From: Psammoneis japonica | Taxonomy: Eukaryota | Assembly (NCBI GenBank): GCA_008632985.1 | Contig: QPGO01000122.1 | Location: 62,001-126,000 of the forward strand | Direction of reading: 5' to 3' | DNA: 64,000 bases | Shown: piece after piece, positions 1 to 64,000 of the stretch | Position numbering within the stretch: the first letter of the stretch is position 1 | Layout of the letters: each line of letters begins with the position of its first letter | Made by a program: the position numbers and the translations under genes | Notes under the pieces: generated by a model | Seen by the model: the letters and a program-made list of their open reading frames with translations, nothing else | Databases searched by the model: none | What the model was told of the DNA's origin: nothing

Positions 1-1365
1 GGCCAAGCAAAGTGAGCAAAATGTGCCACAGTCACTGAGAATTGGTGAGAAACTGCAGAAAAGCATTGATGCAGCAATCAACAGGATTTCTGCTCTCTGG
101 CAGAGAGAACTGTGACAAGCAAACAAAAGCGACAGTGGTGGCCGTCGCCACAACGGTTGGAGTTCTGTTCAGTTTCTCGTAATGGGAAGCCACAGTGATG
201 AGGGCGGGGCGGGGGACGACGGAGAACACAACATGGATACATCCCACCCTGAGCAAGAGGGTTCTCGTGTCAGTTGCTTCGGGTGTGTAGTGCTTGGTTG
301 ATTGCATGAAATGGTTCGAATTGTCTGTGCAGACCGACACAGCGCTTGCACGCTCGTAATATAGATATTAGGATTTTAGAGTTATATTTCAGTCTCTTTG
401 GGATTTTCCATTTCCAGGTTATTTCATATATGGGCATTAGGATAATTAATGTTCACCAAATGCGAAAAATCTATCTTATGTGACGTAGACAACATATGAG
501 CACGCCCAACTCCTTTTTCAGGATTTACCCCTCGGCGTAATTCACACGGCCAAATGTTTGCGTAGAAGCCCTTGCTCAGGGGTGGATATATCCATCGGAG
601 AACATAACACACATCATTTCGGTGAGTGCATGGCAGGCGCGCATTGTGACGTTTTACTTCTAGTTATGTAGCCTGTGCACTTAAAAAAATAACTGCCGCG
701 GTTCCCGACTCCCGCGGCATTGTTCGTTCCCGCATGATTCTATGGTACAGTACAACCCTACGGCGATCTTTTCGTAGGACGGATATACTGCTAAAATAAT
801 GTGCGACCAGGATTCCCTACAGAGATGCTAGTATGTTTGTACGTAGGATCTTTCCGCGATCGTTGGTCATGCCTGATGGGTTTGATGCGCAGGCTCCTTC
901 AACAGAGACAACACGAGACACGAGCAGAATACTGTAGTCTATTTTTTTGTTGTTGCACACAACGAAACGCTTTCGACTTGTGTCTCATAAATCAACAACT
1001 CAACATATTCTCTACAAGAGAGACAAGAAAAAACAAAGCGATTGTAAAGTAACGGTGAGGTGGTTGTAGCTTATGATCAGCCAATGGTTTTGTTTGATGT
1101 GAATGTGTTCTTTCGTTCTTGCATATGACGAATTCGTTGTCACTGAGAACGCAATGCTGCCAGGCTCATTACGACTACATAAGAGGCCTTGCGTACTTTT
1201 CTACTTTCTATTCGTCGTCTGTTATTTTGTATGCACTGTATCTGTGGCGCAGCTATTGTTTACATCGTTCCAAAACGAACCACAAACTGTTTTCTGTACA
1301 TTTCTCTCTGACACTTTGTAATTCTCATATTATCGGCAGAATACTCATTATACTCGACAGAGACC

Positions 1366-4300
1366 ATGGCCGACGAAGAAGAACTTGCCAAGCTTGGGGA
1401 GGGTGGGCATAGCGTAAGTTCGCTACGAGCTCCATTCGCTGATGCTCCTGACGATGATGCAGTTGCCGAGATGGAAGAGGGCGGAGACAGTTTTGGACCG
1501 CTACGAGCTCCCACCACGAACAGGCCCGGAGGGCTCCGAAGCGGCCCAAGCTTTGATTCGCTCCGTGCTCGTAGTAGTCCACAAGCATCCGGCAAGGCTT
1601 ATTCCACTCTTATTCGCGAATGGGGTGAAAACCAACAGCAGAGCCAGGGGCTCAACCAGAAACCGGGCCAAGCAGATGATGGCCTTCCCGTCTTGGGAGC
1701 ACCGTATCGAGTTGGCACGGCTGGAGTCGGAAAAAAGAAGATTTCCTTTGGAGGCACCAAAACCTCTCTTATTGCTGTTCCCGAAGACAAGCAGGTGCAG
1801 ACACCTCTACCGAGGCAGAGCCGTTTTAGCAAGATTAAGCCTACGGCCAGTACCATTCAGGGCAAGAGGACGGTTCGACTGAGTGTCTTACCGGTTTCGG
1901 GTCCAGGGTCGGTCCGGGACTTGCGTGGCAGCACGCTTCCCGGAGGGACTGTCCAGGGAGGTGCAGACAAGACTCTTAGCTTTGCACCCAAGCGGCTCTT
2001 GGATGTGGAGAATGGCACCTCGATTGTTGTCACTACCGAGAACTTTCTTCCCTCTGGAAGGTTTCAGGAGCTTGGAGAAGACGGTGCCATTGTTGTGACG
2101 GGAAGGGCGACGGCTCCCGGCGCTGCAGAAGACGATGTGTTCTTTCACGAAGCACGAGGATCTCTAGAGGACAGGATTGTCCGGGGAGAGATTACGGATT
2201 TTGAAGGAAGCAGCGAGATTGGATTTGGCGGAAGGATGTGGAGAAACATTCTGCGCAAGATTATTGTCCACCAGTACGACGAAGTCAACGGTCTGCGTCT
2301 TGGCCGTCAGATTCAGTTTTTCCTGCCGTTTCAAACTGGATACGAAACTTATATCCTGGGTGAAGTCATTGAAGCATTCGACGCAGATCGAGTCAAGGAT
2401 GTTGATTTGGTTCTCAAGATTGCCTTTAAGAACCGAAACACGAGTCGCATCATTGTCCAGCAACTTGGGGCAAGATTTGATTTCTTGTGGCACTGGTACT
2501 CCCAAGTCACTAAAAACCGTTGGTATGACGGGTGGGGTCAGGTTCCACTTTTGGGCTTTACTGCCTTTCCGGCGTCAGAGAACTTTCCAGCCACCCGCGA
2601 TCACGCATTGGCTTCCATCTTTCGTGTGGTTCTTGGAGAAGGTAATTGGATCACCCGTCTCATTACCGGTCGTGAATCTATTGTAACGGACAACCCCGAA
2701 GCCACCGCTCAGAACTTGGCTGCCGAAAGCAACGGCTTTGAGTTGGCCAACCGCAATCAGTTTGGAACCTACATTGGTCGGCGCAAGACGAATGAGTTTC
2801 GCAGGAACCACCGCCTACCAACGGACGAAAGTATCGTTCGTACCTTTATTGGCTCCCCAGCATCAACCTTGCTCAATAATGGTGTGGAGCATGTCTTGCG
2901 TTGCCTTGCTAAGCATTTTCACAACATGCTCTATCAGTTCTCTGGTAACTTTGCCCATCAACGCATGGAACAAATGGATCCATTCGAGGTTCTCCGTTTC
3001 CATATGCCAGTTGTCCTTGTGACCTTGTCCACGTTGAGGGGACGCAATGCTTGGGACGGAACGCATTTGGGACCTTTTATCCGTAAGCTACAGAATCTCA
3101 AACCGGCGTTCGACTCGGAAAACGCGAAGTATCTGTGTCGCGAACTTCTCAGTGACATCATTATTCCAGTCTGCGGAGGTATTGCCTCCCGTGTTGATCC
3201 ATTCCGTAGCTGGGTGGGAGCGCTATTGCAGGCCTTGGACGAGATCAATGGAGAGGCGAGGCAAATCTACGAGATTGTTTCCACCGTGGAGGTCGGAATT
3301 CGCCTTGGGTACGATCTAATTACTCAGGTGTCATGGAAGATTCCATCGGAAAAGATTTTGAAAGAAGCGGTACTCAATCATTGCCGTGGTCTATCTACCC
3401 CGGGTGTTGATGCGCATCGTATCAGGATTGCCATGAATCTCATTGCACCGCGAGACAAACGGACACTCATGGAGTTGGTGAAGAACGGTCACCTGAAAAG
3501 TAAGCCAGCTCAGTTGTTGTTGGGCCGTGCCAAGACACTCTTGCAGCGTGAACTTCGCCGAGAGGCATTGAATCAGGGACTCAGAGAGCTTTCAAAAGGA
3601 GACTACGTGGAAAAAGTGGAACGAGACGAGTGGTATTGGATCGAGGAACCCGACGGTAACACCGGCGTTTACATTTACTCGGGCAAGGTCACAGGTCGTG
3701 ACACGCATCGTTTCCTTCATGCCGACACAAAGTATGAAAAGTTTGTGTCGCTCGAGGACAACTCTGTCAAGCTGCGTCAATACATTCCTGTTGCTGAGTC
3801 GATCTCCCGCGCTCAGAGGGCATTTATGCACATTGAACTTGACCATGGCAAGAAGTTTAGCTACAACGCTTTCATGGAATTCAGCTTCTTGCGTATTGCC
3901 TTGAGGCGATTGATTGTGGTTTCGCAGATTAATTGTGAAGAGATCGACAACGCTCGTTTGAACGTACTTCAGGAGATCCAACGTTCCAATCAAGTTCAAG
4001 TTGATCTCCGAAACCTCGTACCGGGAACGACCTACTACACCTACAATTCAAAGACGAAAGCCTACGAGCCGTTCGTCGCCAAGAAGAATTACACCCCTAA
4101 CGATAAAGAGTGGACCAGGTTGTCAAGGACCAAGATTGTCAAGGTTCCTCCTCAGTCAATTATCGTCGTTGGCGGTGGACCAACTGGTCTTACTACTACC
4201 ATTCACTGTACCGAGAACTGCTTGATCAGCGGAGGAACGATGAAGTTGTACGAAGCCCGAGATGCATTTACCAAGGGCGGTGCTACGTTTGAGAGAGCTC

Positions 4301-7300
4301 AAATTGTTCGCTTAGACCCCAGGTGGATTGCCATGCTCCGCTATCATTTGGGCACTGGCTTTGAAGACGTATATATTCCTGCAGGAGGCGAGACGGATTC
4401 GCATCTCGGAAACACTTTGTAAGTTTATTGAGTTCCCTGCGCGTTGTTTCATATCTTTGTACTGCTTCAGAATGCTCACAATTATTATTTTGTCCTTTCT
4501 CGAAATGAAGACCGACTCAGGGATTCGTGGAGATCACAATCAAAGATCTTGAGAATATGCTCCATGTGGAAGTGAGCAAGATGTGGTCGAAGGGTTTGGT
4601 GCAGGTGCATACCCAGTCTGGAGCTAGATATGACCATGAAGAAAATCTCCTCACAAAGATGGGCAGTGCCCTTAAGATCGATGATCTAATTAATCGTCGA
4701 GTTGATAACAATGGCGTCAGGTGCAATGACTACTACCCATGGCGGGTGGCGGATATTGAATACAGCCAGGAACTTAGTCCGGACCAGCTGAGAACTGGTA
4801 CAGAGTACGGAATCTACATTCGTGCCGAGAATGCCATTCGCCCCTTTGTGCTTATGGGCATTGATCTACATGGAGGCGTATATACCTTCAAGTCACTCGA
4901 CCCTTCCAAAGAAGATATTAAAGCTTCACGAGCTTCATTACCAGCTATTTACCCCAAGGGCACCACGATGCACGCTGACATTAGCAAAATTGTCGTCGAG
5001 TGTATTCAGAAGGGTAGCGACGGGGGTTATGTGCGCGACGCTCTTCCGTACAAAGCAATTGCCAAAGAGAAGTTTTCTCTTGACATTGGCCACAGCCATG
5101 TTATAGAGTGTATCGGGTAAGTAAAATTTCATGTGCTCGTATTGTCTATTGCGTCGCTCTGTCCCTGTTTTGACAAAAGCCTCATGATGAATTTTTTTGT
5201 TCACTTTCACCATCTAGGAAACCTCACGGATCGAAAGTTCACTTCAGTACTACGACGTATGAACCATACGGGGTTTGCTGTATTCAGGGCCTCAAAGTGT
5301 CAATGGGAATGCACAACTTTGGCGAAAAGCGTTGGGGTGCGGGTCTTCTTGATGACATTCGTAGTGTTGGCGATCAAAACACACGTATCATTGGAGACTT
5401 TACCAAGATGGTGCGTTCAAGTCCAGTCGCGTCGCTCATGTTCGCTTTCATGACCGACGACAAAGATGTAACGTGGCAGTTGCATTGGAGGAAACTTTGC
5501 GATGACAATGGCTTTCCCGAGCTCAACTCAATGGATCCTGTCGTACCAAAGATCCAGAGAGCATGCGCTGAGCATGCCGAAGCAGCTCCCACATTCCGTC
5601 GTCAAACTCTCCAGACTCGCTTCTTTGAAACGGGTGACAACTACTATCTCGGTATGTCCACAGTTTATAGGTTATTCCTTATTGTCTATGCATCGTCCTC
5701 ATCGCTTTTCACTTTGTGGCTTCACAGGAATGGAGTTCACTCGTGAGTACGATTTGTGGAAGAACAACCTCGCCACCGATGTTGTTGCTCCACTCATGTT
5801 GCAGGCCAAAGATGAAGACATGAAGAAAAGGATTGGAAGATTCAGAGGTATCGTCTCCCACCATATTGATCGATTGTGGTATGATGCCTGCTTGGAGGTG
5901 ATTCGTCGGGGCGATGTGTACAACCCCGGTGCCCGCCACCGCGTTCCTCGCCTGTATTTGATCAACAAGCTCACCGATGATGAACTTGGTACACTCCCTG
6001 TCGGGGAAAGCTTCCGCTTGAGAGACCGCCCCGAAGAAAAGTACGAAGTTGTTATCAAGAAAGGATCCCAGATCACGGTGCGAAACGTTGAAGGCTACAT
6101 TTCAAACATGAGCAAGAAAACTATTGTACGCCGTGAAGGCAACTTGACCCGCCAGCCCGATGGAAATGCCGAGTCTCGCGTTGCCTTGGCAACCTTCCCT
6201 GTTGGTCACTATGTGAACTTCCGTACCCTTCGTTTAAACGATGCTTCGAAAGGCTATGTCTTTGCCTTTATTGGAGACGAGCAGGCTACACCTCACTTTA
6301 TGAGGTACAGCGGTCTTACTGGAGCGTGCATCAACGCCATGCTCTTCAATAACTTCGTGAAGCAGGCTATTGACGGGGTCTCCTTCATCGACCGGTTCAA
6401 CCTCTACTCGAAGGAAACGAATTGGTCGAATGGCGAGGTTGTTCAGAGAGGAACTGGCGCCAACTACGGAGTTGATGGTTTCCTTCGCCCCGGCTTTCCC
6501 TATGATCACGGAATCGACTACCTCCACTCCAAGGTCATTGAGTACATAGAGAGCAATCAGGATCTTGACAACATTGTCTCTAGGGATTGGAAGGTCAAGC
6601 TTGCCGCTTCGATGGTTCCAAGAGGCATGGAGCTCAACGAAAGCTTTATCAGGTGCCTTTACGTGCAACTAAAGAAGGCCATCATGGACAAGTTTCTCAG
6701 GGAAATCGGAAATGACAAGCGCATTGCAAGTGATGCTCAGACAAAGAGTCTCGAGGCCCGTGCTGAGAGTATGGAGGACAAGAGGGAAAGTGCGTCGTAC
6801 AACCAGTACTGGAACGAGTTTGTTGGTGGCTTGAACGCTGACAAGACGACCCTGGATATAATTGAGCACCACCACCTTGAAATCGTGAAGCGCCTCGAGC
6901 AAATTGTTGACCAGATTTTAGAGTTTGCGACCAAGGCATACCTATACAACAATCGTATTTCTTCGGAACTCGAGAACCAGCCTAAGCCAGTCGATTCAAT
7001 TGTGGACGACTTTGCTGTGGAGGCTCAGAACTTTGCAAACTCGTTGGTGCTGTCTGCAACCTATTCGTCGGCGGTGCAAGGATTTAGTCTCCTGTCTGGC
7101 CGTGCAGCAAGTATTTTGGGAGCCATTCTTGCCGGTTTCAACATTGCTCTTGGTTTTGGAACAATGACAAATAGCGCCCGCTACAAGAATCGTAACGAAG
7201 AGGCAAGAGTGATCTTTCAAGATGAGCGGTATTTGGCCGTTCTCAAGGGTGTTTACAGCGCCATGGATCGGAATGCGCAAGATGCGGTTCCTAAGGAGGA

Positions 7301-8639
7301 AAACCCCTTCTTGATGATTATGGAGCTGCAGATGATTACGTTCCTAAAGAACGCCAAGTATTATGACTATGAGGAACCCAAGGAGTTCTTGCAGGCTTAC
7401 AGAAAGCTCACGGACAACATCAACGATCCCACCAATGTTCGAGAGTTTATGGGCTTGCTCACGTCCAAGTTCATTGTCGATACTTACCACGTCAACTCGT
7501 ACATGCAAGAATACCTCGTAAACATCTACAAGGAATGCGCTGACTTGGTAAGATTTCTTGAACAAGAAAAGGGCAAGGCCGGCACCGCCGAGGCGCAAGC
7601 CTTGTTTTACCGTTTGGTCAGATTCAGGCCGTGGTTGGAGCGCTCGCTTCAACGCGGACCGATTCGTTGGGGTTTCCTCAAGGAACGTCGACTTGATCAG
7701 TGGGATGCTGTTGTCTTGGTCAAATTCTTTTGGTCCTCTCTATGTTGCGCCTCGTCGAAGAAGAATCTACCCGGAGCCGGTATCTCCAACGAGGCGAAAG
7801 GACTCGCCAAGCAAGCTCGTGAGGTTTCTAAACTCCAAAATGGCCAGATTCTCCGCCGTGAAATCCGTGACTTGGATGCACTATACTATGCCACTCGGGA
7901 GAGTGACATTGGTAGTTTGATTTTCATGGCCGGCTTTTTCACCTTCTGGGCTAACTTGTTGGCGACGTGTGCCAATATCTTTCAAATCAACACGGACAGT
8001 AGAGCATACCAAAACTTTGAAACTGTCACGAGTGTGGCACTCTTGGCCACTACTTGGGGTGCCATTTTGGCTGCGTTCCACTTGGTGCGCAAGCTGTTCT
8101 TGCTCTTCGGCCTTTTCGCGGTGCTTGGCAAAAAGGTGCGGAACGCCGTTTCGACGGATTCTCGTGATCGCATCAAGGAGGTGCGGTGGGTCACATTGAC
8201 GCAAATTCTGTTAACTGTTTTGCGTTTGGGAGCGGCTCTTGCGGCGGCTGTGGCCTTGCCTTGGGTGTTTGCCGAGAACGAGTTTCCCGATCAAATCAAT
8301 ACGGATCCAGAGCTTCCTGGTTGGATTGCCGTGGGAGCTGTTGGAGCTGCCGTGCTGTCCACGATTTTGTTTTTCATTGTCGAGTACGTGATTCGTTACA
8401 ACTTGACGCCCAAGCTGGGTGAATTCGTGTGCGAAGCCTTTCGTGATGAGATTCAAGACATGTACAATACTCTCGAGTTGCCCATCAATGACATTGACAC
8501 CAAGCAAGTACAGGAGCGTGAAACGTGGGAGTATGTGACCCGCGAGTTTCTTCACAGGTACCGCATGGACACTGTCTTCGCCGCCGACCGGTTTGGGTCC
8601 ATTATGCAGTATTTGCAGAGTGGAATGGATCCGCGATAA
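1366..8639 (+). CDS. Large (~2334 aa) multi-exon protein with FAD-dependent oxidoreductase/monooxygenase-like motifs and C-terminal transmembrane helices; exons 1366-4418, 4511-5116, 5218-5651, 5728-8639
   Basis: Four long same-strand ORFs join in frame through GT..AG introns 4419-4510, 5117-5217 and 5652-5727 (7005 nt CDS). Rossmann motif IIVVGGGPTGL...LYEAR; second FAD motif FIGDEQATPHF..SGLTG; several hydrophobic segments near the C-terminus. Confidence 0.85.
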
Positions 8640-8899
8640 GTACTACACCACAATATTCAGCTTTAGTTGCTAGTCGGGGAATAGCACCGACATTGCATTT
8701 CGAGAAAACAAAGTAGCAACAAGTCTAAATATTAGAGGATTGACTTGATTGTTCCCCAACACACAGTTACACATTACAACTAAAACTCCTAGTACCACGA
8801 TGTTACGTTATCCACACGTTTCTGTTCCCAATTCACTCCCTTTCCAAAGTACATGCAGCTGCTCTTTTGCTAAATTCTATTGCTCGTTTGACAAAAAAA

Positions 8900-11040
8900 A
8901 CTACAAGGGGTGGATTATCGTTCAAAGGCCGTCTGGCTCCCATCCACAGGCAGTTGTGCTGTCAAAGGCCAAAGGGAACTCGCTCGCTGCGCTCCGTCCA
9001 CCAGGCAGGAAGGGAGGGTTTTGACCCTGTTGCAACTGGAACCGTGTTCTCTGTGGCAGCTGGCAACACCACACACTCTCTGATGAGATGAGAAGGGGCA
9101 CGATTTTGCCAGAGTCAGGGAAGAACACAAACTCTTTTTTTGTCAAGCTCAACTCCAGAGAACTTCTGCAGGTGTTTGATGTCACCTGTGCCAGATGATG
9201 GAGCCAAGTGTGCACAAGAGTTGATGGCTTCATTCCACACACTGCACATGGCAAAATGGAGAAATCATGAGAGGTTTCACTGGCTCTTCAGCACACACAA
9301 AACTTAAACAAGCACTCAGAAGAACAACCCTGCACTGTGCCTCTCATCTCTGCCCATTGCTCTCAAGCCCTGCCAAGCAGAAAGTCAAGTGGGAGGCTGG
9401 GGAGGTGCACATGCTCAATTCCCAAAGATGGTTGTTGTCCACTGGCAGCCCATGGCCCACTGCAGTGCTTTGAAATGCACAAAAGCTGTGCCAGAACCTG
9501 CAGACATCTTTGATTTTTTGCCACACAATTTTTGAGTGTGGCCACAGCTGATGGAAAGAATGGCCCTTCTTTGATGCCAACAACAAGCAAGTTTTGGGAG
9601 GGGTGCAGAGCCATCCATCTGCCCAACAAGCACCAGCACAGACCCCCTGATGCCTGTGTTGCCCTCTGCTGAACTTGCTTGAGAGAGTTTGCCAGTCTCT
9701 TTGCTCCCAGTCAAGAAAGTCTGAGATGTTGGTGGCAGCACACTTTTTCCTCTCTGAGCTCACTTTCCTTCAATTCAGTGCTGGGCAAAACACACACCAA
9801 CAGTTCTCCCATTCTTTTGAAGTTTGCTCATCATTTGTTCACTGCAAAAACACAATGTTCAAAACTTGCACCACACTTTTTCAAGTGCAGCAGTGCTCAG
9901 AGCACATCATGGGTTGTTGTTGTCCACATGTGGTGCCAAAGCAGCACATTTTGCCCAACATGACAAAGAAAATGATCACCCATGCCGGCACCAAATTCCC
10001 CAGCACAGTTGCAAAGTTGTTTTGGGAGTCATTTTCTGCACACCATTGCGCACTGCATGTGGCTGGAACAAGTCTTTGCACACCTTTGCTGAGGTTGCCC
10101 AAGCTTGCATGCCCTGGGACATTGTGGGAGAAGCTTTGTGCTGCAGCACTGCTGAATGTTTGTGCGTTGCACCAAAATGTTTGTGTGTTTTCTGATGGGT
10201 GCCGGCACTTCAGCTGTTTTGCAGGGTTTGCAGCAATTGCATCTCTTGCATGCAGTGCATGGCACATCCAGGGGGGGTGTCAGTCATCCAAATTCAAGAA
10301 GTGCACGCCCAGCAAGAGACAGACAAGTGCACTTGGTTGGGGGCAAATTTGGCACTGAAAGACCCAAGGCAAAAAAACACGGCTCTGACTCGGCTCAGAT
10401 GTTGTGAGAACCCAAGAACACATGCAAGCACAACAACAAAAGGACAGCCACAAATGCACTCACTTTGTGACTGCAGATGTGTGCAAAATGAATGCATCAA
10501 GAAGCAACATGCAGCACCTGTTTTTGCACAAAAAAAACTCCTTTGCATCTCTGCCCTTGTTCGAGCTCGTCCTCACTCAAGCTCTGTTTTGAGCAAGGTT
10601 TCCCAACATGTGACCACCAGCACAATCCCACAACACCACCATCAATGCCTCTCATTGTGTCAACCAGCCCACTTTGCATGGCATCCTCCAATGTGCTTGA
10701 ATCTTGACTCAATGGCATTGGCGATGCGTGTGGCGACACATGGCTCGCGTGGCTTGCAATGTGGCTCAACATCTCCATTTGGCAGTGCTGCACCCATTGC
10801 ACTTTTCTGTTGGGACTCCATGTGACCAAAGGGGTCTGGCAACTGTCACGTTGGCATTGCCATCCATGTTGTTGCACTTTTGATGAAAAACCAGCAGATG
10901 CCAAAATGCCGCTCCTCAACACAAGCGCAGCTTGTGTGTGAGAGAGAGAGAGAGAGAGACAGCAGAACCAAGTCATCCACGGAAGGACACAGAGCACATC
11001 CAGAAAGGGGAGTTCCTAATTGTTGAGACTGAATGGGAGC
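8900..11040. other. TpA/CpG-depleted degenerate block, probably a decayed unclassified transposon; (GA)n tract near 10939-10959
   Basis: TA is nearly absent over ~2 kb; the six-frame ORFs lack Tyr and are Cys/His/Gln-rich; no domain recognised. Confidence 0.6.
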
Positions 11041-11350
11041 AAATCATTATTTGGCAACCTCAGTCATTGTCAACTCCTCTGGCCGATGCTTCTCTTTTTT
11101 GAAAAAAGAATGTTGGGGCATTCTGCGAGAGATTTCATGTCTCCTTCGTTCTTCAGACACATTAATTAATCCAATCATGTATACACACAGCGGTTGAACG
11201 GTCGGTAATTGGCAATAAAATATATCATCACGAAGACAAATTTAGGAATTCTTGCGAATTCCAAACTGATGATGGGTTGGGTCTTCTGAACTCTCGCATC
11301 GTCGAGCATGGCGTTTCCTGTTTGCGCTTTCAAACAAAAAAAGAAATACC

Positions 11351-13150
11351 ATGTGCTACCCCAAGTCGATTTGGGACTTCTTTTGCTGTTGCTGTCCTTC
11401 TCTATACAAGGTAGAGGATGAGGATGATGAAGAAGTGACTGACAAGTCAGCCGAGAATCTGTCTCACGTTGGCATTGCTGCCTACCGCACTCTACGAAAG
11501 AACTTTCCTCGCGCCCATCACAGCTGTTGGAACGTTACGAGTGCGGTTGTAGTTGGCGACTTGCAGCAAACGCCTCGAGAGCTTGTGTACGAAGACCCTC
11601 CCCCGGATCATGACGAGTGGTTCGTCGACAAAATGTGCAGCGTCTTGTGCAAGACGCGTGTGTGGTGTGATGTGATGAGTCTTTCGCCGCCAGATGGGCT
11701 GTTTCTAGAACGGATCCAGCAAAGCTTAAAGACAGTCGCCGAGAACAACAAGGACAATACATCGCCTGTCATTGTTCGATTCATGTTTGGGAATATTGTT
11801 GGTATGCCCGTCAACTGTACTAAAGTCATCAAGCAACTTACGAGAGAGCTGCCACCAGACGCGAATATCCACCTGTGGGTCGGTGCATGGAGGAAGGGTG
11901 TTACTTGGAATCATGCGAAAATAGTTGCCGCAGACGGACGATTCCTTCACACTGGTGGACACAATCAGTGGCATTATCATTACCTGAAACATAATCCTGT
12001 TCACGATGTGAGCTTGGAGATGGAGGGACGAGTGGCTCATGATGCGCATCGTTTTGCTAACGAGCAGTGGCGTTTTATCCAGCGTATTCAGGTTACCGCT
12101 TGCGGATGGGTGGTGGATAAAATGCCCGATGGGTTACCTATTGCGGCAAAGACACGAGTTACGGTGAGTGAGTATCCCTCCTTTCCAAAGGCCTCCATCT
12201 TTCCGCCGCAGTATGAACCAACTCTGGTGGATCGATACACGATTGAAAATGCTGTTCCAGTAATTAGCATTGGACGTCAAGGGACGCTTCACTGGCGGAC
12301 AAGACCATCTGATAATGCCATTTTGGCGATGCTTGGGAGCGCAAAGGAGATTATTCGCATGGTGCTGCAGGATCTCGGACCGGTATGCATCCCCGGAACG
12401 AAGATTCCTTTACCTGGTTGTGTCTGGCCAAAGGAATACCTGTCTGCATTGGGGAGTGTGTGAGTATCTTGTTGTGATATGGATGTTCTCGTGTGCATTG
12501 GGATACAAACTTGGTGATGTTCCATTCTCACTTTTCCCAATCGCCGTTGTTTTTGATTCAGCATATGGGAGAAAGGTGTGGATGTAGAGATTGTTCTCAG
12601 CAATCCGGGGAGCATCCCTGGTGGTCTAAAAGCCACCGAAGCTTGTTATGGAAATGGGTGGTCGTGTGTTGACGTGGCTGCTGAAATTATAAAGACCGTT
12701 CAGGTCCAGTTTCCTGAAGCGAATGATTCGCAATTACGCAAAATGGTGGCGGAGAATTTACGGGTATGCTTTTTGAAGGAACCATTGGGGGCGTCGTTTA
12801 GCGACGGAACGACTATGGGATTGCATTCCAAGCATTTCATCATCGATGATGTGTGTGCATACATTGGTTCACAGAATCTTTACGTTTGCGATTTGGCGGA
12901 GTGGGGTGTGGTTGTGGATGACGAAACAGCGACCAAGAAAATGATTGATGAGTATTGGTCTAGAATTTGGCGCTATTCTTTCACAAACACGGATTGCGAT
13001 GTACAGGAAGTTATGGATGGTCTCAAGATTGATCGTGACGCTGAGCAGCAAAACTTTTTTTCCAATCCAATGGAGAAGAGAAAGATGCAAATGGAAATGG
13101 CGAAAATGCAAACGCCTACGCGGAACATGGGATATGAAAGTGACGAATAA
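11351..13150 (+). CDS. Phospholipase D superfamily protein with two HKD motifs; exons 11351-12459 and 12562-13150
   Basis: HxKxxxxD motifs WNHAKIVAADG and LHSKHFIIDD..AYIGSQNLY; intron 12460-12561 (GTGAGT...TTCAG) restores the frame. Confidence 0.9.
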
Positions 13151-13329
13151 GCAGTGTCACTAAAGCAATTAGTTACGCCGTTGATGATAAGCAGCTTTTT
13201 CTCTCTTATGAGGCATGCAAACTTTGTTTTTCAGACTGTGTCTTCTCCATTTCTGCCCTCTCGTCCCTCTCTCCTTCACTTGAGACACATGAGGATCCAA
13301 AACAGTGCACAATGGCCGCTCGGATCCTC

Positions 13330-15130
13330 AGATTCTCATGGGTGTGCGCTGATGACTTGGCTCGAGAGTAAATCCTGACGGTCTGTGTTCCAGCCTGGGC
13401 TCTCGGGCCTCTGCTACCGCAACTCTTTCCTCTCCGACACTTGCTCTACCCTTTCTTCCAAAGTGCCCAAGCTCCTTTCTTGCCTTCATGACAAGCAAAC
13501 GCAAATTCAGCTTTACAAACACTGCTTCGTTCCTTCTTCCGCTCACCTTCTTGGTGCTGACTTCTGCCACATTGGTGACCCTGACAACCTGCCTGATCCC
13601 TTCCTTTGGACTTCCTCCTTTCAAGACTTCCTCCTCACTGCTGTTCACTGCTTCCTTTGATGTGCCTTCACCCATGCTGATGCTCTTCCTCCTCACTCCC
13701 TTGCCACAACTGTTCACCGCTTCCTTCAATGCACTTCCACCCATGCCAATGCTCTTCCTCCTCACTCCCTTGCCATCACTTTTCTGCCTTCTTCTCTTTG
13801 CGGCATTGGCCTTCAGGATCCTGCTGTCACCACCATTCCATCCTTCCTCATCTCTCTGCTCCATTCCTTCTGCTTTGCCACATGTGAAGCACAGCTCCCA
13901 TCTGGTGACAGCCTTGATCTCCCACAATGCTTCTGTCTGTCCCTCTCCTCCTGGAACAACCCTTGCTCTCTCCTCTGCATCTGCACTCTCTTTTGTCACT
14001 TTGCTTCTTCCCCCCTTTCCTCCAATTTGCCTTTTTGTCCTCCAACTCTTCCTGTTTTGGTCAAGTCAGCAATGCTTCCTGATTTGGCACATTGACTTTG
14101 CCATGCTCATTTGATGTCCAACTTGCTCTCCCTTCCTTTTTATCTCCTCTCACCAGCCTCCCGCTTCACTCCCTTTTTTGGCATCTCACTGCCTCCCGCC
14201 TTGCCACCAAGGAGTGTGCACCATGGCTGTTCAATGCAAGCTTCATCTCCCAGTGCTTCCTTCTTCTCTTGTTGTTGCCACTCCCTGTCCATGTGGTCAC
14301 ACTGCTCTCTTGATGCCTTTGGGGATCATGCCTTCACCTGTGACAAGGCAGTCACAAGTCCAAGCTCTTTAATGGCATTCTTTGTGATGCCATCTCTGTT
14401 CTCATGTGCACACTCTTGGGCCCCATGCAAAACTTTGCCATTCTCCCAACAACACTCACCTCGAGCCTGCAAATCTTCTTCCACACCACCCCCTCCTTCA
14501 CCCAGCTGTTGTTGGCATTGCCATCCCACCTCCCACCTCTCTTTCTGCTCCCTCCCATCATTGAAACATTGCTGTCAATGTCACCATTCCCAAAGCTCCT
14601 CCTTGCCATCCTCTCCTGATCTGCCTGCACCCCTTCTTCTCTTGTTTTAACCAAGGCACACTGTGCAAGTTCAAGGTCAAAGTTTTCCGGCCCTTCCATG
14701 TCTTCTTCTGATGGCTCTCTTGCAATTCAATCCCTCAATGCCAATGTGGTCTTTCTTCTTCCTTTTGCTGTTGATCTTCTTGGTGGCTGACCTCACCTTC
14801 ATTTTCCATTGGCTCCTCTTTGGCATGTCTTTGCCTTCCTTCTGCTCTCAGCTCAAGCCTCCTGACCCAACTCTTCCACTTTGCAGCACTCTGACACTTC
14901 CTTCAATGCCTTCTCTTGTGCTCTCTCTTCACCCTTCACTCTCCTCTCCTCCACTGACTTTGCTTGGCACCAAATCACCTCTGTCCATTCTGGCAGTGCT
15001 CATCATTCTTCTTCTGCTTCTCAACAGGCTGTGCAAACCCTTGGATGCAACATTGTGCATCACTCCACCGCCCACACCCTTTGCTTCCTCTCTGCTCTCT
15101 GCTCTCTTTCTTTTCTGGCTCCTGTTTTAA
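13330..15130 (+). mobile_element. Decayed 3' part of a non-LTR retrotransposon with a restriction-like endonuclease (CRE/R2-type)
   Basis: Frameshifted CPCG..LDAFGDHAFTC zinc knuckle at ~14286-14342, then EPANLL..HPAV (cf. EP..RPAD) and IAVNVTI (cf. AxDVT) endonuclease-like remnants; TpA/CpG depleted. Confidence 0.6.
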
Positions 15131-15379
15131 AATGCCCCACACACTGCCTTGTGTGCCCTTTCTTTCCTCCCACCCTTGCAGCTCCTTTGACATGCCAACT
15201 TTTGCTGCTCACCTCAATGCACAAGCACCTTGTCCAATCTCTCACATGTCCAGGACATGCTGCCAAAACTGTCAGGCTCTGTGTGGGCCACGTTGTTGGA
15301 CCTTGATGTTGGTTGCTGTTCCACCTGATTGGATGATGTCAGTGAAAAGCTCTGCACACTCATTTTACCATTGGGAAGT

Positions 15380-17030
15380 GCAACATGCTGGCATTGCCCA
15401 TGGAGTTGTGCAATTCACCAGACACACCTCAGGAGAAAATGTCAACCTCATTTGAGGATCTGTCATTGATGCAAACATGATCATTTGACCTTCTCATTGT
15501 GTGACAAAAGAAGGCACCCACATGAAGACAGATCATCTTGAGAAACTTGACCAAGTCTCAATGCAAGGTGACAAAGTCTCATTTCTGTCGGGCCCAATTA
15601 AAGTGTTTTGGGGTGTGTGGTCAACCAGAAAGGAAATTGCCTGACACCTGCTAAAGTTGAAGCCATTGAGCACATTGCAAGAACTGCAAACAACAAGTCC
15701 ACACTCCACTCATTCACGGGTGTGGTTTTGGCACCCCTTGCAAGACTTGTGATCATGGCTGTCAAGTGGAATGGGGCACCTGTTGAAGATGAGGCATTTG
15801 AAACTGTCAGTCAAGCATTGTCTGAACATGTGTCTCATTGGCACATCCAGACTTCAACAAACCTTTTGAGATGCATGCCAGTGCCTCTCTGAACATCAGT
15901 TGGGAGCAGCAACATCCCAGAATGACAAACCCACCATTGCATTTTACAACAGAAAGCTCAACAGTGTGCAATTGAGCTGCAAATCAAGTGCAAGCATTGC
16001 CACAGGAGACAAAACATGCACAGGACACAGCATCATGGGAAGCTGCCAGAACAGGTGGCTGAGATGATCCCTTGGGGGAGACTCTGTGTGCAGACATGAC
16101 AGGGCCCTGCAAAATTCAAAAACATGGGCAGCAAAGAAAACTTGCAATTGTGGGCAGTTGCAATGATTGTCCCAGCAACTGGCCAGTTTGAGATCAAGGA
16201 AGCATCTGCAAAAAGTTTGCCAGTGGCCAGACCAGGTCATCCATGACTGTGGGACAAAATTCATGGCAGAGTTTAGCCAGATGACACAGAATAACTCAGG
16301 CATCTAGAAGAAGCCCACAAGAGCAAAAGAAACCCACAGGCAAATGCCACAGTGAGGCATGCACACCAGACACTTGCCAATGTGACGTGCTCATTTTCAG
16401 CACAAGACATGGAGCCAGACAAGGAGGACCCCCCCCCCCCCGGAGTGGCACTTTGTCAGCCACAGCTTTTGCTGTGCCTGCCATGGTGCATGAGACCATG
16501 AGGGCAAGCCCTGTGCAATTGGTCTTTGGACATCATGCATTTTGTCCATTGCCAATTGTGCCAGGTGGAAACACACAAGAGACAGAAAGCACAAGCTCAC
16601 CTGCTTGAACAACAAGCTGTGCCTGCCATGGTGCATGAGACCATGTGGGCAAGCCCTGTGCAATTAATTGGTCTTTGGTCATCATGCAATTTTGTCCATT
16701 GCCAATTGTGCCAGGTGGAAGCACACAAGAGACAGAAAGCACAAGCTCACCTGCTTGAACAACAAGTCTGAAAATGCAAAACAGATGGAGCATCAACATG
16801 CAGTTGGACAATTGGCGCTTGTCAAACAAGAGCAAAAGACAAAATGTGGCACTGGCTGTTGTGCAGGCCCAGCCAGAGTTGTCCACAGAAATGACAACAG
16901 CACCTTGTGTGCTCAGAACACAGAACAGTGCACTGGCAGACACACACAATCTGCTGCTGCAGATGGTGCCCTGTCACCAGTGGTGAACTCTGATGCTCAA
17001 AATGTCCCAAGTCATGGGGGAGTGTGCAGC
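15380..17030 (+). mobile_element. Decayed Ty3/Gypsy LTR retrotransposon pol remnant (RT-RNaseH-integrase)
   Basis: In RT-RH-IN order: GCVVNQKG..PAKVEAI..LHSFTGVV, LAPLARL..KWN..EAFETV, LAHPDFNKPFEMH, IAFYNRKLN, WPDQVIHDCGTKFMAEF, SGTLSATAFAV..ASPVQLVFG. Internal ~140-bp duplication around 16471-16765. Confidence 0.85.
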
Positions 17031-19500
17031 ACACATCTGCTGGCCAACATGATGAGACCATGCACACCACTGCCCTCTTGTGTGCAACAGCATGGTGCTG
17101 TTCAGGTGTGCCTGAGAAACATGATCTGAGGAGGATGTGGCTTTTGACTTGGGCAAATTCAGCAGATGAACATGAGAGCATCTCCAAGAACACAGCATCG
17201 CAGTGCATGTCTGCCTCCTGATGGCAGCACAGCATGCCACAATGACACCACTCACAATGAAAGATGTGTGATGGCCTGACTCACACAATCCATGGTGCAA
17301 ATGGTTGATGTGACGCAAAATCCAAACAAATGGAAATTTGGTGTGATTCCCCACATTTGTGTGACCCTGCTCTTTCTGGAGCAAACTGGCTCACAATTTT
17401 CACAGAAATGCTTTTGCAACACAGCTGCATTTTAGTGGCCTGTCAGGTGCATGGGGCACATGGCCAAAGTGTGTGCAAGTCTACAACCACTCAGTTCATT
17501 TTTGCTGTTGACAACACAATGTTCATCTGATGCACATGCTTGCACTGTCAACATCACAGTCTGTTTCTCATGGCAGGTGCAGGGAAGCTCAGGCTCAATG
17601 GGTTGGCTGTGTGCACCACCAGAAGATTGACTGTTTGGCTGTTGAGCTGCTCACTTTGAAAGACAAACATAAAAATTCTTGGCATTTCCTTGGTTGCAGC
17701 TGAGCACATGTTGGCACAAAATGGAACATGTCAAAAATCACCCCTGCCACTCTCCAACTTGCAAACTTGCATGTGAGCACAATGAAACTGTGTGAACTTG
17801 CGGAGCTGATTTTTCTCATCAACATCTTCAAGGAGACACTTTAATTGGACAAATCATTGTTGCTGGGTGACAAAAAGAGACTGTTTGAACACAAAAATTC
17901 AAAAAAGACAAACAGGGGCCAATCCTTTGAACCCAATTATTTCCAAGTGAGCCAGCCATTTTGTTTTGCACACATGGCATGCATGGCTGAGATGGCCACA
18001 CAGCTGGCCAGCTCTGGCCCATCAAACCAGTCTTTGTTGCTGGTCTTGCATTGCAGCACTCATCATTTCTTTAAAAGCCCTGAACACAATGCTTTTTCAG
18101 CCAACACCACAGCCAGGCCTGTGCACTGCTGTTCCACTCTCTTCAGGACTCCACCTGGCACAAAGGCCAGAGCTGTCAAGTGCAGCACCAAAGCTGGAGT
18201 GTGGATGTCAGTGTGTCCATTGATGCTAATTGGCACAGAACTCTCATGCCAACTGCTCTGAGGTGTGCTCTGTTTGCAGTGTGGCAATGCTCCACCAGAC
18301 CTCCCCAAGTGTTGTGATGAATGTGGATGTGAATTTGCCACTGGCCATCAGCAGTCTAGTCATCTCACGACACCCATGATGAAGTGCACAACAACTGGTG
18401 AGCAGCCTGGTTGGAGAGGCTTGCAGGCCTTCCTGCACACGTGACAAAACTCTTGTTGACCCTGCTGATTGCATCTTGGGAAGCCAAAGCAAAATTCCAA
18501 CACCAGTCCGTCAAGCAAAATGCAAACTCCAACATGTCCAAGGATGGTGATCGCAGAGACATTCAGGCCCACAGATTCTGGGGCAGAAGGACAGAGATGC
18601 TGTTGTGGGCATTTGTGCTCCAGACATGGATGCAAGGTCATGCCTGTCCAAGACACTGGAACAAGTTCCAGGTGCAGACCACAAACAAGTGAGCATCTCA
18701 TGCCCTGCCTGGAGCAATGCAGCCATTTCGCTGCTTTCATGGTGTTGTGCAAGCTGCTTGGCAAAGAGGCCAAAAGCAGCACCTGGCACAATTTCTTCAA
18801 GGCTGGCTGATGAATGGCAAAAGCCACATCATTTGGAGGCACACAGAGCTGTGCTGCATCAATGCAAGAACAACACGCATCACAGTGGCAAGGGTGACCC
18901 ATTGCAGACACCAATCAATCTCACTTGAGCTGGGTTCCACACATCAAGACAGAATGTTGACCTCACCCCATCCTCAGACACTGTTGATAAGAAGCTCCCA
19001 AGACAACCAAAACCCTGCCAATGCAATGGTCATGGGCACGGCACCAGCATCCATTTGAATGTCACGAGCACAACATCAAAAAATGCACATGACAACCACC
19101 CCTGTGGATTGACATTTATCTCCCAATGAATGGTTTGAAAGTTATGAACGAACCGTTTTTTCCCAACAAGGCTGGCGTGTGACTGTCATGCAAGTGTCAA
19201 ACAATGCAAGATGAAATTTGTGTTTGTTTCTGTTCACAGCATTCAAGATTGGAGGATGCTTTTTGCTTGTGCAAATGCATGCATGAAAACCATGTTAACA
19301 TTGCAAACTCAAGTGCGTGGGTGTCATGACTGTGCAGTGATCTCGCTGCTGTGTGCAGACGCTCACAGTGTCCACACTTTTGATCGTGTTGGATGCATGA
19401 CAGCAATGTTGCAGCACAGCAGCCAAAGCACTTGTTCTTTTGCACAAAATGGATGGTCATCCAAACAAGAAGCAGAAAACAGATCCTCATTGTGGCTCTG
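17030..19500. other. TpA/CpG-depleted degenerate block, unclassified
   Basis: Composition only; no motif confidently recognised. Confidence 0.45.
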
Positions 19501-19637
19501 TTGAGGATGACTGAAGCACAACTCCAACTCTCATGGAGATTTGCAAGGGGCGAGATGACATTGCTGAATCTGGTGCACGCAGTCCATTTGCCGGGCAGCA
19601 GAAGTCAATGATTCAGCAAATTGTGAATGCTTCACTG

Positions 19638-19768
19638 GAGAAGCAGAAAAAGGAGAATGAAGCTGAGTGTGAGAAGCAGAAAAGGGGAATGAAGTTCAGT
19701 GTGAGAATCAGAAAAAGGAGAATGAAGCTGAGCATGAGAAACAGAAAAAGGAGAACAAAGCTGAGCTT
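19638..19768 (+). repeat. Four ~33-bp tandem repeats (GAGAAGCAGAAAAAGGAGAATGAAGCTGAG-NNN) inside a decayed coiled-coil gene (~19500-20575)
   Basis: Units start at 19638, 19671, 19703 and 19736 and encode EKQKKENEAE-x; one unit has a 1-nt deletion. Confidence 0.8.
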
Positions 19769-20759
19769 GAGAAGATGAAAAAGGATCAAGAGGAAATCAA
19801 AGCTGAGCTTCAGAAGCAGGAGGGTGCCACAAAGCTGAAAGCTGAGCTTTGGAAGCAGGTGAAGAAAATGAAGCAACAAACAGTTCTCACAAGTGGTGCC
19901 TTCAAACCGGCAAAGAGACATGCGTTGCTTGAAAGTGCGGTGCATCAGTTCATGGTGTTTCCTGAAAGACATGGAGAATTGTTTGTCAAAACCGTCTGCC
20001 ACAATGCAGCTCGCATTGTCAGTCGTTAGTCAGAGATCCTGGTGACGGGCAAAAGAGGAAAGAAGATCAAGTGGAATTTGCCAAAGCCTCATGGTTTCAC
20101 ATCAGAAGAAAAGAGTTGTTCACTGTTGTGTGCTCTTGGCAGACTTGTTGTGCATGTTGAAAATGTGGAGGCAGATGAGCTCAAAAACTGGACTTCTTCT
20201 CACCGCAACAAAGTCACACATGACGGAAGCTTGCCAGACTCTCTTTACCCCCATTTGCCAGATCTCGACATTGGGGAGATGGAACATGATCATGATCTGG
20301 TGACAGCACAGGTTAAGATGGCCAGGGAGAATTTCAAAACTGGACAGCAGGGCACAAGTGCACACCGACACGTGACTTTGGAAGAGGCATTGGAAGTGGT
20401 GGTGGAAGCTCTTGCCCACAAGGGTTTTGAAATCAGTGAGGAAATGAAGGCACAAGCATTTGCGGCTCTGGCTGATGTTTGCCCAAAAGTGGTTTGGGGG
20501 TGCAGAATCATTGATTTTCCACACCGATTTCATGACAAATGGAAAGGTTCAACAACATCAGACCAAAAGATCTGAATCTGCTGTGCTTGTGCTTGTCCCA
20601 CGCTGCGCTTGCAATGCCCCAGCTTGTTTTGCACCTCGCCAGTGCTGAAACACTTTCACTGCCCAAGACCTTGCCTCGGATTTTGGACTTGCAGATGTCT
20701 GCAATGCAACCTGTGTCTTGTGGAATCAGTTCATTGTTCATTCTTTTCATCCACTTTTA

Positions 20760-23700
20760 GCATGAAGCTTGAACACGTGTGCCTTGGCTCATTGCTTGCT
20801 TGAAATCCCAGTGCACTTTTGTGGTTGGTTTGGCAAACAATGATGTGAGTCAAAACATCAACTTTGGCCAATTCCAGAGCCCAGTCACCAATGAGCAGGT
20901 GGGTTCCTGTGCCACACATGAATGGTCAATCTGTGACAGGTGCTCCAGCAACATGTTCATAATTTTCCAAGAGCTCTTTGTGGCAGAACTGCCAAATTCT
21001 GGTCAAAGCCTCTGTTTTGGCCTTTCTCCCTCCCACGAGCTGCAATTTCTTGTGCCAGGTGCCACAAAGCAGGGCTCAACCAACAACAGCTGGCTTGCTT
21101 GCTTGTTCTGGCACAAGCTCAGCCTGCAGCTCAAAATGACAATGTTCCCCTCTGCCCTCCTTGTTGAATCAAACCAATCAAATTGTGCTGCAATGAGGTG
21201 GGTGGTGGCCAACCAGTGAGGAAGCACCAGGTGTGCAAAAAATCTGTTGCAGCACCTGCACCCCAAGTGCAGCATCCATCAGCAATGCAGGGAGAGGAGG
21301 ATGCCACCACACCCCCTTTTGGGCATTGACAAACAAACCCCAAGAAAGAGGAGCCCCAAACCAATTTCTGTTGTGTTGTTGCACCACAAACAGGAGCAGA
21401 AAGAGTGCACAGCATGCCGACAGCACCAGTGCATCACAAGGTCACCTTGTGACCACTGACACAAACAAAGGAAAGAGGAGAGGGGCTCACTTACCCCACA
21501 ACCAAAAAGGAGGTGCAGTGCTGTCATCCTTGGCAGCTTTTTTGCAGGGATCAACAAAAGGTCAATCCACAAATGCAGGAGGCACTGTTGCATTTGTGGG
21601 AAGCAAGCAACCACTGAAGCAATGCCCCACTCACTTAAGTCCAGCAGTTGGGAGCCTTTTGTGCTGGGTTGGGCCATCTTGACCTCATTGACAAATGTGT
21701 TGAGAGGGTTCACAAGGATGTTTAGAGGGGTTGGAGGCACCCATGGCAACAGTTGCAGAGCCCAACACCTTCTCAGACTGGAAGTGCAATGAGGCACCCC
21801 ACTTGGGGTGCTGGCCCACTTGCAGTTGATGATGGTGTGGCCAGCGGAACACTGAAGGCAGTCACAAAGGGAGGACACACAAAGCCTTGTTGGAGCTGGA
21901 TGCCCTGGGGGACAGAGGTGCTGGTCATGGAGCAACAGGCCAGATGGCCGATGACCCAGGCCTTGCAAACTTCACTGCAATGCTGACCAAACTGGTGCAA
22001 ACACTGCAAGAGTGGGGCATGGACTCCAAGAAGAGAGAGGGTCCTGACACCAGGAGGAGGTTGGAAGAGCTTGTGGTGGTGGCATGCAGAGCAGCAAACC
22101 AAGAAATCAATCTGATTGCAGGGCCCGCTGCATCTGGAAAAACTGGGCATTGCATTGGCCAATCCAAGAACAGCACTCTGTTTCATCAAGGTGCAAGGAG
22201 ACACTTGTTCATTCTGCCACATGTGAAGACAGCAACCAAACAGGGCAGCCAGAGCACACAAGCAAGCACCTTCTGCAAAATGCAAAAGGCTTGCAGCCTT
22301 GAAAGGCATGTCTTGCATTGGCATGCTGCCCAAGCAAGGGCAGCTTGTGAGCTGGTTCTGCAGCCACCTGTTCATTGTCTTTGCAGTGTCTCAGGCACTT
22401 TGTGATTTCCTTTGGCTTGTTCTGTGATCTCAGAGTGAGCATTGTCAACGTGCATGCTCTTGTGGGCAGACTTGGCTTCAGAGCTGGCATTTTTTGCCTC
22501 TTTGGCAAGTGCAGTGACAGCAGCCTGGGGTTGGGTGATGACCTCAAATTCAAAATGTTTGCAGCAAAAAACACCGCCCACACAGGATCTGACTTCATCA
22601 GGATTGGCACCTTTGGCAAGTGCCAAACCACCTTCAAATGAGCCTTGCCAAGGTTCTCAAGTGTTTGACAACCAACCAAGTGCAGTGGTTGAAGGAAACC
22701 AAGCTTGCTGCTTGCTTCTTCAAGAATTTGCTCAATTTCATCAATGACTTGCACCTGTTCAACTTTGTCAAAGACATGTGCATCTCATTGATCTTCTGTG
22801 TGAACACTCAGTGCACAAAAGAGTTGCAGGTTTGCTGGGGAGAGTGTCTTGGACAACTTCTCTCTCAGGTGCACCGTCCAGGATGCGTGGTTGATGTCAT
22901 CCAACACACTCAAATCAACAGTTGCCAACCAGTTGAGAACACATTGTTTGGCCCCCATTTTCCTGGATGACCAAAACTCTTGCATGTGAAGAGCTTGTTC
23001 AACAAGAACAAGGAGGGGTGGAGTCCAGAAGACCAAACCCCTCTTTTGCTGTTCCTGAGCAAAGGGTCATTGGCCGGCTGTGCTGGAAAGCAACTGGTGC
23101 TCATGCGTCCTCCCTGGTCTTGATGTTGAGAGCAAGCCATTTGATGACAGATGTGCCAGATGACAGGTGGTGTTGAGGCATGGGCTCAACCAAAAGTGCA
23201 ATTGAGAGCAGCAAACTTGCAACTGCAAAACATCCACAAGTGTGCCACAAACAAAATGATGCACCATCACCAGCGCAAAGGTGGAAAATGCTGCACCCAA
23301 GAAGAACTTGATGGCCAACTCACCCAACTTGGACTTCAGCTCAGTGAGGTTGCATTCCAGCTTTGCATTTTTCCCACAATTGGCTGAGAATGCCTGCTTC
23401 AACTGATGGAGCAAACCCACAACTTTTTCTGATGCAGGAACCTTGTTCGCCAGTTGGGTGCACACATTTGGCACTCCCAGCTGCAAATGTGCCCAGGTCC
23501 ACTGACCCAACCCAGGAAGAGAGTTGGTCCAGTGCACCACAAAACTGGGGCCAGATTGAAGCAGACGTGCATCAGAGCAATGTGTCTAAGTGCATGCACA
23601 AGTCATCCTCACAATTTGGAGTGCCTCTTGGCAAACAAGCCCACCCAGCCACACAGATGTGGTCACTTGGATTGATGCCACAAAATTTGCCACAGTGCCC

Positions 23701-23880
23701 CAGACAGTCAGGGCCTCAATGGAATTGTCAAATGACAGGGGAGGAGTTCCCAGCATTGCATCCAACTGGCCCAGCTTGAGACTGAGGGTTTGAAGAACCC
23801 CATGTCATCCAATGTCTTGGGCTGGCGACTCACCTCGCTGCTGCCAAGCTTGATCACAGCCAACCCAAGCAACATTCACC
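20760..23880 (-). mobile_element. Possible heavily decayed non-LTR retrotransposon RT region
   Basis: Minus-strand remnants QLGVPNVC, SVLDDI (YxDD-like) and ASSKLGF occur in RT order; the match is weak and the block is TpA-free. Confidence 0.3.
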
Positions 23881-24177
23881 AAACCTAATTCTATTTCCAG
23901 TTTCCATGTGCACCATGACTGCTGGGCACTTGTTTGCCACAGCAAATCAAATTGGAATGTGGAAGCTGTTAAGCCCTTTTCAGGGGGGGTGAAGTGTGCG
24001 CCGCGCCGAAGCGCAACGACGCGTCGTCACAACGGTTTCAAACGCGCGATGCCACGCAGCCTGCTGACGTTCGTCGTGGCGGCGTTGAAATAAGAAAATG
24101 TGGAAAGTTGAAAACAATGTTGCTCCACCTGTGCTCCACAACATAAAATTTGATTTACTTCAAGACTACACACTATC

Positions 24178-24648
24178 ATGCCTCTTGCTCAGGAAGAGTA
24201 TGCCGACAAGGAAGATTCGGAACTGCTGCGTCGAATCAAATCTAGCGACTGGAAAAACGTAAAGTCCGTAGTCGAAACCAAAGACGGAGAAGCCATGATA
24301 CGAGAGCCCGACGTCTATGGGAACCTTCCGCTCCATGCCGCCATAGGATACAAGGCTCCGGATGAAATTATACTCGAACTATTAAAACTATATCCAGAAG
24401 CAACGCGTGCTCATGGAACCGATTATTGGTTGCCACTCCATGTTGCAGCCATGTGGGGCTCGTCTGCCGTGGTTATGGAGGCAATCATTCGGTGCTATCC
24501 GGAAGCGTTGGACGATGCTGGTGAACCGGGTATCAAGGGACGAACTCCACGGCATTTCAAGGCGAGATTCAAACACAATACTGAATTGTTGGAGAGAAGT
24601 ACAGAAGAATGGCAACGAATCATTGAAAAGGATGAGGACGAGTCGTAG
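24178..24648 (+). CDS. Small ankyrin-repeat protein (156 aa)
   Basis: GNLPLHAAI, YWLPLHVAA and GRTP ankyrin motifs; normal dinucleotide composition. Confidence 0.9.
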   Translation: MPLAQEEYADKEDSELLRRIKSSDWKNVKSVVETKDGEAMIREPDVYGNLPLHAAIGYKAPDEIILELLKLYPEATRAHGTDYWLPLHVAAMWGSSAVVMEAIIRCYPEALDDAGEPGIKGRTPRHFKARFKHNTELLERSTEEWQRIIEKDEDES

Positions 24649-24892
24649 TGTACGAGAGATATTATAAATAGCTTGTGCTCTGTGAGTTTTAAAGCGTCCT
24701 AATGAGCACCCGCTGTTGGCCGTTCATTTCAGTCTGTAAAGGATCGATGCAATATAAAGTAAAAGATTCAACAAGTACCAGAAGAGAGCCCCATGAGCGA
24801 TTCCTTCTCTAATAATGAAACTCGAGCAAAAGACAATGCTCGTCAACAAAATGCAGTACGTAGCATACCCAAGAACAAGGTCGACCCTAGCA

Positions 24893-26071
24893 TCATGGTT
24901 TCGCTCTCTTGTTTCGAAAGCGTTCCGCCACTTGTTCAAGTAGCATGACATCAAAGACCGATGCCGCAGAAGCCGCGACACAGACGGCAGACCCCGCCGC
25001 ACACAACATTTTCTGAATCATCGCACCCTTGAGGAGCGTCTTGGAAAAGTACCGCTTGCCTTGATTGAGCTTTTTCGTAACTCCGTCTCCAACAGCCTTG
25101 AGGCCCCATCCCGCCACGAGTCCATAGGCGGGCGCTCTCTTGTCGAGCGTGACACTCACACCCAAGGCGGCGGCGGTCGTGGCCGACAAGTGGCCCACGG
25201 CAATCACGGTCGAGTCCCACGCTTGGCGATGACTTGTGCGTTTGGTTGACTTTTTCTTGGCTACAGGCAACAACTGATTGGTAAACGCATCGGCCGTGAC
25301 CACACGGGATTGTCCATCGTGAATACAGGCTCCTGCAGAGTCGTCATCTTGCAAGACGAGCTGTCCGTCACGCGTCAAAGTACCCCGTAGCGTCCAGGAC
25401 TTGTCTCTGCCTTGTTGAGGTCCAAAATCCATGTGAATACGATTCTTCTCCTCTTGATATTGGAATACACCATAGTAGTCGTAGGTAACATTTTGTGCTT
25501 TTGCCACGGACGATTTCTTTGCAGACTCGTCTATTTCTGGGAGAGTCGAGACGACTTTTCTCAGAGCAACATCTCCAGTCAATCCAAATGTAAAGTGATT
25601 TCGAGTCGTCGTAGCTCCATCGCTTGTAGATGGACACGACAATCCCAAGAAGTAATCGTGACTGTAGTTAGACCAATCCAAACTGACAGCCAAGCATGTC
25701 ACTGATTCCCTAGTCGAAAACGACACAACAACTCCATCACGGCGTTCCAAACTATGAGCTCGAAAGGGTCCCATGAGCGTCGAAAACCCACTTAGAACTC
25801 CATGATTGTACGAGTAGTGTCCACAAGGCATATTATCGTCATTATTATTGCTCTCTTCATTTTGATTCATACAATAAATTTCGTTTATAGATCGGAAACC
25901 AATGGCTCCAATACGTTCTCCGTGTATATTTTCACATTGAAACGCGTATCCATCCAGACTGTTGGCTTCATTACTTGGATGCAACGAAGAAGTGGATCCA
26001 TAGACCAATACCACATGAGCAATCAACAGCAAGAGACGACTCGCAGCCGCCGCTGCACGTTTCATCGTCAT
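24893..26071 (-). CDS. Hypothetical secreted/membrane protein (392 aa)
   Basis: Long ATG-initiated ORF of normal composition; N-terminal signal peptide (LLLLIAHVVLVYG); hydrophobic C-terminal segments. Confidence 0.75.
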   Translation of the reverse strand: MTMKRAAAAASRLLLLIAHVVLVYGSTSSLHPSNEANSLDGYAFQCENIHGERIGAIGFRSINEIYCMNQNEESNNNDDNMPCGHYSYNHGVLSGFSTLMGPFRAHSLERRDGVVVSFSTRESVTCLAVSLDWSNYSHDYFLGLSCPSTSDGATTTRNHFTFGLTGDVALRKVVSTLPEIDESAKKSSVAKAQNVTYDYYGVFQYQEEKNRIHMDFGPQQGRDKSWTLRGTLTRDGQLVLQDDDSAGACIHDGQSRVVTADAFTNQLLPVAKKKSTKRTSHRQAWDSTVIAVGHLSATTAAALGVSVTLDKRAPAYGLVAGWGLKAVGDGVTKKLNQGKRYFSKTLLKGAMIQKMLCAAGSAVCVAASAASVFDVMLLEQVAERFRNKRAKP

Positions 26072-26499
26072 GGTGCTGACAGAAATACTGTTCTGTGGCA
26101 GTCGGTTGGAAAAAAATGATGTCAGGCATGGTATGTCCTTTCGGTAGAATTCTTCGTATGTATGACGTGGTACAGGAATCGTGTATGATGGATTGGCGGG
26201 CTAATGTAACCCGGCATCTGTGATGCAAGCAAGACGGGCACCTCCGCATCCGCCGCGCGCGCCGCTGCGCAACATCGTCCAGCCATCATCTCTCCTCCCA
26301 AACCCTTCGATTTCTCTCTACTGGTGCCCTTCGCACTGATGCTTCCCCAATCCTCTCGCTGCCTCTCCTTCCTTTGCTGACTGGGCTCTTCAACTCATTT
26401 GAAAAATCTTGGAGATCTGCAAAACTTGTGTTTGTGACAAAAATGGCAAACAATGTCCGCAGACTTTGACCTGCAAGCAAGCTCTCTCTGTGGGAGATC

Positions 26500-26760
26500 G
26501 AAGGTGCACATTCAGTTTTGCCAGATGCATGTGTGGCAGCATTGTTGCCATTTGGCATTGAGAAGGAAGTGCAAAATCACCAGAGAAACTGCCTTGCAAG
26601 AAGAGAGCTGAGATTTTCACATGGCCAACAACAAAAAATCCAGAGGCAGCTGCAAGTTTTTGTCTTGGTGGCAAGTGGCCATTCTGGAGCAGGCAAGTTT
26701 TCTCTCATTGAAAAGCTGAAAGGGACCAACATGCTTGGAAAGAAATGAAAACAGCATCAT
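26500..26760 (+). pseudogene. Possible decayed P-loop NTPase fragment inside a TpA-depleted block (26290-28070)
   Basis: VLVASGHSGAGKFSL resembles a Walker A motif of the GYSGxGKS type with Y->H; short and stop-terminated. Confidence 0.35.
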
Positions 26761-28492
26761 TGTGAAAGAATGACTCAAGTTGTTGCACCAATGATCAGAG
26801 CCTTGCTTGGTGGCAACTGTGTTTGTTGACGATTTGTTCTCAGAGCACACAAGAGGAGATGAAAAAGAAGCTACAAAGCAGCAGGATGTGAGAATCCATG
26901 TGAGACAGAGTTGGAGAAGAGACATGCTCCAGCTCCAGGACAGACAACAGCCGTGCTGTTGAGCTGTGCATTGACACCCTTTTTGTTGTGTGTGTGTGCC
27001 ACATGTCTTTCACACGCACATTTCTGGGTGACTTTGGCAAAGAATTTTTCATCATTTTGCAGCAAAATGGTTGGCTGATCCACTCAACTTTTTTCACCAC
27101 AACTCTTCAATGTCTTGAGAGTGGCACAGGACAGCAGGTGGATTTTCAAAAACTTTGAGTGTGATGAGGTGCAAATGCACTGGGTGCAAACTCGGTTGTT
27201 TTTTTCAAATGGTGAGAACAAACACATCCATTGACCAGAGTGCAAATTGCAGAGCTTGCATGCAAACTGACAAGCATTGCACAGTTTGTGGGCTCAAGCA
27301 GATCACAAAGATCACATCAGTGGCAATGTGTCCTCTTCCTCCATTCCCAGAATGGTCGAAACATCACCAATCTTAATCCTCAACGCACCAATGATGCTGC
27401 AGCCATCACCCTCACAATTTGATGCATTGGCACATGTTGAGGGGATGTGGCTTTGGTCTGCTTTGTTTTCTTGACAGGTGAACACACACAAAGCCCTGTC
27501 ATTTTATTTTTTGTTTGTGATGAAAGCCTTGATCAAATGGAGTGAAGACAAGGTGGCCCACTGCAGATCAAACAGAAATGATGCCAAAGGACTTGATGCC
27601 AAACACAGAGCCCCAAGAAGCAAACAAAATGCCAGGTTCCTTGCTTTAACACTGCTGCTTTCTGAAGATGGGCAAGGCCTTTGGAACCTTCATTCTTCAC
27701 AAACTGAGTTGAGCTGGGTGTCAAACTGGCCCCATCAACACCTTGACACCATCTTGACATGTTCCAGCCCCAGGCAGGAGTCCATGCAGCAGACCAGCTT
27801 GTCAAGATGTGTGGTGACTCCATCATGCCATGCTCAGAAGCATGCAGTGAAAACTCAGGCACTGGCACCAGAGGCAATCTTGATTCACAGATGACACAAA
27901 AGTCTCACAAATGACTCTAAGGTTTTCAACAGGGCTTGAGAGGTGGAAGCAGCAACAGCAACTTGAACTGCGATTTTCCACTCTCACCGCCATGACTTTC
28001 ATGTGTCTGTGAATCCTCTCGCTTGAAAAATTCCCACAACAAGGCTTTGTCACGCCGTGCGGTTCGCCGAATTACCCTCGCAGGTTGCAGCCCTGCAGGT
28101 GCCACAGAGTAAATAGACAAAATGTATGGATTCAGTCGGAAGCCAGAACACACAATTGATAGCTATTTCAAACCTTGAAAACAAAGAAGACCATTGTCTC
28201 TCGCGGGTAATGGTGTCGTGCATTGTGGGTGAAGATGAAATTGCTCACAATCGATTGATTAGGAAAGCGTTCTTTCACCGACTTATATGGACCAGAAAGA
28301 GAACTCCGATCTCGTCGCTGGCAATCATCACGGTTCAAACAGATTCACAGCAGCTTCAAAAGCTAGAGCAGCTTCTGTTTAGGTTTTTGCAATTGAAGTC
28401 TTTGGAGTAAGTAGCTAAAAGCCCTATCTAGGATAACCAACTGCAGCCCCTATCTAAAACTTAGAATAATTTTGTGACAGATGCAGAAAGTG

Positions 28493-30169
28493 TCAGGATT
28501 GTATTCTTCGTTGCTTTGTTGTTGCGCCCTTTAGTTCTTGCTGTCGTTTACGAGAATTGGCAATTTGATCTCTTTTGCCTGCAACTTTCCTGACACGCTC
28601 TGATTGGTTGGGGATCCGAATCGCCTTTCCTGGTCCACGTTGCACCTCTATTATCCATGCCAACAATCCACCAACATTCACGGGAAAGACAGCGGCGCAA
28701 GGTAGATTCCAAACACATTGGCTGGTATTGTCTTTGCTGTTTCCTTGTGTTGCTAGCTGGTTCAAGGAGAGTAGTCCTTCAAGTAGTGGCGCATACGAAC
28801 CACACAAGAGCACCATTCGTCCAGTTGCGGGCGTCAGGACTCGAGCCATTTCTGACACCAAGAGAGGCATCAAGGTAGCCAACTTGGCTGATGATAAGCA
28901 CCGTTGTCCAAAGGGCAAATCAGAAACAATCACGTCCACGACACCAGAGCGAACTGGCAACTGGACTGCGTCCCATGCCAATAAATCAGAAGCAACCCAT
29001 CCATTGTTCTTGACTAGTTGAATATAATTCGAAGCCACTGGTCCTAATCCAGCTGTGGGCGTTAACACAACATCGCCACCAAGACCAAACGCATGTGTAT
29101 CGAGATGCGTCACCTCCATGGGTATCGTTCCAATTCCTGCACAAGGGTCCAAGACGACATCCCCGGGTTGCACTTGAGCCAAGTGTAACAGCGCTTGCGC
29201 CGTGGAAGGACGCAATCGTACCAAACCTGACAGAACGCCTCCGGATAAGTACGGAACTGCAAGATCAGGAGGAATGGTACCGGATGAAAATGCCTTGGCA
29301 CCATGGTATTGGTATGGTCTCAAGGCCAATCCAACAGCAACACACGTTGGCTGGATCAACATTACAACTTCTACATGATATCTTTTCAAGTCAACAAGCC
29401 ACTTTTCATCCTTGTTCTCCGTACGGGCAGGAGGTACGACAATGTCAACCACAGATTTTAGCAATTCTTCGCGGGTATACTTGTACTGTTTTGATTGATG
29501 ACGAGCGCAACTTAAACGAAACTTGATGGGAGCTTTGCCACTGACAGCGTCATGCAAATCTTGTTGATCTTGTGTGGATAGTTGCCATGCTGCTGTCACA
29601 TGACGCTGCCACAAATTCACCGCAGCGTCCAAGGAATGCCCACTCGCTACAACGCCTTGAATAACTGCTACAGCTTCCTCCAAGGACTGAGTGTCCAGCA
29701 TGTTGACATTATCCCATATGCTAGCTACGGCCAAGAGCGGTCCGACGCAACGAAGCTTGTTTGCAATAACATCAACCGGAGCGTCTGTATCCAAACGCAT
29801 CCAAACCACACCTTCCAAGAGCCCGGGGTACGACATTATGCCTTGTGAAGACAAAGACGCTGAATTTGAACAGTAGCCAATACTTATGTGACGGCCACTG
29901 CCATTGAGATCATGCGTAGTTCCGACGGGTTTCCCTTCATGACACGCGGATTCAACGTCAGGAGTCTTGCTCTTTTTCTTGCGGTTTGCTTCTTGTACAA
30001 GACGTCCGAGGCGTTCGATATCTTCGCTTCTTTGATCATCCAAAATCGTTAAATCAAGACGATACATAGGCCTTAGTGTTTTTGTCACGCAATCTAAAAC
30101 GGCATGTTGAAGACCTCTCGGAACCAGCGCGAGATAGGAGTCAGTAGTTTCCACAGCTGTTTCCGCCAT
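28493..30169 (-). CDS. THUMP-domain RNA (guanine-N2) methyltransferase, THUMPD2/THUMPD3-like (558 aa)
   Basis: SAM motif VLDPCAGIGTIPME, SDLPFG, LRPSTAQAL, and THUMP-like FRLSCAR...WLVDL. Confidence 0.9.
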   Translation of the reverse strand: MAETAVETTDSYLALVPRGLQHAVLDCVTKTLRPMYRLDLTILDDQRSEDIERLGRLVQEANRKKKSKTPDVESACHEGKPVGTTHDLNGSGRHISIGYCSNSASLSSQGIMSYPGLLEGVVWMRLDTDAPVDVIANKLRCVGPLLAVASIWDNVNMLDTQSLEEAVAVIQGVVASGHSLDAAVNLWQRHVTAAWQLSTQDQQDLHDAVSGKAPIKFRLSCARHQSKQYKYTREELLKSVVDIVVPPARTENKDEKWLVDLKRYHVEVVMLIQPTCVAVGLALRPYQYHGAKAFSSGTIPPDLAVPYLSGGVLSGLVRLRPSTAQALLHLAQVQPGDVVLDPCAGIGTIPMEVTHLDTHAFGLGGDVVLTPTAGLGPVASNYIQLVKNNGWVASDLLAWDAVQLPVRSGVVDVIVSDLPFGQRCLSSAKLATLMPLLVSEMARVLTPATGRMVLLCGSYAPLLEGLLSLNQLATQGNSKDNTSQCVWNLPCAAVFPVNVGGLLAWIIEVQRGPGKAIRIPNQSERVRKVAGKRDQIANSRKRQQELKGATTKQRRIQS

Positions 30170-30281
30170 GGCTTCTCGTTTGACTGCCTATTGGAAGGCA
30201 ACTTTCAAAAAGAAAACTGAAGCTTCAGCTCAGAAGGTATGGCTCACTGTGATAGATCCAAGATAATGTCAATGCGGCCCA

Positions 30282-33200
30282 GGTTTTTGGGCAATTTTTT
30301 CATGTTCGTGGCCGGTTAAAGGAAAAGAGAAAAAAAGAGGGGATTCGACCATTGAACACACACACAATTGACCATGCAACCAGGGCCAGAGTTGCACTGG
30401 CTTCTTTTGGTCCAGGGTGGTTGCTGCAGGTGCAAAGAGATGTGACACTGAGTGTGTGCCACCAAGCTGAGCAGCCCAGCTTGGGTGTCAGCCAAGCCCT
30501 GCCAGGCCAGCTGCCCTGGCTCCAGCTCTGCTCATCCCAGTGTGTGCGAATTGTTGAAGGAGCACCACATTGACTCAAAGGCTGTGTTTCAAGTGGGGCA
30601 GAGAGAAAAAACTGTCATCTTGACTGGTGCTTGCTTCAGACCCTGCATCATGAGTGCAAGCTCCTCTTGAGAAATGAGCAAGAACAGCCATTTTTGGTGC
30701 CTCTCTTTGGCTGCCCACTTGGCATTGCCAACAAATCTTGAACCCAACTTCGCTCACAGTTTCTTCACTCTTCAACCACAAAAGCAGGTTCAACTTTTTC
30801 TTTGTGACTGGGGTCGCTGTTGCAGACACAAATGGTGGGCACATGCCATGTGGCTGCTTGGCGACAAGAATGTGATGCCAAGCATGTGATGCACACCAAG
30901 GAGCCAAGCAGCCCAGCTCAGCTTTGAATGGAGCCCCAGGACAGCAGCCAACTCTGGGTGATCTCAGCATGGTTTGCTTGTTCAAGCTGTGCTGCACTCA
31001 CCCCACAATGCTCTGTGTTGTGGTGGCTTCTTGTTGCAAGCCGTGGCTGAGTCAGCAGCCAGCCAGGGGCCCATCTTGCAAAGGCCACACACACATGTTG
31101 ACCCTGTGCAAAGCTGTGTGAGGGGCCAGGCACAGGAATTTGAAACAATGGTGCTTCACAGCCATTGGTCCCAAGTTGTCATTTGGTTGGGAGCCATTGC
31201 TGAGGGGCTGTGAAGTGTGGGGTTGGGAGCCCAGCCAGGAGCTCACACTCTGCCACAAAGTGCTGATGCAGCTGTCTTTGCATTGCAGCCAGCCAGGTGT
31301 GGTTGACCCCAAGTTGGCACGTGATTTAGAGTGACTGCCAAGGAGCTGTGAAGTGTGGGGTTGGGCAGTCCAGCCAGCTCACACTCTTTGCTGACAGCAG
31401 AAAGTGCTGTCGCAGCTGTCCTTGCATTGTGGTGCCAGCCAGGTGCACACATGGCCAGAGCAGCCTTGGCACATCCTGCTGACAAAGCTGGCAAAGATGG
31501 CGACTCTTGTGGTTGAGCCACCTAGCATGCAGGAGGTCTGGGCACACTCCTGGGAAGTCAAATGGGAAGGAGAGCTCAGCATTGCCGCCAGTGCCAGGCA
31601 CAAATGTCAGCTTGTCTTGAGAGAGATTTGAGCCCACACAGCCCCGAGTTGGGTGTCTTGGCTGGCAAGTTAGAAAGCATTCTTGAGCACATTCTGGGAT
31701 GTGGGCAGCACTGTCACCAAGAGAGCTGCTCTGCAGAGGAAGAGGGAAACAGGCAACAACATTTTGCAAGAACTGTTTTGTGTCAATGGTCGGGTGGGAT
31801 GGGGCAGCATCTGGCCTTTGACGGAGCATTTGGTGGACAAAGCTTGAGCACAGAGAGCTGTCCACTCAAGCTCCACAAGTGGCACATTTCAAAGGTGACA
31901 CCAATGTGTTCATGCATCAACATGCCTCAAGCTGCAAGTCACACAAAAAACCACCACCAACCTTTCTCAACCAACCACCATCATGGACAGAACAGGTCAA
32001 GAGGTTCGAAACAAGAGTGATTGCTTCATTGACTCTCTTCTTGTTTCATGCATTCAAGAGCTTGTTCTTGTCCTTCTCAAATGTTTGTTGTGCATTGTTG
32101 TCTCTTTTAATTCAAGTGCAAAGAGGAGTCACTTTTCTTGTTTCTGTCTCTTGAGATGTTGTTGGTTGTTGAGTGATGCAATTTTTGTTGCTTGTCACAT
32201 TTTTGGAAATGTTGGCAAACCCGATCACTGCTTGACTGTCAACCCATTTACTGTTTTAAGTCTCCATGGCATAAAATGCCATAATTCCAGAGCCCTCAAT
32301 TGTTTCATCAAACGCAGTGCTTTGAAACACGTCCAACATCAACTCGACTCAGTTGAAATCCCAGTTTGTGGGCGATGAAAAATCACGAATGTCAAACAAA
32401 TGGCTACTTTCGACATCAAGATCCCCGAGTTCAATCCACATGTGATGGTACGCCTCACAGCTTATGGCCATGACACATACAAGCATGCCTTATTGTTGTC
32501 ATCGCGTATACTCGTATCGAAAATGCCGATAGATCAAAGTTCAGGAAAAGGATGGAATACAAATTCATTTGTGTATTCACTAGAGTGGCATTGGCGTAAT
32601 GACATTTACGGCAGAAGCGATCAAAAATCCTTATTCATCATTGACATTTCTGTATTGCTCAGAATTTGAAATCTGACCACCACCGTCAAGCATTTATTAG
32701 CTTTCTTTGTGTCGAAGTGGAAACGACACTTAACGATTTACACTAACCATTTAGCTTTCTTTGTGTCGAAGTGGAAATGACACTTAACGATTTACATTAA
32801 CCATTTAGCTTACTTTGGCTCGAAGTCAGACAATGAGATTGGGTTATGGGCTTGTCGTTAACCAGCCACGAGCATGAAATCTTTACCGGTTTTGGCAATT
32901 TTTTCATGTTCGTGGCCGGTTAAAGGAAAAGAGAAAAAAAGAGGGGATTCGACCATTGAACACACACACAATTGACCATGCAACCAGGGCCAGAGTTGCA
33001 CTGGCTTCTTTTGGTCCAGGGTGGTTGCTGCAGGTGCAAAGAGATGTGACACTGAGTGTGTGCCACCAAGCTGAGCAGCCCAGCTTGGGTGTCAGCCAAG
33101 CCCTGCCAGGCCAGCTGCCCTGGCTCCAGCTCTGCTCATCCCAGTGTGTGCGAATTGTTGAAGGAGCACCACATTGACTCAAAGGCTGTGTTTCAAGTGG

Positions 33201-35506
33201 GGCAGAGAGAAAAAACTGTCATCTTGACTGGTGCTTGCTTCAGACCCTGCATCATGAGTGCAAGCTCCTCTTGAGAAATGAGCAAGAACAGCCATTTTTG
33301 GTGCCTCTCTTTGGCTGCCCACTTGGCATTGCCAACAAATCTTGAACCCAACTTCGCTCACAGTTTCTTCACTCTTCAACCACAAAAGCAGGTTCAACTT
33401 TTTCTTTGTGACTGGGGTCGCTGTTGCAGACACAAATGGTGGGCACATGCCATGTGGCTGCTTGGCGACAAGAATGTGATGCCAAGCATGTGATGCACAC
33501 CAAGGAGCCAAGCAGCCCAGCTCAGCTTTGAATGGAGCCCCAGGACAGCAGCCAACTCTGGGTGATCTCAGCATGGTTTGCTTGTTCAAGCTGTGCTGCA
33601 CTCACCCCACAATGCTCTGTGTTGTGGTGGCTTCTTGTTGCAAGCCGTGGCTGAGTCAGCAGCCAGCCAGGGGCCCATCTTGCAAAGGCCACACACACAT
33701 GTTGACCCTGTGCAAAGCTGTGTGAGGGGCCAGGCACAGGAATTTGAAACAATGGTGCTTCACAGCCATTGGTCCCAAGTTGTCATTTGGTTGGGAGCCA
33801 TTGCTGAGGGGCTGTGAAGTGTGGGGTTGGGAGCCCAGCCAGGAGCTCACACTCTGCCACAAAGTGCTGCCACAGCTGTCTTTGCATTGCAGCCAGCCAG
33901 GTGTGGTTGACCCCAAGTTGGCACTTGATTTAGAGTGACTGCCAAGGAGCTGTGAAGTGTGGGGTTGGGCAGTCCAGCCAGCTCACACTCTTTGCTGACA
34001 GCAGAAAGTGCTGTCGCAGCTGTCCTTGCATTGTGGTGCCAGCCAGGTGCACACATGGCCAGAGCAGCCTTGGCACATCCTGCTGACAAAGCTGGCAAAG
34101 ATGGCGACTCTTGTGGTTGAGCCACCTAGCATGCAGGAGGTCTGGGCACACTCCTGGGAAGTCAAATGGGAAGGAGAGCTCAGCATTGCCGCCAGTGCCA
34201 GGCACAAATGTCAGCTTGTCTTGAGAGAGATTTGAGCCCACACAGCCCCGAGTTGGGTGTCTTGGCTGGCAAGTTAGAAAGCATTCTTGAGCACATTCTG
34301 GGATGTGGGCAGCACTGTCACCAAGAGAGCTGCTCTGCAGAGGAAGAGGGAAACAGGCAACAACATTTGCAAGAACTGTTTTGTGTCAATGGTCGGGTGG
34401 GATGGGGGGCAGGCAGCATCTGGCCTTTGACGGAGCATTTGGTGGACAAAGCTTGAGCACAGAGAGCTGTCCACTCAAGCTCCACAAGTGGCACATTTCA
34501 AAGGTGACACCAATGTGTTCATGCATCAACATGCCTCAAGCTGCAAGTCACACAAAAAACCACCACCAACCTTTCTCAACCAACCACCATCATGGACAGA
34601 ACAGGTCAAGAGGTTCGAAACAAGAGTGATTGCTTCATCGACTCTCTTCTTGTTTCATGCATTCAAGAGCTTGTTCTTGTCCTTCTCAAATGTTTGTTGT
34701 GCATTGTTGTCTCTTTTAATTCAAGTGCAAAGAGGAGTCACTTTTCTTGTTTCTGTCTCTTGAGATGTTGTTGGTTGTTGAGTGATGCAATTTTTGTTGC
34801 TTGTCACATTTTTGGAAATGTTGGCAAACCCGATCACTGCTTGACTGTCAACCCATTTACTGTTTTAAGTCTCCATGGCATAAAATGCCATAATTCCAGA
34901 GCCCTCAATTGTTTCATCAAACACAGTGCTTTGAAACACGTCCAACATCAACTCGACTCAGTTGAAATCCCAGTTTGTGGGCGATGAAAAATCACGAATG
35001 TCAAACAAATGGCCACTTTCGACATCAAGATCCCCGAGTTCAATCCACATGTGATGGTGCGCCTCACAGCTCATGACCATGACACATGCAAGCATGCCTT
35101 GTTGTTGTCATCGCGTGTGCTCGTGTCGAAAATGCCGATAGATCAAAGTTCAGGAAAAGGATGGAACACAAATTCATTTGTGTGTTCACTAGAGTGGCAT
35201 TGGCGCAATGACATTTACGGCAGAAGCGATCAAAAATCCTTGTTCATCATTGACATTTCTGTGTTGCTCAGAATTTGAAATCTGACCACCGCCGTCAAGC
35301 ATTTATTAGCTTTCTTTGTGTCGAAGTGGAAACGACACTCAACGATTTGCACTGACCATTTGGCTTTCTTTGTGTCGAAGTGGAAATGACACTCAACGAT
35401 TTACACTAACCATTTAGCTTACTTTGGCTCGAAGTCAGACAATGAGATTGGGTTATGGGCTTGTCGTTAACCAGCCACGAGCATGAAATCTTTACCGGTT
35501 TTTGGG
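30282..35506. repeat. Near-identical direct tandem duplication of a ~2.6-kb unit (copy 1 ~30289-32892, copy 2 ~32893-35503)
   Basis: Identical ORF sets offset by 2604-2609 nt; GGTTTTTGGG at 30282-30291 and 35497-35506, GGTTTTGG at the junction (32888); internal ~56-bp and ~140-bp sub-repeats. Confidence 0.95.
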
Positions 35507-36094
35507 TTTTGCGTTGCCCACCATCGCACGGTTTTTTTAGGGGTTTGAGGTTGCGCGCGCGCGCGCCTTGGTGTACAGAAAAAAAGCATGGACGCCTTAC
35601 CATGATACAATGAGGGTAATACCCGATGACATTTTTGAAGGAAGAACCCTTCCGTCCTCGAACTCGTGGGATCGACATTTCTCTTGAATAATGACTGTGA
35701 CATTTCCATGAATTTATGCCACATTCAGTCATTCTTCGTTTTTTGTCTTGAAGTTCACGTGAATTTTCCAAATTCGTCCTCCCCAAAAACTGTCTCCTTT
35801 TTTCATGTTTTCACGTGTTGTTGCATCACGAACATTGAACATGGCACAGTCGTTTTCCATCATTCCATCGCTTTATCTCACCATAGCATCTTCAGACTTC
35901 TCAATTGAGTCTATTGTTACAACTCTACTTAAAAGGAAGGAGACAAACGAAGAAAGCAAAGTGGTCTGCGACCCGCCCACTCACATCAACATAAACGACA
36001 GAGAATTCGGCCCAACGAGTTGGCTGAATCAGTAGGGCTATAAGTACCGGTAGAACGTTCACGAGCCGAAACCACTTCAGAAAATCACTAAGCC

Positions 36095-37525
36095 ATGATT
36101 GACACGGGCAGTTCTTTGAGTGGAAATTGTGGCAAGAGGGGTAACGAGTCAAAGCCACTCATGGAGGAAAAGAAGAGGCAAAAGAGTCCTGAAAACGAAA
36201 AACCCATCAAGCAAATTGCGAGTTTCAGGAGAAGGGTGTCTCAAGTGAACGTGTATCAACAGTATGATGGGATCCTTCGAGAGGAAGTCGAGAGTCTTCC
36301 GATTTGGACTAGATTCGCCATTACGTCGTCTCCACGTGATGTCAGTCAGCAAGAGCTAATCAAGCGATCGACCTTTGTTCTTATTTGCATGCTCAAGATT
36401 TGCTGTTGCATTCCGTGGGCGACGATATACTTTTTTGTTGGTGAAGTGATGGCTGGACTTATGCCTCTTGTCTACTTGTGTGGAGTAGCGTTGAATTTTT
36501 TGGCTTTTGGAAAAGCCTTGATCGAATACAATACGTTTGTTGTTCATCAGCTCTGCTTGATTCTTCTCTGCCCAATCGGAGTTCATGTTGCACTGGGGGG
36601 GCTTATGGAGTCTGGCGGAGTGTTGCTATGGAGTTTTCTTTGCCCTCTTGGTGGTGCTTTCTTTCGTTCTTCAAACGAATCCATCACTTGGTTCAAGATC
36701 TATCTCATGGCTACTCTACCTCTGCTGTTTGGAGAGTTTTACAATTACGACGGAATCACACGAGTTGCGCCCGTCCACGTGTGCAGATTTTGGGTAATGA
36801 ACATTGTTGGCGTCTTGTCCATCATTTTTTGTGCTGCGGTATACTTTTCAAAGGCATTGGAAGCTGAGTACGATCGATCCGAGAATCTTTTGCACAATAT
36901 TCTTCCGAAGAGCATTGCAGAGCGAATCAAAATGGGCGAGAACCCGATCATGGACAAGCACAGTGAAATCAGCCTCTTGTTTACTGACATTGTCGGCTTC
37001 ACTACAGCGGCAGCCACGATGAGTCCCAATATTGTTATTGAAGGCTTCCTGGAGGCATTCTTTTCGGCAACAGATGACGCGGTCGAACGGCGAAGACTAA
37101 CAAAGATCAAAACCATTGGTGATGCGTACATGGTAGCTGGAGGACTGGAGAAAGGTGGTCCTGTAGATCATGCAGTTCAACTTCTGGAGCTTGCTCGAGA
37201 AATGTTTGAGATTCTCGAAAGCGTGAATAGGAGGGTTGGGACCAACTTTGAGATCCGTATCGGCATGCACGTTGGTCCTGTGATTGCCGGTGTGTTGGGA
37301 ACGAACCGGTTCGCATATGACGTATGGGGCGATGCAGTAAATACGGCAAGCCGTATGGAATCTCATGGCAAGCCAGGATCTATTCATTTAAGCGAGAGTG
37401 CACATGAAAAGGTGAAGGGTGTGAAGGGATACAAATTTAGCACAGACGGAGAATCATTTGTAAAAGGCAAAGGGAAAATGACGACTTATTACGCCAAGCC
37501 ACAACCGCTGCCATGTGTGTCTTGA
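36095..37525 (+). CDS. Membrane-bound class III adenylate/guanylate cyclase (476 aa)
   Basis: Multi-TM N-terminus, LLHNILPKSIA linker, LFTDIVGFT, KIKTIGDAYMV, IRIGMHVGPV, YDVWGDAVNTASRMES. Confidence 0.95.
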   Translation: MIDTGSSLSGNCGKRGNESKPLMEEKKRQKSPENEKPIKQIASFRRRVSQVNVYQQYDGILREEVESLPIWTRFAITSSPRDVSQQELIKRSTFVLICMLKICCCIPWATIYFFVGEVMAGLMPLVYLCGVALNFLAFGKALIEYNTFVVHQLCLILLCPIGVHVALGGLMESGGVLLWSFLCPLGGAFFRSSNESITWFKIYLMATLPLLFGEFYNYDGITRVAPVHVCRFWVMNIVGVLSIIFCAAVYFSKALEAEYDRSENLLHNILPKSIAERIKMGENPIMDKHSEISLLFTDIVGFTTAAATMSPNIVIEGFLEAFFSATDDAVERRRLTKIKTIGDAYMVAGGLEKGGPVDHAVQLLELAREMFEILESVNRRVGTNFEIRIGMHVGPVIAGVLGTNRFAYDVWGDAVNTASRMESHGKPGSIHLSESAHEKVKGVKGYKFSTDGESFVKGKGKMTTYYAKPQPLPCVS

Positions 37526-37779
37526 TTTCTGGACAGTACTAACACTTTCATAGACGAGCCCCTTACGTGCTTTACCAATATCGATTGCATCGTTGCATGT
37601 TTCTCGTGGGTCAAAGCCTTCGTGGGCAAGATCTTTGCATGTTTTGCAATTCTGAGTGTTTTTGATGTACAAGCGTTGGTGTGACTGCGTTGCTAGTGTA
37701 GACATGATATTCTACGACATTTGGCAACTCCCCTTGAAGAGAAAGGAAACATAATAAGAGGGGAAAGTGCTGTGAAACC

Positions 37780-37910
37780 GGCCCACCTCACATCAGAAAC
37801 AACAGAAGCATTCGGCCTAACGAGTTGGCTCAATCAGCACAGAACGTTCACGAGCCAAGCCACCTTAGACAATCATCAAGCCATGATTTGACTTGGACAT
37901 TTCTTCGAGC
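37780..37910 (+). pseudogene. Short duplicated fragment of the cyclase 5' region
   Basis: Similar to 35975-36120 (CCCACCTCACATCA...AACGAGTTGGCT...AAGCCATGATT). Confidence 0.7.
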
Positions 37911-37999
37911 CGAAATTGGTCAAAATTGTCATTGCGTGCTTGAGCTGCTCCTGCAGCATGATTTTCTACGACATTTTTCTTCCTTAGCGCACCACCTGT

Positions 38000-40400
38000 T
38001 TGAGTCTGTTTTACCAATGCACTGTTGGCTGCTTGGAGTTTGTCAAAATGGCAGGTGTGATGGATTCAGAGGTGAAATTTGCTGAGTTGGATGACATTTT
38101 TGCTGTCATCAATTCTCAGAGTGTCAACAGAAAGACCGAGATGTGCAAGCAGACAGGGAAGATGCTGGGAGAGGACATCAAGATGTGAGCCACAGTCTCC
38201 ACAGGAACATTGCAGCAGAAGCACCCAGACAAAATTGCCGCAACCAGCTGCCAGGCAGAAGAAGTCAAAAGGCAGCACCAATGCTGTCTCTGTTGCCACA
38301 GCAATGCCTGGCACTTTCTTGCTTGCCACCCTTGCTTGAGCCATGGATGCTCTTGCTCTCACAACTGTCTCCATCGCTGCAGCTGTGCTTGCCATTTTCT
38401 TTTTTGTGGCTCTTGCTGCTCTAGCAGTGCTCTCCTTCACCTTCTCCCCCAACTTTGCACCAGCAGCTGCACTCACATTCATGAACATTTCATTTGCCTT
38501 GACCTTCTCCCTCACCTTCACTTTCCACAGATGGGTGGTCAGAGTCAGAGTCACAGGAGTGGTCTTGCTTCTTGCCATGGACACATCCACAGTGCTGTGC
38601 TTGCCTCTTCTCTTTCCACTCAGTTGGTGACCACATTTTCCTCTGGGTTCACCACCACATGCACAGCTGTCAGAGTTTTTGTTGCAGCTGCCATTGTTCT
38701 CCACCCAGCTGTTGTTGCTGCCATCACAGCCATTGCAACCATCTCCCCCCTCTTTCCACACTGCTGCTTCCTCTCTTTCCTGAGGGACATGAGGGAGAGC
38801 ATGATGTGGGCTTGAAGGCTTGGGAGGACAGCATGTGCAATCACAATGGCAATCACCAAGGTCATTGTAGATGCCAAAGCAATTGTTTTAAAAATGTGTG
38901 AATGCAAGGGATTGACGCCCTGATCAGAGCCAGGCAAAGTGCTCGGGAAAACAGTCCAGCCACCTCTTGGTGCAATCACGACACTTCCTTGCCAAATCTA
39001 CCTCAGTTCCATCTGATTGCAAATTGTGATGCCACATGCAATGCACTCAATGTGAGCCATTTCTAAAAACACAAAAAGAACACTTTCCACATAAATTGTG
39101 TGTGTGTGTGTGTTTGTCCACACATGTGTGTGCGTTTGTGCACAAATTTGCTTGACAAGGCGGCCTTGTTGGACAAATGCTAAAATCTGTTTTTCAATGC
39201 ATGAGTCAAGCCCTGGCCTGACTTTTGACTTGCTGGCAACAATCTTCACATTGCTTGACTTGTCTTGCCATGATTGGATGTGTTTGATGATGAGAGCAGT
39301 TGTGTGCTGTGGATGCTCTTTTTTGTTGTTGCGCTCAACAACAGGAAAGTTGGCACATGTGTTCAATCCAATGCATGCATCAGAACAGCCAAAACTGCAG
39401 ATGATTGAGTTGGGTGCACTGTCATGTCAGTCACAACAGTGAGAGTGCATTTCATGGGACCACCAGAGGTGTGCTTGCTCCCCTCACTCATTCAGTGTTT
39501 CGTCAACAACCACTTCATGGCTCTCTCTGTCATGTTGCCTCACACTCACATGTGATGTCATGTCTTCCAATGAGAACAACAGCGGCACTTCCAGCAGCAA
39601 TGATGATTCAAGCAAGAAGGACAAGAGTCATTGCACCAGCAGTGAATCCACCAGCGGGAGGGATGGACCCAAGAACAAGTGATGATGTAAAAAGACACCA
39701 GCGTTGTCAAAGAAAACTTCTGTGGTGGCCAAGAAAATCCAAAGAAGAGGTCAAACAATGATGCTGTTCTGATGGCTTGCAAGAGAAATGAGTTGAATGT
39801 GCCCAACACTGCTTCCTGTGAGTCTGCACAGAGACAAAAAAGTGCAAATCTGCAGCACGGTTTGTTCTCTTCTTCAGTCAGAAGATGTTGTCTCCGTGCA
39901 CTTTGGCCAAACATTGCAGTCACACAGGAAGCCCAGAACAGGCACTGCCCAATGGGCTGCTGCATCTGAAGTGAGCTGGCTAAAGTGGCTCTCTCTCGCA
40001 GCAGAGAGAGGAGTGCCCACGGAGCTGTCCATCTGCCTTGTCAGGCCTGGGCTCACTGCATGCTGATGGACAAATTGCGTGAAGCACATGTGCCCACTTC
40101 CAATCAATGATCCTCTGCCACTCATCTGTGCTCTGTGCGGGGTTGCCGGTGCCAGTGCCGGCAGAGAGGTGGAGCAGGATGAGCGTGTGTCCCCAGCGCA
40201 CGCTTTCCAGTTGAAGAAAAACGCAACAAGGATTTTACCTTCTTGCAGATGTCAACAGTCCCGGTCATTTGACACTTCCATCACCTGTCTACGATCAATT
40301 GTCTTTAAATCAATGGGCCTGCAGGTCACAACTTGTTTAAACAATCAAAGCTGTCTTCATCGCAGCTCGCCAAAGACCAACCAAAAATTGCAAAAAAAAT
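38000..40400. other. TpA/CpG-depleted degenerate block, unclassified
   Basis: Composition; Tyr-less spurious ORFs; (TG)n tract near 39097-39112. Confidence 0.5.
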
Positions 40401-40544
40401 AGCGCTGAAAACAGTCATAGTTGAAGAAAAACTCAACTAGTTTGCACTGACAAATGCGTGCAATCTACATGTGGGCTACATTTTGACACGTACGACTAAA
40501 ATTCTCCAGCCTTCAACACGATTTTGGAGTGCGCAGGCTCGTGC

Positions 40545-40873
40545 GGTGCTGCGAATTGCGGAACAATTGCGTGACACATGTGCCCGAAGATCGAATGTCG
40601 TTGCCCGAAGCAACAATCATCGTTCGCGCAGATGTCCATTCTACACAGTGTGTGTGGTGTTGAAAATGCCATTGGAGTCGTATGAGTCGTCGCGTGAATT
40701 TCAGGAAATGACCTCTGTGGTGCGGTGCTACGTGATCTACACAAATCGGACATTCTCGAATGCTGGCACATGTTCTACGGTCTCTACGTGCGCGAAGCTC
40801 GAATTTCGTGCCCGAAGCAACAATCACCGTTCGGGCACGTGTATCGCGCAATTGTTCAGCAATTCGTAGTACC
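40545..40873. mobile_element. MITE-like element (~329 bp) with 44-bp terminal inverted repeats
   Basis: 40545-40588 matches the reverse complement of 40830-40873 at 38/44 positions; internal repeat TGCCCGAAGCAACAATCA at ~40602 and ~40809; no clear target-site duplication. Confidence 0.7.
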
Positions 40874-41299
40874 TAAGAAATTGCTGGTTCTAGTTGCACT
40901 TTTCCGCAACTGTCATAGAAATGACCGAAACAATGACTGTGACCCAAAACAGTCCACCGTTGCATAAAAGTGCAACTCCAGGCTCGCGCTGGGGACATGA
41001 TGTGTGTGATGTGTGTCCATGTTCCATGGAACATCATGGGAGTTTTGTCTTTTGAAGTTCACGAGAGGAACTTGAAGATCATTTCACGACTGTTCGTGTT
41101 GTTGTCGTTTTCAATCGTTGGTTTGTTCTTCTTGTCAGCAACCACAACGCACATTGAGCATCAACTTCATTCTCCTCGACTCCTTTGTTGCAACGCTCAA
41201 GCGGAAGGAAGCAAAGCACTGTGCGCAACAAGTGCAAACAATGGGGTCCCCTCTCAGGATCACAATTCACAGTCAAAAGGATTGGGCCAAACACGATTC

Positions 41300-42915
41300 A
41301 TGGCTGCATGGAGGATGACGAGAAGAAGGCGCTCATGAAGGAAAAGAAGAGACAACATGTTGCTGAACCTGATGGCGGATTCATCAATTCCAGCAAGGAG
41401 AGCACGAGTTTCAGGAGAAGGGTGTCTCAATTGAACGTCTGCCAGCAGTGTGATGGAAGCCTTCAAGATGAAGTCAAGGATCTTCCTCTTTGGACAAGAC
41501 TCGCCATTAGGTCGTCTCCACGAGACATCAGTCAGCAAGAGCTCATCGAGCGATCGACCTTTGTGCTGATTTGCATGCTCAAGATTTGCTGTTGCATTCG
41601 TGGGCGACGATATGCTTTTACGTCAGTGAAGTCATGGCAGGATTCATTCCACTTGTCTACATGTCTGGAGTGGTGTTGAACTTTTTGGCTTTGGGAATAC
41701 CGCAATCGATTGCAAAACCTTTGTTGTTGATCAGCTCTTCTTGATTCTGCTCTGCCCCATCGGTGTTCATTTTGCGCTCGGGGGACTTGTGGAATCCGGA
41801 GGAGCAGTGCTGTGGAGTTTTCTTTGCCCTCTCGGTGGTGCTTTCTTTCGATCGTCAAATGAGTCATCACTTGGTTTAAGATCTGTCTCATGGCTGCTGC
41901 GCCTCTGCTGTTTGGCGAGATCTACAATTGTGATGGAATCACATGAGTGAAGCCCATTATGCATGCGGATTTTGGATTGTGAACATTGTTGGTGTTTTGT
42001 CCATCTGTTTTAGTGCCGCTGTTTGCTTTTCAAGAGCATTGGAAGCTGAGCACGATCGATCCGAGAACCTTTTGCACAACATCCTTCCAAAAAGCATTGC
42101 CAAGTGCGTCAAAATGGGAGAGAATCCCATTGTGGACAAGCACTGTGAGATCAGCCTCTTGTTTACAGATGTTGTCAACTTTACGAAAGCGGCAGCCTCA
42201 GCGAGTCCTGACATTGTTGTTGAAGGCTTTCTGGGGGCGCACTGAATTAATCTCACGCATTGGGCGGTGCCCCTGACCCCACTTTCACCCCAGATTGTCA
42301 AAATATGTAAAACACCCCTGTTTTGTAAAACGCCCTAGTAACAAGCAGCGGCTTGGGTCGTCATGGTGCTTTCGACAGTCGAGTCGAGCAGTTTTTGGTG
42401 TTTGCGTGTTCAAATCGCGCGCACTGACAGTGAATGTTCACTTCCGGGTTCCTTTTGGTTTGGGTTCGCCATCAAAAATGACCGACGACAGACCGACGAC
42501 AGACCGACGAATGCTCGAAAAAGCCTGCTACGTAGGATCCTACGTAAGATATAGGGTAATGAGCCAAAATGTGTGTTTTACACGACGAAGCACGTGTTTT
42601 ACAGAATAACANTGAATAGGAGGGTTGGGACAAACTTTGAAATCCATGTCGGAACTCATGTCGGACCCGTTATTGCCGGCGTGTTGGGAACGAACAGGTT
42701 TGCCTGCGACGTGTGGGGCGATGCAGCAAATACGGCAAGCCGTATGGAATCTCATGGCAAGCCAGGATACATTCATTTAAGCGAGAGTGCACATGAAAAG
42801 GTGAAGGACGTGAGGGGATGCGAATTCAGCCCAGATGGGGAATCGTTTGCAAAGGGCAAGGGGACAATGACGACTTGCTGCGCCAAGCCAAAACCGCTGC
42901 CATGTGTGTCTTTGA
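41300..42915 (+). pseudogene. Pseudogene copy of the class III cyclase, frameshifted and interrupted at ~42240-42612
   Basis: Colinear with 36160-37525 (SFRRRVSQ, LLHNILPKSIA, DVWGDA.NTASRMES); several indels; upstream 41040-41200 resembles 35740-35900. Confidence 0.92.
42240..42612. mobile_element. Insertion in the cyclase pseudogene (probable transposon end) terminating at an assembly N
   Basis: Homology to the cyclase stops at ~42235 and resumes at 42613, right after the N at 42612. Contains GACCGACGACA repeats and the 18-bp palindrome TACGTAGGATCCTACGTA (42529-42546). Confidence 0.5.
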
Positions 42916-43926
42916 TTTCTGGACAGTGCCAACGCCTTCGTGGACGAGCCCCCCACTTACTTCACAACTGCCGGCATGCCAATTGCATCGTTGCATGTTT
43001 CTGGTGGGTGTTGCATGAAGCCTTCTTGGGCAAGTTCTTTGCATGAATCTTCAACGATGTGGACAATCCATAAATGGATCCCACAGTCGAATTCTGCACA
43101 CCCGAAAGCATGGGAATCGACAATTCAACTGTTAAAAAAAGTGCCACTGGTTGTTGTCGTGGCCTCTGCTGTAAAATGTGCAGCGTTTTCGCGCATTTTT
43201 TCACCGATTTCTCCCTCCACCATGGCGGAACCTGCGGCTGGCCCCACCGGTGAAGGATGCACACTTCAGCAATCTCGGATGCCTGACAACACTGTCAGGG
43301 AAATGATGGATGTGTCAGAATTGCTTGAAGTGGGAACAGACATGCCTTTTTCGGCTGTTCAAGACATGCCGCGAAATCCTGTGTCAGCAGTGTGCTGCCG
43401 AAGCACCATCTGTGCCCGTGCATGCCCCCCCTCCAAGTCTTCTTGTGGAGTTGCCAGTGGCCAAGAGAGCTTGAGTGTAATTCAAGGTTGTCGCCCATGC
43501 CCATGCAACCAATTTGGAAAAATGCCAAGAAAACATGATGGGCGCAGACAAAGGAGAGGTCAGGCACTGCGGCGAGGGAAGTGTTGCAGGAGGAGACAAG
43601 TTTGCATCAGGAGAGATTGAAAAAAGTTGGTCGCACCTTGCAAAACTGGCGCACCTGCAATTTGTTGCATCACAGTTCTGGCAAGAGATCAAAAGCTCAT
43701 TGTTCCCGGTGTGTGGCTTTGGGAATGGGAGTGTGGGCATTGGATCATGTGCGAGCGCATGCCTGTTGCGCCCGCATGGTGGCTTCTCTGCATGAGATGT
43801 TCTGTGTGCGGTGCAACATTTTTGTTCTTCCTTTTAGTGCACCGCAGCTGCTGAATTGAGTCTGTTGTTTTAACTCCCCTTAAAAAGGGAGGCAACAAAA
43901 GAAGAGAGCAAAGAGCTCTGCAACCT

Positions 43927-44535
43927 GCCCACCTCACATCAGAAACAACAGAATCATTTGGCACAAACGAGTTGGCTCATTCAGCACAGAACCTTCACAA
44001 GCTGAAACCACATGATAAAAACATCAAACATGATTGACATGGACAGTTCTTTCTGTCAGATTATGACAAGAGGGTTGACGAGTCAAATCTGGACCAGAGT
44101 GCTGTTGGAAACAACAGCGCCATCATGCAAAACACAAGTTTCAATGGAAGGGTGTCTCAAGTGTCTGTCAACAGTGTGATGGGAGCCTCCTTCAAGAAGC
44201 AGAGGTGAAGAGTGCTCCAATTTGGGCTGGGCTTGCCATTTTGTCCTCTTGTCACATGGCTTCAGCCAGCAAGAGCTGACCAAGAGAAAAGCCTTTGTCT
44301 CATTTGCTTGCTCAACATTTGCTGCTGCACTCCAGTCCACAAACAATGACATGCTTTCTTGTCAGGGAAGCAATGGGCTGGACTTGTGCCTTCTCTTGTT
44401 TGCTTTTGTGCAGTGTGGCATTGGCTTTTTTGCTTTTAGAGAAGCCTCAACTGACCACAAGATGCCCATCATTCATCATCTCTGTTTGATTTTGTTCTGC
44501 TCAGCCAGTGCTCATGTTGCGTGGCGAGGCTTGTA
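43927..44535 (+). pseudogene. Third, heavily decayed 5' copy of the cyclase gene
   Basis: Colinear similarity to 35975-36605 (ATGATTGACATGGACAGTTCTTT, GAAGGGTGTCTCAAGTG, CAGCAAGAGCTGA, TTCATCATCTCTGTTTGATT); nearly TpA-free. Confidence 0.8.
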
Positions 44536-44539
44536 GAAC

Positions 44540-47100
44540 ATGGTGAGGCATTGCCCCAACATTTGTTTTGTCTCTTCTTGTTCTTTCCATGCTGTCTTTC
44601 TAACTCTGTTGCTGGGTGCCAAACTCTGCCCCTGCTGGTGCCAGCTTCTTTTCAAAGTAAAGAAAATCAAGCACAGGAGTTGGCAACTGACTGCAGCACT
44701 GTCTCAAGGCTTTGGACAGGACTCTTTGCCAGAAGGCCCTGACAAGCAGGATGGCCCATTGACAACACATTTCTCCACCACCTCCACATCACACTTTTGC
44801 AACATCTTTTGAAAGGGGCAAGCCAAACGTCTTTGTGTGTTTCAGTGCTTGGTTGATGCAGGGCCATTCATTGCCCCAGACATTTGTTTTGTATCTTCTC
44901 ATTCTTTCCATGCCATCTTTCCAACTCTGTTCCAAAGAGCAGTTGCTGGGCACCATGCTCTGCCACTGCTGGTGCCAGCTTCTTTTTGAAGCAAAGAAAA
45001 GAGCAGGAGTTGGCAGCTGACTGCAGCGCTGTCTCAAGGCTTTGGACAGGACTCTTTGCCAGCAGGCCCTGACAAGCATGGCCCACTGACAATGCATTTC
45101 TCCACCATCTCCACATCACTCACTTTTGCAACATCTTTTGAAAGGGGCAAGCTGGCTGTCTCTGTGTGTTTCAGTGCTCAGTTGATGCAGGGCCAGAGGG
45201 TCAAAAACATGTGGTCTGCTGTCAAGAACTCTTTTGCCATGCACAGCAGCAGCTGCTCCACTGGGGTGCATGCCTCCATGTGCACAGCTGAAAAGACTGG
45301 AGAGACAAAGCAAAACCCAAATTGTGTGCTTTGGGCACTGCTGCGCTTCCATCCTGCAACTCTGGCAACAAGCCAGTCCACACCTCCAGCAGTGCACATG
45401 TGGTGGTGTGGCAGGAACATGTGGCACTTTGTCCACGTGGCATGCTGGCTGGTGATGCTGTGCCAAAATGACTGGCAATTGTGACACAAGTGCCTCTCTG
45501 GCAGCCAATCTTTTTGCTTCTTGGATTCTCAACTTGATTGCAGGACAAACCATTGTTGACCAATTGTGCAACCTGTGAGTCCAGTGAGTTAGATGTTCGT
45601 CCACTGAATCGAACAAACACATGCACTCTGTTTTGTTGCTGCTGGGCAATCATCATTCACCCTGAAACAAACAGCCTTGACTTCCTCCTTGGTGTCATGA
45701 TGCTGAGAAGACTGCCTGGTTTCTGAATTGTGTGTCCATGCTGAATCATCATGAGAATCCCACAGTCCCCACCACTGGGGCCAGATGCATGCTCCAATCA
45801 TTGCTGCCCCCCCAGCCCAGTTGTCTGTTGCAGTCATCCTGAGCCTGAGATCCAACTGCAGCCTGGTGAGACCACTGAGCCTTGTTCCACAAAACCAAAA
45901 ACCCACCTTTGAAAAGGTGGCACTGCCTTGTGCAATCTCTTGAGAATCTGACACAGCACAGACACTGGGATGAACTTTGTCTGAATGTGACATTTCCTTC
46001 CAAAAACCATTGTGATTCTGTTCCCCATGACGTCAAGTCATGCAGGGCTGGGGAGGTGTCCACATTGTCACATTTCTTTCACAGGCCTTGAAGAAAGGTT
46101 TGATGTCACTGTCTGTTCTCAGGGTGTTGGAGAATGTGTCTTCCATGGGGTGCTGGCAGTGAGCGCAGCAATCCAACCGGGTGGGGCATTGCACCGGTGC
46201 ACCCATGATTTTGTTTGCAGGAAAGAGATCTTGAACAAGCTTGACAGTGTCAACTCTCCATCAAACAATTTGAGACATGTGTTTGGCATGCACCATTCAA
46301 TCAACAGAATCAAAAACACAGTCAGACCAACCAAACTTCTCTTTCATGTGTTTGCAAAGAGGGGGAGCACCTGCTTTGCAGCACAAGACCAACTTGAGCT
46401 TTGCAATGAGGCATTCTTGGTGCCAACAGTGCATCATCACCCAAAAAGGAACCATGGCGCCATCCAGCCAAAAGCAATCTGCTTTCTGTCATTCAGTTTG
46501 GCAGGTGTGGACAGCGACTCACAAGGATCAGAGTCATCCTGATGTGGGACTTTTTACCCAAGAGACAGGCACCAAGGTCCCAGAGTGGTCATTGATGGAG
46601 CATGCTGATGTCTGCTGGAGAGAGTGGAAAATTTTGTGCCGTGTGTTCTGGTCCAGTGCCAAAGTGTTTGCGACAAGATGGCAGCGGGCAAAGTCAACTC
46701 TGGGTCCGGGCCCGGAGAAAAGACCAGACAGACAGAAACTTGTGCTCACAGCTGCAGAAGATTGCACTCTCCCCTGGCTGCCCATGGACAGCTCTCTTTT
46801 CACAAGATGCTGTGCAGCACTTTGCTTGAAAAGCTTGTGTGCCAGGCTTGGCAGGCACAGGGCGCCCTCTCCTCTCTGTTTTGACTTGCGCTGGGGGACA
46901 AGGAGGACGACAGATGAAAAGATGCTTCCTGACATGGCAGAAATTTGGCAAGGACTTGGAAAGACAAGTCCTTTTGATCCCCCCTCTAATCTTCACACAA
47001 AATTGCCACACTGCACCACACCCAGCAGGAGCAGGAAATCCACAACGCGGCACAATGCAGCAGCACTCGCACTCTGCGCGCACGAACCGCAACTTGAAAC
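44540..47100. other. TpA/CpG-depleted degenerate block with an internal ~320-bp direct duplication (~44548-44865 / ~44870-45195)
   Basis: Repeated GTCTCAAGGCTTTGGACAGGACTCTTTGCCAG and flanks; composition. Confidence 0.6.
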
Positions 47101-47324
47101 AACTGATGCACGCGCACCGCGCCCCGGCAGTTCGGGACTGACTCATTCGTGACTTGAATCAAGTCACGCACGCAAATCTTTTTTTCACGTTTCTGCTGAC
47201 AATAACTTCAAACTGACAACATCTCGTTGCGATAGAAGATAACATCGGGTTGCGATCTCAGACATTGAACGGTGAACATCGCGTTGTTTTAAAATATTCT
47301 TAGAGAGAGGAATTAAAGGTCATC

Positions 47325-48023
47325 ATGTCGTCTCTTTGCTTAAAGGTTGTGATTGCATCAATCACATTTTTGCCGTTCTCGACTGGCTTTCAAACCAGCA
47401 GCACCCGCTTCTCTTGTCTTCGAACCCCAACACTTCTGCATGACGCTTCTTCCGAAGAAGGAACCGTCAGCACCAAGAAGGTCGAAACCTTTTTATCGCA
47501 AAAGTTCCCATCCTTTTTCTCATTGCTATCCAAAGACGATTCGATATGGAAAACGCTGTCTGAGAACGCGTCAGACAGTGGATACACCTTGTTTGCGCCC
47601 AACGAACAAGTGTTTGATAATTTGGGAGAAGAAAAACGAAAGCAGCTTTCAGACGATCGCAACCTCGAGGTTGCACAAAAAATGGCCTTGTATCACGTTG
47701 TGAGTGCTGAAAAGCTGACGGCGACTCAGCTGCGCACCGAAGATTGGACGAGACCGTCACCCAAGGATGGTGGTCCGCGTCCCTTTACTGTTGGTGGAAT
47801 TTTGACACTGGGAGGCGAGGTTCCTGTTGGACGAAGCAAATCGGGTGGCTTTCTCGGATGGGGCGCCAAGGAAGATGGCGATGCCGTGATTGGGCCCAAT
47901 GCACGGATTGTCCAATCCTATGTTATTGGAGACGATGAGGCGATTGTACACGAAGTTGATAACCTCATCTCACCCGAGTTGCTGTGGCGTTATTGTGATC
48001 AATTGCGAATTCCTGGGTTTTAG
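47325..48023 (+). CDS. Fasciclin (FAS1) domain protein, probably plastid-targeted (232 aa)
   Basis: H1 motif YTLFAPNEQVF, YHVV, H2 motif IVHEVDNLI; signal peptide ending STG-F. Confidence 0.9.
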   Translation: MSSLCLKVVIASITFLPFSTGFQTSSTRFSCLRTPTLLHDASSEEGTVSTKKVETFLSQKFPSFFSLLSKDDSIWKTLSENASDSGYTLFAPNEQVFDNLGEEKRKQLSDDRNLEVAQKMALYHVVSAEKLTATQLRTEDWTRPSPKDGGPRPFTVGGILTLGGEVPVGRSKSGGFLGWGAKEDGDAVIGPNARIVQSYVIGDDEAIVHEVDNLISPELLWRYCDQLRIPGF

Positions 48024-48075
48024 AAATAAGTTGGATTAAAAAACATTTATAGCTAACAAGAATAGCCTAGCAGTT

Positions 48076-48831
48076 TCATGGCAAGATACCGCATGCCACA
48101 ATGTTGACGTCAACCTTTGGTGCGTTGCCTGGTCCACGCACCGGTACCTTTTCAATGTTCCTCACAACCGACATACTCTCTGCATCTACAATACCAAAGG
48201 CAGCATATCGATCATCAGCCCATCCCGCTTCATCCTTGCAATTGATAAAGAATCTCGAGTCGGCGCTGCCACCCACACCACGGACCGCCGAGACCAGTCC
48301 CTCCTTGCTGTGCTTGATGTCATAATTGTCGGGTTCAAACGGAGCACCAAACGCCGATTGTCCCGTCTTTCCTGTCTTATCACCTACAGCACCGCCCTGA
48401 ATGTTTAAATCCGAAAGCACGCGATAAAATGTGGTTCCTGCGTAGGCATTGTTTTCGCACAACTGGACAAAGTTATCCACCAGTCGGGGAGTTTGCTCTC
48501 CAAACAGAGAAATGGATAGTCGTTCGACTGCTTGATCGCCAATCTGTACATCCAAATACACTCGCTTTGTTATCTTTGGAATGTCGGGTTCAATGTACGC
48601 TGCATTGACGGGTAACGTTAAGGATGACGCCACGACAAGAGCAGCAGATTGGATTGCAAATCTGCGATCCACAGCAAACAAACATAATGTCGAGCTCTCG
48701 GCGTGTGTTGTGGACAGAAACGGAGCTGAAAATCCATGAACCAAATCCTGTGTCATCAATATCAATAGCATGAGAGCTTTTAGGCACAAGTTTGACGGTT
48801 TCATGTTGACAGGCGGAAACGTCATGGTCAT
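48076..48831 (-). CDS. Cyclophilin-type peptidyl-prolyl isomerase, probably thylakoid-lumenal; start may be 48831, 48825 or 48804
   Basis: VYLDVQIG, LFGEQTPRLVDNF, YAGTTFYRV, IQGG, SRFFI; presequence VHG-F followed by twin-Arg DRR..VNA. Confidence 0.9.
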   Translation of the reverse strand: MTMTFPPVNMKPSNLCLKALMLLILMTQDLVHGFSAPFLSTTHAESSTLCLFAVDRRFAIQSAALVVASSLTLPVNAAYIEPDIPKITKRVYLDVQIGDQAVERLSISLFGEQTPRLVDNFVQLCENNAYAGTTFYRVLSDLNIQGGAVGDKTGKTGQSAFGAPFEPDNYDIKHSKEGLVSAVRGVGGSADSRFFINCKDEAGWADDRYAAFGIVDAESMSVVRNIEKVPVRGPGNAPKVDVNIVACGILP

Positions 48832-49217
48832 GGTGGAATCAATCAATAGTCGGATTCAATCTGCGACTTCAAACTTCAAATTGGAAAATTGAAATTGTGA
48901 TCAATTTTTGCGAGTTTTCCTACAAATTTTGGAGTTTTTCGCTTCTTCTACGTTTTCGACTTTTCAAAGGTTATGAGCAAAACGGTTATGAGCTATCTAT
49001 TTTTGTGTCAGTCCTTCCGTCCGGAAAAATTGACACGTGTTACTCGCTCCTGCACTGTGCCGCCCTTCATTTTTCTCTGTGAGAAAGATGAGTGACACAG
49101 TTCAGTTGTTGTTTGTTGTCGGCGGTCAATAGGTTGAGTGAGAGAATACTCTTTGTATTTCTACCCTGCCTATTGTAAGAACGGGATAGATTCTCCAGTG
49201 TTGGTGTCGACAAGAAG

Positions 49218-51575
49218 ATGGGAGCAAAATTAACGCTTTTCGTGGCGTTTGTGCGGTATGCCGACACCTTTTCTGTCGTCCCTCCGTGCTTCGGTGGCCG
49301 GCTGCACATGAGAAAAACAACACCATTGCAACAGGCAAGCGATGATTCTTTGGAGGACCTGCGTCGAATTGTAGCGCAACGCGATGCGGATTGGTATCGT
49401 GAATTCGTTGTAGATGTATTGGGAGAAGAATACGAAGCACCGCCAGGAAACAACGACGACACGCATGAGGAACCGACTGAAACAACGAGCGAATCATCAT
49501 CAGTGACAGAGACCGCAACGACCGAACCACTCGATATTGCCTCAAAATCCGAAAAAGAACACCAGGATAACGTCGAAGAATCGTCTAGTTCTGATGACGT
49601 TCATGCTTCTTCACGAGATCCATCTCATGATGTTGAATTACGTCCCGCATCGGATCATGATGATCCGGACAACGCGCAAAGTGAACCCTTCATTATATCT
49701 GATTTCGATAATGGCGTTTCTTCATCAATGCAGTCTCAAGATGAAGATCTGTATCCCAGTCTTAAATTATCCCTTGCAGAGAATGCTGATGTCTTGAACT
49801 GCGAAGAAAAAGAGGAAGAAGAAAATACGAACGAGGCACTCGTCAATATCACCGAACAACCAGAGGCTGAAGCGGATATCGATCCAAAACATCTTAAAGG
49901 TGAAACAGAGGCAACAGAAAAGCGAGAATCGGATAGTTTACAATATAACAAGAATGAGGCAGACGAGGAACCAACCAAAGCTGAAAGACCTCCTCTGGAG
50001 GTTGTTGATGAATCGCCAGTTCCGGTAAAGGAAACAATGAAAGCAAAAGATGAAGCTATACCTCCAACGGAGGTTGTCAATGAATTTCCTGTTCTAGAAG
50101 AGGCTCCATCAAAAGCGGGAGATGAAGATGGAAGACATCCTTTGGAGGCTGCGGATGAACTGCCTCTCCCGGAAAAAGAACCAAAAGTGGAAGAGGAAGC
50201 GAGACCTCCTCTGGAGGTGGTTGATGAATTACCTCATTCACCAAAAGAAGAAGCAAAATCCGCTCGTGAAAGTAGTCTCGATGGTATTAGCCCATCACAA
50301 GTCAGAGACGAAGGAACCGTGTCGCAAGATGTAGTCAAAGAAACGAGCAAAAAGCCACAGGATGAAAGTGCCCACGCAGGGGTTGCCAAGGATCAAATCA
50401 CAGAAAAAGAATCAACAGAGTCGATAGAACTCCAGAACGAAGGCCGACCCGGCAATCATGACAACAATGCGTCAGTATCCCAACCATTAGAAACGGATTC
50501 AGCTTGGAAAGACGACAACGAACAAAACTATGTTGTGGAATACCGAGATTTGTACAGCAAATCCGTCCGAACCGTTCCCTTGACGACCTTGACAAAGCTA
50601 GGATATCGTAAAAGTGAAATACCCTTCTTGCAACCAGATGCTCTCGACTTGATTGTGCAAGACAAGATTCCAAAGCCGTCGACTGGATTGCCTTCTCATT
50701 GGAAGATTTCAAAAAACGTAAAGAAAGTTCTAACCGATGATGTAAGAATTGTCGAAAAAACCAAAAGAAACAAACAGCAAAATGGAGGATCAAACGCCTG
50801 CAGCTTTGACGGAAGACGATCATGAAAAGGATGAGGTTGGTAGGAATGCTACTTTGAGTAGACGACCAGTGAGCGTCCGGGATGAAGACAAGGAGGATTC
50901 TCAAAGGCGGGTACCACCCAGTCAGCAAGAAAAAGGAGTAGACGAGTTGAGCCGCCGGAAAGAAGGGAGAGAAGACGCGAGGAGCCACGGATAGAATCAA
51001 GGAGAGAACGAATGCCCCCAAAGTCAACAAGACGAGCTTCATCACAACCGAGGCCGCAGCGAGCTGAAGCAAGACGACGCACCTCGAACGCGACCAAGCG
51101 AATATATACAGGTCGACGAGGAAAGTCAGTGCAGTTGCCAAGAGGAATTATGCAAAACAATACCCCAAAGAGGACAGGTCCTTGGATGGATATTAACACA
51201 TTTCGAGACTTGTTGAGCGCAGAGTCAAAAATGAGATTACGAATCCTTGGAGAAGGTTGGACGGATGCGGTGCGAGACGAAGCCGACTGGAGGTATTCTA
51301 CCTACGCCAAGTGGTTGGAAATGCTTGATACCGGAGTCGGAGAACCATTGTTTGAGAGTCGTAGTGACAGAGAACGGCGAAGAAAGAAAAAGCCAAGAAC
51401 AAAGAATATGGAGGCGGACTTTGATCCGGGTAGTAGGCGCTCGGCGGAAGGAGAGCCGAGACAACAGACCCCCAGAGCACGACAAGATAGAATTGTCTCG
51501 GATAGACGACTAGACGAGCGCATGAATGCATCAGCCGAGCGTCGCCGAAGAACGAAGGACCACAACCACGAATGA
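49218..51575 (+). CDS. Acidic low-complexity protein with signal/transit-like N-terminus; frame broken by two compensating shifts (~50760 and ~50890-50990)
   Basis: ORFs 49218-50825, 50749-50994 and 51012-51575 abut; the paralogous fragment at 52068-52289 reads RIVEEKKKETNSKMEDQ in one frame, which supports the join. Confidence 0.7.
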
Positions 51576-51959
51576 GAACGGGAGACGCCAGAATCAAGCA
51601 AGATAAACGAACCGAACGACGGAGATAAGAAGAAGCAACTTGTAGCATGCAGCGCCAATGCAATGAGTCCAGATAGAACGTTTGACGTCGGGGTCGATGT
51701 CTTACCGGTATGTACCTGCTATCTCAACCATGATTTTGCACGTCACACATTTGGAGCCATCTTGGAGGCCAAGCAACGGTGATTGCGTGTGATGGAAATT
51801 GAGATACTACTTCTACATTGCTTATACATAACGTGAGTGAAGTTGGGTACGGTTCGATTTTTCCCTCGTGGTCGGATTTGGAAAAGGCTACGAGCGCCGA
51901 TTCGACCGACACTTTCGGAGTTTGAGAAAGCAAACCATTGTTCCATAGAAAGAATGAAG

Positions 51960-52290
51960 AAGATCATAAAATCAAAAGTCTATTCTGGTGCTATAGAAAC
52001 CAGAGGGAGTCTTGATCGATTCAACTTGTTGGGACTTTTCTTCTGGTTTTGCAAGCCATCCTAGTATTTGGTTTCGATAATGACATTTCTTCAATTCCAA
52101 AGCCGTCGGCAGGATTGCCTTCTCGTTGGAAGATTTCACAAAAAGGTAAAGAAAGTTCTAACCAATGAAGTACGAATTGTTGAAGAAAAAAAAAAAGAAA
52201 CAAACAGTAAAATGGAGGATCAAGCTCCTGCAGCTTTGACAGAAGATGAATTTGGAAAGGATGAGCTTCCCGACGTCAAAGATCCTTGAG
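51960..52290 (+). pseudogene. Partial duplicate of 50500-50840
   Basis: ATTCCAAAGCCGTCG..GGATTGCCTTCTC..GGAAGATTTCA and KKVLT.EVRIVE..ETNSKMEDQ.PAALTED are shared. Confidence 0.8.
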
Positions 52291-52891
52291 AATTATTGTC
52301 CGCATCACCCTCTACCTCTATAGCATGAACAGCAACCAAACTTCCTTTTAGCGCCAAAACCGCCTCATTGTAATGTTCAGTACCAGAAACGATCAGGTCT
52401 TTCTGAAGAAAGCACGCTTTGTTCGCGTCAAAGTCCCCACGTCCAAAGACAACTTCTAGTGTGCCCCGAAAGGATTCTCCATTGCTCTCCACAAAGTTCT
52501 CCAAATCCTTATCCCCCATCACAAAAAGCGTTTGAAGAAAATCATCCGCTTCACCAAAGCGCCCTTGTCGACGGAAATACACGTTCAGTAACTCAAGAGC
52601 GAGTCGCTTCTCCTCGTTGTCAAGAATTTGTTCTGAGGCCAGCTCTTCCAGGAAGCGGTTCCGATTCTCCTCATAATTGCCATCCCCGTAGAAGTTCCCA
52701 ACATGCCGTTCCGTTAACAAATAATCTTTAAGCTCGCCTTTGCTGTGCATGCAGCGCAGGAAATTACAAAAGGCGTACGAGCCGCTCCAGTCGTGCGGCT
52801 TCCATCTTCTTGAATGCTTTGTTCTTTTTGCGAAGAACTCTCCGGGCTTTTCGTCGCCGACCTCAAGAAAATGGACACTCACACCCGGCAT
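52220..52891 (-). CDS. Hypothetical protein (223 aa)
   Basis: ATG-initiated ORF with normal composition and protein-like residue usage; the last ~70 nt run antisense into the duplicated fragment. Confidence 0.55.
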   Translation of the reverse strand: MPGVSVHFLEVGDEKPGEFFAKRTKHSRRWKPHDWSGSYAFCNFLRCMHSKGELKDYLLTERHVGNFYGDGNYEENRNRFLEELASEQILDNEEKRLALELLNVYFRRQGRFGEADDFLQTLFVMGDKDLENFVESNGESFRGTLEVVFGRGDFDANKACFLQKDLIVSGTEHYNEAVLALKGSLVAVHAIEVEGDADNNSQGSLTSGSSSFPNSSSVKAAGA

Positions 52892-52989
52892 TGTGGTGCT
52901 GCATACCGTGCACTTGAGTATTTATGATGAGTTGAAATTTTGTACGCACAGTTACCCCACATGCGATATACCCAGGCTATCCAGCAGTT

Positions 52990-54770
52990 CCTCTCAGCCA
53001 GAAGAAGAAGAGAAAAGGAAAAGAAAGCAAAAAATGAACATCAATGAAGTTTTGATGCGGGGTGCTGTGCAGCAATGCCGCAGCACGCAGTGCAGACGGA
53101 CGCACACAGGTGCAGACGCGCCACGTCCCGGCGACTTTACAAGTGGTGGAGGCAGGCCGTTGAGGAACTCGGGAGTGGCAGGTGGGGTGCGTTGGGCACG
53201 TCGAATTCGGCACGAAGTGTCGCACGTTTGTGCGCGCAGAAGGATGTGGATCGCCAACGCCTGTTGGAACACAGCACACAGCAGTCAGCACACCTCTGTC
53301 ATCACGGCGTCAGAATGGCGGAGGAGAACATCGTTCCGTCTGGCAAAACAGCTCCGGAAGTCATGCGAGAACTCACGGGCACTGAAGGCATGACTGCGGC
53401 GGCAGTTGCCATGACTCCAACAAACCAAGAGTGTGTGAACGCAAATGTCACACAAAATGGAGCAACAGAGAAAAAAATGGATTTGCAACAACAAACGACG
53501 TGTTCCAGCTGCACGTGAACCAAATCGTGCACAAAAAAGACATTTGCACAATTTTTGCGTGGTCCCCAACTTACGATCGAACTTTCACCACCAAAAGAGT
53601 AGATTTGCACAAATGCAAATGTTTTGCAACACTGACAAAACTCGTGTGAGTGTTGCAATGTCGTTGTCATTGTGCTGTCTGTGTTTTTCATTGCATCAAA
53701 AGATTCGCAACACAACGGATGATTTTCGGCTAAAACATTGCCATTGTTTGGATGTTGCCTGAATGTGTCTTTCTGCGATGCTGCTTGGCAGGTTTTCCAC
53801 CTGCAAAGAAATCTCAGCATAAATCTGCTGACACAAAATCAGCGTTGAGTCTGCTGAGGAAGTTTGTGACACATGTCCCATGAGGATTTGAACACCCCTC
53901 AAAAAATCATTCAAATGTTCATGCTCTAGAAGCCCACAAAAGTCAATCCATCCAAGCATTTTGCATGAAAATGCTGCACACACTGAAGGATGCACAAATT
54001 GTGTTCAAAATCGATTGTCGTTTTGTGCGTCACCTGGGACTGGAACACGTCAAACAAAGAAGTCAGACGAGCCAAAGAAAACTGGAGAGGACAAGAAAAG
54101 GGTGCAGACAGATGCGGAACTGTTTCAGTCAGCAATGAACAAAGAAGACGGGGAGAAGATTGCGGTGGAAGAAGCAAAAGCGGCGCTCGAGCTTGCTTCG
54201 GGAAATTGTGGTGTCTCATCTGCACTTGTGCCAGACAACACGAGAGTGGACAGTTGTCGTGTGGAAGCAACGGTCGTGCCCAGGGATGATTCAACCATGG
54301 AGGAGCTAAAGGCAGCATGGGCGGCAGCACCACCACAGACTGGTGGGAGATTTTTCACCGAGGAGGAGCTGGAACAAGCGGGAGCAACGGAGCAGGAGAA
54401 GGAGCAAGCAAGGATCCTGCGGAACAAGCACAGACAGAAACAATGGAATGGGCACAAGCCACAACTAACTGTTTGGCAAAGACAACCGCGTCAATGCGTA
54501 AATTTCGTGCACTTGGACTTTCACTTGAGCCACCGCGGATCGAGCATGGACAGAAATGGTGGAATGGGCGCAAGCCACAACTGGCTGTTTCACAAAGACA
54601 ACCGCATCAACGTGCAAATTTCACGCACTTACACTTTCACTTAAGCCACGCACCTCGAATTAGACAACATCAACATGCACAGTTAACTCGTGAAACCTCA
54701 CAGAAGACAGAACGGTCAGAAGCAAAACAACCAGCACCACGCACTACTCTGGCCCCAACGCACATTTATT
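52990..54770. other. TpA-depleted degenerate block with CpG partly retained; ~115-bp-period duplication at ~54437-54648
   Basis: Composition; repeated GGAATGGGC.CAAGCCACAACT...AAAGACAACCGC...ACTTTCACTT.AGCCAC. Confidence 0.5.
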
Positions 54771-55070
54771 AGTCAGGTCGCGTGGGTCGCGCAGAAGTGC
54801 GCACCGTACAGCACAGTAGCACCCTGTTTCGAAAGAACAACCGTTATATGTTTTAATTAATTTGGACGCCCGGCGCAAAACTCACTTAACAGGTAAAAAA
54901 ATGCAGCAAAATGATTGGTGCAAGCAATCGTCACGCCTCTATTTTCTGATAGCAGCGAGCGCGGCAATCCAAAATCTTTTGGTTTCAGACTTCGAAGTAG
55001 AGAGTTCCCCTCTACCAGCACTAGAGAGAGAGGAGGAACCAACATCGATGGAAAGCTGAGAGTCTGCTCA

Positions 55071-57558
55071 TTCCGGAATAGATTTGGCAACTTTCAGAAG
55101 AAGTAACCCGAAAGTTCTCTGAAAGTTGATGTAAATATAACATCACATGTCTGTACACACACACAACCTTGAAACGCGCCAGAATTTTTACATCATCAGA
55201 TTCACCACCACCCGCAAGACTTCTGCGATACCGTGCTAAAGTTCGAGACTAGAGACACGGCACGGAGGAGATATCGTCTCACAAAAAAGCAGACGCAGCC
55301 ACACAGCTGTCACAGAAGCCACCCGCAACAACAGAGCAGCCGTGCAGCATGCCCACTTCGACCCTTGAGGCGCCAATCATGAAGGCGTCTAGGGCCCCTT
55401 CTACCATAAGTGGCGATAAGTCTGCAATCAAAACGTTTGACGCGTTTCAAGACAAAAAACAAGACAAGCCGTTTCACGGATTGGAGGAACGTCATGTGGA
55501 TGGATGCCACCTCAGGACACTTGTGATGCGCTTCAGCAAGTTCTTGTCGGATGAGCCCATCTATCGGTATGACAATCCCTCCAACGGGCTAGTAGGAATT
55601 GACGGAAAGCAGCGAATTTTTGGAAAGGTCAAAGAAGCGCTAAAAATGAAGTTCCCCAAGCACCCTGACTGGGAAGACGAGGACAAGTGGTGCAAGCCTC
55701 TGTTCAAAGATGTGGCAAAGGCCACTGATAAAGCCAACCTCCTTAGCATGGAGCATTCTGACAAAAGGACTTTGCCCCTGGTTCCAAACGTGTCTTCAGA
55801 ATATGTTCGAGCCAAGCAGCGAAATACTATTCTTACGTCTGACAGAAATTCAATGTTGAGACGCGAGAACGGTGCATTCGCAAACGACATCGAGACGTTG
55901 CTTCTTGCTCTTGTTCTGCAATGCAATTATCCAATGATGAATAATGGCCCTCTTCAGCAGCGTTGCTGGATTTTGATGGGTGCTATGGCTGCTGGACGTG
56001 GAGGGGAAGTGAGGCATCAACGGTGTGATGAATGGTTCTGGGATTTATTTTATGAGAATTTGGAAGCAACGTGGTGTGAGCCGAAGACTGTGGATTTGTA
56101 TGGACTCCTCTTCCCACCAAACAAAAAGTCTTATCTCTTTGATCTCTACCATGCTTTCGCGTGTTTCTATTCTTGTGAGAAAGGTCTCTATCGTCCAGAC
56201 AGCATGGAGAAGGAGCTCCACAAGTACACTTTTCCAGACTTGTGGAGCGTGAGCGACAAGTATGTTGCCGCTAAGTTGACGTCTATTATTCGAAGCAAGG
56301 TCAACCCGGTTCTACAGAACGATTGTTCTTCTAAGTCTATTCGAGTTGGTATGGCTACATTCTTGAATTCGCATCGAGGAGTGTCAGTTGAAGAAGCGGA
56401 CGCTCGAGTTGGATGGGCGCCCGGAGCTGCCAATGGCAAGACTTACAAACGAATTACACCGCAGCTCACTCTTCCAGCGGCAAACGCGATGATGGGCTGG
56501 GATGATACTGCCGGCAAGAAATTTGCTCCAAACTTGGAATGCCTTGGGAGCCATGTACAAGATGATGTTGAACGTCTCATTGAAAAATTGTGTGTGATCT
56601 CTGACTCTCTTGCTCAATTTCTGAAAGGAGGGGAGCTGCGTCCCTTCTTGCGTTCTTGCACGGCTAGTGTGATTCGGCATCACGCTGAAGTTTCGAAGGA
56701 GCTTCGTCAAAACCATCAAATCGTGTACACGTTGGAGCGTGCTGCAGCAGAAGCGAAGATTCGTGATGGTGACACGGCTGACACCTCACAAGTGCTTCGG
56801 ATCTGGGGAAAGAAAATAGACGCTAGCTTTCAAGACCGCAACCCGGATCTTTCAAGTGACATCAACCTTGCTTTACAGATAAAGCAGCAGAATGAGCTAC
56901 TGTCTCGTGTATTGTCAGTGTGTGATGCACAACGTACCGAGCTTTCCGAGCAAGCCCACGCGATTCGCAACTTGGAGATGGCTCAGCTTGAGGCCAATCA
57001 GTCCAGTAAGAAAAGGAATGTTGAACTCCTGTCATCGGAGGAGGAAGATAGCACGACGGATTTTGCGGACGAAAAAACATCCAATCGAGACGGCGGCATC
57101 GAGTGCAACGTTGTTGATGAAAACGCCGGCTCCACTCAAAACAACAATGTGGCTGCCTATGCTGTAAGCCCACCAGATGCTGATGCCACTGCTGCTGATG
57201 ATGGTGACGCGCCGGCTGCTTCTCGACGTCGTGTGGATTCTGACGAGTCAGCCACTGCGACTCAGCCTGTCACGGCCTCCACGCGAAAGCAACGACCTCC
57301 CGCTGTCGCGACACTGTTCTCGGCCGGAGTTGTGAGTAAGAAGTTTTCAAACAAAAAGAAAAAGAAACTGACATTGCAGGAGCAAGTGGATGGCTTGGTA
57401 AACAGCACAGGCGCAAAAATCTCTCTGCATGCATGCCCAAGTTTCTTCAAGCAGCATGGACACCTTTCTTCGTCATCCAAGGAGCGGCTTTTGCACCTCA
57501 AGTTTCCAAACAGTGAAGCAGAGCCACAGAAGCTGCGCGCGAAAGTTCAATTTTTCCG
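55071..57558 (+). mobile_element. Internally deleted, inverted copy of the tyrosine-recombinase/RusA element (2488 bp)
   Basis: Reverse complement of 59506-61968 joined to the reverse complement of 57726-57752; TTCCG at both ends (55071-55075 and 57554-57558). Confidence 0.9.
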
Positions 57559-57862
57559 AATCTCCATGCCGTACCGTAGTCCATTTCGGTTGCTCGCCAA
57601 TCAAAGAAATGAGGCACAACATTTTAATTATTTTAATAATTATATATATTTCAATGATCACACCCAAAACTCATACCTCATCTTCCGAAAAAACCGCCAG
57701 AGCTTACCCCCCCATTCCCCCCCCACGGAAAAATTGAACTTTCGCGCGCAGCGCGAACTTTCGGCGAAAGTTGCCCCCTTTTGGAGCGCGAAGCGCTCCA
57801 ACTTTCGGCTGAAAGTTGGGAAACGGAGGGGGCGCGCGGAGGAAAAAAAGTTCGTCCGTTGA
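55349..57862 (+). CDS. Tyrosine recombinase, C-terminally truncated at 57532; the ORF runs on into non-homologous sequence
   Basis: AAGRGGEVR (catalytic Arg box), SSKSIRVGMAT (HxxR-like), ARVGW, GKTY (catalytic Tyr candidate); many Y->C/H changes versus the other copy. Confidence 0.75.
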   Translation: MPTSTLEAPIMKASRAPSTISGDKSAIKTFDAFQDKKQDKPFHGLEERHVDGCHLRTLVMRFSKFLSDEPIYRYDNPSNGLVGIDGKQRIFGKVKEALKMKFPKHPDWEDEDKWCKPLFKDVAKATDKANLLSMEHSDKRTLPLVPNVSSEYVRAKQRNTILTSDRNSMLRRENGAFANDIETLLLALVLQCNYPMMNNGPLQQRCWILMGAMAAGRGGEVRHQRCDEWFWDLFYENLEATWCEPKTVDLYGLLFPPNKKSYLFDLYHAFACFYSCEKGLYRPDSMEKELHKYTFPDLWSVSDKYVAAKLTSIIRSKVNPVLQNDCSSKSIRVGMATFLNSHRGVSVEEADARVGWAPGAANGKTYKRITPQLTLPAANAMMGWDDTAGKKFAPNLECLGSHVQDDVERLIEKLCVISDSLAQFLKGGELRPFLRSCTASVIRHHAEVSKELRQNHQIVYTLERAAAEAKIRDGDTADTSQVLRIWGKKIDASFQDRNPDLSSDINLALQIKQQNELLSRVLSVCDAQRTELSEQAHAIRNLEMAQLEANQSSKKRNVELLSSEEEDSTTDFADEKTSNRDGGIECNVVDENAGSTQNNNVAAYAVSPPDADATAADDGDAPAASRRRVDSDESATATQPVTASTRKQRPPAVATLFSAGVVSKKFSNKKKKKLTLQEQVDGLVNSTGAKISLHACPSFFKQHGHLSSSSKERLLHLKFPNSEAEPQKLRAKVQFFRISMPYRSPFRLLANQRNEAQHFNYFNNYIYFNDHTQNSYLIFRKNRQSLPPHSPPTEKLNFRAQRELSAKVAPFWSAKRSNFRLKVGKRRGRAEEKKFVR

Positions 57863-58098
57863 ATCTTGGCTGTGAATCGTGAGAGTGCGTTAAGTCGTGC
57901 GTCAAGTCGTGCGTTGAGTCGTCTTGAAATTTGAAAAAAAATCAAAAATCAATCGAAACACGAAAGCTCACGCGATGAGCGATGGAAACATGTTACCGTC
58001 GCACGCGAATCCTCATACGGAAGGCCTTTTCTCCTACTGTACTGTGGAGGATACTGTAGAGAAGTTTCCTGAATACCCAAAGTGCAGTGGATGGCAGA

Positions 58099-58725
58099 AT
58101 GGTTAAGAAGCGAAGTTTTGAGGGAGGAACTGCCGACGACGCAACAGTTGTAGACAGCGCAAGCGACGACGAAGGTGGAAAAGACTTTGAGAGTGTGGCT
58201 ATTGCTCCAAACCTACCGGCATCATCAAGATTTGGCAGTGCTGGCAAAGGTGAACCATCAAGGAAGAAGAAACGAGGGCGTCCTCGAAAGATCCGATCGC
58301 CCAAATTCTCCATCTCGGACACGCCCATATTTTCATACACCGGATCTTCCATTGAATTTGACGTTGTCGGAAAGCCAATGCCAAAGTCAAGACCAAAGCA
58401 TGGGTGGAATGGAAATGTTTGCAATCCAAACCAAGCTGATGAGAAAGAGTTTGCAAGTGTAGCATCAGATCTCTGCCGATCAAGACTAGATTCAGTACCA
58501 AAGTTCCGTGACGGTGTGTTGTTGAAGGCTCGGATTGAATTTACTTTTCCTGGGAAGAGTCTCAAGGATACAGGAGACATTGACAATCTCTGTAAGTTTG
58601 TTTTGGACAGCTTAAACACAGTATTGTATCAAGATGATTGGCAAGTGTCACACTTATCGGCGAAAAAGGTGCTTGCTTCGTCCGAATCTGCCGGACGTAC
58701 AGCAGTCGAATTGAAGCGAATTTGA
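58099..58725 (+). CDS. rusA: RusA-family Holliday junction resolvase with an N-terminal AT-hook
   Basis: FDVVGKPMPKSRPK N-terminal strand; GDIDNLCKFVLDSLNTVLYQDDWQV matches the RusA DxDNxxK..D.L....DD.QV catalytic signature; KKRGRPRK AT-hook. Confidence 0.85.
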   Translation: MVKKRSFEGGTADDATVVDSASDDEGGKDFESVAIAPNLPASSRFGSAGKGEPSRKKKRGRPRKIRSPKFSISDTPIFSYTGSSIEFDVVGKPMPKSRPKHGWNGNVCNPNQADEKEFASVASDLCRSRLDSVPKFRDGVLLKARIEFTFPGKSLKDTGDIDNLCKFVLDSLNTVLYQDDWQVSHLSAKKVLASSESAGRTAVELKRI

Positions 58726-59133
58726 AACAAATAATTCTATACGATTATAACAAGCACTGTATCACCTACTCACTTGACGTGTGCCTAGAGTAGTCATGTT
58801 TTATTTTAGCCCACTTGTGTCGTGAGACAAGCACTTGCTTCGTCTGAATCGGCTGGACGCACGGTCGTCTCTCTGAACCAAATTTGAAATAGATAGTATA
58901 TTATTTCACTTGGCATGTGCTATACCTTACTTTGGTGCACTTCTTTGACTGGCAAGTTGTGGAGCCGTCGGCATGAAAAGTATACATTTTTCGTCTGAAT
59001 AGATCGGACGCATGACAATCTGGCGGACGCAAAATCTGGAGTCGTTGCACCGCACCAAATATGAAATAGACAGTTCTATAAGCTTCTATTGGTACAGTAA
59101 CACACAATTACTTTACATACATTTTACTTTCAC

Positions 59134-61690
59134 CTAATTCTTTGCATGTGGGTTCACGGGTTTTTTCGGACTAGTTCCAGAAGCTTTGGATACAACCTTT
59201 TTCACAAACCCTACCAAGACGCTCGTTCGCTGCTCGCCGATGGTTGATATGTTCTGATTCTTCTTGTACGCTATAACTCGAGCACCTAGACCTATGAAGG
59301 TAGGCTGTGCTCTTCCCTTCTTCTTGTTATCCAGGGGGCTCTTCATGCCAGCGTCTTCTTCCATCTTTCTCATTTTTTGCAGGCAAGTGTTTTGCACGGC
59401 GTAACAAACATTGTGGAATTCGACGGATGCATGGTCATGAATACGTATCGTATGCCACTGGTCTTCCGTCATGACGTGTTCTAGGAGCTCCATAGCTGCT
59501 TTAAACTTCTGTGGCTCTGCTTCACTGTTTGGAAACTTGAGGTGCAAAAGCCGCTCCTTGGATGACGAAGAAAGGTGTCCATGCTGCTTGAAGAAACTTA
59601 GGCATACATGCAGAGAGATTTTTGCGCCTGTACTGTTTACCAAGCCATCCACTTGCTCCTGCAATGTCAGTTTCTTTTTCTTTTTGTTTGAAAACTTCTT
59701 ACTCACAACTCCGGCCGAGAACAGTGTCGCGACAGCGGGAGGTCGTTGCTTTCGCGTGGAGGCCGTGACAGGCTGAGTCGCAGTGGCTGACTCGTCAGAA
59801 TCCACACGACGTCGAGAAGCAGCCGGCGCGTCACCATCATCAGTAGTAGTAGCATCAGCATCTGGTGGGCTTACAGCATAGGCAGCCACATTGTTGTTTT
59901 GAGTGGAGCCGGCGTTTTCATCAATAACGTTGCACTCGATGCCGCCGTCTCGATTGGATATTTTTTCGTCCGCAAAATCCGTCGTGCTATCTTCCTCCTC
60001 CGATGATAGGAGTTCAATATTCCTTTTCTTACTGGACTGATTGGCCTCAAGCTGAGCCATCTCCAAGTTGCGAATCGCGTGGGCTTGCTCGGAAAGCTCG
60101 GTACGTTGTGCATCACACACTGATAATACACGAGACAGTAGCTCATTCTGCTGCTTTATCTGTAAAGCAAGGTTGATGTCACTTGAAAGATCCGGGTTGC
60201 GGTCTTGAAAGCTAGCGTCTATTTTCTTTCCCCAGATCCGAAGCACTTGTGAGGTGTCAGCCGTGTCACCATCACGAATCTTCGCTTCTGCTGCAGCACG
60301 CTCCAACGTGTACACGATTTGATGGTTTTGACGAAGCTCCTTCGAAACTTCAGCGTGATGCCGAATCATACTAGCCGTGCAAGAACGCAAGAAGGGACGC
60401 AGCTCCCCTCCTTTCAGAAATTGAGCAAGAGAGTCAGAGATCATATACAATTTTTCAATGAGACGTTCAACATCATCTTGTACATGGCTCCCAAGGCATT
60501 CCAAGTTTGGAGCAAATTTCTTGCCGGCAGTATCATCCCAGCCCATCATCGCGTTTGCCGCTGGAAGAGTGAGCTGCGGTGTAATTCGTTTGTAAGTCTT
60601 GCCATTGGCAGCTCCGGGCGCCCATCCAACTCGAGCGTCCCGCTTCTTCAACTGACACTCCTCGATGCGAATTCAAGAATGTAGCCATACCAACTCGAAT
60701 AGACTTAGAAGAATAATCGTTCTGTAGAACCGGGTTGACCTTGCTTCGAATAATAGACGTCAACTTAGCGGCAACATACTTGTCGCTCACGCTCCACAAG
60801 TCTGGAAAAGTGTACTTGTGGAGCTCCTTCTCCATGCTGTCTGGACGATAGAGACCTTTCTCACAAGAATAGAAACACGCGAAAGCATGGTAGAGATCAA
60901 AGAGATAAGACTTTTTGTTTGGTGGGAAGAGGAGTCCATACAAATCCACAGTCTTCGGCTCACACCACGTTGCTTCCAAATTCTCATAAAATAAATCCCA
61001 GAACCATTCATCATACCGTTGATACCTCACTTCCCCTCCACGTCCAGCAGCCATAGCACCCATCAAAATCCAGCAACGCTGCTGAAGAGGGCCATTATTC
61101 ATCATTGGATAATTGCATTGCAGAACAAGAGCAAGAAGCAACGTCTCGATGTCGTTTGCGAATGCACCGTTCTCGCGTCTCAACATTGAATTTTTGTCAG
61201 ACGTAAGAATAGTATTTCGCTGCTTGGCTCGAACATATTCTGAAGACACGTTTGGAACCAGGGGCAAAGTCCTTTTGTCAGAATACTCCATGCTAAGGAG
61301 GTTGGCTTTATCAGTGGCCTTTGCCACATCTTTGAACAGAGGCTTGTACCACTTGTCCTCGTCTTCCCAGTCAGGGTGCTTGGGGAACTTCATTTTTAGC
61401 GCTTCTTTGACCTTTCCAAAAATTCGCTGCTTTCCGTCAATTCCTACTAGCCCGTTGGAGGGATTGTCATACCGATAGATGGGCTCATCCGACAAGAACT
61501 TGCTGAAGCGCATCATAAGTGTCCTGAGGTGGTATCCATCCACATGACGTTCCTCCAATCCGTGAAACGGCTTGTCTTGTTTTTTGTCTTGAAACGCGTC
61601 AAACGTTTTGATTGCAGACTTATCGCCACTTATGGTAGAAGGGGCCCTAGACGCCTTCATGATTGGCGCCTCAAGGGTCGAAGTGGGCAT
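59134..61690 (-). CDS. Tyrosine recombinase (~851 aa once a +1 frameshift at 60639-60641 is corrected)
   Basis: ORFs 60533-61690 and 59134-60651 join when one extra G is removed (the other copy has GG); R / S-K-S-I-R / W / Y catalytic motifs; long low-complexity C-terminal extension. Confidence 0.85.
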
Positions 61691-62254
61691 GCTGCACGGC
61701 TGCTCTGTTGTTGCGGGTGGCTTCTGTGACAGCTGTGTGGCTGCGTCTGCTTTTTTGTGAGACGATATCTCCTCCGTGCCGTGTCTCTAGTCTCGAACTT
61801 TAGCACGGTATCGCAGAAGTCTTGCGGGTGGTGGTGAATCTGATGATGTAAAAATTCTGGCGCGTTTCAAGGTTATGTGTGTATACAGACATGTGATGTT
61901 ATATTTACATCAACTTTCAGAGAACTTTCGGGTTACTTCTTCTGAAAGTTGCCAAATCTATTCCGGAAAAGAAAAATTGGTCGCACTGTCCGTCCGTCGC
62001 CATGCATCCGAGATGAAAATCAGACGTGGTGCAAGTAGCTAGTGTGGTGAATCATCGGCCGCGATGCTAAAAAGAAGACACTGTTGCACCACATCATCAA
62101 AAGAACATAGAGACAAGAGATCACCATCATTAAGATCTACGTTGACAATCTAAAGCACTGGTTTTTAAACACACAATTGCGCTGAAACCCCCAAGCAATC
62201 TCTCCACGAGTCTTCACCGGCAATCTCAAGATCCCGCCGCCGACGGTTGGTGTG

Positions 62255-63445
62255 TTACATGGGCTCCAACCACTGCCAGTGCTAGCAGCACACAGGCTCC
62301 CACTGCCACCAGCACCTGCAGCAAAAGGCTCCAACTGCCTCCAGCGCCACTGGCACACAGGCGCCCACCGTCACCACTGGCTCCCACCGCCACCACTGCC
62401 AGCAGTGCACAGGCTCCCACTGCCACCACTGCCAGCAGCAAAACACCTCCAATCACCACCACTGCCAGCAGCGTGCAGGGGCACCATCAACACCAGATGA
62501 AAAGAATCCAACCGCCTCGAATGCCAGTGGCACCCACCGCCACCAGACAAAAAGGACAGTGGTGCACAGGCTCCAACCGCCGCAAGCGCTGGCAGCTGTG
62601 CAGGGTGCAGCCTCCCACTGCCACCAGTGCCAGCATCATGCAGGGGCACCCACCGCCACCAGATAGAAATGACAGCAGTGCACAGGCTCCAACCGCTGCC
62701 AGTGCCAGCAGCTGTGCAGGATGCAGCCTCCCACTGCCGCCAGTGCCAGCATCACACGGGGGTGCCAACCGCCACCAGATAAAAAAGATGGTTGTGCACA
62801 GGCTCCAACATTTGCCAACGCCAGCAAATGTGCAGGATGCAGGCTCACACCGCCACCAGTGCTGCAGCAGCAGCACACAGGCTGCTGCTGCCGCCAGCGG
62901 TTGTGGCAAAAGGCTCCAACCGCCTCCAGTGCCAGCGGCACACAGGATCACACCACCACCAGTGCTGGCCTTGACACACAGGCTCCCACTGCAACCACTG
63001 GCCAGTGGCAAAAAAGCTCCAACCACCACCAGTCCCAACAGCACACAGGGGCACCCACCGACATCACATGGCGAGGCTCCAAACGCCTCGATGGTCACCA
63101 GCACACAGGCTCCAACCGCCGGATGCAGGCTCACACCGCCACCAGTGCTGCAGCAGCAGGACACAGGCTGCCACTGCCACCAGTTCTAGCAGCAAAAGGC
63201 TCCAACCACCTCCAGTGCCAGCAGCACACAGGATCACACCGCCACCAGTGCTGGCCTTGATGTGCAGGCTCCCACTGCAACCACTGGCTAGCAGCAAAAA
63301 AGCTCCAACCACCACCAGCACCAGCATCATGCAGGGGCACCAACCGCCACCAGATGAAAAGGACAGCAGTGCACAGGCTCCAGCCACCCCCAGTGCAAAA
63401 GCAGCAAAAGGCTCCTGCCGCCGCCAGTGCTGCCACATTCAGCCC
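62255..63445. repeat. Degenerate minisatellite array built on CACAGGCTCC(C/A)AC(T/C)GCCACCAGTGC(C/T)
   Basis: The core GGCTCC(A/C)AC recurs many times with irregular spacing; nearly TpA-free. Confidence 0.8.
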
Positions 63446-64000
63446 TGCCACAACACACAGTCCAGTCCATGAATTTATGTTGAAAACAACACCGTCAGAG
63501 ATGCCACCAACGAGACAGATCTCTTTCAAACTTTCCAACACATTGTCACATCTAGAAGCACACACTGTGGCATGGCTGCGGGAACGCACTGAAGACGCCG
63601 CCGCCGCATCATCATCATCGTGAAAGCGCCGTTTGCGTTGGCCTCACGCAAATTTGAATGAGGCCTGATTGGTGCAACTGCCATTTCAGCATCACCCCAC
63701 GTAACATTGCGCACGTAGAATCCTGCACAAGTTTTGTGAACGCATGGAAGGACAGGCCGAGTGCGACCATTTTTTCAAATCTCCACAGTCCATTGTGGAA
63801 CACTTTTGACATGCTAAACACGACCTGATTTGGACCGTTGGTATTTTAATGCATTCTACAGACATGTGGGCGTGCATTAAAATAGGTCTGGGGGTCAAAA
63901 ACTCCAAATCGCGACCCCCAAGTGTTCCACAGTTTCAAAGTCATCGAAAATGTCCAAAAACGCCTTCTGACTGCACTTTGGCTGTGAACATCACGGCAAG

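Follow-up and report, generated by a model that had tools for sequence, protein, structure and literature searches.

A DNA-level mutator acting in situ has converted TpA to TpG or CpA (A to G on either strand) in this diatom DNA, and its action is restricted to sharply bounded, putatively silenced and non-functional sequence, namely a retroelement relic, pseudogenes, duplications and tandem repeats. It runs to saturation, at a speed per site that is roughly 100 to 500 times that of other substitutions. The best overall explanation combines this TpA mutator with a slower loss of CpG and with the inferred steps discussed below, and we assign it a probability of roughly 0.78. All of the evidence is drawn from 64 kb of one genome, a stretch that we call the window.

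Extent and content of the erased domains

A two-state segmentation with parameters that we set ourselves places ~43% of the window (27,332 nt) in nine TpA-depleted domains (Table 1). The observed/expected ratio (o/e) of TpA is 0.02-0.08 in these domains, compared with 0.43-0.62 in adjoining genes, where CpG is normal (o/e 0.82-1.18). A previous sequence-only reading had described TpA-poor, CG-poor and TG/CA-rich blocks beside normal genes, and this description is confirmed both by the segmentation and by 1-kb windows, which within those blocks give o/e values of 0.00-0.10 for TpA, 0.05-0.3 for CpG and 1.6-2.3 for both TG and CA, while G+C stays at about 0.48. Its list of blocks matches ours, except that we add the domain at 40971-41876, place the end of the 53-kb block at 54.3 kb instead of 54.8 kb, and leave uncalled the block at 62.3-63.5 kb, where depletion is partial.

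Pooled over the nine domains, the counts are 91 TA, 368 CG, 2963 TG and 3104 CA, where the normal parts predict 960, 1467, 2028 and 2148. The losses (869 TA and 1099 CG) and the gains (935 TG and 956 CA) thus balance, with a TA+CG deficit of 1968 against a TG+CA gain of 1891. The other 12 dinucleotides (AA, AT, TT and so on) shift little, and G+C is equal within and beyond the domains (0.49 versus 0.48). There are 46 TA-free runs of at least 200 nt in the window, the longest being 1864 nt (21724-23587, in the largest domain) and 1712 nt (9306-11017); if TA were as frequent there as in the normal parts (0.035), a single 1864-nt run would have ln P = -66.6. Borders are abrupt, within tens of bases. 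For example, TA occurs every 15-40 nt through position 8916 and next only at 9305.

The positively identified share of the 27.3 kb consists of ~1.7 kb of transposon and ~2.4 kb of pseudogene, and the remainder shows no recognisable family. No Pfam family was matched by the three ORFs within 8918-11162 or by a six-frame scan of 13209-23876, and a search for terminal repeats at the domain edges found none. The transposon share is a gypsy-type relic whose sole match among 1.84 billion representatives is the protein P0122 (E 7.3e-5). This protein carries RVT_1, RT_RNaseH, Integrase_H2C2 and rve domains, and its residues 245-983 are collinear with the relic (tblastn, summed E 2e-25). These findings support the earlier proposal that only blocks with sharp edges, made up of degenerate transposon, pseudogene and repeat DNA, have undergone the change.

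Table 1. Features of the window (o/e, observed/expected ratio).
Feature	Coordinates	Strand	Details
TpA/CpG-erased domain, content without family	8918..11162	.	3 TA (o/e 0.02), CpG o/e 0.21, TG 1.80, CA 1.84
Largest TpA/CpG-erased domain, 10.7 kb	13209..23876	.	37 TA (o/e 0.05), CpG o/e 0.13, TG 1.89, CA 1.72
Degenerate Ty3/gypsy-order pol relic	15248..16907	+	RT, RNase H, integrase core; internal deletion
TpA/CpG-erased domain, content without family	26322..28072	.	5 TA (o/e 0.04), CpG o/e 0.19
2.6-kb tandem duplication	30286..35502	+	per unit, erased core (30344-32248; 32948-34857) plus flank
Guanylate/adenylate cyclase gene, copy A	36092..37525	+	intact, normal composition; polarisation reference
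TpA/CpG-erased domain, content without family	38018..40235	.	9 TA (o/e 0.06), CpG o/e 0.19
TpA-erased domain, CpG nearly intact	40971..41876	.	TpA o/e 0.08, CpG o/e 0.72; spans 5′ part of copy B
Cyclase pseudogene copy B	41317..43045	+	~80-85% identical to A, frame broken
TpA/CpG-erased domain	42788..47197	.	TpA o/e 0.06, CpG o/e 0.31; includes end of copy B, cyclase pseudogene copy C (43848-44532) and 320-nt tandem (44549-45195)
TpA-erased domain, CpG nearly intact	52980..54298	.	TpA o/e 0.07, CpG o/e 0.83
Arm A of 2.46-kb inverted duplication, erasure in progress	55071..57532	+	TG/CA here versus TA in arm B at 23/24 differences; contains the greater part of an open 869-codon frame (ORF869, 55253-57862), family not recognised
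Arm B of inverted duplication	59506..61968	-	ancestral TA sites kept; one indel breaks frame
G+C-rich tandem-repeat block, partly depleted	62262..63433	.	TpA o/e 0.15-0.31, CpG 0.33-0.54, TG up to 2.4; repeat periods 33, 103, 116

Specificity, direction and context of the change

The process is seen most directly in two duplications whose copies are ~99% identical. The tandem units (98.9% identity) carry TA in unit 1 (32405-32785) and TG/CA in unit 2 (35014-35394) at 18 of their 28 differences, and 23 of the 24 differences in the inverted duplication are TG/CA in arm A versus TA in arm B. Together this is 41 of 52 differences, with no reverse case in either pair. When counted by site, change has affected 18/39 TA, 4/45 CG and 6/2433 other bases in the tandem, and 23/88 TA, 0/128 CG and 1/2026 other bases in the inverted repeat, which bears out the claimed specificity for TpA. 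Overall, 41 of 127 TA sites are converted, always in only one copy of the pair. The products TG and CA are near balance (12:6 and 14:9), none of the 41 TA events is a transversion, and there is at most one AA>AG event (55845). The claim that such differences dominate four copy pairs holds for these two young pairs. In the two old cyclase pairs most differences are of other kinds, but those of TA versus TG/CA run strongly in one direction, with 26 against 3 in reverse for A versus B and 16 against 3 for A versus C.

In sequence comparisons with three sets of outgroups, TA is shown to be the ancestral state, which bears out the direction that had been proposed. Copy A of the cyclase matches Guanylate_cyc (E 5.9e-52), its best relatives are diatom proteins (41-58% identity), and copy C is 69-72% identical to it. 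At eight Tyr codons of copy A, 20-29 of 29-30 outgroups likewise have Tyr, and at these codons copy B has TGY/CAY at 6/7 aligned positions and copy C at 3/3; across all aligned Tyr codons of A, the counts are 12 of 14 for B and 5 of 5 for C. Opposite 23 Tyr residues of the intact P0122, the gypsy relic has Cys at six, His at four and Tyr at one. For ORF869, the outgroup P0121 matches arm B at four aligned sites and arm A at one. Site V448 of this frame favours the opposite polarity, the outgroup siding there with the TG/CA-bearing arm.

Independent conversion after duplication predicts that repeat copies will be discordant, with TG in one and CA in the other. Among the double differences in erased tandem repeats, these doublets form the most frequent class (7/12, 6/10 and 3/6), the first two values being the adjacent double differences of the 320-nt tandem and of two units of the block at 62262-63433. 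These doublets, together with the strand balance and the targets that are not retroelements, indicate action in situ on both strands.

The mutator prefers T-A-Y to T-A-R. Converted sites amount to 20/72 for TAT, 13/66 for TAC, 4/49 for TAG and 4/67 for TAA (TAY over TAR, Fisher p = 2.5e-4). As an independent test, the 91 TA sites that survive in erased domains include 49 YTAR and 3 RTAY, compared with 208 and 386 in normal DNA (chi-square p = 8.5e-19).

Within the same domains CpG is also lost to TG/CA, but more slowly and by a process distinct from the TpA change. Seven domains have CpG o/e 0.12-0.31, whereas the two others are erased of TpA (o/e 0.07-0.08) and retain CpG at 0.72-0.83, and polarised differences between copies A and C include 19 changes of CG to TG/CA against 1 in reverse. 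Because the inverted repeat has 23 changed TA sites and no changed CG among 128, the loss of TpA is not downstream of CpG deamination.

Alternative explanations

The same picture could be an artefact if TA and CG were really present and modified bases (5mC at CG, modified A or T at TA) were miscalled by a long-read base-caller, yielding a TG/CA consensus. Nanopore reads of 5mC as T and of modified A as G are known from bacterial Dam/Dcm sites, and both observed changes are exactly the miscalls expected of modified bases. However, consensus errors driven by modification affect a minority of sites only, whereas conversion is about 95-98% complete across 27 kb. The erased DNA has also decayed in other ways, through frameshifts, numerous further substitutions and an internal deletion, while the long frames of adjoining genes are intact, as expected for a consensus of good quality. 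Moreover, the same signature arose de novo in Illumina-sequenced lines of Bigelowiella natans, according to the main text of a preprint (Mettrop et al., bioRxiv 10.64898/2026.01.13.699255), and we regard an artefact as improbable. Editing of a replication intermediate, either by ADAR-like A-to-I conversion of double-stranded transposon RNA or by deamination of cDNA, followed by integration into normal DNA, is quite improbable, even though inserted hypermutated copies would account for the abrupt edges, the largest domain contains the retroelement relic, and ADAR has a 5′ U preference (bioRxiv 10.64898/2026.01.13.699255). Such editing does not explain the in-place conversion of cyclase pseudogenes, a tandem flank and one inverted arm, nor the TG/CA discordances that arose after duplication, nor why strands are about equally affected, and saturation would require many rounds of editing. 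The 3′ preference here is Y, whereas ADAR favours G at that position and avoids U.

A by-product of repair would have the merit of uniting CpG and TpA loss in a single pathway, wherein deaminated 5mC engages mismatch repair and then an error-prone Pol-eta-like polymerase at WA, as in phase II of somatic hypermutation. Pol eta indeed has a TA hotspot, with A>G as its commonest outcome. However, A>T and A>C are also frequent with this polymerase, which mutates AA as well, unlike the events described above, and neither the unchanged CG sites of the inverted repeat nor the two domains with nearly intact CpG fit this pathway, which we consider very improbable; Pol-eta-like synthesis, a candidate of the sequence-only reading, is likewise disfavoured. 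Pairwise differences alone have no direction, and V448 agrees with the TG/CA-bearing arm, as would be expected if TG/CA were ancestral and RIP-like change of CpA/TpG to TpA, or AT-biased mutation, had acted on the "normal" copies. This has a negligible probability and is refuted by the outgroup tests on the cyclase, the gypsy relic and ORF869; in addition, TpA in the "normal" DNA is not raised, and we know of no coding or transposon sequence that is TA-free over kilobases. Context-free pressure from AT to GC (GC-biased gene conversion), or selection against TA and CG words, would account for the net A/T to G/C direction at TA and for nothing else. The equal G+C, the scarcely shifted AA, AT and TT, and the single change among 2026 other bases of the inverted repeat refute these options, whose probability is as slight, and selection on words is implausible given that the erased DNA is non-functional. 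Of the outcomes that the sequence-only reading had named as contrary to it, neither ancestral TG/CA nor context-free A>G was therefore found.

Known systems, mechanism and biological role

The sequence-only reading, whose interpretation is partly supported as a whole, held that no such process had been described. However, TpA-specific hypermutation is already described in the B. natans preprint. In the mutation-accumulation lines of its main text, two viral inserts received 231 of 302 new mutations; with a single exception these were A>G or T>C changes, and every such change was at TpA, at ~1000x background (bioRxiv 10.64898/2026.01.13.699255). As reported there, the process resembles ours in being almost only A>G/T>C at TpA, giving TpG or CpA by strand, in striking certain regions only, orders of magnitude faster than background, and in leaving TpA-poor, CpA+TpG-rich clusters with an excess of unannotated ORFs and transposon-type domains. 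Our DNA comes from a diatom (stramenopile) rather than a chlorarachniophyte (Rhizaria), and depletion is saturated (o/e 0.02-0.08), compared with a Rho of 0.45 in the B. natans NCLDV insert and a cluster cut-off of <= 0.43. The targets that we could identify comprise duplications, pseudogenes of host genes and a retroelement relic rather than viral inserts, and no viral genes were recognised in the 64-kb window. CpG is co-depleted here, and the T-A-Y preference is a further difference; the terms "CpG", "trinucleotide" and "diatom" are absent from the preprint's main text (bioRxiv 10.64898/2026.01.13.699255). Finally, the B. natans mutations were seen de novo, whereas our process is inferred from sequence alone.

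Ascomycete RIP is similar in making heritable transitions at one dinucleotide in non-genic, duplicated or transposon DNA, with irreversible inactivation and compositionally aberrant blocks with sharp edges. However, RIP changes CpA to TpA (C>T) and thereby gains TpA and stop codons, whereas here TpA is destroyed and stops are impossible. Our data also fail to show that the process, which had been suggested to be repeat-directed, is guided by homology as RIP is, since one copy per young pair is affected and the edges of erased domains cut across the homologous part of a paralogue. The domains would instead be set by chromatin state or insertion boundaries. ADAR hyper-editing and APOBEC hypermutation, reportedly acting on animal retroelements and viruses, are likewise deaminase-type transitions against selfish nucleic acids, and ADAR shares the 5′ U/T preference. 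These enzymes act on RNA or single-stranded cDNA, before integration and with strand bias, whereas here chromosomal DNA is changed in place on both strands, with a 3′ preference for Y and with A rather than C as the main target. Decay of methylated CpG yields the same CG to TG/CA changes but covers only the CpG half of the pattern, and CpG loss lags TpA loss here. Diatom transposons carry CG methylation, and the CpG loss probably reflects deamination of 5-methylcytosine.

The leading candidate for the TpA chemistry would be deamination of adenine to inosine by a TadA/ADAT2-like enzyme, a proposal that we make tentatively and at somewhat less than even odds. The natural tRNA substrate of TadA/ADAT2 is A34 after the invariant U33, and the TadA context is U-A-C, whereas the best context here is T-A-T, which leaves this assignment weak. 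Oxidation of T to mispairing 5-hydroxymethyl- or 5-formyl-uracil is unlikely.

What is new is the diatom host, the saturation, the transposon and pseudogene targets, the later loss of CpG and the TAY context. No sense codon can become a stop by a TpA edit, and inactivation proceeds via missense changes (Tyr to Cys or His) and the loss of TA-containing signals. The process may serve as a heritable genome defence, as has been proposed for B. natans.

Extent and content of the erased domains

Across the window (64,000 nt, G+C 48%, a single N at position 42612), genic parts have observed/expected (o/e) ratios for TpA of 0.4-0.8 in 1-kb windows, and ratios of 0.00-0.10 are found at 9.0-10.5, 13.5-23.5, 26.5-27.5, 30.5-31.5, 33-34, 38-39.5 and 43.5-46.5 kb. 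In these low-TpA stretches CpG o/e is 0.05-0.3 and TG and CA each stand at 1.6-2.3, with G+C as elsewhere. A two-state segmentation, run with parameters of our choosing, yields nine depleted domains (27,332 nt in sum, TpA o/e 0.02-0.08) and ten normal segments (0.43-0.62). This bears out the TpA-free blocks described in a sequence-only reading of this DNA, whose coordinates were essentially right. TA-free runs of at least 200 nt number 46 in the window; the two longest measure 1864 and 1712 nt, and given how frequent TA is in the normal parts, ln P for one run of 1864 nt is -66.6. Domain edges are step-like. For example, TA dinucleotides are spaced 15-40 nt apart up to position 8916, and the next occurs only at 9305. 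Gene starts lie within ~110-160 nt of several edges.

Pooled, the depleted domains hold 91 TA, 368 CG, 2963 TG and 3104 CA dinucleotides, compared with 960, 1467, 2028 and 2148 expected from the normal parts. The deficit of TA + CG (1968) is set against a surplus of TG + CA (1891), and base composition and the remaining twelve dinucleotides are little altered. Erased DNA upstream of a pol relic shows strong strand asymmetry (GC skew -0.28, AT skew -0.21). A tandem array with periods of 33, 103 and 116 has G+C of 0.54-0.61, strong C-over-G and A-over-T skew and partly depleted TpA, and may be a block at an intermediate stage of erasure.

Coordinates of features in the window (strand given where assigned)
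Feature	Position	Strand	Description
Unbroken frame, 1036 codons	1312-4422	+	normal composition, no Pfam family
Unbroken frame, 1055 codons	5472-8639	+	normal composition, no Pfam family
Strand-asymmetric erased DNA	14001-16000		upstream of pol relic
pol relic	15248-16907	+	degenerate, Ty3/gypsy order, within largest erased domain
33-nt tandem repeat	19638-19826		4.5 copies, within largest erased domain
THUMPD3/Trm11-like RNA methyltransferase gene	28493-30187	-	PF01170, E 1.4e-15, normal composition
Tandem duplication, 2.6 kb (units 1 and 2)	30286-32893 / 32890-35502		units 98.9% identical
Guanylate/adenylate cyclase gene, copy A	36092-37525		intact, normal composition
Cyclase copy B	41317-43045		decayed paralogue, ~80-85% identical to A, partly erased
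Copy B stretch without counterpart in A	42240-42612		~370 nt
Cyclase copy C	43848-44532		decayed paralogue, ~70% identical to A, fully erased
ORF869	55253-57862		open frame, mostly in arm A
Inverted duplication, 2.46 kb (arms A and B)	55071-57532 / 59506-61968		arms 99.0% identical
Tandem array	62262-63433		TpA partly depleted

The erased sequences include a gypsy-type relic and host cyclase pseudogenes, and most have no recognisable family. The pol relic is known as such only through its sole match in an exhaustive phmmer search of 1.84 billion representatives, an intact protein (P0122) that carries RVT_1, RNase H, Integrase_H2C2 and rve domains and is collinear with the relic save for one internal deletion. 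Pfam scans found no family in 30 ORFs from erased DNA, in six frames of 13200-23900 with stops read as X or, with E allowed to reach 10, in the relic by itself; nor did any viral family turn up among the erased targets in this window. No terminal repeats were found at the domain edges. The 33-nt tandem repeat reads as a Glu/Lys-rich, heptad-like peptide and is perhaps the leftover of a coiled-coil gene of gag-like or host type. Where copy B has its unmatched stretch, copy A has a matching gap of ~170 nt; the sole N lies at the end of this stretch and is possibly an assembly join or masked base. The THUMPD3/Trm11-like frame is flanked on both sides by erased domains, whose edges lie 157 and 421 nt away. 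The named relatives of this protein and of the cyclase are all from diatoms (36-58% identity), and a collection of 5.8 billion proteins contained no near-identical relative of either. The DNA therefore comes from a diatom or something very closely related to diatoms, with no near neighbour sequenced in that collection, and not from Bigelowiella.

Given the genetic code, no TpA edit can create a stop from a sense codon. TAA and TAG occur 3.4 and 1.6 times per kb in erased DNA, compared with 15.8 and 14.4 in normal DNA, and owing to this near absence both strands carry long, spurious ORFs that lack Tyr. Mutually overlapping stop-to-stop frames of 150-290 codons are present on both strands of 13209-23876 and other erased domains, and would probably be listed by gene callers as 'proteins' without Tyr. 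For annotation, TpA erasure also conceals transposons from profile searches.

Specificity and direction of the change

The copies of two young duplications, one tandem and one inverted, differ mainly by a single kind of change: 41 of 52 differences are A/T to G/C at TA, and the other 11 comprise five transitions, three transversions and three changes at CG. In the tandem pair, 18 of 28 differences place TA in unit 1 opposite TG (12) or CA (6) in unit 2, and each of the 18 is within a flank at 32405-32785 / 35014-35394. In the inverted pair, 23 of 24 place TA in arm B opposite TG (14) or CA (9) in arm A. Thus 41 of the 127 TA sites in both pairs were converted, with no reverse cases and no transversions among the 41 events.

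Changed sites in the inverted pair amount to 23/88 for TA, 0/128 for CG and 1/2026 for other bases, and in the tandem pair to 18/39, 4/45 and 6/2433, respectively. By these counts, the per-site rate of TpA change exceeds that of other substitutions by a factor of some hundreds, and the change does not arise as a side effect of CpG decay. With divergence taken as a proxy for rate, the inverted pair gives 0.26 per TA site versus 0.0005 per other base. GC-biased conversion, for which the sequence-only reading had expected A>G in all contexts equally, was rejected on the contrast between TA sites and other bases in this pair and on the unchanged G+C.

Conversion also depends on the 3′ neighbour of the mutated A, with fractions of 20/72 for TAT, 13/66 for TAC, 4/49 for TAG and 4/67 for TAA (TAY versus TAR, Fisher p = 2.5e-4). 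The 91 TA dinucleotides surviving in erased domains are distributed as YTAR 49, YTAY 23, RTAR 16 and RTAY 3, whereas the corresponding counts in normal DNA are 208, 378, 303 and 386 (chi-square p = 8.5e-19). Since converted fractions and surviving contexts concur, the target is T-A-Y on either strand. Insofar as sequence comparison can tell, these data demonstrate a TpA-specific A>G (T>C) transition process that prefers TAY and acts on both strands of chromosomal DNA.

In three separate comparisons with outgroups, TA is the ancestral state. Of the 15 Tyr codons in the cyclase gene (copy A), 14 align with copy B, which has TGY or CAY at 12 of them, and five with copy C, which has TGY or CAY at all five. 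Eight of the 15 encode a Tyr shared by 20-29 of the 29-30 outgroup proteins, and conversion is seen at 6/7 of these where B is aligned and at 3/3 where C is. Opposite the 23 Tyr residues in the aligned parts of P0122, the pol relic has Cys six times, His four times and Tyr once; total Tyr, Cys and His are 1, 19 and 27 in the aligned relic and 23, 7 and 8 in P0122. Examples, with P0122 given first, are GKYEYQ/GKCNML, MGYYHI/VGCCST and LAYPDF/LAHPDF. The third test concerns ORF869, a frame of 869 codons that is open in arm A and broken by one indel in arm B. Its only homologue among 5.8 billion proteins (P0121, 50% identity) aligns at 11 of the 18 residue differences between the arms, and matches the TA-bearing arm B at four (Y257, Y447, T650 and L735), arm A at one (V448) and neither at six, two of which have Phe in P0121 and Tyr in arm B. 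Because the three tests agree, the reverse, RIP-like polarity, with TG/CA ancestral, is rejected. They join the one-way conversion of TA in upholding the central inference of the sequence-only reading, that A changes to G at TpA.

The arm with the open frame is, oddly, the one mutated at TpA. ORF869 has no Pfam family (E <= 0.001) and no PDB relative, and its AlphaFold model (mean pLDDT 41) is too poor for a fold search; the protein may resemble a Crypton-type tyrosine recombinase.

Action in place, CpG loss and candidate chemistries

The TG and CA products are interleaved along the sequence in near equal numbers, and DNA of non-retroelement origin (pseudogenes, a duplication flank and tandem repeats) has been hit in place. 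Among adjacent double differences in tandem repeats within erased DNA, TG versus CA is the most frequent (7/12, 6/10 and 3/6), as expected if each copy, once duplicated, resolved its ancestral TA or CG on its own. The events are confined to one member of each young pair (18/18 and 23/23), and the domain edge at 41876 falls inside the stretch of homology between copies A and B. Targeting therefore looks regional, following chromatin or insertion boundaries, rather than homology-based.

CpG o/e is 0.12-0.31 in seven of the nine domains, and a comparison of cyclase copies A and C gives 19 forward CG>TG/CA changes and one reverse. Diatom transposons are known to be methylated, and the CpG decay probably reflects deamination of 5-methylcytosine. 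At 40971-41876 and 52980-54298, TpA is erased (0.07-0.08) and CpG o/e is still 0.72-0.83; no block in the window has lost CpG without losing TpA. At domain edges, a few CG persist ~100 nt into the TA-free zone. On the simplest reading, fast TpA erasure comes first and slower CpG decay follows.

The chemistry that we favour is deamination of adenine to inosine by a TadA/ADAT2-like enzyme, a candidate to which we give somewhat less than an even chance. The T-A context is the observation in its favour, as A34 in the tRNA substrate is preceded by an invariant U33. An ADAT2-like candidate has been named, from prediction only, in the chlorarachniophyte Bigelowiella natans (bioRxiv 10.64898/2026.01.13.699255). 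The main chemical alternative, in which a TET/JBP-type enzyme would oxidise thymine to a mispairing base (5hmU or 5fU), seems unlikely to us. Error-prone synthesis of the Pol-eta type at WA motifs, as in phase II of somatic hypermutation, had been among the candidates of the sequence-only reading. Its spectrum takes in both TA and AA, with A>T and A>C frequent besides A>G, whereas here the 41 TA events include no transversion, AA>AG accounts for at most one event, and TpA changes without dependence on CpG change; we consider it disfavoured.

ADAR-like hyper-editing of RNA, fixed by retrotransposition, would account for the T on the 5′ side, since ADAR enzymes prefer a 5′ U and a 3′ G. However, the 3′ preference observed here runs T > C >> G = A, DNA of non-retroelement origin is hit in place, and both strands are affected by TG and CA products that are not strand-coordinated, so that this explanation is also disfavoured. 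There is, finally, a very small chance that the TG and CA reflect a consensus artefact at modified bases. We rate it low because conversion is almost complete, the erased sequences have decayed independently, long frames nearby remain unbroken and experiments on B. natans show the process to be real.

Relation to known systems and significance

A full-text literature search found TpA-specific hypermutation in one preprint, on one chlorarachniophyte, and returned no diatom report. In 15 Illumina-sequenced mutation-accumulation lines of B. natans, 231 of 302 new mutations fell in two integrated viral inserts, one an NCLDV and the other a virophage; those in the viral inserts were A>G or T>C save one, every such change lay at TpA, the rate was ~1000x background, and only some of the clonal lines acquired such changes de novo (bioRxiv 10.64898/2026.01.13.699255). 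That genome also contains 124 clusters of TpA-poor, CpA+TpG-rich windows, and the words 'CpG', 'trinucleotide' and 'diatom' are absent from the preprint's main text (bioRxiv 10.64898/2026.01.13.699255). The diatom DNA is similar in the near exclusivity of A>G/T>C, in the conversion of TpA to TpG or CpA and in the raised local rate within discrete, step-edged regions. The process is thus already described, contrary to the sequence-only reading, but the diatom case adds new features. Compared with the main text of the preprint, these are another branch of the supergroup, saturation, transposon and pseudogene targets, delayed co-depletion of CpG and the TAY motif, although the supplements, with their list of mutated sites, may already hold a 3′ preference.

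Fungal RIP changes C to T at CpA, gaining TpA and losing CpA/TpG, and the pooled depleted domains show the opposite (TpA o/e 0.05, CA/TG 1.77/1.79). Moreover, RIP mutates both duplicate copies and is limited to the duplicated segment, unlike the one-copy effect and the edge inside homology seen here. The accompanying CG>TG/CA change resembles CpG decay driven by 5-methylcytosine. None of 242 fetched homologues was a Tyr-free protein, so that this comparison did not reveal the process outside the window. A metagenome scan with a fasciclin-domain protein adjoining a domain edge returned only relatives at 47-54%, and no erased blocks.

It is possible, with a probability of roughly 0.3, that TpA erasure serves as a dedicated genome defence, both regulated and heritable, common to distant SAR lineages (diatoms and chlorarachniophytes) and a functional mirror of fungal RIP. 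A DNA editor, T-A-Y-preferring and saturating, would be sent to sharply bounded domains of silent chromatin and not to homologous repeats, and selfish genes would be killed by Tyr>Cys/His missense changes, never by stops. Together with the decay of methylated CpG, this would strip silenced DNA of both palindromic pyrimidine-purine steps. In a bolder version, both losses would be due to a single class of enzyme whose substrates are 5-methylpyrimidines (T at TpA, 5mC at CpG) or to one dual A/C deaminase.

The T-A-Y motif can be used for testing candidate enzymes, and a natural A>G editor of chromosomal DNA would interest base-editing work. The order of loss, TpA first and CpG later, gives a handle for experiments, and new events should be catchable in culture at the partly erased young duplicates (55071-57532 and 35014-35406). 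TpA erasure would be a second kind of eukaryotic mutational genome defence, beside RIP, and its saturation in a diatom suggests that TpA hypermutation is widespread among ecologically dominant algae.

Follow-up and report, generated by a model that had tools for sequence, protein, structure and literature searches.

A class III cyclase gene and its decayed copies

The window (the whole stretch of DNA that was analysed, 64 kb in length) features an intact class III nucleotidyl cyclase gene together with two decayed copies, the nearer of which is split by an inserted element:

36095..37525, + strand: intact class III nucleotidyl cyclase gene, 476 aa, with a membrane-like N-terminal half and a catalytic domain; the TA-keeping reference copy
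41300..42238, + strand: pseudogene 5' block, about residues 17-321 of the cyclase, with four 1-bp gaps and an in-frame TGA
42239..42612, unstranded: high-copy element (373 bp and one N at 42612) inserted in place of 167 bp (37057-37223) of the catalytic domain
42613..42915, + strand: pseudogene 3' block, covering the last part of the catalytic domain (residues 376-476) with FACDVWGDAAN
43845..44570, + strand: third, older cyclase remnant, upstream region plus about residues 20-170, in a tract without TA and CG

The intact reading frame (36092-37525, +) matches Pfam family PF00211 (E 5.9e-52, profile positions 4-180 of 183) and contains the segment FAYDVWGDAVN, which takes the form [YF]D[VCI]WG[DN][ATS]VN in homologues and is a feature of the class III cyclase catalytic domain, (Y/F)DVWGDxVN being a named motif of these enzymes. 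Its dinucleotide content (TA 48 vs 103 expected, CG 68 vs 75 expected) resembles that of the window's other genes. The pseudogene (41300-42915) is about 82% identical to it overall, with 41405-42238 aligning to 36219-37056 at 82.4% identity by blastn and 42613-43045 to 37224-37641 at 83.4% (82% by tblastn), and is disabled by the in-frame TGA (formerly CGA, residue 223), the four 1-bp gaps and the replacement in its catalytic domain. Some of the frameshifts may be assembly indels, because a read-derived contig is 3 letters longer than the window within 41660-42162. The inserted element has no blastn match to the intact cyclase gene and a summed k-mer depth of 894, as compared to about 60-70 in the single-copy flanks. 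The third remnant aligns over 43845-44447 with 35893-36518 at 71% (blastn; tblastn E 1e-5). Non-coding flanks are included in the copied segments, with 37726-37905 recurring at 43872-44051 and the upstream region 35893-36094 at 43845-44060; because these segments lie outside the coding region, the duplications occurred at the DNA level.

Both decayed copies are poor in TA. The pseudogene 5' block retains 11 TA vs 63 expected (CG 35 vs 53) and the 3' block 6 vs 17, and the third remnant has lost both dinucleotides (TA 6 vs 53 expected, CG 5 vs 38). The inserted element was spared the loss of TA (16 vs 25 expected; CG 26 vs 21).

Polarity of the TA loss

Alignment of pseudogene and intact gene reveals a strongly directional exchange. 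Among 43 aligned TA dinucleotides of the intact gene, 27 are TG (18), CA (8) or CG (1) in the pseudogene, 9 are kept and 7 are otherwise changed, while the reverse case, TA in the pseudogene against TG, CA or CG in the gene, occurs only 3 times (binomial p 8e-6). Read from gene to copy, the substitutions comprise 47 A>G and 38 T>C vs 27 G>A and 22 C>T. Over 1187 aligned sites, transitions affect 34/98 A/T bases within TpA on the intact-side reading vs 52/542 other A/T bases (odds ratio 5.0, p 2e-9), and on the pseudogene-side reading of the same alignment 4/35 vs 42/565 (p 0.33). At the codon level, 12 of the 14 aligned Tyr codons became Cys (11) or His (1) in the pseudogene; of 78 codons that begin with a base other than T, 3 show an A-to-G change at their second position (p 2e-9). 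CpG transitions are roughly symmetric between the two cyclase copies (18/114 CpG bases from the intact side, 20/106 from the pseudogene side), and TpG-to-CpG change is not elevated.

A sequence-only reading of this locus had proposed that TA is ancestral at conserved Tyr and Val codons and that the change took place on the pseudogene branch. The coordinates and strings it quoted for gene and pseudogene are correct, and all six of its examples (VYQQYDG/VCQQCDG, EAEYDRS/EAEHDRS, AVYFS/AVCFS, FAYDVWGDAVN/FACDVWGDAAN, GYKF/GCEF and TTYYAK/TTCCAK) are found in the translations and agree with the codon table. Related proteins bear the proposed direction out: at the 12 Tyr-to-Cys/His positions, 0 of 17-18 diatom-like homologues (41-62% identical) have Cys or His, and TA is therefore ancestral there. 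These homologues have Tyr or Phe where the position is conserved, with Tyr at residue 145 in 16/16, at residue 465 in 15 and at residue 408 in 10 (the others having Phe), and Val415, whose GTA is GCA in the copy, is Val in 17/17, Ala being absent. The further claim that TpA mutated more often than other A/T sites on the pseudogene branch holds as well: in the first two positions of 164 codons, namely those for which at least half of the outgroups have the residue of the intact gene, transitions affect 9/27 TpA bases vs 4/144 others (odds ratio 17.5, p 8e-6). Because homologues only 41-62% identical do not allow synonymous differences to be polarised, some of the 27 TA differences may have arisen on the intact branch; 3 sites differ in the reverse direction.

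The third remnant provides an additional, if narrower, view of the ancestral state. A three-way alignment has 12 sites with TA in the intact gene, and at 9 sites both decayed copies have lost it, with the same product at 7 and different products (TG vs CA) at 2. The latter point to a TA ancestor, because TG in one copy and CA in the other are explained by single changes only from TA; these 2 of the 9 sites are the decisive ones for polarity, the rest being limited by parallel change. Identical products at 7/9 fit context-steered parallel change, but also a common ancestor of both decayed copies.

Depleted tracts and young duplicates

Loss of TA extends to further regions of the window and to one member of each of two young duplicate pairs:

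40966..43850, unstranded: TpA-depleted, mostly CpG-keeping domain (about 2.9 kb) that contains the cyclase pseudogene; left edge sharp
13501..23750, unstranded: largest tract nearly without TpA and CpG, from dinucleotide counts
9001-10500, 26501-28000, 30501-32250, 33001-34750, 38001-40000 and 44001-47000, unstranded: tracts like 13501-23750, with similar counts
15838..15855, + strand: peptide LAHPDF, found once in six frames, taken by the sequence-only reading for a Gypsy-type RT/RNase H junction motif
34989..35429, unstranded: recently mutated patch closing the second unit of the tandem pair 30285-32893 / 32890-35502
55071..57532, + strand: young duplicate, mutated copy, within the 869-aa ORF 55253-57859, with TG/CA at 23 sites that are TA in its twin
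59506..61968, - strand: young duplicate, TA-keeping copy, its ORF split into 60536-61786 and 59137-60672

Within this 64-kb window, the loss is confined to particular regions. At the left edge of the pseudogene domain TA is present up to 40965 and absent from 40966-41400, with normal CpG density across the boundary, and the segment downstream of the pseudogene (42916-43850) has TA 6 vs 55 expected and CG 36 vs 61. Unconstrained flanks of the intact gene keep gene-like TA (21 vs 46 expected in 35500-36094, 17 vs 36 in 37526-38000). When the window is divided into 250-bp bins (n=256), 74 are depleted in both dinucleotides (TA<=2 and CG<=3) and 29 in TA only. The most extreme counts come from 13501-19500, with TA 25 vs 394 expected, CG 33 vs 348, CA 727 vs 414 and TG 661 vs 331. 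CpG O/E in the depleted tracts is 0.05-0.1 and CA/TG O/E 1.8-2.0, the latter being what results when half of the TA (0.55) and CG (0.95) that disappeared is added to the gene baseline of about 1.15. TpA is under-represented in genes too (O/E 0.43-0.59), and in 1-kb bins of the window its O/E never exceeds 0.78 and is 0.00-0.10 in many.

No Pfam retroelement, transposase or viral domain was found in 45 long ORFs, 112 tract ORFs of >=85 aa, six read-through frames of 14000-23502 and eight shorter read-through pieces, and for 10 ORFs run against PHROGs the sole hits were to a RusA-like gene and to a family of unknown function. The RusA-like gene adjoins one target of TA loss. Agreement of a Gypsy remnant with the proposed polarity had also been claimed, and this claim was not borne out: it depends on the peptide LAHPDF, which the sequence-only reading set against the usual LAYPDF, and Pfam recognised no retroelement domain there even with frames read through stops. 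The 869-aa ORF has no relative in viral contigs, and the cyclase pseudogene, one of the depleted targets, is a copy of a host gene.

The young duplicates capture the process at an early stage. The segments 55071-57532 and 61968-59506 are 99.0% identical, and 23 of their 24 substitutions are TA vs TG/CA, in one direction throughout: TA is converted at 23/88 sites with 0 in reverse, 0/257 CpG bases are changed and 1/2029 other bases, that is, about 0.13 changes per TA base vs 0.0005 per other base. The twin with the broken frame (59506-61968) is the one without TA loss (0/88), and the sole homologue found has Tyr (2) or Phe (2) at 4 of the sites that are Tyr in this copy and Cys/His in its twin. 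In the tandem pair 30285-32893 / 32890-35502 (about 99% identical), 18-19 of 27 substitutions are TA vs TG/CA with the same copy changed; TA is converted at 18/39 sites, with 0 in reverse, against 2/86 CpG bases and 7/2443 other bases. These events fall in the 441-bp patch 34989-35429, where TG (12) or CA (6) stands opposite 18 of the 27 TA found in the twin patch (32380-32820), with 0/36 CpG bases and 3/351 other bases differing.

Conversion depends on the neighbouring base. The base 3' of the changed A is T in 32, C in 23, G in 6 and A in 6 of 67 events (pyrimidine in 55/67), and an A with a pyrimidine on its 3' side was converted in 56/189 cases, one with a purine there in 13/127 (odds ratio 3.7, p 3e-5). 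Conversely, surviving TA lies in YTAR in 47/95 cases in depleted tracts vs 84/657 in gene-like DNA (chi-square p 1e-18). The strands also differ, with T-A-Y converted at 42/111 sites on the + (sense) strand vs 14/78 on the other (p 0.004).

The TA-free tracts recur in contigs from the public sequencing run X1 (k-mer depth about 60), where matches of 713-1878 bp contain 2-6 differing letters each, although X1 is not fully independent of the assembly, as it may stem from the same sample and its library type is not on record. Differences between window and read contigs include indels of long-read type (single A insertions), and the window holds one N. Among the 17 best-supported differing places in 41158-41526, to which the allele comparison is limited (332 more differences exist), the read contigs have TA at 9 and CG at 3 where the window has TG/CA. 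Runs X2 and X3 returned shares of 0.05 and 0.00 of the sampled words, with partial cover (14/30 bins for X2, 2/30 for X3).

Mechanism, alternatives and known systems

What these comparisons demonstrate is a signature with a defined polarity and sequence context, regional in extent and restricted to one side of each pair. We consider that a regionally targeted, one-way TpA-to-TpG/CpA hypermutation hit the pseudogene domain (about 40966-43850) and other regions of the window, with a probability of roughly 0.8. Such a process would have introduced A:T to G:C transitions at TpA only, on the pseudogene branch and from ancestral TA, would have hit a single copy in each of the two young pairs, and would have run to saturation in the older tracts, where CpG is also gone, probably through a later and slower ordinary decay of methylated cytosine. 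It would appear to be episodic, because the young element inserted in the pseudogene is untouched, and what it targets may be silent chromatin or foreign DNA, with duplication itself not being the cue. As for chemistry, our tentative preference, at somewhat under even odds, is for an enzyme that deaminates DNA adenine to hypoxanthine, a base that the following round of replication would treat as G; a TadA/ADAT-like deaminase is one possibility. Deamination of an adenine on one strand leaves the same trace as a reaction of the thymine paired with it.

It is this thymine-based chemistry that survives best among the alternatives, though we regard it as unlikely. A TET/JBP-type oxygenase, for example, could produce 5-hydroxymethyl- or 5-formyl-uracil at TpA, mispairing with G, and the same enzyme class acting on 5-methylcytosine would explain the joint loss of TA and CG. 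The thymine of TpA and the 5-methylcytosine of CpG are both 5-methylpyrimidines in a pyrimidine-purine step, T-to-C on one strand equals A-to-G on the other, and the old tracts have lost TA and CG alike, both ending as CA/TG. However, the young events leave CpG intact (0/257 and 0/36), so the two losses are separable in time, and the sole experimental precedent, Bigelowiella natans, favours an adenine deaminase, without proof. Considerably less probable is an untargeted process, where TpA is hypermutable genome-wide, selection keeps it in genes and unconstrained DNA drifts TA-poor. The low TpA of genes and the unconstrained state of the pseudogene would suit it, but over an equal time span one duplicate lost 23/88 TA and its broken-frame twin none, the intergenic flanks and the inserted element hold gene-like TA levels, and the left edge at 40966 is abrupt.

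Hardly better placed is a biased T:G-to-C:G mismatch repair in methylated chromatin, or GC-biased gene conversion, that removes TA as a side effect. Loss of CTAG in Escherichia coli is attributed to very-short-patch repair and constitutes an analogue; the AT-to-GC direction fits, and the CpG content of the old tracts looks like that of methylated DNA. Against this, other A/T contexts are barely touched (1/2029 non-TA, non-CpG bases), TpG-to-CpG change is not raised even though its context is the one preferred by such enzymes, CpG declines instead of increasing, and the contrast in per-base rates between TA and other bases is too large for a bias acting on rare replication errors. An artefact, in which modified bases are misread by the sequencer or mishandled in the consensus, is very improbable: long-read-type indels and the N might hint at it, and strand-specific miscalls at a palindromic step would presumably yield CA or TG in a graph consensus, but the X1 contigs match the tracts nearly letter for letter, the pseudogene and duplicates carry indels and differences at other sites as well, and the B. 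natans signature came from Illumina data. Equally remote from the data as the next, and last, candidate is RIP-like C-to-T mutation at CpA/TpG on the intact gene and the TA-keeping duplicates, with TG/CA ancestral and TA derived. The dinucleotides involved are exactly those of fungal RIP and an unpolarised comparison is blind to direction; the outgroups nevertheless have Tyr or Phe, never Cys or His, at the 12 cyclase sites and Tyr or Phe at the 4 sites of the 869-aa ORF, conserved Tyr residues of the intact gene would have to be created by mutation, and CpA-to-TpA change would build TA-rich tracts, which the 1-kb bins of the window lack. Fungal RIP on the intact copy is thus contradicted by outgroup direction and by the absence of such tracts, in keeping with the earlier argument against classical RIP on the other copy: the intact gene has a TpA O/E of 0.47, the level of the window's other genes, and nothing in the window is TpA-enriched. 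Editing of double-stranded RNA by an ADAR-type enzyme followed by reverse transcription into edited retrocopies is contradicted by the anatomy of the copies, which include flanks and hence arose as DNA-level duplications, by the pyrimidine rather than G that follows the changed A (ADAR prefers G there), and by the isolated hit on the 441-bp patch that ends a tandem unit. A-to-G clusters with U before the edited A are described as ADAR-typical in a recent preprint (bioRxiv 10.64898/2026.01.13.699255), and to this extent the pattern is ADAR-like.

More speculatively than for the chemistry, we suggest that diatoms and chlorarachniophytes, perhaps SAR protists generally, may share a DNA-level defence, in which a regionally targeted adenine deaminase would edit T-A-pyrimidine in silenced or invading DNA until TA is gone, creating no TAA or TAG stops, rewriting Tyr, Ile, Leu and Val codons and destroying TATA-type and AT-rich signals. 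It would be still active and allele-variable in this genome and would strike host-gene duplicates too. If true, such a shared SAR defence would shape gene-family evolution, because host-gene duplicates are also struck, in the manner of fungal RIP and with the opposite compositional outcome.

Among known systems, RIP of Neurospora and other ascomycetes is similarly burst-like, disables duplicated or mobile DNA by context-specific transitions and involves the same trio of CpA, TpG and TpA. It makes TpA, whereas the process described here removes it; it mutates both repeat copies, as opposed to 18-23 events in one copy and 0 in the twin; and here the mutated frames stay open, as in the 869-aa ORF, because TpA loss cannot create TAA or TAG. 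Decay of methylated CpG by 5-methylcytosine deamination, diatom transposons being methylated, accounts for the CpG depletion and part of the CA/TG excess of the old tracts. It cannot remove TpA, and the young events and largely the pseudogene too lose TA but keep CpG; it does not account for the differences and fits only as a slower, secondary process of the old tracts. TadA/ADAT enzymes and the base editors derived from them show the corresponding context, T before the edited A and a pyrimidine favoured after it: the edited A34 follows an invariant U33, and bacterial TadA reads U-A-C-G. Their natural substrates are tRNA loops, not chromosomal DNA, although natural DNA activity of ADAT2 is cited in the same preprint (bioRxiv 10.64898/2026.01.13.699255). 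AID/APOBEC hypermutation and kataegis likewise represent enzymatic, context-specific and clustered editing directed at mobile or viral DNA, with a strand asymmetry as found here, but act on C with a gain of AT, where the base edited here is A (or its paired T) and GC is gained.

The closest parallel is provided by mutation-accumulation lines of B. natans, for which 230/231 A-to-G/T-to-C mutations are reported from two integrated viral regions, each of them at TpA and at a rate about 1000x background (bioRxiv 10.64898/2026.01.13.699255). The regions hit are integrated NCLDV and virophage sequences, and the authors read the process as genome defence, opposite to the usual AT-biased spectrum (Mettrop et al., 2026; bioRxiv 10.64898/2026.01.13.699255). 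Both cases share almost exclusive A-to-G/T-to-C change at TpA only with TpG/CpA products, defined regions with rates orders of magnitude above the rest and apparently no constitutive action, and TpA-poor, CpA- and TpG-rich clusters as the outcome. They differ in host, a rhizarian there and a diatom-like stramenopile here, and in extent, with saturation here (0-10 TA per 1-3 kb) against a TpA Rho of 0.45 in the B. natans NCLDV region. The process here struck a copy of a host gene and a single member of each young duplicate pair, the old tracts also lack CpG, and a 3' pyrimidine preference is measurable; de novo events were directly observed in B. natans and are here read from sequence comparison. 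The main text of the preprint makes no mention of diatoms, CpG or trinucleotide context (bioRxiv 10.64898/2026.01.13.699255), and our literature searches found no report of TpA hypermutation for diatoms. Natural A:T-to-G:C editing at one dinucleotide in chosen domains has one previous report, the 2026 rhizarian preprint. To this our analysis adds the TpA-loss signature in a stramenopile, a direction proven independently from two protein families, and an internal time series that leads from fresh one-sided events over a half-converted pseudogene to saturated tracts. If general, the process would bear on diatom repeat annotation, because decayed elements escape domain searches, on the interpretation of dinucleotide bias and GC-biased substitution, and on the search for natural DNA adenine deaminases, which the T-A-pyrimidine preference narrows.

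Direction of TA loss between cyclase copies

Three class III cyclase sequences of differing integrity lie in the window:

36095-37525, + strand: intact gene, 476 codons
41300-42915: decayed second copy (pseudogene), a blastn match to the intact gene
43845-44570: third fragment, more decayed, upstream region included

The C-terminal half of the intact gene is a complete catalytic domain (Pfam PF00211, E 5.9e-52), and its closest database relatives share 41-62% identity, the few named ones being from diatom transcriptomes, which points to a diatom or something closely related as the likely source. The pseudogene matches it in two blastn blocks, 36219-37056 against 41405-42238 (82.4% identity) and 37224-37641 against 42613-43045 (83.4%), between which 373 bp and a single N (at 42612) stand in place of 167 bp of gene. 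Its frame carries an in-frame TGA, formerly CGA, at residue 223, as well as four 1-bp gaps relative to the intact gene, some of which may be assembly errors since a read-derived contig is three letters longer than the window within 41660-42162. Several one-letter differences between the window and read contigs, mostly an extra A, likewise suggest residual long-read indel errors, and frameshift calls here should be made with care.

The sequence-only reading had held, on six quoted amino-acid changes, that TA is ancestral and was lost to TG or CA in the pseudogene, and all six were recovered in our translations and codon comparison. Substitutions from intact gene to copy favour A>G (47) and T>C (38) over G>A (27) and C>T (22). 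A/T bases inside intact-gene TpA show transitions at 34/98, those outside it at 52/542 (odds ratio 5.0, p 2e-9), an excess that is gone when seen from the pseudogene side (4/35 versus 42/565). Among the 43 intact-gene TA dinucleotides, 27 are now TG (18), CA (8) or CG (1), 9 are kept and 7 are otherwise altered; only 3 sites have TA in the copy alone, versus the 27 forward changes (p 8e-6). CpG transitions are about equal both ways, at 18/114 CpG bases from the intact side and 20/106 from the pseudogene side.

For polarity, we aligned 18 homologues and inspected all non-synonymous differences. Twelve of the 14 Tyr codons aligned with the copy are now Cys (11) or His (1), residues that none of the 18 homologues carries at those 12 positions. 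At conserved Tyr sites the homologues have Tyr or Phe, with Tyr in 16/16 at residue 145, 15 at residue 465, 12 at 259, 11 at 112 and at 203, and 10 at 408; Val415, changed from GTA to GCA in the copy, is Val in 17/17. As a reference, second-position A->G changes affect 3/78 codons whose first base is other than T (p 2e-9). When the set was polarised by keeping only the first and second positions of those 164 codons at which at least half of the homologues share the intact residue, transitions were found at 9/27 TpA bases versus 4/144 other A/T (odds ratio 17.5, p 8e-6). Neither of the two outcomes set in advance as refuting the earlier claim was seen, in homologue residues or in polarised codons: TA is ancestral and its loss lies on the pseudogene branch. 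The three-way alignment extends the comparison: each decayed copy is 70% identical to the intact gene and 59% to the other, and at 12 sites TA survives in the intact gene against TG/CA in one of the decayed copies or in both. The decayed copies share a product at 7 of these and differ at 2, so that a TA ancestor is needed at the latter. The third remnant has also lost CpG (5 versus 38 expected). The pseudogene is a valid and statistically strong polariser, and the window holds still cleaner evidence.

One-sided loss in young duplicates

Two pairs of recent duplicates, one of them flanking a third gene, are as follows:

55071-57532 / 61968-59506: inverted pair, 99.0% identity; TA versus TG/CA at 23/24 substitutions
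30285-32893 / 32890-35502: tandem pair, 98.7% identity; TA versus TG/CA at 19/27 substitutions by one tagging
58060-58722: RusA-like Holliday-junction resolvase gene (PF05866, E 8e-11; phrog_140, E 5e-13)

In the inverted pair TA is converted at 23/88 sites with no reverse change, compared with 0/257 CpG bases and 1/2029 other bases, and the same copy holds TA at every site. The tandem pair gives 18/39 TA converted, again none in reverse, with 2/86 CpG and 7/2443 other bases changed; every event falls within a 441-bp patch ending the second unit, where 18/27 TA are converted. The first 1.7 kb of these 2.6-kb units (30285-35502) was already without TA and CG when duplicated, and the fresh patch was acquired afterwards. 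An 869-aa protein that matches no Pfam family is encoded by the inverted pair, and its sole homologue in a search of 5.8 billion proteins is 50% identical. This homologue overlaps four of the sites at which Tyr in the TA-keeping copy corresponds to Cys or His in its twin, and it has Tyr at 2 and Phe at 2 of them, so that a second family polarises TA loss in the same way as the cyclase. The longer open frame is that of the mutated copy, as expected of a process unable to make TAA or TAG. These 2.46-kb repeats flank the RusA-like gene, and the whole (55071-61968) may represent an element that is mobile or of viral origin.

Extent, context and timing of TA loss

The window is a mosaic of gene-like DNA, with observed/expected (O/E) ratios of 0.43-0.7 for TpA and ~0.9-1.2 for CpG, and TA-depleted DNA. 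Of 256 bins of 250 bp, 74 have at most 2 TA and at most 3 CG, a further 29 are without TA but keep CpG, and only 5 show the converse. A doubly depleted example, 13501-19500, contains 25 TA versus 394 expected, 33 CG versus 348, 727 CA versus 414 and 661 TG versus 331; CA/TG O/E in such tracts (1.8-2.0) is the value expected from full conversion of normal TA and CG content. The pseudogene lies inside a domain depleted of TA only: TA is seen up to 40965 and then not until past 41400 while CpG continues, and 42916-43850 holds 6 TA versus 55 expected and 36 CG versus 61. The 1-kb stretch 53001-54000, which immediately precedes the mutated twin at 55071-57532 on its upstream side, has 6 TA versus 66 expected and 48 CpG versus 57, as if a single TA-loss domain of falling intensity ran along ~53000-57500. 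Pfam recognised no domain in the depleted tracts, including frames read through stops, and the earlier supporting argument from a Gypsy remnant, based on one hexapeptide, was not confirmed; the old tracts are putative transposon relics.

The window shows further features of composition and gene content. GC skew is -0.29 to -0.42 and AT skew -0.22 to -0.38 in 13001-15000, and AT skew is +0.27 to +0.33 in 50001-52000. The GC-rich (0.54-0.58), internally repetitive segment 62146-63500 is reduced in TA and CG; it contains several direct repeats 75-87% identical, and both of its strands carry long open frames rich in Pro, Thr, Ala and Ser. A PLD-like ORF fragment (12557-13147; PF13091, under the curated cut-off) adjoins the large depleted tract at its border, and an RMKL-like methyltransferase-domain gene (28496-30187; PF01170, E 1.4e-15) lies between two depleted tracts.

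Pooling of three polarised data sets shows that the A is converted more often in T-A-pyrimidine (56/189) than in T-A-purine (13/127; odds ratio 3.7, p 3e-5). Surviving TA is in YTAR, the unfavourable context on both strands, at 47/95 in depleted tracts versus 84/657 in gene-like DNA (chi-square p 1e-18). Products are TG 44 versus CA 23 (p 0.014), and the favoured context is converted at 42/111 on the + strand, which is sense for both the cyclase and the 869-aa ORF, versus 14/78 on the other (p 0.004), a hint only, from three loci on one contig, of exposure linked to transcription or replication. CpG loss is not seen in the young events, has gone part of the way in the pseudogene and has run to completion in the old tracts. 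This marks it as a process distinct from TA loss and slower, for which decay of methylated CpG is the simplest reading. A high-copy element inserted in the pseudogene (summed k-mer depth 894 versus ~60-70) retains TA (16 versus 25 expected), so TA attack either came earlier or spared it. Very high-copy short elements at 40545-40873 (with 44-nt inverted arms, 40545-40588 / 40830-40873) and 35001-35800 reach summed depths of 4228 and 6876, against ~60-70 for single-copy DNA, with normal TA and CG content unaffected by TA loss.

X1, a public sequencing run that has no recorded library type and may come from the same sample as the assembly, contains 73% of sampled words from 38001-47000.

X1 contigs compared with the window
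38240-39194: 6 differing letters / 955 bp
39214-39924: 3 differing letters / 713 bp
43651-44467: 2 differing letters / about 820 bp
45123-47000: 6 differing letters / 1878 bp

These close matches, at k-mer depth ~60 in TA-free tracts, rule out a consensus artefact of this assembly. Within 41158-41526, contigs of X1 and of another run, X2, depart from the window at at least 17 places (X1 depth 60.7/90.1, or 34.6/63.9 at five places). Among the 17 differences listed, the contig has TA at 9 and CG at 3 where the window has TG/CA, and at 41526 it has the intact-gene base. A less-mutated allele or copy is therefore also present in the sample, which suggests that TA-loss activity is recent or ongoing.

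Comparison with known mutational systems

The sequence-only reading is confirmed in its overall observation and supported in its interpretation: the data support regional TpA->TpG/CpA hypermutation of the same kind as in the chlorarachniophyte Bigelowiella natans. Adenine deamination and thymine oxidation are both possible chemistries, and repair bias is a possible cause. Fungal repeat-induced point mutation (RIP), against which that reading had also argued, is rejected on two defining tests, as it involves the same dinucleotides but in the opposite direction and mutates both copies, whereas here one is affected. Nor is the loss repeat-induced in the RIP sense, because a single twin is affected and there is no depletion in the high-copy elements of 40201-41000 and 42201-42600.

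A full-text literature search found no report of a TpA-directed process in diatoms. For regional TpA hypermutation the point of reference is a preprint on B. natans mutation-accumulation lines (bioRxiv 10.64898/2026.01.13.699255, 2026), whose main text places 231/302 new nuclear mutations inside two integrated viral regions, 230/231 of them A->G/T->C and all of these at TpA, at ~6e-7 per site per generation (~1000x background) and in some lines only. It further describes 124 genomic clusters poor in TpA and rich in CpA+TpG, and proposes as the agent a deaminase of ADAT2 type acting on adenine in DNA; diatoms, CpG and trinucleotides go unmentioned in the main text. The signature in the window is identical to the one described there. 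Relative to that account, the window adds a new lineage, TA loss carried to saturation and a duplicated host gene among the targets; further additions are that only one of two twins is hit, that TA loss can be separated from that of CpG, and that a 3' pyrimidine is preferred.

Follow-up and report, generated by a model that had tools for sequence, protein, structure and literature searches.

Two adjacent copies of one gene, lying in inverted orientation within the 64,000 nucleotides analysed here (hereafter the window), differ almost only at TpA dinucleotides. This locus raises the question of which copy has changed, by what kind of process, and whether the same process has acted elsewhere in the window. 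The left copy, L (55071–57532, forward strand), is a truncated inverted duplicate, and the right one, R (59506–61968, reverse strand), belongs to a full gene at 59134–61786. The spacer between them (57533–59505, forward strand) is unique sequence containing an ORF for a RusA-type resolvase (58060–58725). A preliminary description of the locus had placed the end of the left segment at 57558, whereas the repeat stops at 57532, and positions 57532–57558 form an arm of a different inverted repeat, 27 bases long.

L and R probably represent copies of a Crypton-type tyrosine recombinase gene from a multi-copy element. The predicted structure of the protein (mean pLDDT 77.6) has the tyrosine recombinase fold. 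Its best Foldseek matches in the PDB were Flp, Cre, XerH, Ndc10 and lambda integrase, with a best E-value of 2.6e-3 at probability 1.00 and no match at E 1e-3 or better, and its neighbours in the Atlas carry the domains NDC10_II, GCR1_C, DUF3435, DUF3504 and Phage_integrase. Four residues conserved in at least 90% of 52 family sequences (R249, K278, R364 and Y398) can be read as the putative catalytic Arg...Lys...Arg...Tyr. Pfam matched no family on the recombinase or the 52 family members, and a profile search of PDB sequences with the recombinase family returned coiled-coil noise only. A metagenome search with a single-protein query recovered one locus (L001, 42% identity), whose normal composition (TA observed/expected ratio, o/e, 0.52; CG 1.1) is uninformative for the process described below.

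Substitutions between the inverted copies and their direction

Global alignment of L with the reverse complement of R revealed 24 substitutions and one 1-base indel. At 23 of the substituted sites R reads TA and L reads either TG (14) or CA (9), so that the preliminary estimate of about 23 TpA substitutions turned out to be exact, and every amino-acid example then cited is present in the pair. The remaining substitution, the single AA to AG change mentioned in the same description, lies at 55845, and the indel (L 56398, R 60640) arises from one additional G within a G run, present in R and splitting its reading frame; the alignment holds nothing else beyond TpA. All 24 substitutions are A:T to G:C changes with the mutated state in L. 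There are no transversions among them, and no site in the full alignment reads TA in L but TG or CA in R. The probability that at least 23 of 24 substitutions would fall on the 176 TA bases among the 2463 positions is 1e-25, and the one-sidedness of 23:0 (p = 2.4e-7) bears out the proposal that only one of the two adjacent copies was mutated. Likewise, no CpG differs between the copies (0/129, each copy having 129), many TAs survive in the left copy (65, against 88 in R), and the presence of both TG and CA products is as expected from a process on both strands. Clustering of TG versus CA products by strand was not significant (9 runs vs 12 expected, p = 0.13).

L comprises 182 bases 5′ of its ORF (55253–57862), and 22 of its changes fall within this frame, 18 of them non-synonymous and seven converting Tyr codons into Cys or His. 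Changed TAs appeared mildly clustered among all TAs of the pair (26 runs vs 35 expected, p = 0.011), and the spacer-side third of L was the most affected, with 11/25 TA sites changed versus 6/32 and 6/31 in the other thirds. Since changes are densest on the spacer side, plain spreading from the TA-poor left flank is a poor fit.

Polarity was taken from protein homologs of the recombinase family. Compared with 49 homologs, R has at conserved columns the residue typical of the family (Tyr, Leu), in place of which L has Cys, His or Pro. In the numbering of L, the homologs have Tyr and other family residues rather than Cys at positions 147 (Y21/W13/F4 vs C1), 258 (Y26/F7/W7 vs C0), 447 (Y23/F23 vs C0) and 358 (F14/Y8 vs C0), aromatic residues rather than His at positions 255 (F35/Y2 vs H1) and 168 (F18/Y3 vs H0), and aliphatic residues rather than Pro at position 729 (L18/I12/V4 vs P0); the lone column that favours L is position 448 (V19 vs M2). 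The Tyr and Cys content of R equals the family median, and L is Tyr-poor and Cys-rich. Beyond the repeat, the tail of R corresponds to a C-terminal domain common to at least 30 family members, while the ORF of L extends into homolog-free sequence whose translation has no match among family members. In addition, at 56591–56594 one contig of sequencing run X1 reads CACA, R reads TATA and L reads TGTG, so that TATA would be the common intermediate. The family consensus thus matches R and not L, the left copy is the mutated one as originally proposed, and, judged by the homologs, the change ran from TA to TG/CA in L with R keeping the ancestral state.

Target context, other duplicates and TA-free islands

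The motif, as it emerges from the counts, is wider than TpA and reads 5′-TAY-3′ (A to G), equivalently 5′-RTA-3′ (T to C). Between L and R, TAY was changed in 21/106 cases versus 2/70 for TAR (p = 0.001), and an independent set made up of a tandem pair and three gene/pseudogene alignments gave 46/119 for TAY versus 19/99 for TAR (p = 0.002). The TAs that remain in 23 kb of islands (see below) fit the same rule: 46 of these 77 lie in YTAR, 30 have TAY on one strand and one has it on both, against 133/481/287 for genic TAs in the same classes (chi-square p = 3e-23). A preference for WA, suggested earlier from the single AA to AG change, found no support, AA having changed in 1/385 cases and TA in 23/176; the extra context is the 3′ pyrimidine.

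A second fresh patch (35014–35394, forward strand) was found within a tandem duplicate at 32890–35502, whose first copy occupies 30286–32893 and whose corresponding TA sites lie at 32405–32785. Of the first copy's 39 aligned TAs, 18 have become TG (12) or CA (6) in the second, accounting for 18 of the 28 differences, and none changed in the reverse direction (18:0). CG was kept at 41 of 43 sites, only one of the two changed sites having become TG/CA. The untouched copy is flanked by islands on both sides.

Older stages were found in copies of a host gene. An intact adenylate/guanylate cyclase gene (35897–37905, forward strand; ORF 36092–37525) supplied the reference state for two decayed copies, both on the forward strand. 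Copy 1 (41318–43045), at an intermediate stage with CG largely kept, showed TA to TG/CA at 16/29 and 16/20 aligned TAs, with three and one changes in reverse. Copy 2 (43848–44532), inside a full island, showed TA to TG/CA at 15/21 (reverse 3) and CG to TG/CA at 20/28, only two CG being kept. Many transversions and indels have accumulated in these copies as well, and in a purine/pyrimidine-coded comparison the gene/pseudogene identities rose from 80, 83 and 69% to 91, 93 and 84.5%. Within the window, the TpA changes thus far described affect a truncated recombinase copy, one member of a tandem pair and the decayed copies of a host gene.

The largest end-state island (13501–24000) has TA o/e of 0.00–0.14, CG o/e of 0.03–0.36 and CA/TG o/e of 1.6–2.2, and further islands lie at 9001–11000, 26501–28000, 30501–32000, 33001–35000, 38001–40000 and 43501–47000. 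Overall the islands have TA o/e of 0.05, CG o/e of 0.13 and CA/TG of 1.82, that is, about 95% of expected TA and 87% of expected CG are absent. The sum of TA, CG, CA and TG is 23.9% of dinucleotides in islands and genes alike, each island has roughly as many CA as TG, GC content is 0.49 in islands versus 0.48 in genes, and at a resolution of 500 bases the islands have sharp borders. Nothing above the Pfam cut-off was found in 70 island ORFs of at least 116 aa (134 ORFs of at least 90 aa), which gave two weak sub-cut-off matches. Purine/pyrimidine-coded self-comparison uncovered no hidden repeats among the islands, and tblastn with 151 family proteins found no traces of the recombinase family there, all 402 segments falling within 55–62.1 kb.

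The losses of TA and CG followed a definite order. In L, 23/88 TA sites were lost versus 0/129 CG (p = 1.4e-10), and in the tandem pair 18/39 versus 2/43, in agreement with the early suggestion that the TpA process is the faster one. Throughout the window, 53 of the 128 500-base windows were TA-low, of which 42 were CG-low, nine CG-mid and two CG-normal; 11 of the 53 are thus short of low CG, and among the 128 none was CG-low with TA kept. Immediately left of L, an intermediate-stage stretch (53001–54500) combines TA o/e of 0.04–0.12 with CG still at 0.55–1.0. As far as composition and alignments tell, the process is caught at three stages: fresh, TA gone with CG kept, and fully converted. The suggestion that the TpA process is mechanistically separate from 5-methylcytosine deamination also appears reasonable, given that the two alter different base pairs and do so in different directions.

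Most probably, a regional TpA-specific A:T to G:C process at 5′-TAY-3′ recently struck L, sparing R, and also made the islands. Such a process would convert A:T to G:C at this motif on either strand in selected, probably silenced stretches, with L, the truncated inverted duplicate, as a recent object of attack and its full-length neighbour spared. Run to completion and joined by a slower decay of CpG to TpG/CpA, it would leave islands free of TA and CG and rich in CA/TG; the islands, about 40% of the window, would be the end product of the two. The step would be enzymatic, most likely with a deaminase drawn to silent chromatin that turns adenine in DNA into inosine, which makes an adenine deaminase the candidate agent. 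Its role may be to guard against DNA of mobile or foreign origin, and the accompanying loss of CpG would be ordinary 5-methylcytosine deamination.

Alternative explanations

It seems unlikely, though worth weighing, that the mutations are real but stem from thymine chemistry or repair synthesis without any adenine deaminase. An A to G change on one strand is T to C on the other, and the motif can equally be written RTA to RCA. In a thymine route, the thymine of RTA would be modified (as a 5-hydroxymethyl- or 5-formyl-uracil type of base) and mispair with G, and the 5-hydroxymethyluracil of dinoflagellates prefers TpA. In a repair route, error-prone patch repair in poorly repaired silent chromatin would leave WA to WG errors of the polymerase-eta type; polymerase eta prefers WA, and the pseudogene copies do show a weak excess of AA to AG (26 vs 12 in reverse, summed). 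A polymerase of this type should nevertheless mutate AA often and give transversions, yet the L/R pair has AA changed in 1/385 cases against 23/176 for TA, and 0/24 transversions. A fungal-type RIP read backwards, with L original and R mutated by C to T at CpA (TpG on the other strand), would match the dinucleotide pairs exactly. The odd AG/AA site, CT/TT on the other strand, would even fit the second-best context of RIP, which is CpT, and L and R are a duplication. This inversion of the direction is nonetheless highly improbable, as the outgroup assigns the conserved Tyr/Leu to R at seven columns and to L at none, and the C, H and P states of L occur 0–1 times among 43–48 homologs. Besides, the 64-kb window contains no TA-rich stretches, only TA-free ones, the intact cyclase gene retains TA at sites that read TG/CA in its dead copies (16:3, 16:1 and 15:3), and the CACA/TATA/TGTG triple needs TATA in the middle. 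Nor are both duplicates mutated, as RIP would have it, all 23 changes being in L and all 18 in the second tandem copy.

An artefact, in which base modification of TpA (and CpG) in silent DNA was misread as TG/CA by the sequencer, is very improbable too; contigs of two sequencing runs, X1 and X2, bear on it. We aligned 398 contig pieces at the L/R locus (identity bands 90/111/106/91), which include many diverged copies of the recombinase family and differ from the window in a transition-rich manner (426/610 places, summed). If a symmetric mark were misread strand by strand, the outcome would be symmetric TG/CA, and at several sites the letters of L are not positively present in the aligned contigs: at 55164, 55523 and 57113 only the R letter appears, the depth of the other letter equalling the total depth. 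Since contigs drop variants, however, these R-only letters neither confirm nor refute the states of L. Contigs of the same sample and the window disagree at the TA sites 58145, 58421 and 56591–56594, which is at most a hint of changes arising de novo in culture; at the first two, X2 contigs read TA and the window CA and TG. Against a misreading, TA to TG/CA differences among family copies recur in high-depth X1 contigs at 55563, 55568 and 56261 (5–9 contigs each), alongside the CACA at 56591–56594, and the transversions and indels of the pseudogene copies are those of real old DNA. Known miscall rates lie far below what the TA and CG deficits of the islands would require. Lastly, L could be a retro-copy of a transcript that underwent A-to-I editing before reverse transcription: an inverted pair could yield double-stranded RNA, and RNA adenosine deaminases of the ADAR type typically prefer a 5′ U/T (10.64898/2026.01.13.699255). 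We consider this barely conceivable, given that L has A to G (15) and T to C (9) changes interleaved, where a one-strand cDNA would show one type, that it reaches 182 bases upstream of its ORF, that it lies inverted beside its parent, and that the same changes occur in the tandem pair and in single-copy pseudogenes.

Relation to known systems and implications

Judged from the mutational signature, the closest known case to the regional TAY-directed process proposed here is the TpA-only hypermutation of the chlorarachniophyte Bigelowiella natans. According to the text of the preprint by Mettrop et al., mutation-accumulation lines of this alga showed de novo TpA to TpG/CpA changes solely within integrated viral regions (NCLDV and virophage), at a rate of about 6e-7 per site per generation, with 124 clusters in a genome of about 95 Mb and a viral-region Rho of 0.45; a deaminase acting at silent chromatin and turning adenine into inosine was proposed there (10.64898/2026.01.13.699255). 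Both systems have in common that almost only A to G or T to C changes at TpA occur on both strands, yielding TpG and CpA, that they are confined to regions with a lasting shortage of TpA and surplus of CpA+TpG, and that they act unevenly on equivalent units, which are lines in one case and copies in the other. They differ in the host, a rhizarian in B. natans and, on weak evidence, probably a diatom here, as well as in the targets, which are viral inserts there and a transposon-type copy, a tandem duplicate and pseudogenes in the window. Across some 40% of the window, conversion is near complete (TA o/e 0.05, against the Rho of 0.45 given for the viral region). The 3′ pyrimidine and the subsequent loss of CpG are features of the window; the text of the B. 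natans preprint, figures and supplements aside, gives no flanking context and does not mention CpG.

RIP of ascomycete fungi resembles the process in that transitions come in a burst at particular dinucleotides, disable DNA that is duplicated or mobile, and leave composition islands. It nevertheless changes C to T at CpA and creates TpA, which the process in the window destroys, and as a rule it leaves its mark on both copies, of which one has stayed intact here. RIP is moreover tied to duplication, while the target in B. natans is single-copy. Decay of methylated CpG shares the TpG/CpA products and is very probably what removed the CG of the islands in a second step, but cannot explain the L/R pair (0/129 CpG changed) and lowers GC where the TpA process raises it. 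In animals, APOBEC (C to U, on cDNA) and ADAR (A to I, on double-stranded RNA), which edit retroelements and viruses, likewise inactivate mobile or foreign sequences through clustered context-specific transitions; however, they mark one strand of the cDNA or RNA of a replicating element, and in the window both strands of chromosomal DNA are affected, non-mobile pseudogenes included. Apart from B. natans, our literature search found TpA-directed hypermutation reported for no organism, diatoms included. Mutation accumulation in Phaeodactylum gave a GC to AT bias with CG as the most mutable context and, in the part of the paper available, no TpA hot spots (PMC6604790), and the accessible part of a paper on diatom methyltransferases mentions RIP solely as fungal background (PMC9998398).

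So far, natural sequence-specific A:T to G:C editing of chromosomes is known from one 2026 preprint on one chlorarachniophyte. The window extends this signature to a probable diatom, a member of a distant and ecologically dominant group, provides in TAY a sharper motif that constrains the enzyme, and shows that host-gene duplicates and a transposon copy are affected, beyond viral inserts. Somewhat short of an even chance, we would give to the wider proposal that diatoms, and hence at least two branches of SAR, possess an active chromatin-guided, TAY-specific A:T to G:C DNA-editing defence which, in a matter of thousands of generations, rewrites DNA that is silenced, duplicated or foreign. Such a defence would constitute the first and faster half of a two-step erasure, of TA and then of methylated CG, which would turn any silenced sequence into a CA/TG landscape poor in stop codons and devoid of TA and CG, and would thereby represent an adenine-based counterpart of RIP, possibly with one deaminase for both A and C. 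If the process were general, it would explain the odd CA/TG-rich 'dark' DNA of algal genomes, have consequences for the annotation of repeats and for estimates of mutation rates, and point to a natural editor of DNA adenine (or thymine).

Substitutions between the two recombinase copies

Global alignment of the left recombinase copy (L, 55071–57532, forward strand) with the reverse complement of its right neighbour (R, 59506–61968, reverse strand) yielded 24 substitutions and one 1-base indel. R has TA at 23 of these sites, as the preliminary description had counted, where L shows TG at 14 and CA at 9; both strands are hit, and beyond them the full alignment has only a single AA (R) to AG (L) change, at 55845, and the indel. 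No transversions occurred along the whole length and, also as described, no CpG differences (129 CpG per copy). The indel is an additional G within a GGG run of R, which splits its reading frame. A repeat search resolved the pair into two abutting inverted arms (55071–56399/60640–61968 and 56398–57532/59506–60640), each 99% complementary; the start and the repeat nature first proposed for the left copy (55071–57558) hold, but the repeat ends at 57532, and 57532–57558 is a separate 27-base inverted-repeat arm with a perfect partner at 57726–57752. The resulting 221-base unit (57532–57752), which adjoins the truncated end of L and has an AT-rich core retaining many TAs, looks like a miniature inverted-repeat element; at 57630 other copies in contigs of sequencing run X1 have TG and the window TA.

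The probability that at least 23 of 24 substitutions fall on TA bases by chance is 1e-25, and R holds 88 TAs against 65 in L. The changes are confined to one of two adjacent copies, as had been claimed (23:0, p = 2.4e-7), and TA was lost at 23/88 sites versus 0/129 for CG (p = 1.4e-10). Among the 22 changes inside the ORF of L, 18 are non-synonymous and seven Tyr codons are lost; L is therefore free of selection at the protein level. Along L the hit TAs show mild clustering (p = 0.011), with the highest density in the spacer-side third (11/25 TAs), and the proposed comparison of TG and CA products gave no significant strand clustering in L (9 runs versus 12 expected, p = 0.13).

When every TA was scored as two candidate adenine targets, one per strand, 5'-TAY-3' (Y, pyrimidine) was hit at 21/106 and TAR at 2/70 (Fisher p = 0.001), equivalent to T>C at RTA. 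By 3' base, hits numbered 13/57 for T, 8/49 for C, 2/37 for G and 0/33 for A; by the base 5' of the adenine, they numbered 23/176 at TA, 1/385 at AA, 0/367 at CA and 0/354 at GA, so that the WA preference earlier read into the single AA to AG change was not sustained. An independent set, comprising the tandem pair and three gene/pseudogene alignments described below, gave 46/119 TAY and 19/99 TAR (p = 0.002). The change is thus A:T>G:C at TAY, on both strands.

Direction of change and the target gene

Read in reverse, the L/R pattern is that of classical fungal RIP (CpA>TpA), and a polarity test was accordingly required. Polarity was judged from protein outgroups of the recombinase. A word-based search gave one relative (P0001, 50% identity) and an exhaustive HMMER search 491 with E ≤ 0.001, 49 of which were aligned with L and R. 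Seven conserved columns side with R, in line with the direction originally proposed. L carries Cys at positions 147 (family Y21, W13, F4; Cys once), 258 (Y26, F7, W7), 447 (Y23, F23) and 358 (F14, Y8), the last three without Cys in the family; His at 255 (F35, Y2; His once) and 168 (F18, Y3; no His); and Pro at 729 (L18, I12, V4; no Pro). Position 448 is the sole column of opposite sign (V19 versus M2, favouring L), and the other changed columns are unconserved. Tyr and Cys contents are 2.9% and 1.4% in R, 2.9% and 1.7% as family medians, and 2.0% and 2.1% in L. Past the repeat, the ORF of R runs on into a C-terminal domain matching 30 listed family members (e.g. P0002, 48% over 92 residues), while the continuation of the L ORF matched no family member; since only the extension of R matches, R is the complete parental gene, of which L is an inverted duplicate cut short at one end. 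At 56591–56594 a high-depth run X1 contig reads CACA, R TATA and L TGTG, and TATA alone is one step per dinucleotide from both others. As outgroup columns, Tyr/Cys content, the R tail and this contig agree, RIP acting on R was rejected: it is L that lost TAs, R representing the ancestral state.

The 869-aa ORF and 51 aligned relatives had no Pfam match. Among its language-model neighbours, unnamed clusters found most often in Bacillariophyta and Oomycota came first, followed by clusters with NDC10_II, GCR1_C, DUF3435, DUF3504 and Phage_integrase. The best PDB matches of its AlphaFold model (mean pLDDT 77.6) were Flp, Cre, XerH, Ndc10 and lambda integrase (best E 2.6e-3, probability 1.00, none ≤ 1e-3), and conservation in the family alignment reaches 90% or more at R249, K278, R364 and Y398. 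We read the gene as a putative Crypton-type tyrosine recombinase; Kojima and Jurka reportedly linked Cryptons, Ndc10 and GCR1_C in 2011. Many copies of the family occur in the source sample, as 398 run X1 contig pieces at ≥80% identity show.

Between the two copies, a spacer ORF (58060–58725, forward strand) encodes a RusA-type Holliday-junction resolvase (Pfam RusA, 8e-11), noted here in an apparently eukaryotic genome. Because this stretch also has diverged copies in run contigs (pieces with 47–49 other letters), the resolvase may travel with the recombinase in one mobile element. At unique spacer sites, contigs of run X2 have TA where the window has CA (58145) and TG (58421); together with the CACA reading of run X1, these differences within one sample suggest that TpA changes are polymorphic, among haplotypes or subclones, and may reach past the duplicated part. 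Just left of L, 54500–55000 is a high-copy repeat, as judged from its run X1 depth of 1300–3800 versus about 300 in unique spacer; its TA observed/expected ratio (o/e) is normal (0.54), and a 115-base tandem pair (54419–54533/54535–54649) lies in this region. Genes in the window are long and intron-poor, and two secreted-looking proteins have Phe directly after the predicted signal-peptide end, the heterokont plastid-targeting motif. In both protein atlas comparisons the nearest cluster had Bacillariophyta as its most frequent phylum; together these traits are weak evidence for a diatom source.

Other duplicates and TA-poor islands

Self-comparison of the window located further duplicates. The tandem duplicate 30286–32893/32890–35502 has 28 differences: 18 of 39 aligned first-copy TAs are TG (12) or CA (6) in the second copy, all inside 35014–35394, with no change the other way (p = 8e-6); CG is kept at 41/43. 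Both this pair and L/R bear out the claim that TpA loss is faster than CpG loss. The spared copy of the tandem pair sits between two islands. An intact adenylate/guanylate cyclase gene (Guanylate_cyc, 6e-52) served as polarity reference for two decayed copies. In copy 1 (41318–43045, with a single N at 42612), TA>TG/CA affected 16/29 and 16/20 aligned TAs (reverse 3 and 1) and CG>TG/CA 15/41 and 5/22 (reverse 9 and 9); in copy 2 (43848–44532, within an island) the figures were 15/21 (reverse 3) and 20/28 (reverse 0). The gene-to-pseudogene polarity matches that of L/R, with TA lost early and CG late. A 172-base repeat (50667–50838/52094–52268; 87% identity, 1.43 kb apart) lies in genic DNA of normal composition, and since its differences are mostly ordinary (transversions 10/20), the TA process does not strike all duplicates.

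Dinucleotide profiles show the window as an alternation of gene-like DNA (TA o/e ~0.5, CG ~1.0) and sharply bounded islands (TA 0.00–0.14, CG 0.03–0.36, CA/TG 1.6–2.2) at 9001–11000, 13501–24000, 26501–28000, 30501–32000, 33001–35000, 38001–40000 and 43501–47000. Pooled, 23 kb of islands have TA o/e 0.05, CG 0.13, CA/TG 1.82 and GC 0.49, versus 0.52, 0.97, 1.18 and 0.48 in 25 kb of genes. The TA+CG+CA+TG sum is 23.9% in both, the outcome expected if TA and CG turn into CA/TG, and CA and TG are about equally frequent in each island (biggest imbalance 1240 versus 1139), indicating that both strands are used. Among 128 windows of 500 bases, 53 are TA-low (42 CG-low, 9 CG-mid, 2 CG-normal) and none is CG-low with normal TA; intermediate stretches include 53001–54500, with TA 0.04–0.12 and CG 0.55–1.0. 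Of the 77 TAs surviving in islands, 46 sit in YTAR and so lack TAY on both strands, whereas TAY is present on one strand in 30 and on both in 1, against 133, 481 and 287 of 901 genic TAs (chi-square p = 3e-23); that survivors obey the TAY rule links the recent changes in L with the process behind the islands. A GC-rich (0.56) nested direct-repeat array at 62146–63472 (units ~33, 46, 116 and 286 bases), with several open, Pro/Thr/Ala/Ser-rich frames, is partly depleted (TA 0.13–0.43, CG 0.29–0.51).

Mechanism and precedent

The TAY process is regional and copy-specific, outpaces CpG decay and accumulates to near completion. It is probably the work of an enzyme on DNA, with a putative defence role; the leading candidate is conversion of adenine to inosine by a deaminase drawn to silent chromatin. 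The CpG loss in these silenced stretches probably reflects 5mC deamination. Thymine modification at RTA would fit formally as well as adenine deamination. A polymerase-eta-type repair signature fits poorly, given that AA is spared and transversions are absent, as does an origin of L by RNA editing and retrocopying, against which both change types are interleaved in L. A base-modification read artefact would accord with the lack of run contigs that positively show the letters of L, but is unlikely, since high-depth contigs differ in this way between copies of the family, and ordinary transversions and indels occur in the pseudogenes too.

In full-text literature searches, the one relevant work was that of Mettrop et al. 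(bioRxiv 10.64898/2026.01.13.699255). In mutation-accumulation lines of B. natans, two integrated viral regions received 231 of 302 new substitutions; A>G or T>C changes made up 230 of these, all on TpA, at ~6e-7 per site per generation and in some lines only, and adenine deamination was proposed, with an ADAT2 homologue as candidate (10.64898/2026.01.13.699255). The main text does not contain 'CpG', 'diatom', 'trinucleotide', 'context' or 'flanking'. The available text of a Phaeodactylum mutation-accumulation study reports no such TpA signal. For B. natans, 211 changes at 6169 TpA sites in 3132 generations (10.64898/2026.01.13.699255) give, by hand calculation, ~1e-5 per TpA per generation, at which the loss of 23 of 88 TAs in L would take of the order of 3e4 generations; by this borrowed rate, L would indeed be very young.

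Loss of TA destroys TAA and TAG, hence the long spurious ORFs on both island strands; of 134 stop-to-stop island frames of at least 90 aa, 70 were scanned and gave no family match above the cut-off, and such ORFs (9001–47000) could be mis-annotated as genes. The B. natans genome holds 124 TA-poor clusters in ~95 Mb (10.64898/2026.01.13.699255), whereas seven islands occur here in one 64-kb window, which makes B. natans an unlikely source of this DNA. We file the finding as a further, far more extensive instance, in another lineage, of a process of the B. natans kind; new here are the TAY context, targets other than viral DNA and the order of TA and then CG loss.

Follow-up and report, generated by a model that had tools for sequence, protein, structure and literature searches.

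A probable Crypton-type element with a conserved RusA-family partner gene in Psammoneis japonica

The element and its two copies

The window analyzed here is a 64,000-nucleotide stretch of the Psammoneis japonica genome (contig QPGO01000122.1). Toward its right-hand side lies an element with two convergent genes, a RusA-family gene on the forward strand and a predicted tyrosine-recombinase gene on the reverse strand. This element (copy B) is accompanied by a shorter inverted copy (copy A). The features of the locus are as follows.

55071..57558, reverse strand: copy A, an inverted internal-deletion derivative of 2488 bp (self-BLAST, indel and substitution comparison)
57559..57725: the 167 bp separating A from B, whose left ends face each other; the C-rich side of this spacer adjoins the CGGAA of B
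57726..61968: copy B, the complete 4243-bp element, bounded by CGGAA on the left and on the right (extent of its match with copy A; unrelated flanks)
57726..57730, forward strand: left CGGAA core and crossover point; similarity to copy A begins here, and a read junction switches partner right after 57730
57731..57830, forward strand: left subterminal cis region, with five GAAAGTT/AACTTTC heptamers, palindromes and conservation in the metagenome contig L002
58099..58725, forward strand: RusA-family gene encoding 208 aa when read from its first ATG (the listed reading frame starts at GTG 58087; Pfam, Foldseek)
58726..59133: intergenic stretch between the convergent genes, with direct-repeat families D1 and D2
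59134..61690, reverse strand: predicted tyrosine-recombinase gene, 851 codons if read through (reading frames, 14 homologues, fold)
61911..61963, forward strand: right subterminal region, with three AACTTTC/GAAAGTT heptamers
61964..61968, forward strand: right CGGAA core, where similarity to copy A ends, within the palindrome TTCCGGAA (61961-61968)

The preliminary description had proposed a discrete 4243-bp element with two convergent genes and with both ends confirmed by a second copy, and self-BLAST and the open reading frames bear this out. At all four ends of copies A and B, similarity stops exactly at CGGAA and the flanks are unrelated; the core thus forms a 5-bp terminal direct repeat in both copies. 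Comparison of 57726-61968 with the window gives three matches. Besides the self-match, the stretch 55071-57532 aligns in reverse orientation (98.99% over 2463 columns), and the first 27 bases of copy B correspond to 57558-57532. From these matches, copy A is an internal-deletion derivative. It lacks the equivalent of 57753-59505, comprising RusA and the last 123 recombinase codons, and keeps the N-terminal 728 codons of the recombinase with the frame intact, plus 27 bp of the left terminus. That the arms are 99% complementary and that both outer ends are the same "right" end would also fit a single composite element (55071-61968) with 2.46-kb terminal inverted repeats around a unique RusA centre, but such an arrangement is highly improbable: at the inner end of arm A, 27 bp from the left terminus of B run straight into the recombinase gene, as an internal deletion would leave them, the read junctions break at A's outer core and B's inner core rather than at the two outer ends, and the related metagenome contigs L001 and L002 show a single-copy gene order.

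The two copies are inverted with their left ends facing each other, 167 bp apart, across a spacer that contains an inverted core-like TTCCGAAAAAA. Given this arrangement, they are not clearly independent insertions; A and B may be descendants of one insertion followed by rearrangement. In the assembled reads, B's left flank is joined to A's outer flank across a single CGGAA, seen from both sides, and the loose letters at this junction match in 16/16 and 9/9 positions; recombination breakpoints fall at CGGAA. The read contigs also include further sequence variants of the element and one diverged end, and no circle junction is among the loose ends listed in them. All 24 substitutions between the copies have C/G in A and T/A in B. 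These differences are exclusively TpA versus CpA/TpG, a pattern that is unexplained and hints at a dinucleotide-specific mutational process in the host genome.

The heptamers GAAAGTT/AACTTTC are confined to the termini, with all eight in the element lying no more than 92 bp from the left end or 57 bp from the right end. The left cis region also contains two palindromes with 7-bp stems (TTCGCGC-GCA-GCGCGAA and GGAGCGC-GAA-GCGCTCC) and a larger nested palindrome, and its single-stranded DNA fold has a z of -3.55, with none of 200 shuffles equally stable. The terminus is retained almost letter for letter in L002, including CGGAAAAATTGA (local score 86, against a shuffle maximum of 29), and one exact 17-mer of the region occurs in a third metagenome contig, L003. 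A C-run of nine bases just outside the left CGGAA is also kept in L002, distant as this relative is, which makes CGGAA a provisional left limit of the functional site; the boundary or the target rule is likewise provisional. Between the genes, the intergenic stretch holds two more degenerate copies of the RusA 3' end, with a period of about 162-177 bp.

The two encoded proteins

The RusA gene scores 43.2 bits against PF05866 (cut-off 22.8, E 7.3e-11), and its relatives P0017, P0019, P0020 and P0045 score 49.7-53.4 bits. Although the structural model is of low confidence (pLDDT 54), its top Foldseek matches are 2h8c, 2h8e and 1q8r (E 3e-5 to 7e-4, TM (target) 0.62-0.66), and E. coli RusA chains make up seven of the ten with E <= 0.001. 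Residues D164, D166, K170 and D183-184 align with the catalytic residues D70, D72, K76 and D90-91 of E. coli RusA (1q8r) and are invariant in all five sequences of alignment A3. The RusA-signature nuclease reported earlier is thus upheld as a RusA-family protein with an intact active site, predicted to be a junction resolvase.

The Pfam family, the fold and the equivalents of these catalytic residues are common to the element protein and to the RusA proteins of the E. coli prophage DLP12 and of phages (1q8r, 2h8c). Unlike E. coli RusA, however, the element protein has about 90 extra N-terminal residues, in which an acidic SIM-like stretch is followed by an AT-hook (KKKRGRPRK) ahead of the RusA domain. 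It also differs from phage and prophage RusA in being encoded by what is probably a transposon of a eukaryotic chromosome. The nearest phage RusA in IMG/VR has at most 36% identity over at least 98 residues, higher figures occurring on short stretches only.

Near 60639-60641, copy B has one G more than copy A, which splits its recombinase frame into 385- and 505-codon reading frames; the 851-aa protein is thus a read-through. One assembled-read contig of run X2 lacks the extra G; either an assembly error or a polymorphism may underlie the break. None of the 15 aligned family members (14 homologues and the window sequence) matches the Pfam integrase domain (Phage_integrase) at E <= 1, one has a weak Phage_int_SAM_5 match (0.0052), and HMMER searches of PDB sequences with the recombinase returned no match. 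The assignment of this protein therefore rests on its predicted fold and motifs; a Phage_integrase match is an aid to detection rather than a defining property of tyrosine recombinases.

In an AlphaFold model of residues 1-520 (pLDDT 75), VIA-align ranks 1-37 are all tyrosine recombinases, Ndc10 derivatives or topoisomerase IB. The best match is Flp (1p4e_B; Z 14.2, rmsd 3.7, 229 aligned), followed by Ndc10 (Z about 12), Cre (Z 10-11) and lambda Int (7.8), with Xer also present. The model is also structurally close to QRICH1; Ndc10 is a Crypton-derived kinetochore protein, and QRICH1 is likewise Crypton-derived. Despite this closeness, there is no HMMER-detectable sequence similarity to Flp or Ndc10, and the window element is integrated and lacks partition genes of the REP/STB type. 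R217, K246 and R332 are invariant in all 15 recombinases, W356 is invariant among the 11 closest, and Y366 is present in at least 90% of the 15. The first His of the R-K-H-R-H/W set that accompanies the Tyr nucleophile, which lies in the HxxR box, is K330 here and R in most homologues (SSKSIR / SSRSIR). The spacing of R-K-(K for H)-R-W-Y appears to be Cre-like. By fold and catalytic motifs, the 851-codon gene is predicted to encode a tyrosine recombinase, as the preliminary description had it, although its frame is unbroken in copy B only by read-through. The checks by profile and structure that it proposed find RusA by both Pfam and fold, but the recombinase by fold only.

Relatives of the gene pair and the Crypton grouping

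The two genes are also paired elsewhere. In L001 and L002, the recombinases are 37-45% identical to the window recombinase and the RusA proteins 47-48% identical to the window RusA (E 2e-32 and 5e-33), with RusA downstream of the recombinase on the opposite strand, the same convergent arrangement. These contigs are 98.5% identical to each other, so the pairing is known from one further lineage only. The L003 contig is too short to tell whether RusA is present; its upstream region resembles the RusA-side end of the window element, and gene order there may thus differ. Because two of the three related metagenome loci hold RusA in the same convergent position, RusA appears to be a conserved second gene of the lineage rather than a one-off capture, and the first refuting condition of the preliminary description thus fails.

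It may be that RusA is nonetheless a passenger, serving stalled-fork repair, the repair of damage caused by the element or some host benefit, and kept by linkage rather than by mechanism. Other Cryptons have accessory genes whose contribution to recombination is not obvious, among them the C48 peptidase in the available text of PMC3212892, the RusA subfamily is large, and the deletion derivative A lacks RusA. This is improbable, however, in view of the persistence of pairing and convergent order at 37-48% protein identity and of the invariant RusA active site; copy A, lacking both complete genes, is simply non-autonomous.

The available text of PMC3212892 describes Cryptons as having terminal direct repeats of 4-6 bp, but no terminal inverted repeats (TIRs) or long terminal repeats (LTRs), and as including non-autonomous derivatives and some elements with a second gene, a C48 peptidase. 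The CryptonS elements of oomycetes and Phaeodactylum, as presented there (Kojima & Jurka 2011), resemble the window element in relying on one tyrosine recombinase for mobility and in having neither LTRs nor TIRs, terminal direct repeats of 5-6 bp taken as the crossover substrate, low copy number, non-autonomous deletion derivatives and, in some, a second reading frame. By eye, the catalytic boxes resemble those in its supplementary file 4 (GRxxE ... KT ... S-x-S-x-R-x-G ... ARGGW ... Y). In contrast, the accessory gene of CryptonS is the C48 peptidase rather than RusA, most CryptonS termini are TATGG rather than CGGAA, and CryptonS-1_PTri is 4671 bp long with terminus CTGTAAG, compared to 4243 bp and CGGAA here (PMC3212892, available text). 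The His of HxxR, unlike in CryptonS, is K/R in the window element.

On this evidence, the element is probably of Crypton type with a conserved RusA partner. The grouping is approximate and stays above subgroup level; it draws on motif resemblance by eye and on the closeness of the modelled structure to Ndc10 and QRICH1. The new element class suggested in the preliminary description is too strong a term, since all structural features except the accessory gene match Cryptons as described in the available text of PMC3212892, some of which already have a second gene. The novelty is RusA as the accessory gene of a Crypton-type element. As that description had supposed, no RusA-bearing Crypton or other eukaryotic tyrosine-recombinase element is described in the searchable papers, although one may already be catalogued in Repbase or Dfam.

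Other kinds of element were considered. A retroelement of the DIRS/Ngaro type is ruled out, as 57726-61968 has no reverse transcriptase or RNase H among its reading frames and Pfam matches. The element has no DDE transposase either, and its tyrosine recombinase is the only mobility enzyme, as in Cryptons. A plasmid of the diatom pCf1/pCf2 type is ruled out by the tyrosine-recombinase fold of the window protein; pCf1 and pCf2 encode the serine recombinases ORF217/218, plus ORF482/484 (PMC2873285, available text).

Possible roles of RusA in movement or replication

Cryptons are recognized by a recombinase and very small direct repeats; to our knowledge, their mode of movement has yet to be demonstrated, as has the way in which such recombinases complete exchange with almost no shared sequence. 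In the likely mechanism, the recombinase would bind the GAAAGTT-type repeats flanking the core at both ends, and recombination of the two CGGAA cores would free a circle whose junction is TTCCGGAA between inverted GAAAGTT arms. The circle would re-enter the genome when its core recombines with a genomic CGGAA. Donor and target have little more than about 5 bp in common, so second strand exchange would probably be inefficient. Cleavage of the four-way intermediate, making the product permanent, would then fall to a dimer of the element's RusA, brought to nuclear DNA by its basic N-terminus and AT-hook. The circle, the sequence of steps and RusA's part in transposition are inferences, and linkage is the one tie between RusA and transposition.

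That RusA acts on the recombinase's own junction is thus a tentative proposal. Two-enzyme transposition, in which any CGGAA in the genome undergoes only one pair of strand exchanges with the TTCCGGAA core, carried out by the recombinase, and RusA then cuts the Holliday junction, is rather doubtful as a whole. The cut might fall at CC steps of the palindromic core; E. coli RusA prefers to cut 5' of CC. Were this two-enzyme reading true, it would account for Crypton integration with about 5 bp of identity, with no need for a second arm site or for an overlap region that matches, and the element would be the first eukaryotic transposon known with its own junction resolvase.

There are partial analogies for such a division of labor. 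In Xer-dependent integration of CTX-type phages, there is one pair of strand exchanges, and host replication probably resolves the junction. A recombinase reaction that halts at a Holliday junction likewise needs a second activity, although the window element, by this functional analogy, would bring its own resolvase. The A22 protein of poxviruses and nucleocytoplasmic large DNA viruses (NCLDV) is also a junction resolvase of bacterial type that a mobile genome of eukaryotes has taken up, but it is RuvC-like rather than of the RusA family and serves viral concatemer resolution, not transposition (PMC13236599, available text).

Alternatively, the element could be a small episome or plasmid of the nucleus, similar to 2-micron, in its integrated state. 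Its RusA would then serve replication rather than integration, for example by cutting intermediates that are branched or concatemeric, or cruciforms formed where the conserved palindromes lie at the termini. Flp, the best structural match, inverts DNA between inverted sites, and the two copies are inverted, with the alternative isomer present in reads. The left end is strongly palindromic, although the stems are just 7 bp, and the homologue contigs, all 1.7-6.8 kb, could be unit-length molecules, although L001 and L002 have no terminal overlap and no circle is closed within 3966 bp. Such an origin is quite improbable, as the copies sit in chromosomal DNA with unrelated flanks and have no partition or replication gene, only two reading frames having homologues. 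A Crypton-type DNA transposon of a microbial eukaryote, with the RusA resolvase as a conserved second gene of its lineage, is the likely best explanation overall.

The retention of a resolvase beside the recombinase in this lineage suggests that the Holliday junction is the limiting step, and the two small proteins, together with a defined core and end sequences that are conserved, offer an experimental handle. Such elements have probably been missed by routine annotation, because the recombinase family is invisible to Pfam. The element also exposes a large undescribed RusA group, with 36 representatives at E <= 1e-30, whose features look adapted to the nucleus. Its members have N-terminal extensions, often including an AT-hook, and among them are tandem double-RusA proteins, which may be single-chain dimers.

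Element anatomy and terminal sequences

Comparison of the full-length element with the window returned three matches, namely the element itself, an inverted stretch at 55071-57532 and a 27-base terminal match. The inverted stretch is 98.99% identical to the element in reverse orientation over 2463 columns, and the terminal match pairs the first 27 bases of the element with 57558-57532. Two copies are thus defined:

57726-61968: copy B, the full copy, 4243 bp
55071-57558: copy A, inverted, without an equivalent of 57753-59505 and with the left terminus (the RusA side) retained

Since copy A lacks this internal segment yet keeps the left terminus, it is an internal-deletion derivative. When the ends are read directly, similarity between the copies starts and stops at the core, CGGAA, at all four ends, and the four flanks are unrelated, which upholds the preliminary description of a discrete element whose ends are backed by a second copy. 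A spacer of 167 bp separates the two left ends, which point towards each other. A repeat finder likewise detects two arms in inverted orientation, interrupted by one indel. These arms could also be read as one composite element bearing long inverted repeats, but this is far-fetched, since the inner end of arm A carries 27 bp of the copy B left terminus fused to the recombinase gene.

The right end of copy B is TTCCGGAA, an 8-bp palindrome. The heptamer GAAAGTT/AACTTTC occurs eight times in copy B, five times within 92 bp of the left end and three times within 57 bp of the right, with zero copies in the approximately 4 kb between these end regions; were the ends joined as a circle, one inverted heptamer pair would flank the core. 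As single-stranded DNA, the first 105 nt fold strongly (z -3.55, with 0 of 200 shuffles equally stable) owing to a pair of palindromes, each with a 7-bp stem, and a larger nested one. Further inward, 58672-59074 contains the final ~60 nt of the RusA gene with the sequence downstream of it, followed by two degenerate, intergenic recurrences at spacings of 162 and 177 bp. There is no Rfam match in 54800-62300 and no tRNA gene in the window, and a scan for bacterial promoters and terminators, signals irrelevant to a eukaryote, came out near shuffle expectation.

The recombinase and RusA genes

The genes of copy B are as follows:

61690-59134, minus strand: recombinase gene, split into ORFs of 385 and 505 codons
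58087-58725, plus strand: RusA gene (ORF), first ATG at 58099; Pfam RusA, 43.2 bits against a cut-off of 22.8

The recombinase gene is split because of one extra G relative to copy A, in which the first 728 codons are open. A read contig from sequencing run X2 spanning 60125-60698 lacks one base at 60639, and it may be that the frame break in copy B is not real, or that intact copies exist elsewhere. Pfam gives chance-level matches only, and no integrase, in the recombinase or in any of its 14 homologues, and searches of the PDB by single sequence and by profile found nothing; the protein belongs to a clade unrecognised by Pfam. For a model of residues 1-520 (pLDDT 75), Foldseek alone was weak (E 0.05-0.5), although its top matches were still recombinases. 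A second structural alignment was decisive for a predicted tyrosine-recombinase fold, with ranks 1-37 all tyrosine recombinases, Ndc10 or topoisomerase I. The best match is Flp (Z 14.2, rmsd 3.7 over 229 residues), and further matches include Ndc10 (Z ~12), Cre (10-11), XerH (9.7), lambda integrase (7.8), human topoisomerase I (6.8) and the Crypton-derived QRICH1 (5.2).

In the family alignment R217 (in GRGGE), K246 and R332 are invariant, W356 shows no variation within the 11 closest sequences and Y366 is retained in at least 90%. The catalytic residues of Cre are R173/K201/R292/W315/Y324, a spacing that these five residues appear to match. The R332 box reads SSKSIR here and SSRSIR in most homologues, with Lys or Arg at the usual position of the first His; type IB topoisomerases have Lys at this position.

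A profile made from the RusA protein and four relatives, when aligned to E. coli RusA (1q8r), places D164, D166, K170 and D183-D184 on D70, D72, K76 and D90-D91, which we take to be the catalytic residues of the E. coli enzyme; this match is weak (E 0.46) and served residue mapping only. These columns are invariant among the five aligned sequences. The AlphaFold model is weak (pLDDT 54, five-sequence input), and E. coli RusA chains make up seven of its ten Foldseek matches with E <= 0.001 (target TM 0.62-0.66); the single sequence gave no relevant match in the PDB. The region N-terminal to the RusA domain is acidic in one stretch (TVVDSASDDE) and also includes the AT-hook KKKRGRPRK. Both gene assignments of the preliminary description therefore hold up, RusA by its Pfam score, aligned catalytic columns and Foldseek matches, and the tyrosine recombinase, as a prediction, by its modelled fold and R-K-R-W-Y motif.

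The RusA profile matched 8418 of 1.84 billion representatives at E <= 1e-3, 430 at <= 1e-10 and 36 at <= 1e-30. Two proteins of the group sampled below, P0020 (435 aa) and P0045 (402 aa), carry tandem double RusA domains in one chain and may correspond to the RusA dimer in single-chain form.

Features of 46 RusA-group proteins (P0015-P0060; 44 profile matches and two metagenome translations)
DxDN[LM] motif retained: 41/46
At least 40 residues N-terminal to the RusA domain: 37/46
GRP-type AT-hook: 18/46
[VIL][VIL]D[LD]x acidic motif: 16/46

RusA relatives in IMG/VR are ordinary phage versions, at most 36% identical over stretches of at least 98 residues. No relatives of the recombinase were found in IMG/VR or in the 185,579 prokaryote genomes of GTDB, and narrow search patterns found no RusA relatives in GTDB genomes.

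Conserved pairing, recombination at the core and relation to Cryptons

The 14 recombinase homologues are 29-43% identical and unnamed; they come from environmental or assembled-run sources, and their contigs measure 1.7-6.8 kb. Of 97 stretches matched in a metagenome scan, three (L001, L002 and L003) encode relatives. In tBLASTn, the RusA protein matches two of these three loci, L001 at 47% (E 2e-32) and L002 at 48% (E 5e-33). At each locus RusA follows the recombinase gene and is encoded on the other strand, the convergent order of copy B, and the RusA proteins have the AT-hook RGRGRPRK. At 98.5% identity over 2855 bp, L001 and L002 count as a single further lineage, not two; the L003 contig stops within the recombinase gene, so the presence of RusA cannot be read there. 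A one-off capture of RusA had been named at the outset as a finding that would speak against a new element class, and the pair instead recurs in two of the three related loci, albeit in one lineage. RusA could be a passenger, but with the pairing and gene order kept at this level of divergence and the RusA active site invariant, this is rather unlikely.

The left end is also conserved. Approximately 75 nt of L002 inward from CGGAA are nearly identical to copy B (local score 86; best of 200 shuffles, 29), and outside this end the two have just two short nucleotide matches. L003 and copy B have in common an exact 17-mer, TTCGCGCGCAGCGCGAA, beside GAAAGTT and CCGGAA. These matches mark the left-end sequences as conserved cis sites. 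In L003 the palindromic 17-mer, GAAAGTT and CCGGAA lie at 1-60, upstream of the recombinase gene and not of RusA; the layout of the ends may differ in this relative, or the contig may span a junction, either of a circle or of a tandem array. The L002 alignment extends 9 nt past CGGAA into a C-run at 57717-57725 (8/9 letters), which is "flank" in the window. This run is kept although the L002 proteins are only 45-48% identical, and would either belong to the site itself or reflect a target preference. There is no similarity past it (spacer against L002 left of the core, scores 25 and 23; shuffle maximum 36), nor between the L001 upstream region and the copy B right end (score 17; shuffle maximum 30). 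An episome in which RusA serves replication is an improbable reading of copy B; no terminal overlap indicating circle closure was found in L001 and L002.

Evidence for recombination comes from contigs assembled from runs of one sample and placed on 54900-62100, whose read depths are sums over contigs and so are of no use for copy number. Two read contigs track the spacer to 57730 and then switch to TGAGCAGACTCTCAGC, and one tracks the left flank to 55075 and then switches to TGGGGGGGG; these are the reverse complements of the copy A outer flank and the copy B left flank, respectively (16/16 and 9/9 letters). Both contig types are one junction, comprising the copy B left flank, a single CGGAA and the copy A outer flank. 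The contexts have just 5 bp in common, so the junction is not a k=31 assembly artefact. It is equally the product of an inversion of copy A and the spacer between inverted cores, or an empty (excised) site in a spacer-flipped isomer; under either reading the breakpoints are exactly at CGGAA. No partner junction is among the loose ends listed. The read contigs with this junction, over 54900-55140 and at 57730, are from run X1, in which there is also a second junction type at 55073. A diverged right end appears in the reads at 55083, where CCCCGAACAGATTG is followed by GCAAC, and flank position 54953 has a C/T difference at approximately half depth. This diverged end, together with several single-letter variants among the read contigs, indicates that more copies or alleles exist.

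A model can be built on four observations: both active sites look intact, the gene pair is conserved, the end sequences are conserved, and crossovers fall at CGGAA. The recombinase would join the two cores, excising the element as a circle, and would insert the circle at a genomic CGGAA. RusA would cut the four-way intermediate if the second exchange fails, whether for too little homology or for want of a second binding arm. E. coli RusA cuts 5' of CC, and TTCCGGAA has a CC step on each strand, which gives a concrete prediction of the cut position.

Diatom plasmids pCf1 and pCf2 are similar in size to copy B. Copy B is not a plasmid of this type, as they encode serine recombinases (PMC2873285, in the part available). 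Cryptons are DNA transposons that encode a tyrosine recombinase, lack TIRs and end in direct repeats of 4-6 bp; in CryptonS elements, from oomycetes and Phaeodactylum, these repeats are 5-6 bp long, mostly TATGG, and non-autonomous Crypton derivatives occur (PMC3212892, likewise in part). The available part of that paper describes a C48 peptidase as the second gene of some CryptonS and CryptonF and makes no mention of RusA; it also rules out CryptonS-1_PTri as copy B (4671 bp, termini CTGTAAG). Literature searches found no paper linking RusA with Cryptons or any eukaryotic transposon, and nothing relevant on RusA resolvases in diatoms, algae or protist genera or on Cryptons with a Holliday junction resolvase; CryptonV was found as a class name only. 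Copy B is a Crypton by every structural criterion that was applied. The new class of element first proposed thus gives way to a narrower novelty, with RusA an accessory gene new to Cryptons relative to the literature searched.

Base composition and features elsewhere in the window

Between copies A and B (55071-57532 and 59506-61968) there are one indel and 24 substitutions. Every substitution has C or G in A and T or A in B; 23 of the 24 are CpA/TpG in A and TpA in B. The region in common has 88 TpA steps in B and 65 in A. At seven substituted sites the copy B residue belongs to the consensus class of the family.

Residues of the recombinase homologues at substituted sites
59: M 8/10; B fits
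115: aromatic 11/11; B fits
223: F/Y 13/14; B fits
226: Y 11/14; B fits
415: Y/F 14/14; B fits
441: M 5/14, V 0; B fits
697: L 11/12; B fits
558: V 9/14; A fits better
577 and 416: A fits better, weakly

Judged from these homologue residues, the likelier change would be one in which TpA steps of copy A became CpA/TpG, opposite in direction to fungal RIP. Fungal-type RIP itself (CpA to TpA in the full copy) was rejected, with seven informative sites opposing it and two to three weakly favouring it. Among the reads, variants fall at these TpA steps too, on the other strand (59599, 60445, 60447 and 61348), and substitutions between L001 and L002 have an ordinary mixed spectrum. Over 1-55000 of the window, the observed/expected ratio is 0.30 for TpA (extremely poor), 1.48 for CpA/TpG (rich) and 0.59 for CpG; TpA in the element, at 0.55 in B and 0.40 in A, is less depleted than in host sequence.

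The region at 62100-63600 is G+C-rich (54-58%), with nested 33-, 116- and 286-nt repeats. Several of its frames are open on both strands and would encode a low-complexity protein rich in Pro, Thr, Ala and Gly; one frame had no match in Pfam. At 50667-50838 and 52094-52268, approximately 1430 bp apart, are three adjoining direct repeats, 85-92% identical, which suggest a local duplication in or beside an acidic Glu/Lys-rich ORF. Strong strand asymmetry extends over approximately 2 kb at 13001-15000, with GC skew to -0.42 and AT skew to -0.38.

Follow-up and report, generated by a model that had tools for sequence, protein, structure and literature searches.

Candidate recombinase-binding motifs and a CGGAA core at the ends of a Crypton-type tyrosine-recombinase transposon of Psammoneis japonica

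Introduction

Cryptons are described as having only 4-6-bp repeats at their ends. According to a 2026 review, their transposition mechanism is without experimental demonstration and their circular excised intermediate is proposed, not demonstrated; the available part of that review does not mention RusA (PMC13565253), and that of a 2026 CryptonA paper mentions neither hairpins, palindromes nor RusA (PMC13465315). CryptonS elements, known from oomycetes and Phaeodactylum tricornutum, are DNA transposons of 3-5 kb that encode only a tyrosine recombinase (YR), are present in low copy number and carry a 5-bp direct repeat at both ends (Kojima and Jurka 2011, PMC3212892). In Chlamydomonas reinhardtii the active CryptonF-1_cRei ends in CACCG, targets CAYCG, excises cleanly and gains copies, and the available text reports inversions that involve either two opposed copies or one copy and a lone target (PMC9977147). 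Starships are giant fungal YR elements with a DUF3435 Captain, a terminus that matches a short target, footprint-free excision and cargo genes (PMC10104507).

Here we analyse the ends of a related element in a 64,000-nucleotide stretch of Psammoneis japonica DNA, the whole of which we call the window. Size, copy number and terminal repeats liken this element to CryptonS. CryptonS has a conserved C-terminal region without GCR1_C, to which the C-terminal region of the recombinase here may correspond, as it is conserved among relatives and Pfam finds no GCR1_C in it; motifs around the catalytic R and W, compared by eye, resemble those of CryptonS-1_PTri (PMC3212892). The core, however, is CGGAA here rather than TATGG (the majority), TTACTG, TAATG or CTGTAAG, and CGGAA occurs in none of the six supplements of PMC3212892. 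Further differences from CryptonS are a Lys in place of His in the HxxR motif, a RusA cargo gene (RusA has no mention in the main text of PMC3212892), and subterminal motifs and hairpins, which do not appear in the available part of that description. With CryptonF-1_cRei the element shares a 5-bp terminal motif that matches the target, clean empty sites, copy gain and the inversions; CryptonF is nevertheless defined by GCR1_C, and the available description of CryptonF-1_cRei contains no RusA or end architecture (PMC9977147). The resemblance to Starships as eukaryotic YR elements with cargo contrasts with a length of only 4.2 kb here and with no DUF3435 by Pfam (DUF3435 ranks 7th in the Atlas list). 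Our literature search found neither a Crypton-RusA pairing nor such an end layout; Repbase and Goodwin et al. 2003, which lay outside the search, may describe such ends.

Results

A small, recently active element

The full copy (copy 2) spans 57726..61968 (4,243 bp), and we refer to 57726 as its left end and to 61968 as its right end. Copy 1 lies beside it in inverted orientation (55071..57558) and is a deletion derivative without element nucleotides 28-1780, RusA included. It keeps YR codons 1-728 (55349-57532) and only 27 bp of the left end (57532-57558). Over the shared part (55071-57532 versus 59506-61968) the window copies differ by 24 substitutions, all of them transitions and nearly all TA versus TG or CA. 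A search of the 91-Mb genome gave at least 42 matches to the element. Over at least 4,150 bp, seven copies share 98-100% identity; six copies other than copy 2, at 98.2-99.5% identity, have the same ends as it does. The element is small and recently active.

Two convergent genes are carried, one for a YR and one for a RusA-family Holliday-junction resolvase; the latter is the only other long open reading frame, and the YR is the sole recombinase encoded. Several features described for Cryptons are found together in this element, namely a YR as sole transposase, a catalytic R-H-R-Y set (with K for H), and short direct repeats of which one copy is present at the empty site. The motif-bearing ends analysed below are almost certainly the termini of a Crypton-type YR transposon that also encodes a RusA resolvase.

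A few observations on other parts and copies of the element are recorded here. Between the two stop codons lie two or three imperfect repeats of ~160 bp (58672-58895), and tandem repeats of ~180 bp occupy the matching place in a distant family (family 3, below). Differences among the copies L002-L006 are almost only TA versus TG or CA, and changes of TA to TG or CA make up 59 of 66 in L005 and 53 of 68 in L006. An older copy (L010/L016) has its YR gene broken by a 4.7-kb insert (L039:479-5207, G000:C107) with direct terminal repeats of ~367 bp, 94% alike, which looks like an LTR element. A search of 54500-64000 against Rfam gave no match.

A short inversion between the window copies

The 167-bp block between the two left ends (57559..57725) is inverted relative to its neighbours and consists of 24 bp of the terminus of one host repeat (repeat B) and ~143 bp of another (repeat A). 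Repeat A is a dispersed repeat of ~410 bp that holds target A, whose right half lies at 55042..55070 on the minus strand; its other pieces are at 52896-52968 (minus), 57583-57725 (plus) and 63792-63961 (minus). Repeat B (~1.8 kb, 61969..63794, plus strand) holds target B in its terminus. Target A is divided between the copies, with its left half next to copy 2 and its right half next to copy 1, and target B is split the opposite way; the flanks of the two copies are thereby swapped across the small inversion. Three of the four repeat A pieces are on the minus strand, and only the one between the copies is flipped. The split targets together with the flipped piece point to a short hop of ~170 bp and, at the same time or later, an inversion between the left ends. 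This inversion could have arisen by homologous recombination, by a one-ended YR event or by a replicative event, and similar inversions are reported for the active Chlamydomonas Crypton (PMC9977147).

The original prediction had pointed to the different flanks of the two copies. The flanks do differ, but they are not independent evidence: one repeat has been interrupted, and its two halves now flank copy 2 on the left and copy 1 on the right.

The whole region at 52896-63961 is a nest of repeats, in which the ~410-bp repeat, in four pieces, is split by a ~2-kb insert (52969-55041), by the YR element and by the 1.8-kb repeat, which has internal tandem arrays. At another locus, the empty site of the L010/L016 insertion (L134:1321-1521), a lone 21-bp left end, preceded by TTC, is found ~175 bp further on. 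Together with the 167 bp between the left ends in the window, this suggests that very local re-insertion may be common.

The recombinase and the resolvase

The YR gene (59134..61690, minus strand) encodes ~851 residues, with a YR module (1-434), a coiled coil and a conserved helical C-terminal domain. An extra base near 60640 (60639-60641) splits the gene in the assembly and is absent from the covering contigs of runs X1 and X2. We rejected real decay as its cause because the read contigs over it lack the base; it is probably an assembly error, and the YR gene of copy 2 is probably intact.

Sequence searches of Pfam and PDB with the YR gave no match, and the fold alone identified it. The model of residues 1-434 (pLDDT 91.5) best matches Flp and Cre (Z 14.5 and 13.7; rmsd 5.0 over 270 aligned for Z 14.5), with further matches to Xer and Ndc10; the nearest Atlas clusters are NDC10_II, at the top, and oomycete proteins (0.97-0.98). 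R217, K246 and Y366 are invariant among 70 sequences, and R332 is conserved in at least 90%. By alignment position the catalytic set comprises R217, K246, K329 (in place of H), R332, W356 and Y366, where we take K329 and W356 to belong on the basis of general YR knowledge and motif spacing. All six positions are intact in six of six other young copies. There are 404 relatives among cluster representatives and none in the viral or prokaryotic collections. One relative at 38% identity (P0007) stands on a record from a red-alga transcriptome set, which may reflect a lineage reaching beyond stramenopiles or a mixed record.

The C-terminal domain of the YR (59176-59709, minus strand; model pLDDT 83.5) is conserved among relatives. 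It matched no solved fold (best Z 4.2), gave no Foldseek match and fell into no Atlas family (best 0.80). It is a candidate accessory DNA-binding domain.

The resolvase gene (58087..58725, plus strand; first ATG 58099) matches PF05866 with E 7.3e-11 and 43.2 bits against a curated cut-off of 22.8. Its protein begins with an RGRP motif, which is presumably AT-hook-like. The DxDNxxK..DD motif is present in seven of seven young copies, one of which (L003) is frameshifted before it, and D93, D95, K99, D112 and D113 are invariant among the five sequences of alignment A3. RusA-like genes also occur at L081:1450-2370 and in L082-L084, with no YR in the stretches scanned; that of L081 looks like an intact host gene.

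CGGAA is both target and terminus

Copy 2 begins with CGGAA at 57726..57730 and ends with it at 61964..61968, and copy 1 has the same core on the minus strand at 57554-57558 (left end) and 55071-55075 (right end), so that both copies are bounded by CGGAA as originally reported. Among the young copies, CGGAA stands at the start of all eight and at the end of seven, with CAGAA at the remaining end. In family 2, a more distant family, CGAAA apparently occupies both ends.

Empty homologues were sought for seven insertion sites and found for four, each with one CGGAA. For target A, whose homologues place a single CGGAA where the left core of copy 2 stands, this held in 7/7 repeat copies fetched; for target B, it held in 7/9 other copies (10 of 27 matches were fetched). 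The empty site of L003 is present in L060, a second haplotype-like contig, and that of the older copy L010/L016 in L134. No empty homologue turned up for L004, L005 or L111 (a copy of family 2), and the sites of L002, L006 and L007 were compared only with loci already fetched. Filled sites thus have two CGGAA around the element versus one at empty sites, and there are no long terminal repeats. The proposal that CGGAA is the target had come with its own check, an alignment of termini and empty sites, and it passes this check, with fixed termini in eight young copies and one CGGAA at four empty sites.

The right flanks show a clear preference beyond the core (n=12), with A at +1 in 11, A or G at +2 in all 12, and A at +3 in 11; the left flanks (n=9) show no clear consensus. 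The target preference, CGGAA-ARA, repeats the sequence at the left end of the element itself. At targets that differ from the element at +1 or +2, the element's bases are found at the left junction and the target's at the right junction, which places the exchange within CGGAA. CGGAA is therefore established as target and terminus, and it is very probably the exchange core.

Two results fit less neatly. In the old copy L011, CAATG takes the place of the left core and only the right end has CGGAA, which suggests that the right core belongs to the element; the left core of copy 2 would then be the target-derived copy. The target-B junction in the window has 5 bp more than its empty homologues.

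A right end is joined to a left end through one CGGAA at two genomic places, and insertion into a left end explains these junctions as well as a circle does. No right-to-left joint is listed in the assembled contigs of three runs from one sample, in which contigs drop rare forms and 29 loose ends fall outside the listing. In L008/L012 (G000:C159:89004-94559), partial copies stand head-to-tail via one CGGAA, after which left-end nucleotides 12-198 are deleted.

Heptamers at a conserved distance from the core

The original prediction had described AACTTTC/GAAAGTT dyads at both element ends. The sequences that it quoted are present as stated, both at the left end (57756-57772, 57781-57801 and 57798-57819) and in the right-end block at 61911-61951 with its mirror in copy 1 at 55088-55128. 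The full copy holds eight heptamers: its first 92 bp contain five of them and its last 57 bp the other three. None lies in the inner ~4,100 bp, and 13 are scattered over the 57,102 bp outside both copies (0.046 expected per 200 bp). The count for the whole window is 25, against a shuffle mean of 14.5 and a maximum of 22. With eight heptamers near the element ends, none inside and a sparse background, this clustering is not due to chance. The description of the dyads as real and clustered at both ends therefore stands, except at 57781-57801, where there is no heptamer and the sequence rather resembles a DNA hairpin. Two features of the left end had been missed, namely the heptamer nearest the core (57737-57743, the fifth at this end) and a hairpin at 57741-57757.

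The heptamers are arranged differently at the two ends. At the left end, pairs with 3 nt (57756..57772) and 4 nt (57798..57819) between them follow the outermost heptamer, whereas the right-end block (61911..61951) has three heptamers in an 11-bp inverted repeat and is nearly unchanged in older subfamilies, with varying sequence on either side. The outermost left heptamer is 6 bp from the core and the right one 13 bp, which is 7 bp further out and makes the site asymmetric. The 13 bp adjoining the left core (57731..57743, plus strand) are closed exactly by the first left heptamer, so that this stretch has the arm length given for YR sites, in which two 11-13-bp repeats surround 6-8 bp (PMC3212892), and it is a candidate core-type YR half-site. 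Such a 13-bp stretch recalls Flp-FRT and Cre-loxP, whose recombinases are also the best structural matches of the YR module, but sequence identity to these is 9-13%, and the ends here are asymmetric and the target is degenerate with one half-site. We also considered the ends as terminal inverted repeats and rejected this, as beyond GGAA they match only at the heptamer, at unlike distances.

We compared these ends with those of older subfamilies, family 2 (L111-L114, with RusA), family 3 (L116-L120) and three metagenome contigs including L125 and L126 (both with RusA); YR identity across the compared families is 24-47%. The ends of families 2 and 3 are inferred from alignments, not from empty sites. 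A distance of 9 nt between TTTC and the left core is shared by the window element, L011, L126, L111 and L124, five of the eight left ends compared. The three family-3 left ends have 10 nt in L116 and are decayed or out of register in L118 and L120. On the right, GAAA and the core are 16 nt apart in 8/13 ends, as counted by eye; the remaining five comprise ends with 15, 18, 19 or 30 nt and one without a core. The spacer sequence between core and motif varies among families.

What is shared across families is A-R-S-TTTC, with TTTC invariant and the first three bases differing between families. It occurs in direct and inverted copies, and variation inside pairs is without compensation; a motif that recurs as direct repeats and varies in this manner behaves as binding sites do. 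In older subfamilies, left positions 31-90 are 96-97% conserved versus 75-85% at 151-330, and the right block is 95% conserved versus 80-86% beside it, although two other 30-nt bins also reach 94-95%. Judged from sequence, such clustering and conserved spacing match the picture expected of protein-binding sites set at a constant distance from a crossover, and the TTTC motif or heptamer is likely to be bound by the YR.

Searches with the left-end pattern gave no viral match; four bacterial matches, without YR, RusA or hairpins, were taken as chance. In the relative L124 (179-345), the left-type end precedes the YR and shares its strand, which is opposite to the layout in the window; the core there may be CGGAT.

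Hairpins at the left end and other readings of the ends

The left end is also rich in hairpins. Five perfect ones (stem at least 7, loop at most 6) occur in the whole element, four of them within its first 94 bp. Hairpin 1 (57741..57757, plus strand) has a perfect 7-bp stem and a C-GCA-G loop; it is identical in L126, with a loop of GGA in L011 and GTCA in L111. Hairpin 3 (57781..57801, plus strand), which has no heptamer, has a 9-bp stem and a C-GAA-G loop, and its inner 4-bp stem and loop recur in L126.

These hairpins raise the alternative that the left end acts in a folded form, as single-stranded DNA or as extruded DNA, with one strand exchanged or copied out. The packed hairpins would then rebuild double-stranded heptamer sites, serve as a second-strand origin, or both, and replication or RusA would resolve the branched intermediate. 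When the element is folded as single-stranded DNA in windows of 100 nt, the first window is the most stable on either strand, and it folds better than shuffles (z of -3.55 and -2.97), as do the left ends of L111 (-4.21) and L124 (-2.28). No such gain in stability over shuffles is seen for L126, L125 or the family-2 right end (z -0.14 to -0.92). The leftmost 110 nt of four left ends, each from a different lineage, contain 12 perfect hairpins (stem at least 6, loop 3-4). C-G..A-G loops are present in five of these when the inward-reading strand is considered and in none on the opposite strand, compared with 5/150 and 3/150, respectively, in a 136-kb background that includes L111 itself; the count is, however, small and post hoc, and among C-closed hairpins it becomes 5/10 versus 5/42. 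Stems differ between families while loops keep G..A, as in the loop change from GCA to GGA in L011, and the loop strand is fixed relative to the end and not to the YR gene, which has the opposite sense in L124. GNA loops form compact DNA hairpins and mark the single-stranded telomeres of Streptomyces (PMC5449611).

There are precedents for such a route in bacteria. At integron attC sites and in strand-biased circularizing elements (SEs), a YR acts on one strand and the junction is resolved outside the recombinase, by replication in integrons (PMC3458562), and copy-out has been proposed for SEs (PMC9345347); copy-out of either type would explain copy gain. Those systems carry other genes, and the element described here belongs to neither. 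In a modelled circle junction, its core was not in a stable stem. Other observations also speak against this alternative. Pair counting for hairpin 1 on alignment A4 did not show covariation above shuffles (257/500 reach the score, with family-3 rows out of register), and in L124 hairpin 1 is shortened while motif and spacing are kept. Clean empty sites and the lack of an encoded helicase or HUH nuclease point the same way. A one-strand route for this lineage of eukaryotic YR transposons is in our view unlikely, while worth retaining. In such a route, GNA/GNNA-capped left-end hairpins would be recognised as folded or extruded DNA, the YR would exchange one strand pair at CGGAA, and the element's RusA or replication would finish the junction.

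It is less probable still that the YR recognises only CGGAA and its immediate neighbours. The heptamer pairs would then be sites for another protein, either a host factor or RusA acting through its RGRP motif, or would control the genes whose starts lie 270-370 bp inward of each end. Both blocks do lie upstream of a gene start (RusA on the left, YR on the right), and the YR C-terminal domain lacks a match to a known DNA-binding fold. The motif, however, keeps its distance to the core and not to the start codons, and it persists at the family-3 left end, where there is no gene start, and in L124, where a different gene follows.

Least probable is that CGGAA is a fixed 5-bp target-site duplication from staggered cuts, with an element running from AAATTG to TTC and repeats that serve as subterminal transposase-type sites: filled and empty sites taken alone would fit this as well as a crossover core, and the 5-bp gain at the target-B junction accords with it, but a YR is the only recombinase encoded, true terminal inverted repeats are absent, L011 has CGGAA at its right end only, and clean excision to a single target is reported for Cryptons (PMC9977147) and Starships (PMC10104507).

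Discussion

Taken as a whole, the reading that we favour, and consider somewhat better than even, is that the ends are attachment sites of a Crypton-type DNA transposon, with a CGGAA core and motifs bound by the YR on double-stranded DNA. The YR would bind at A-R-S-TTTC, the 13 bp beside the left core would be a core-type half-site, and the inner pairs together with the right-end block would be accessory sites that build an asymmetric synapse. Strand exchange inside CGGAA would excise a circle with one core and restore the donor site. The circle would then integrate at a new CGGAA(ARA), which has a recognisable half-site in its right half only.

With one recognisable half-site in the target, stalled junctions and one-ended events are to be expected. 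An incomplete synapse would leave some reactions stalled as Holliday junctions or joined at one end, and inversions such as that in the window could result. The element's own RusA may clear such junctions by cutting them. Its part would be accessory at most, because ends like these also occur in family 3, where the scanned stretches contain no RusA, and because the genome has a separate RusA-like gene (L081). That RusA acts on transposition intermediates is a tentative suggestion.

Several findings strain the double-strand model. Heptamers at 6 bp from the core on the left and 13 bp on the right are unlike a symmetric textbook YR site, and an overlap of 5 bp would be short. The model gives no account of the GC hairpins that lack a heptamer. 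The 5 extra bp at the target-B junction, the CAATG in place of the left core of L011 and the five of 13 right ends that depart from the 16-nt spacing also count against it.

If the one-strand route were true, it would be the first eukaryotic counterpart of single-strand recombination of the integron or SE type, and it would explain how Cryptons gain copies alongside clean excision. The family offers base-exact ends, verified empty sites, a target consensus and candidate binding motifs whose spacing is conserved across distant families, together with young copies with intact genes and an accessory resolvase. This is enough for a mini-element assay, which could decide between double-strand excision and one-strand copy-out. 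As a compact eukaryotic YR with a 5-8-bp target, the recombinase is also a possible integration tool.
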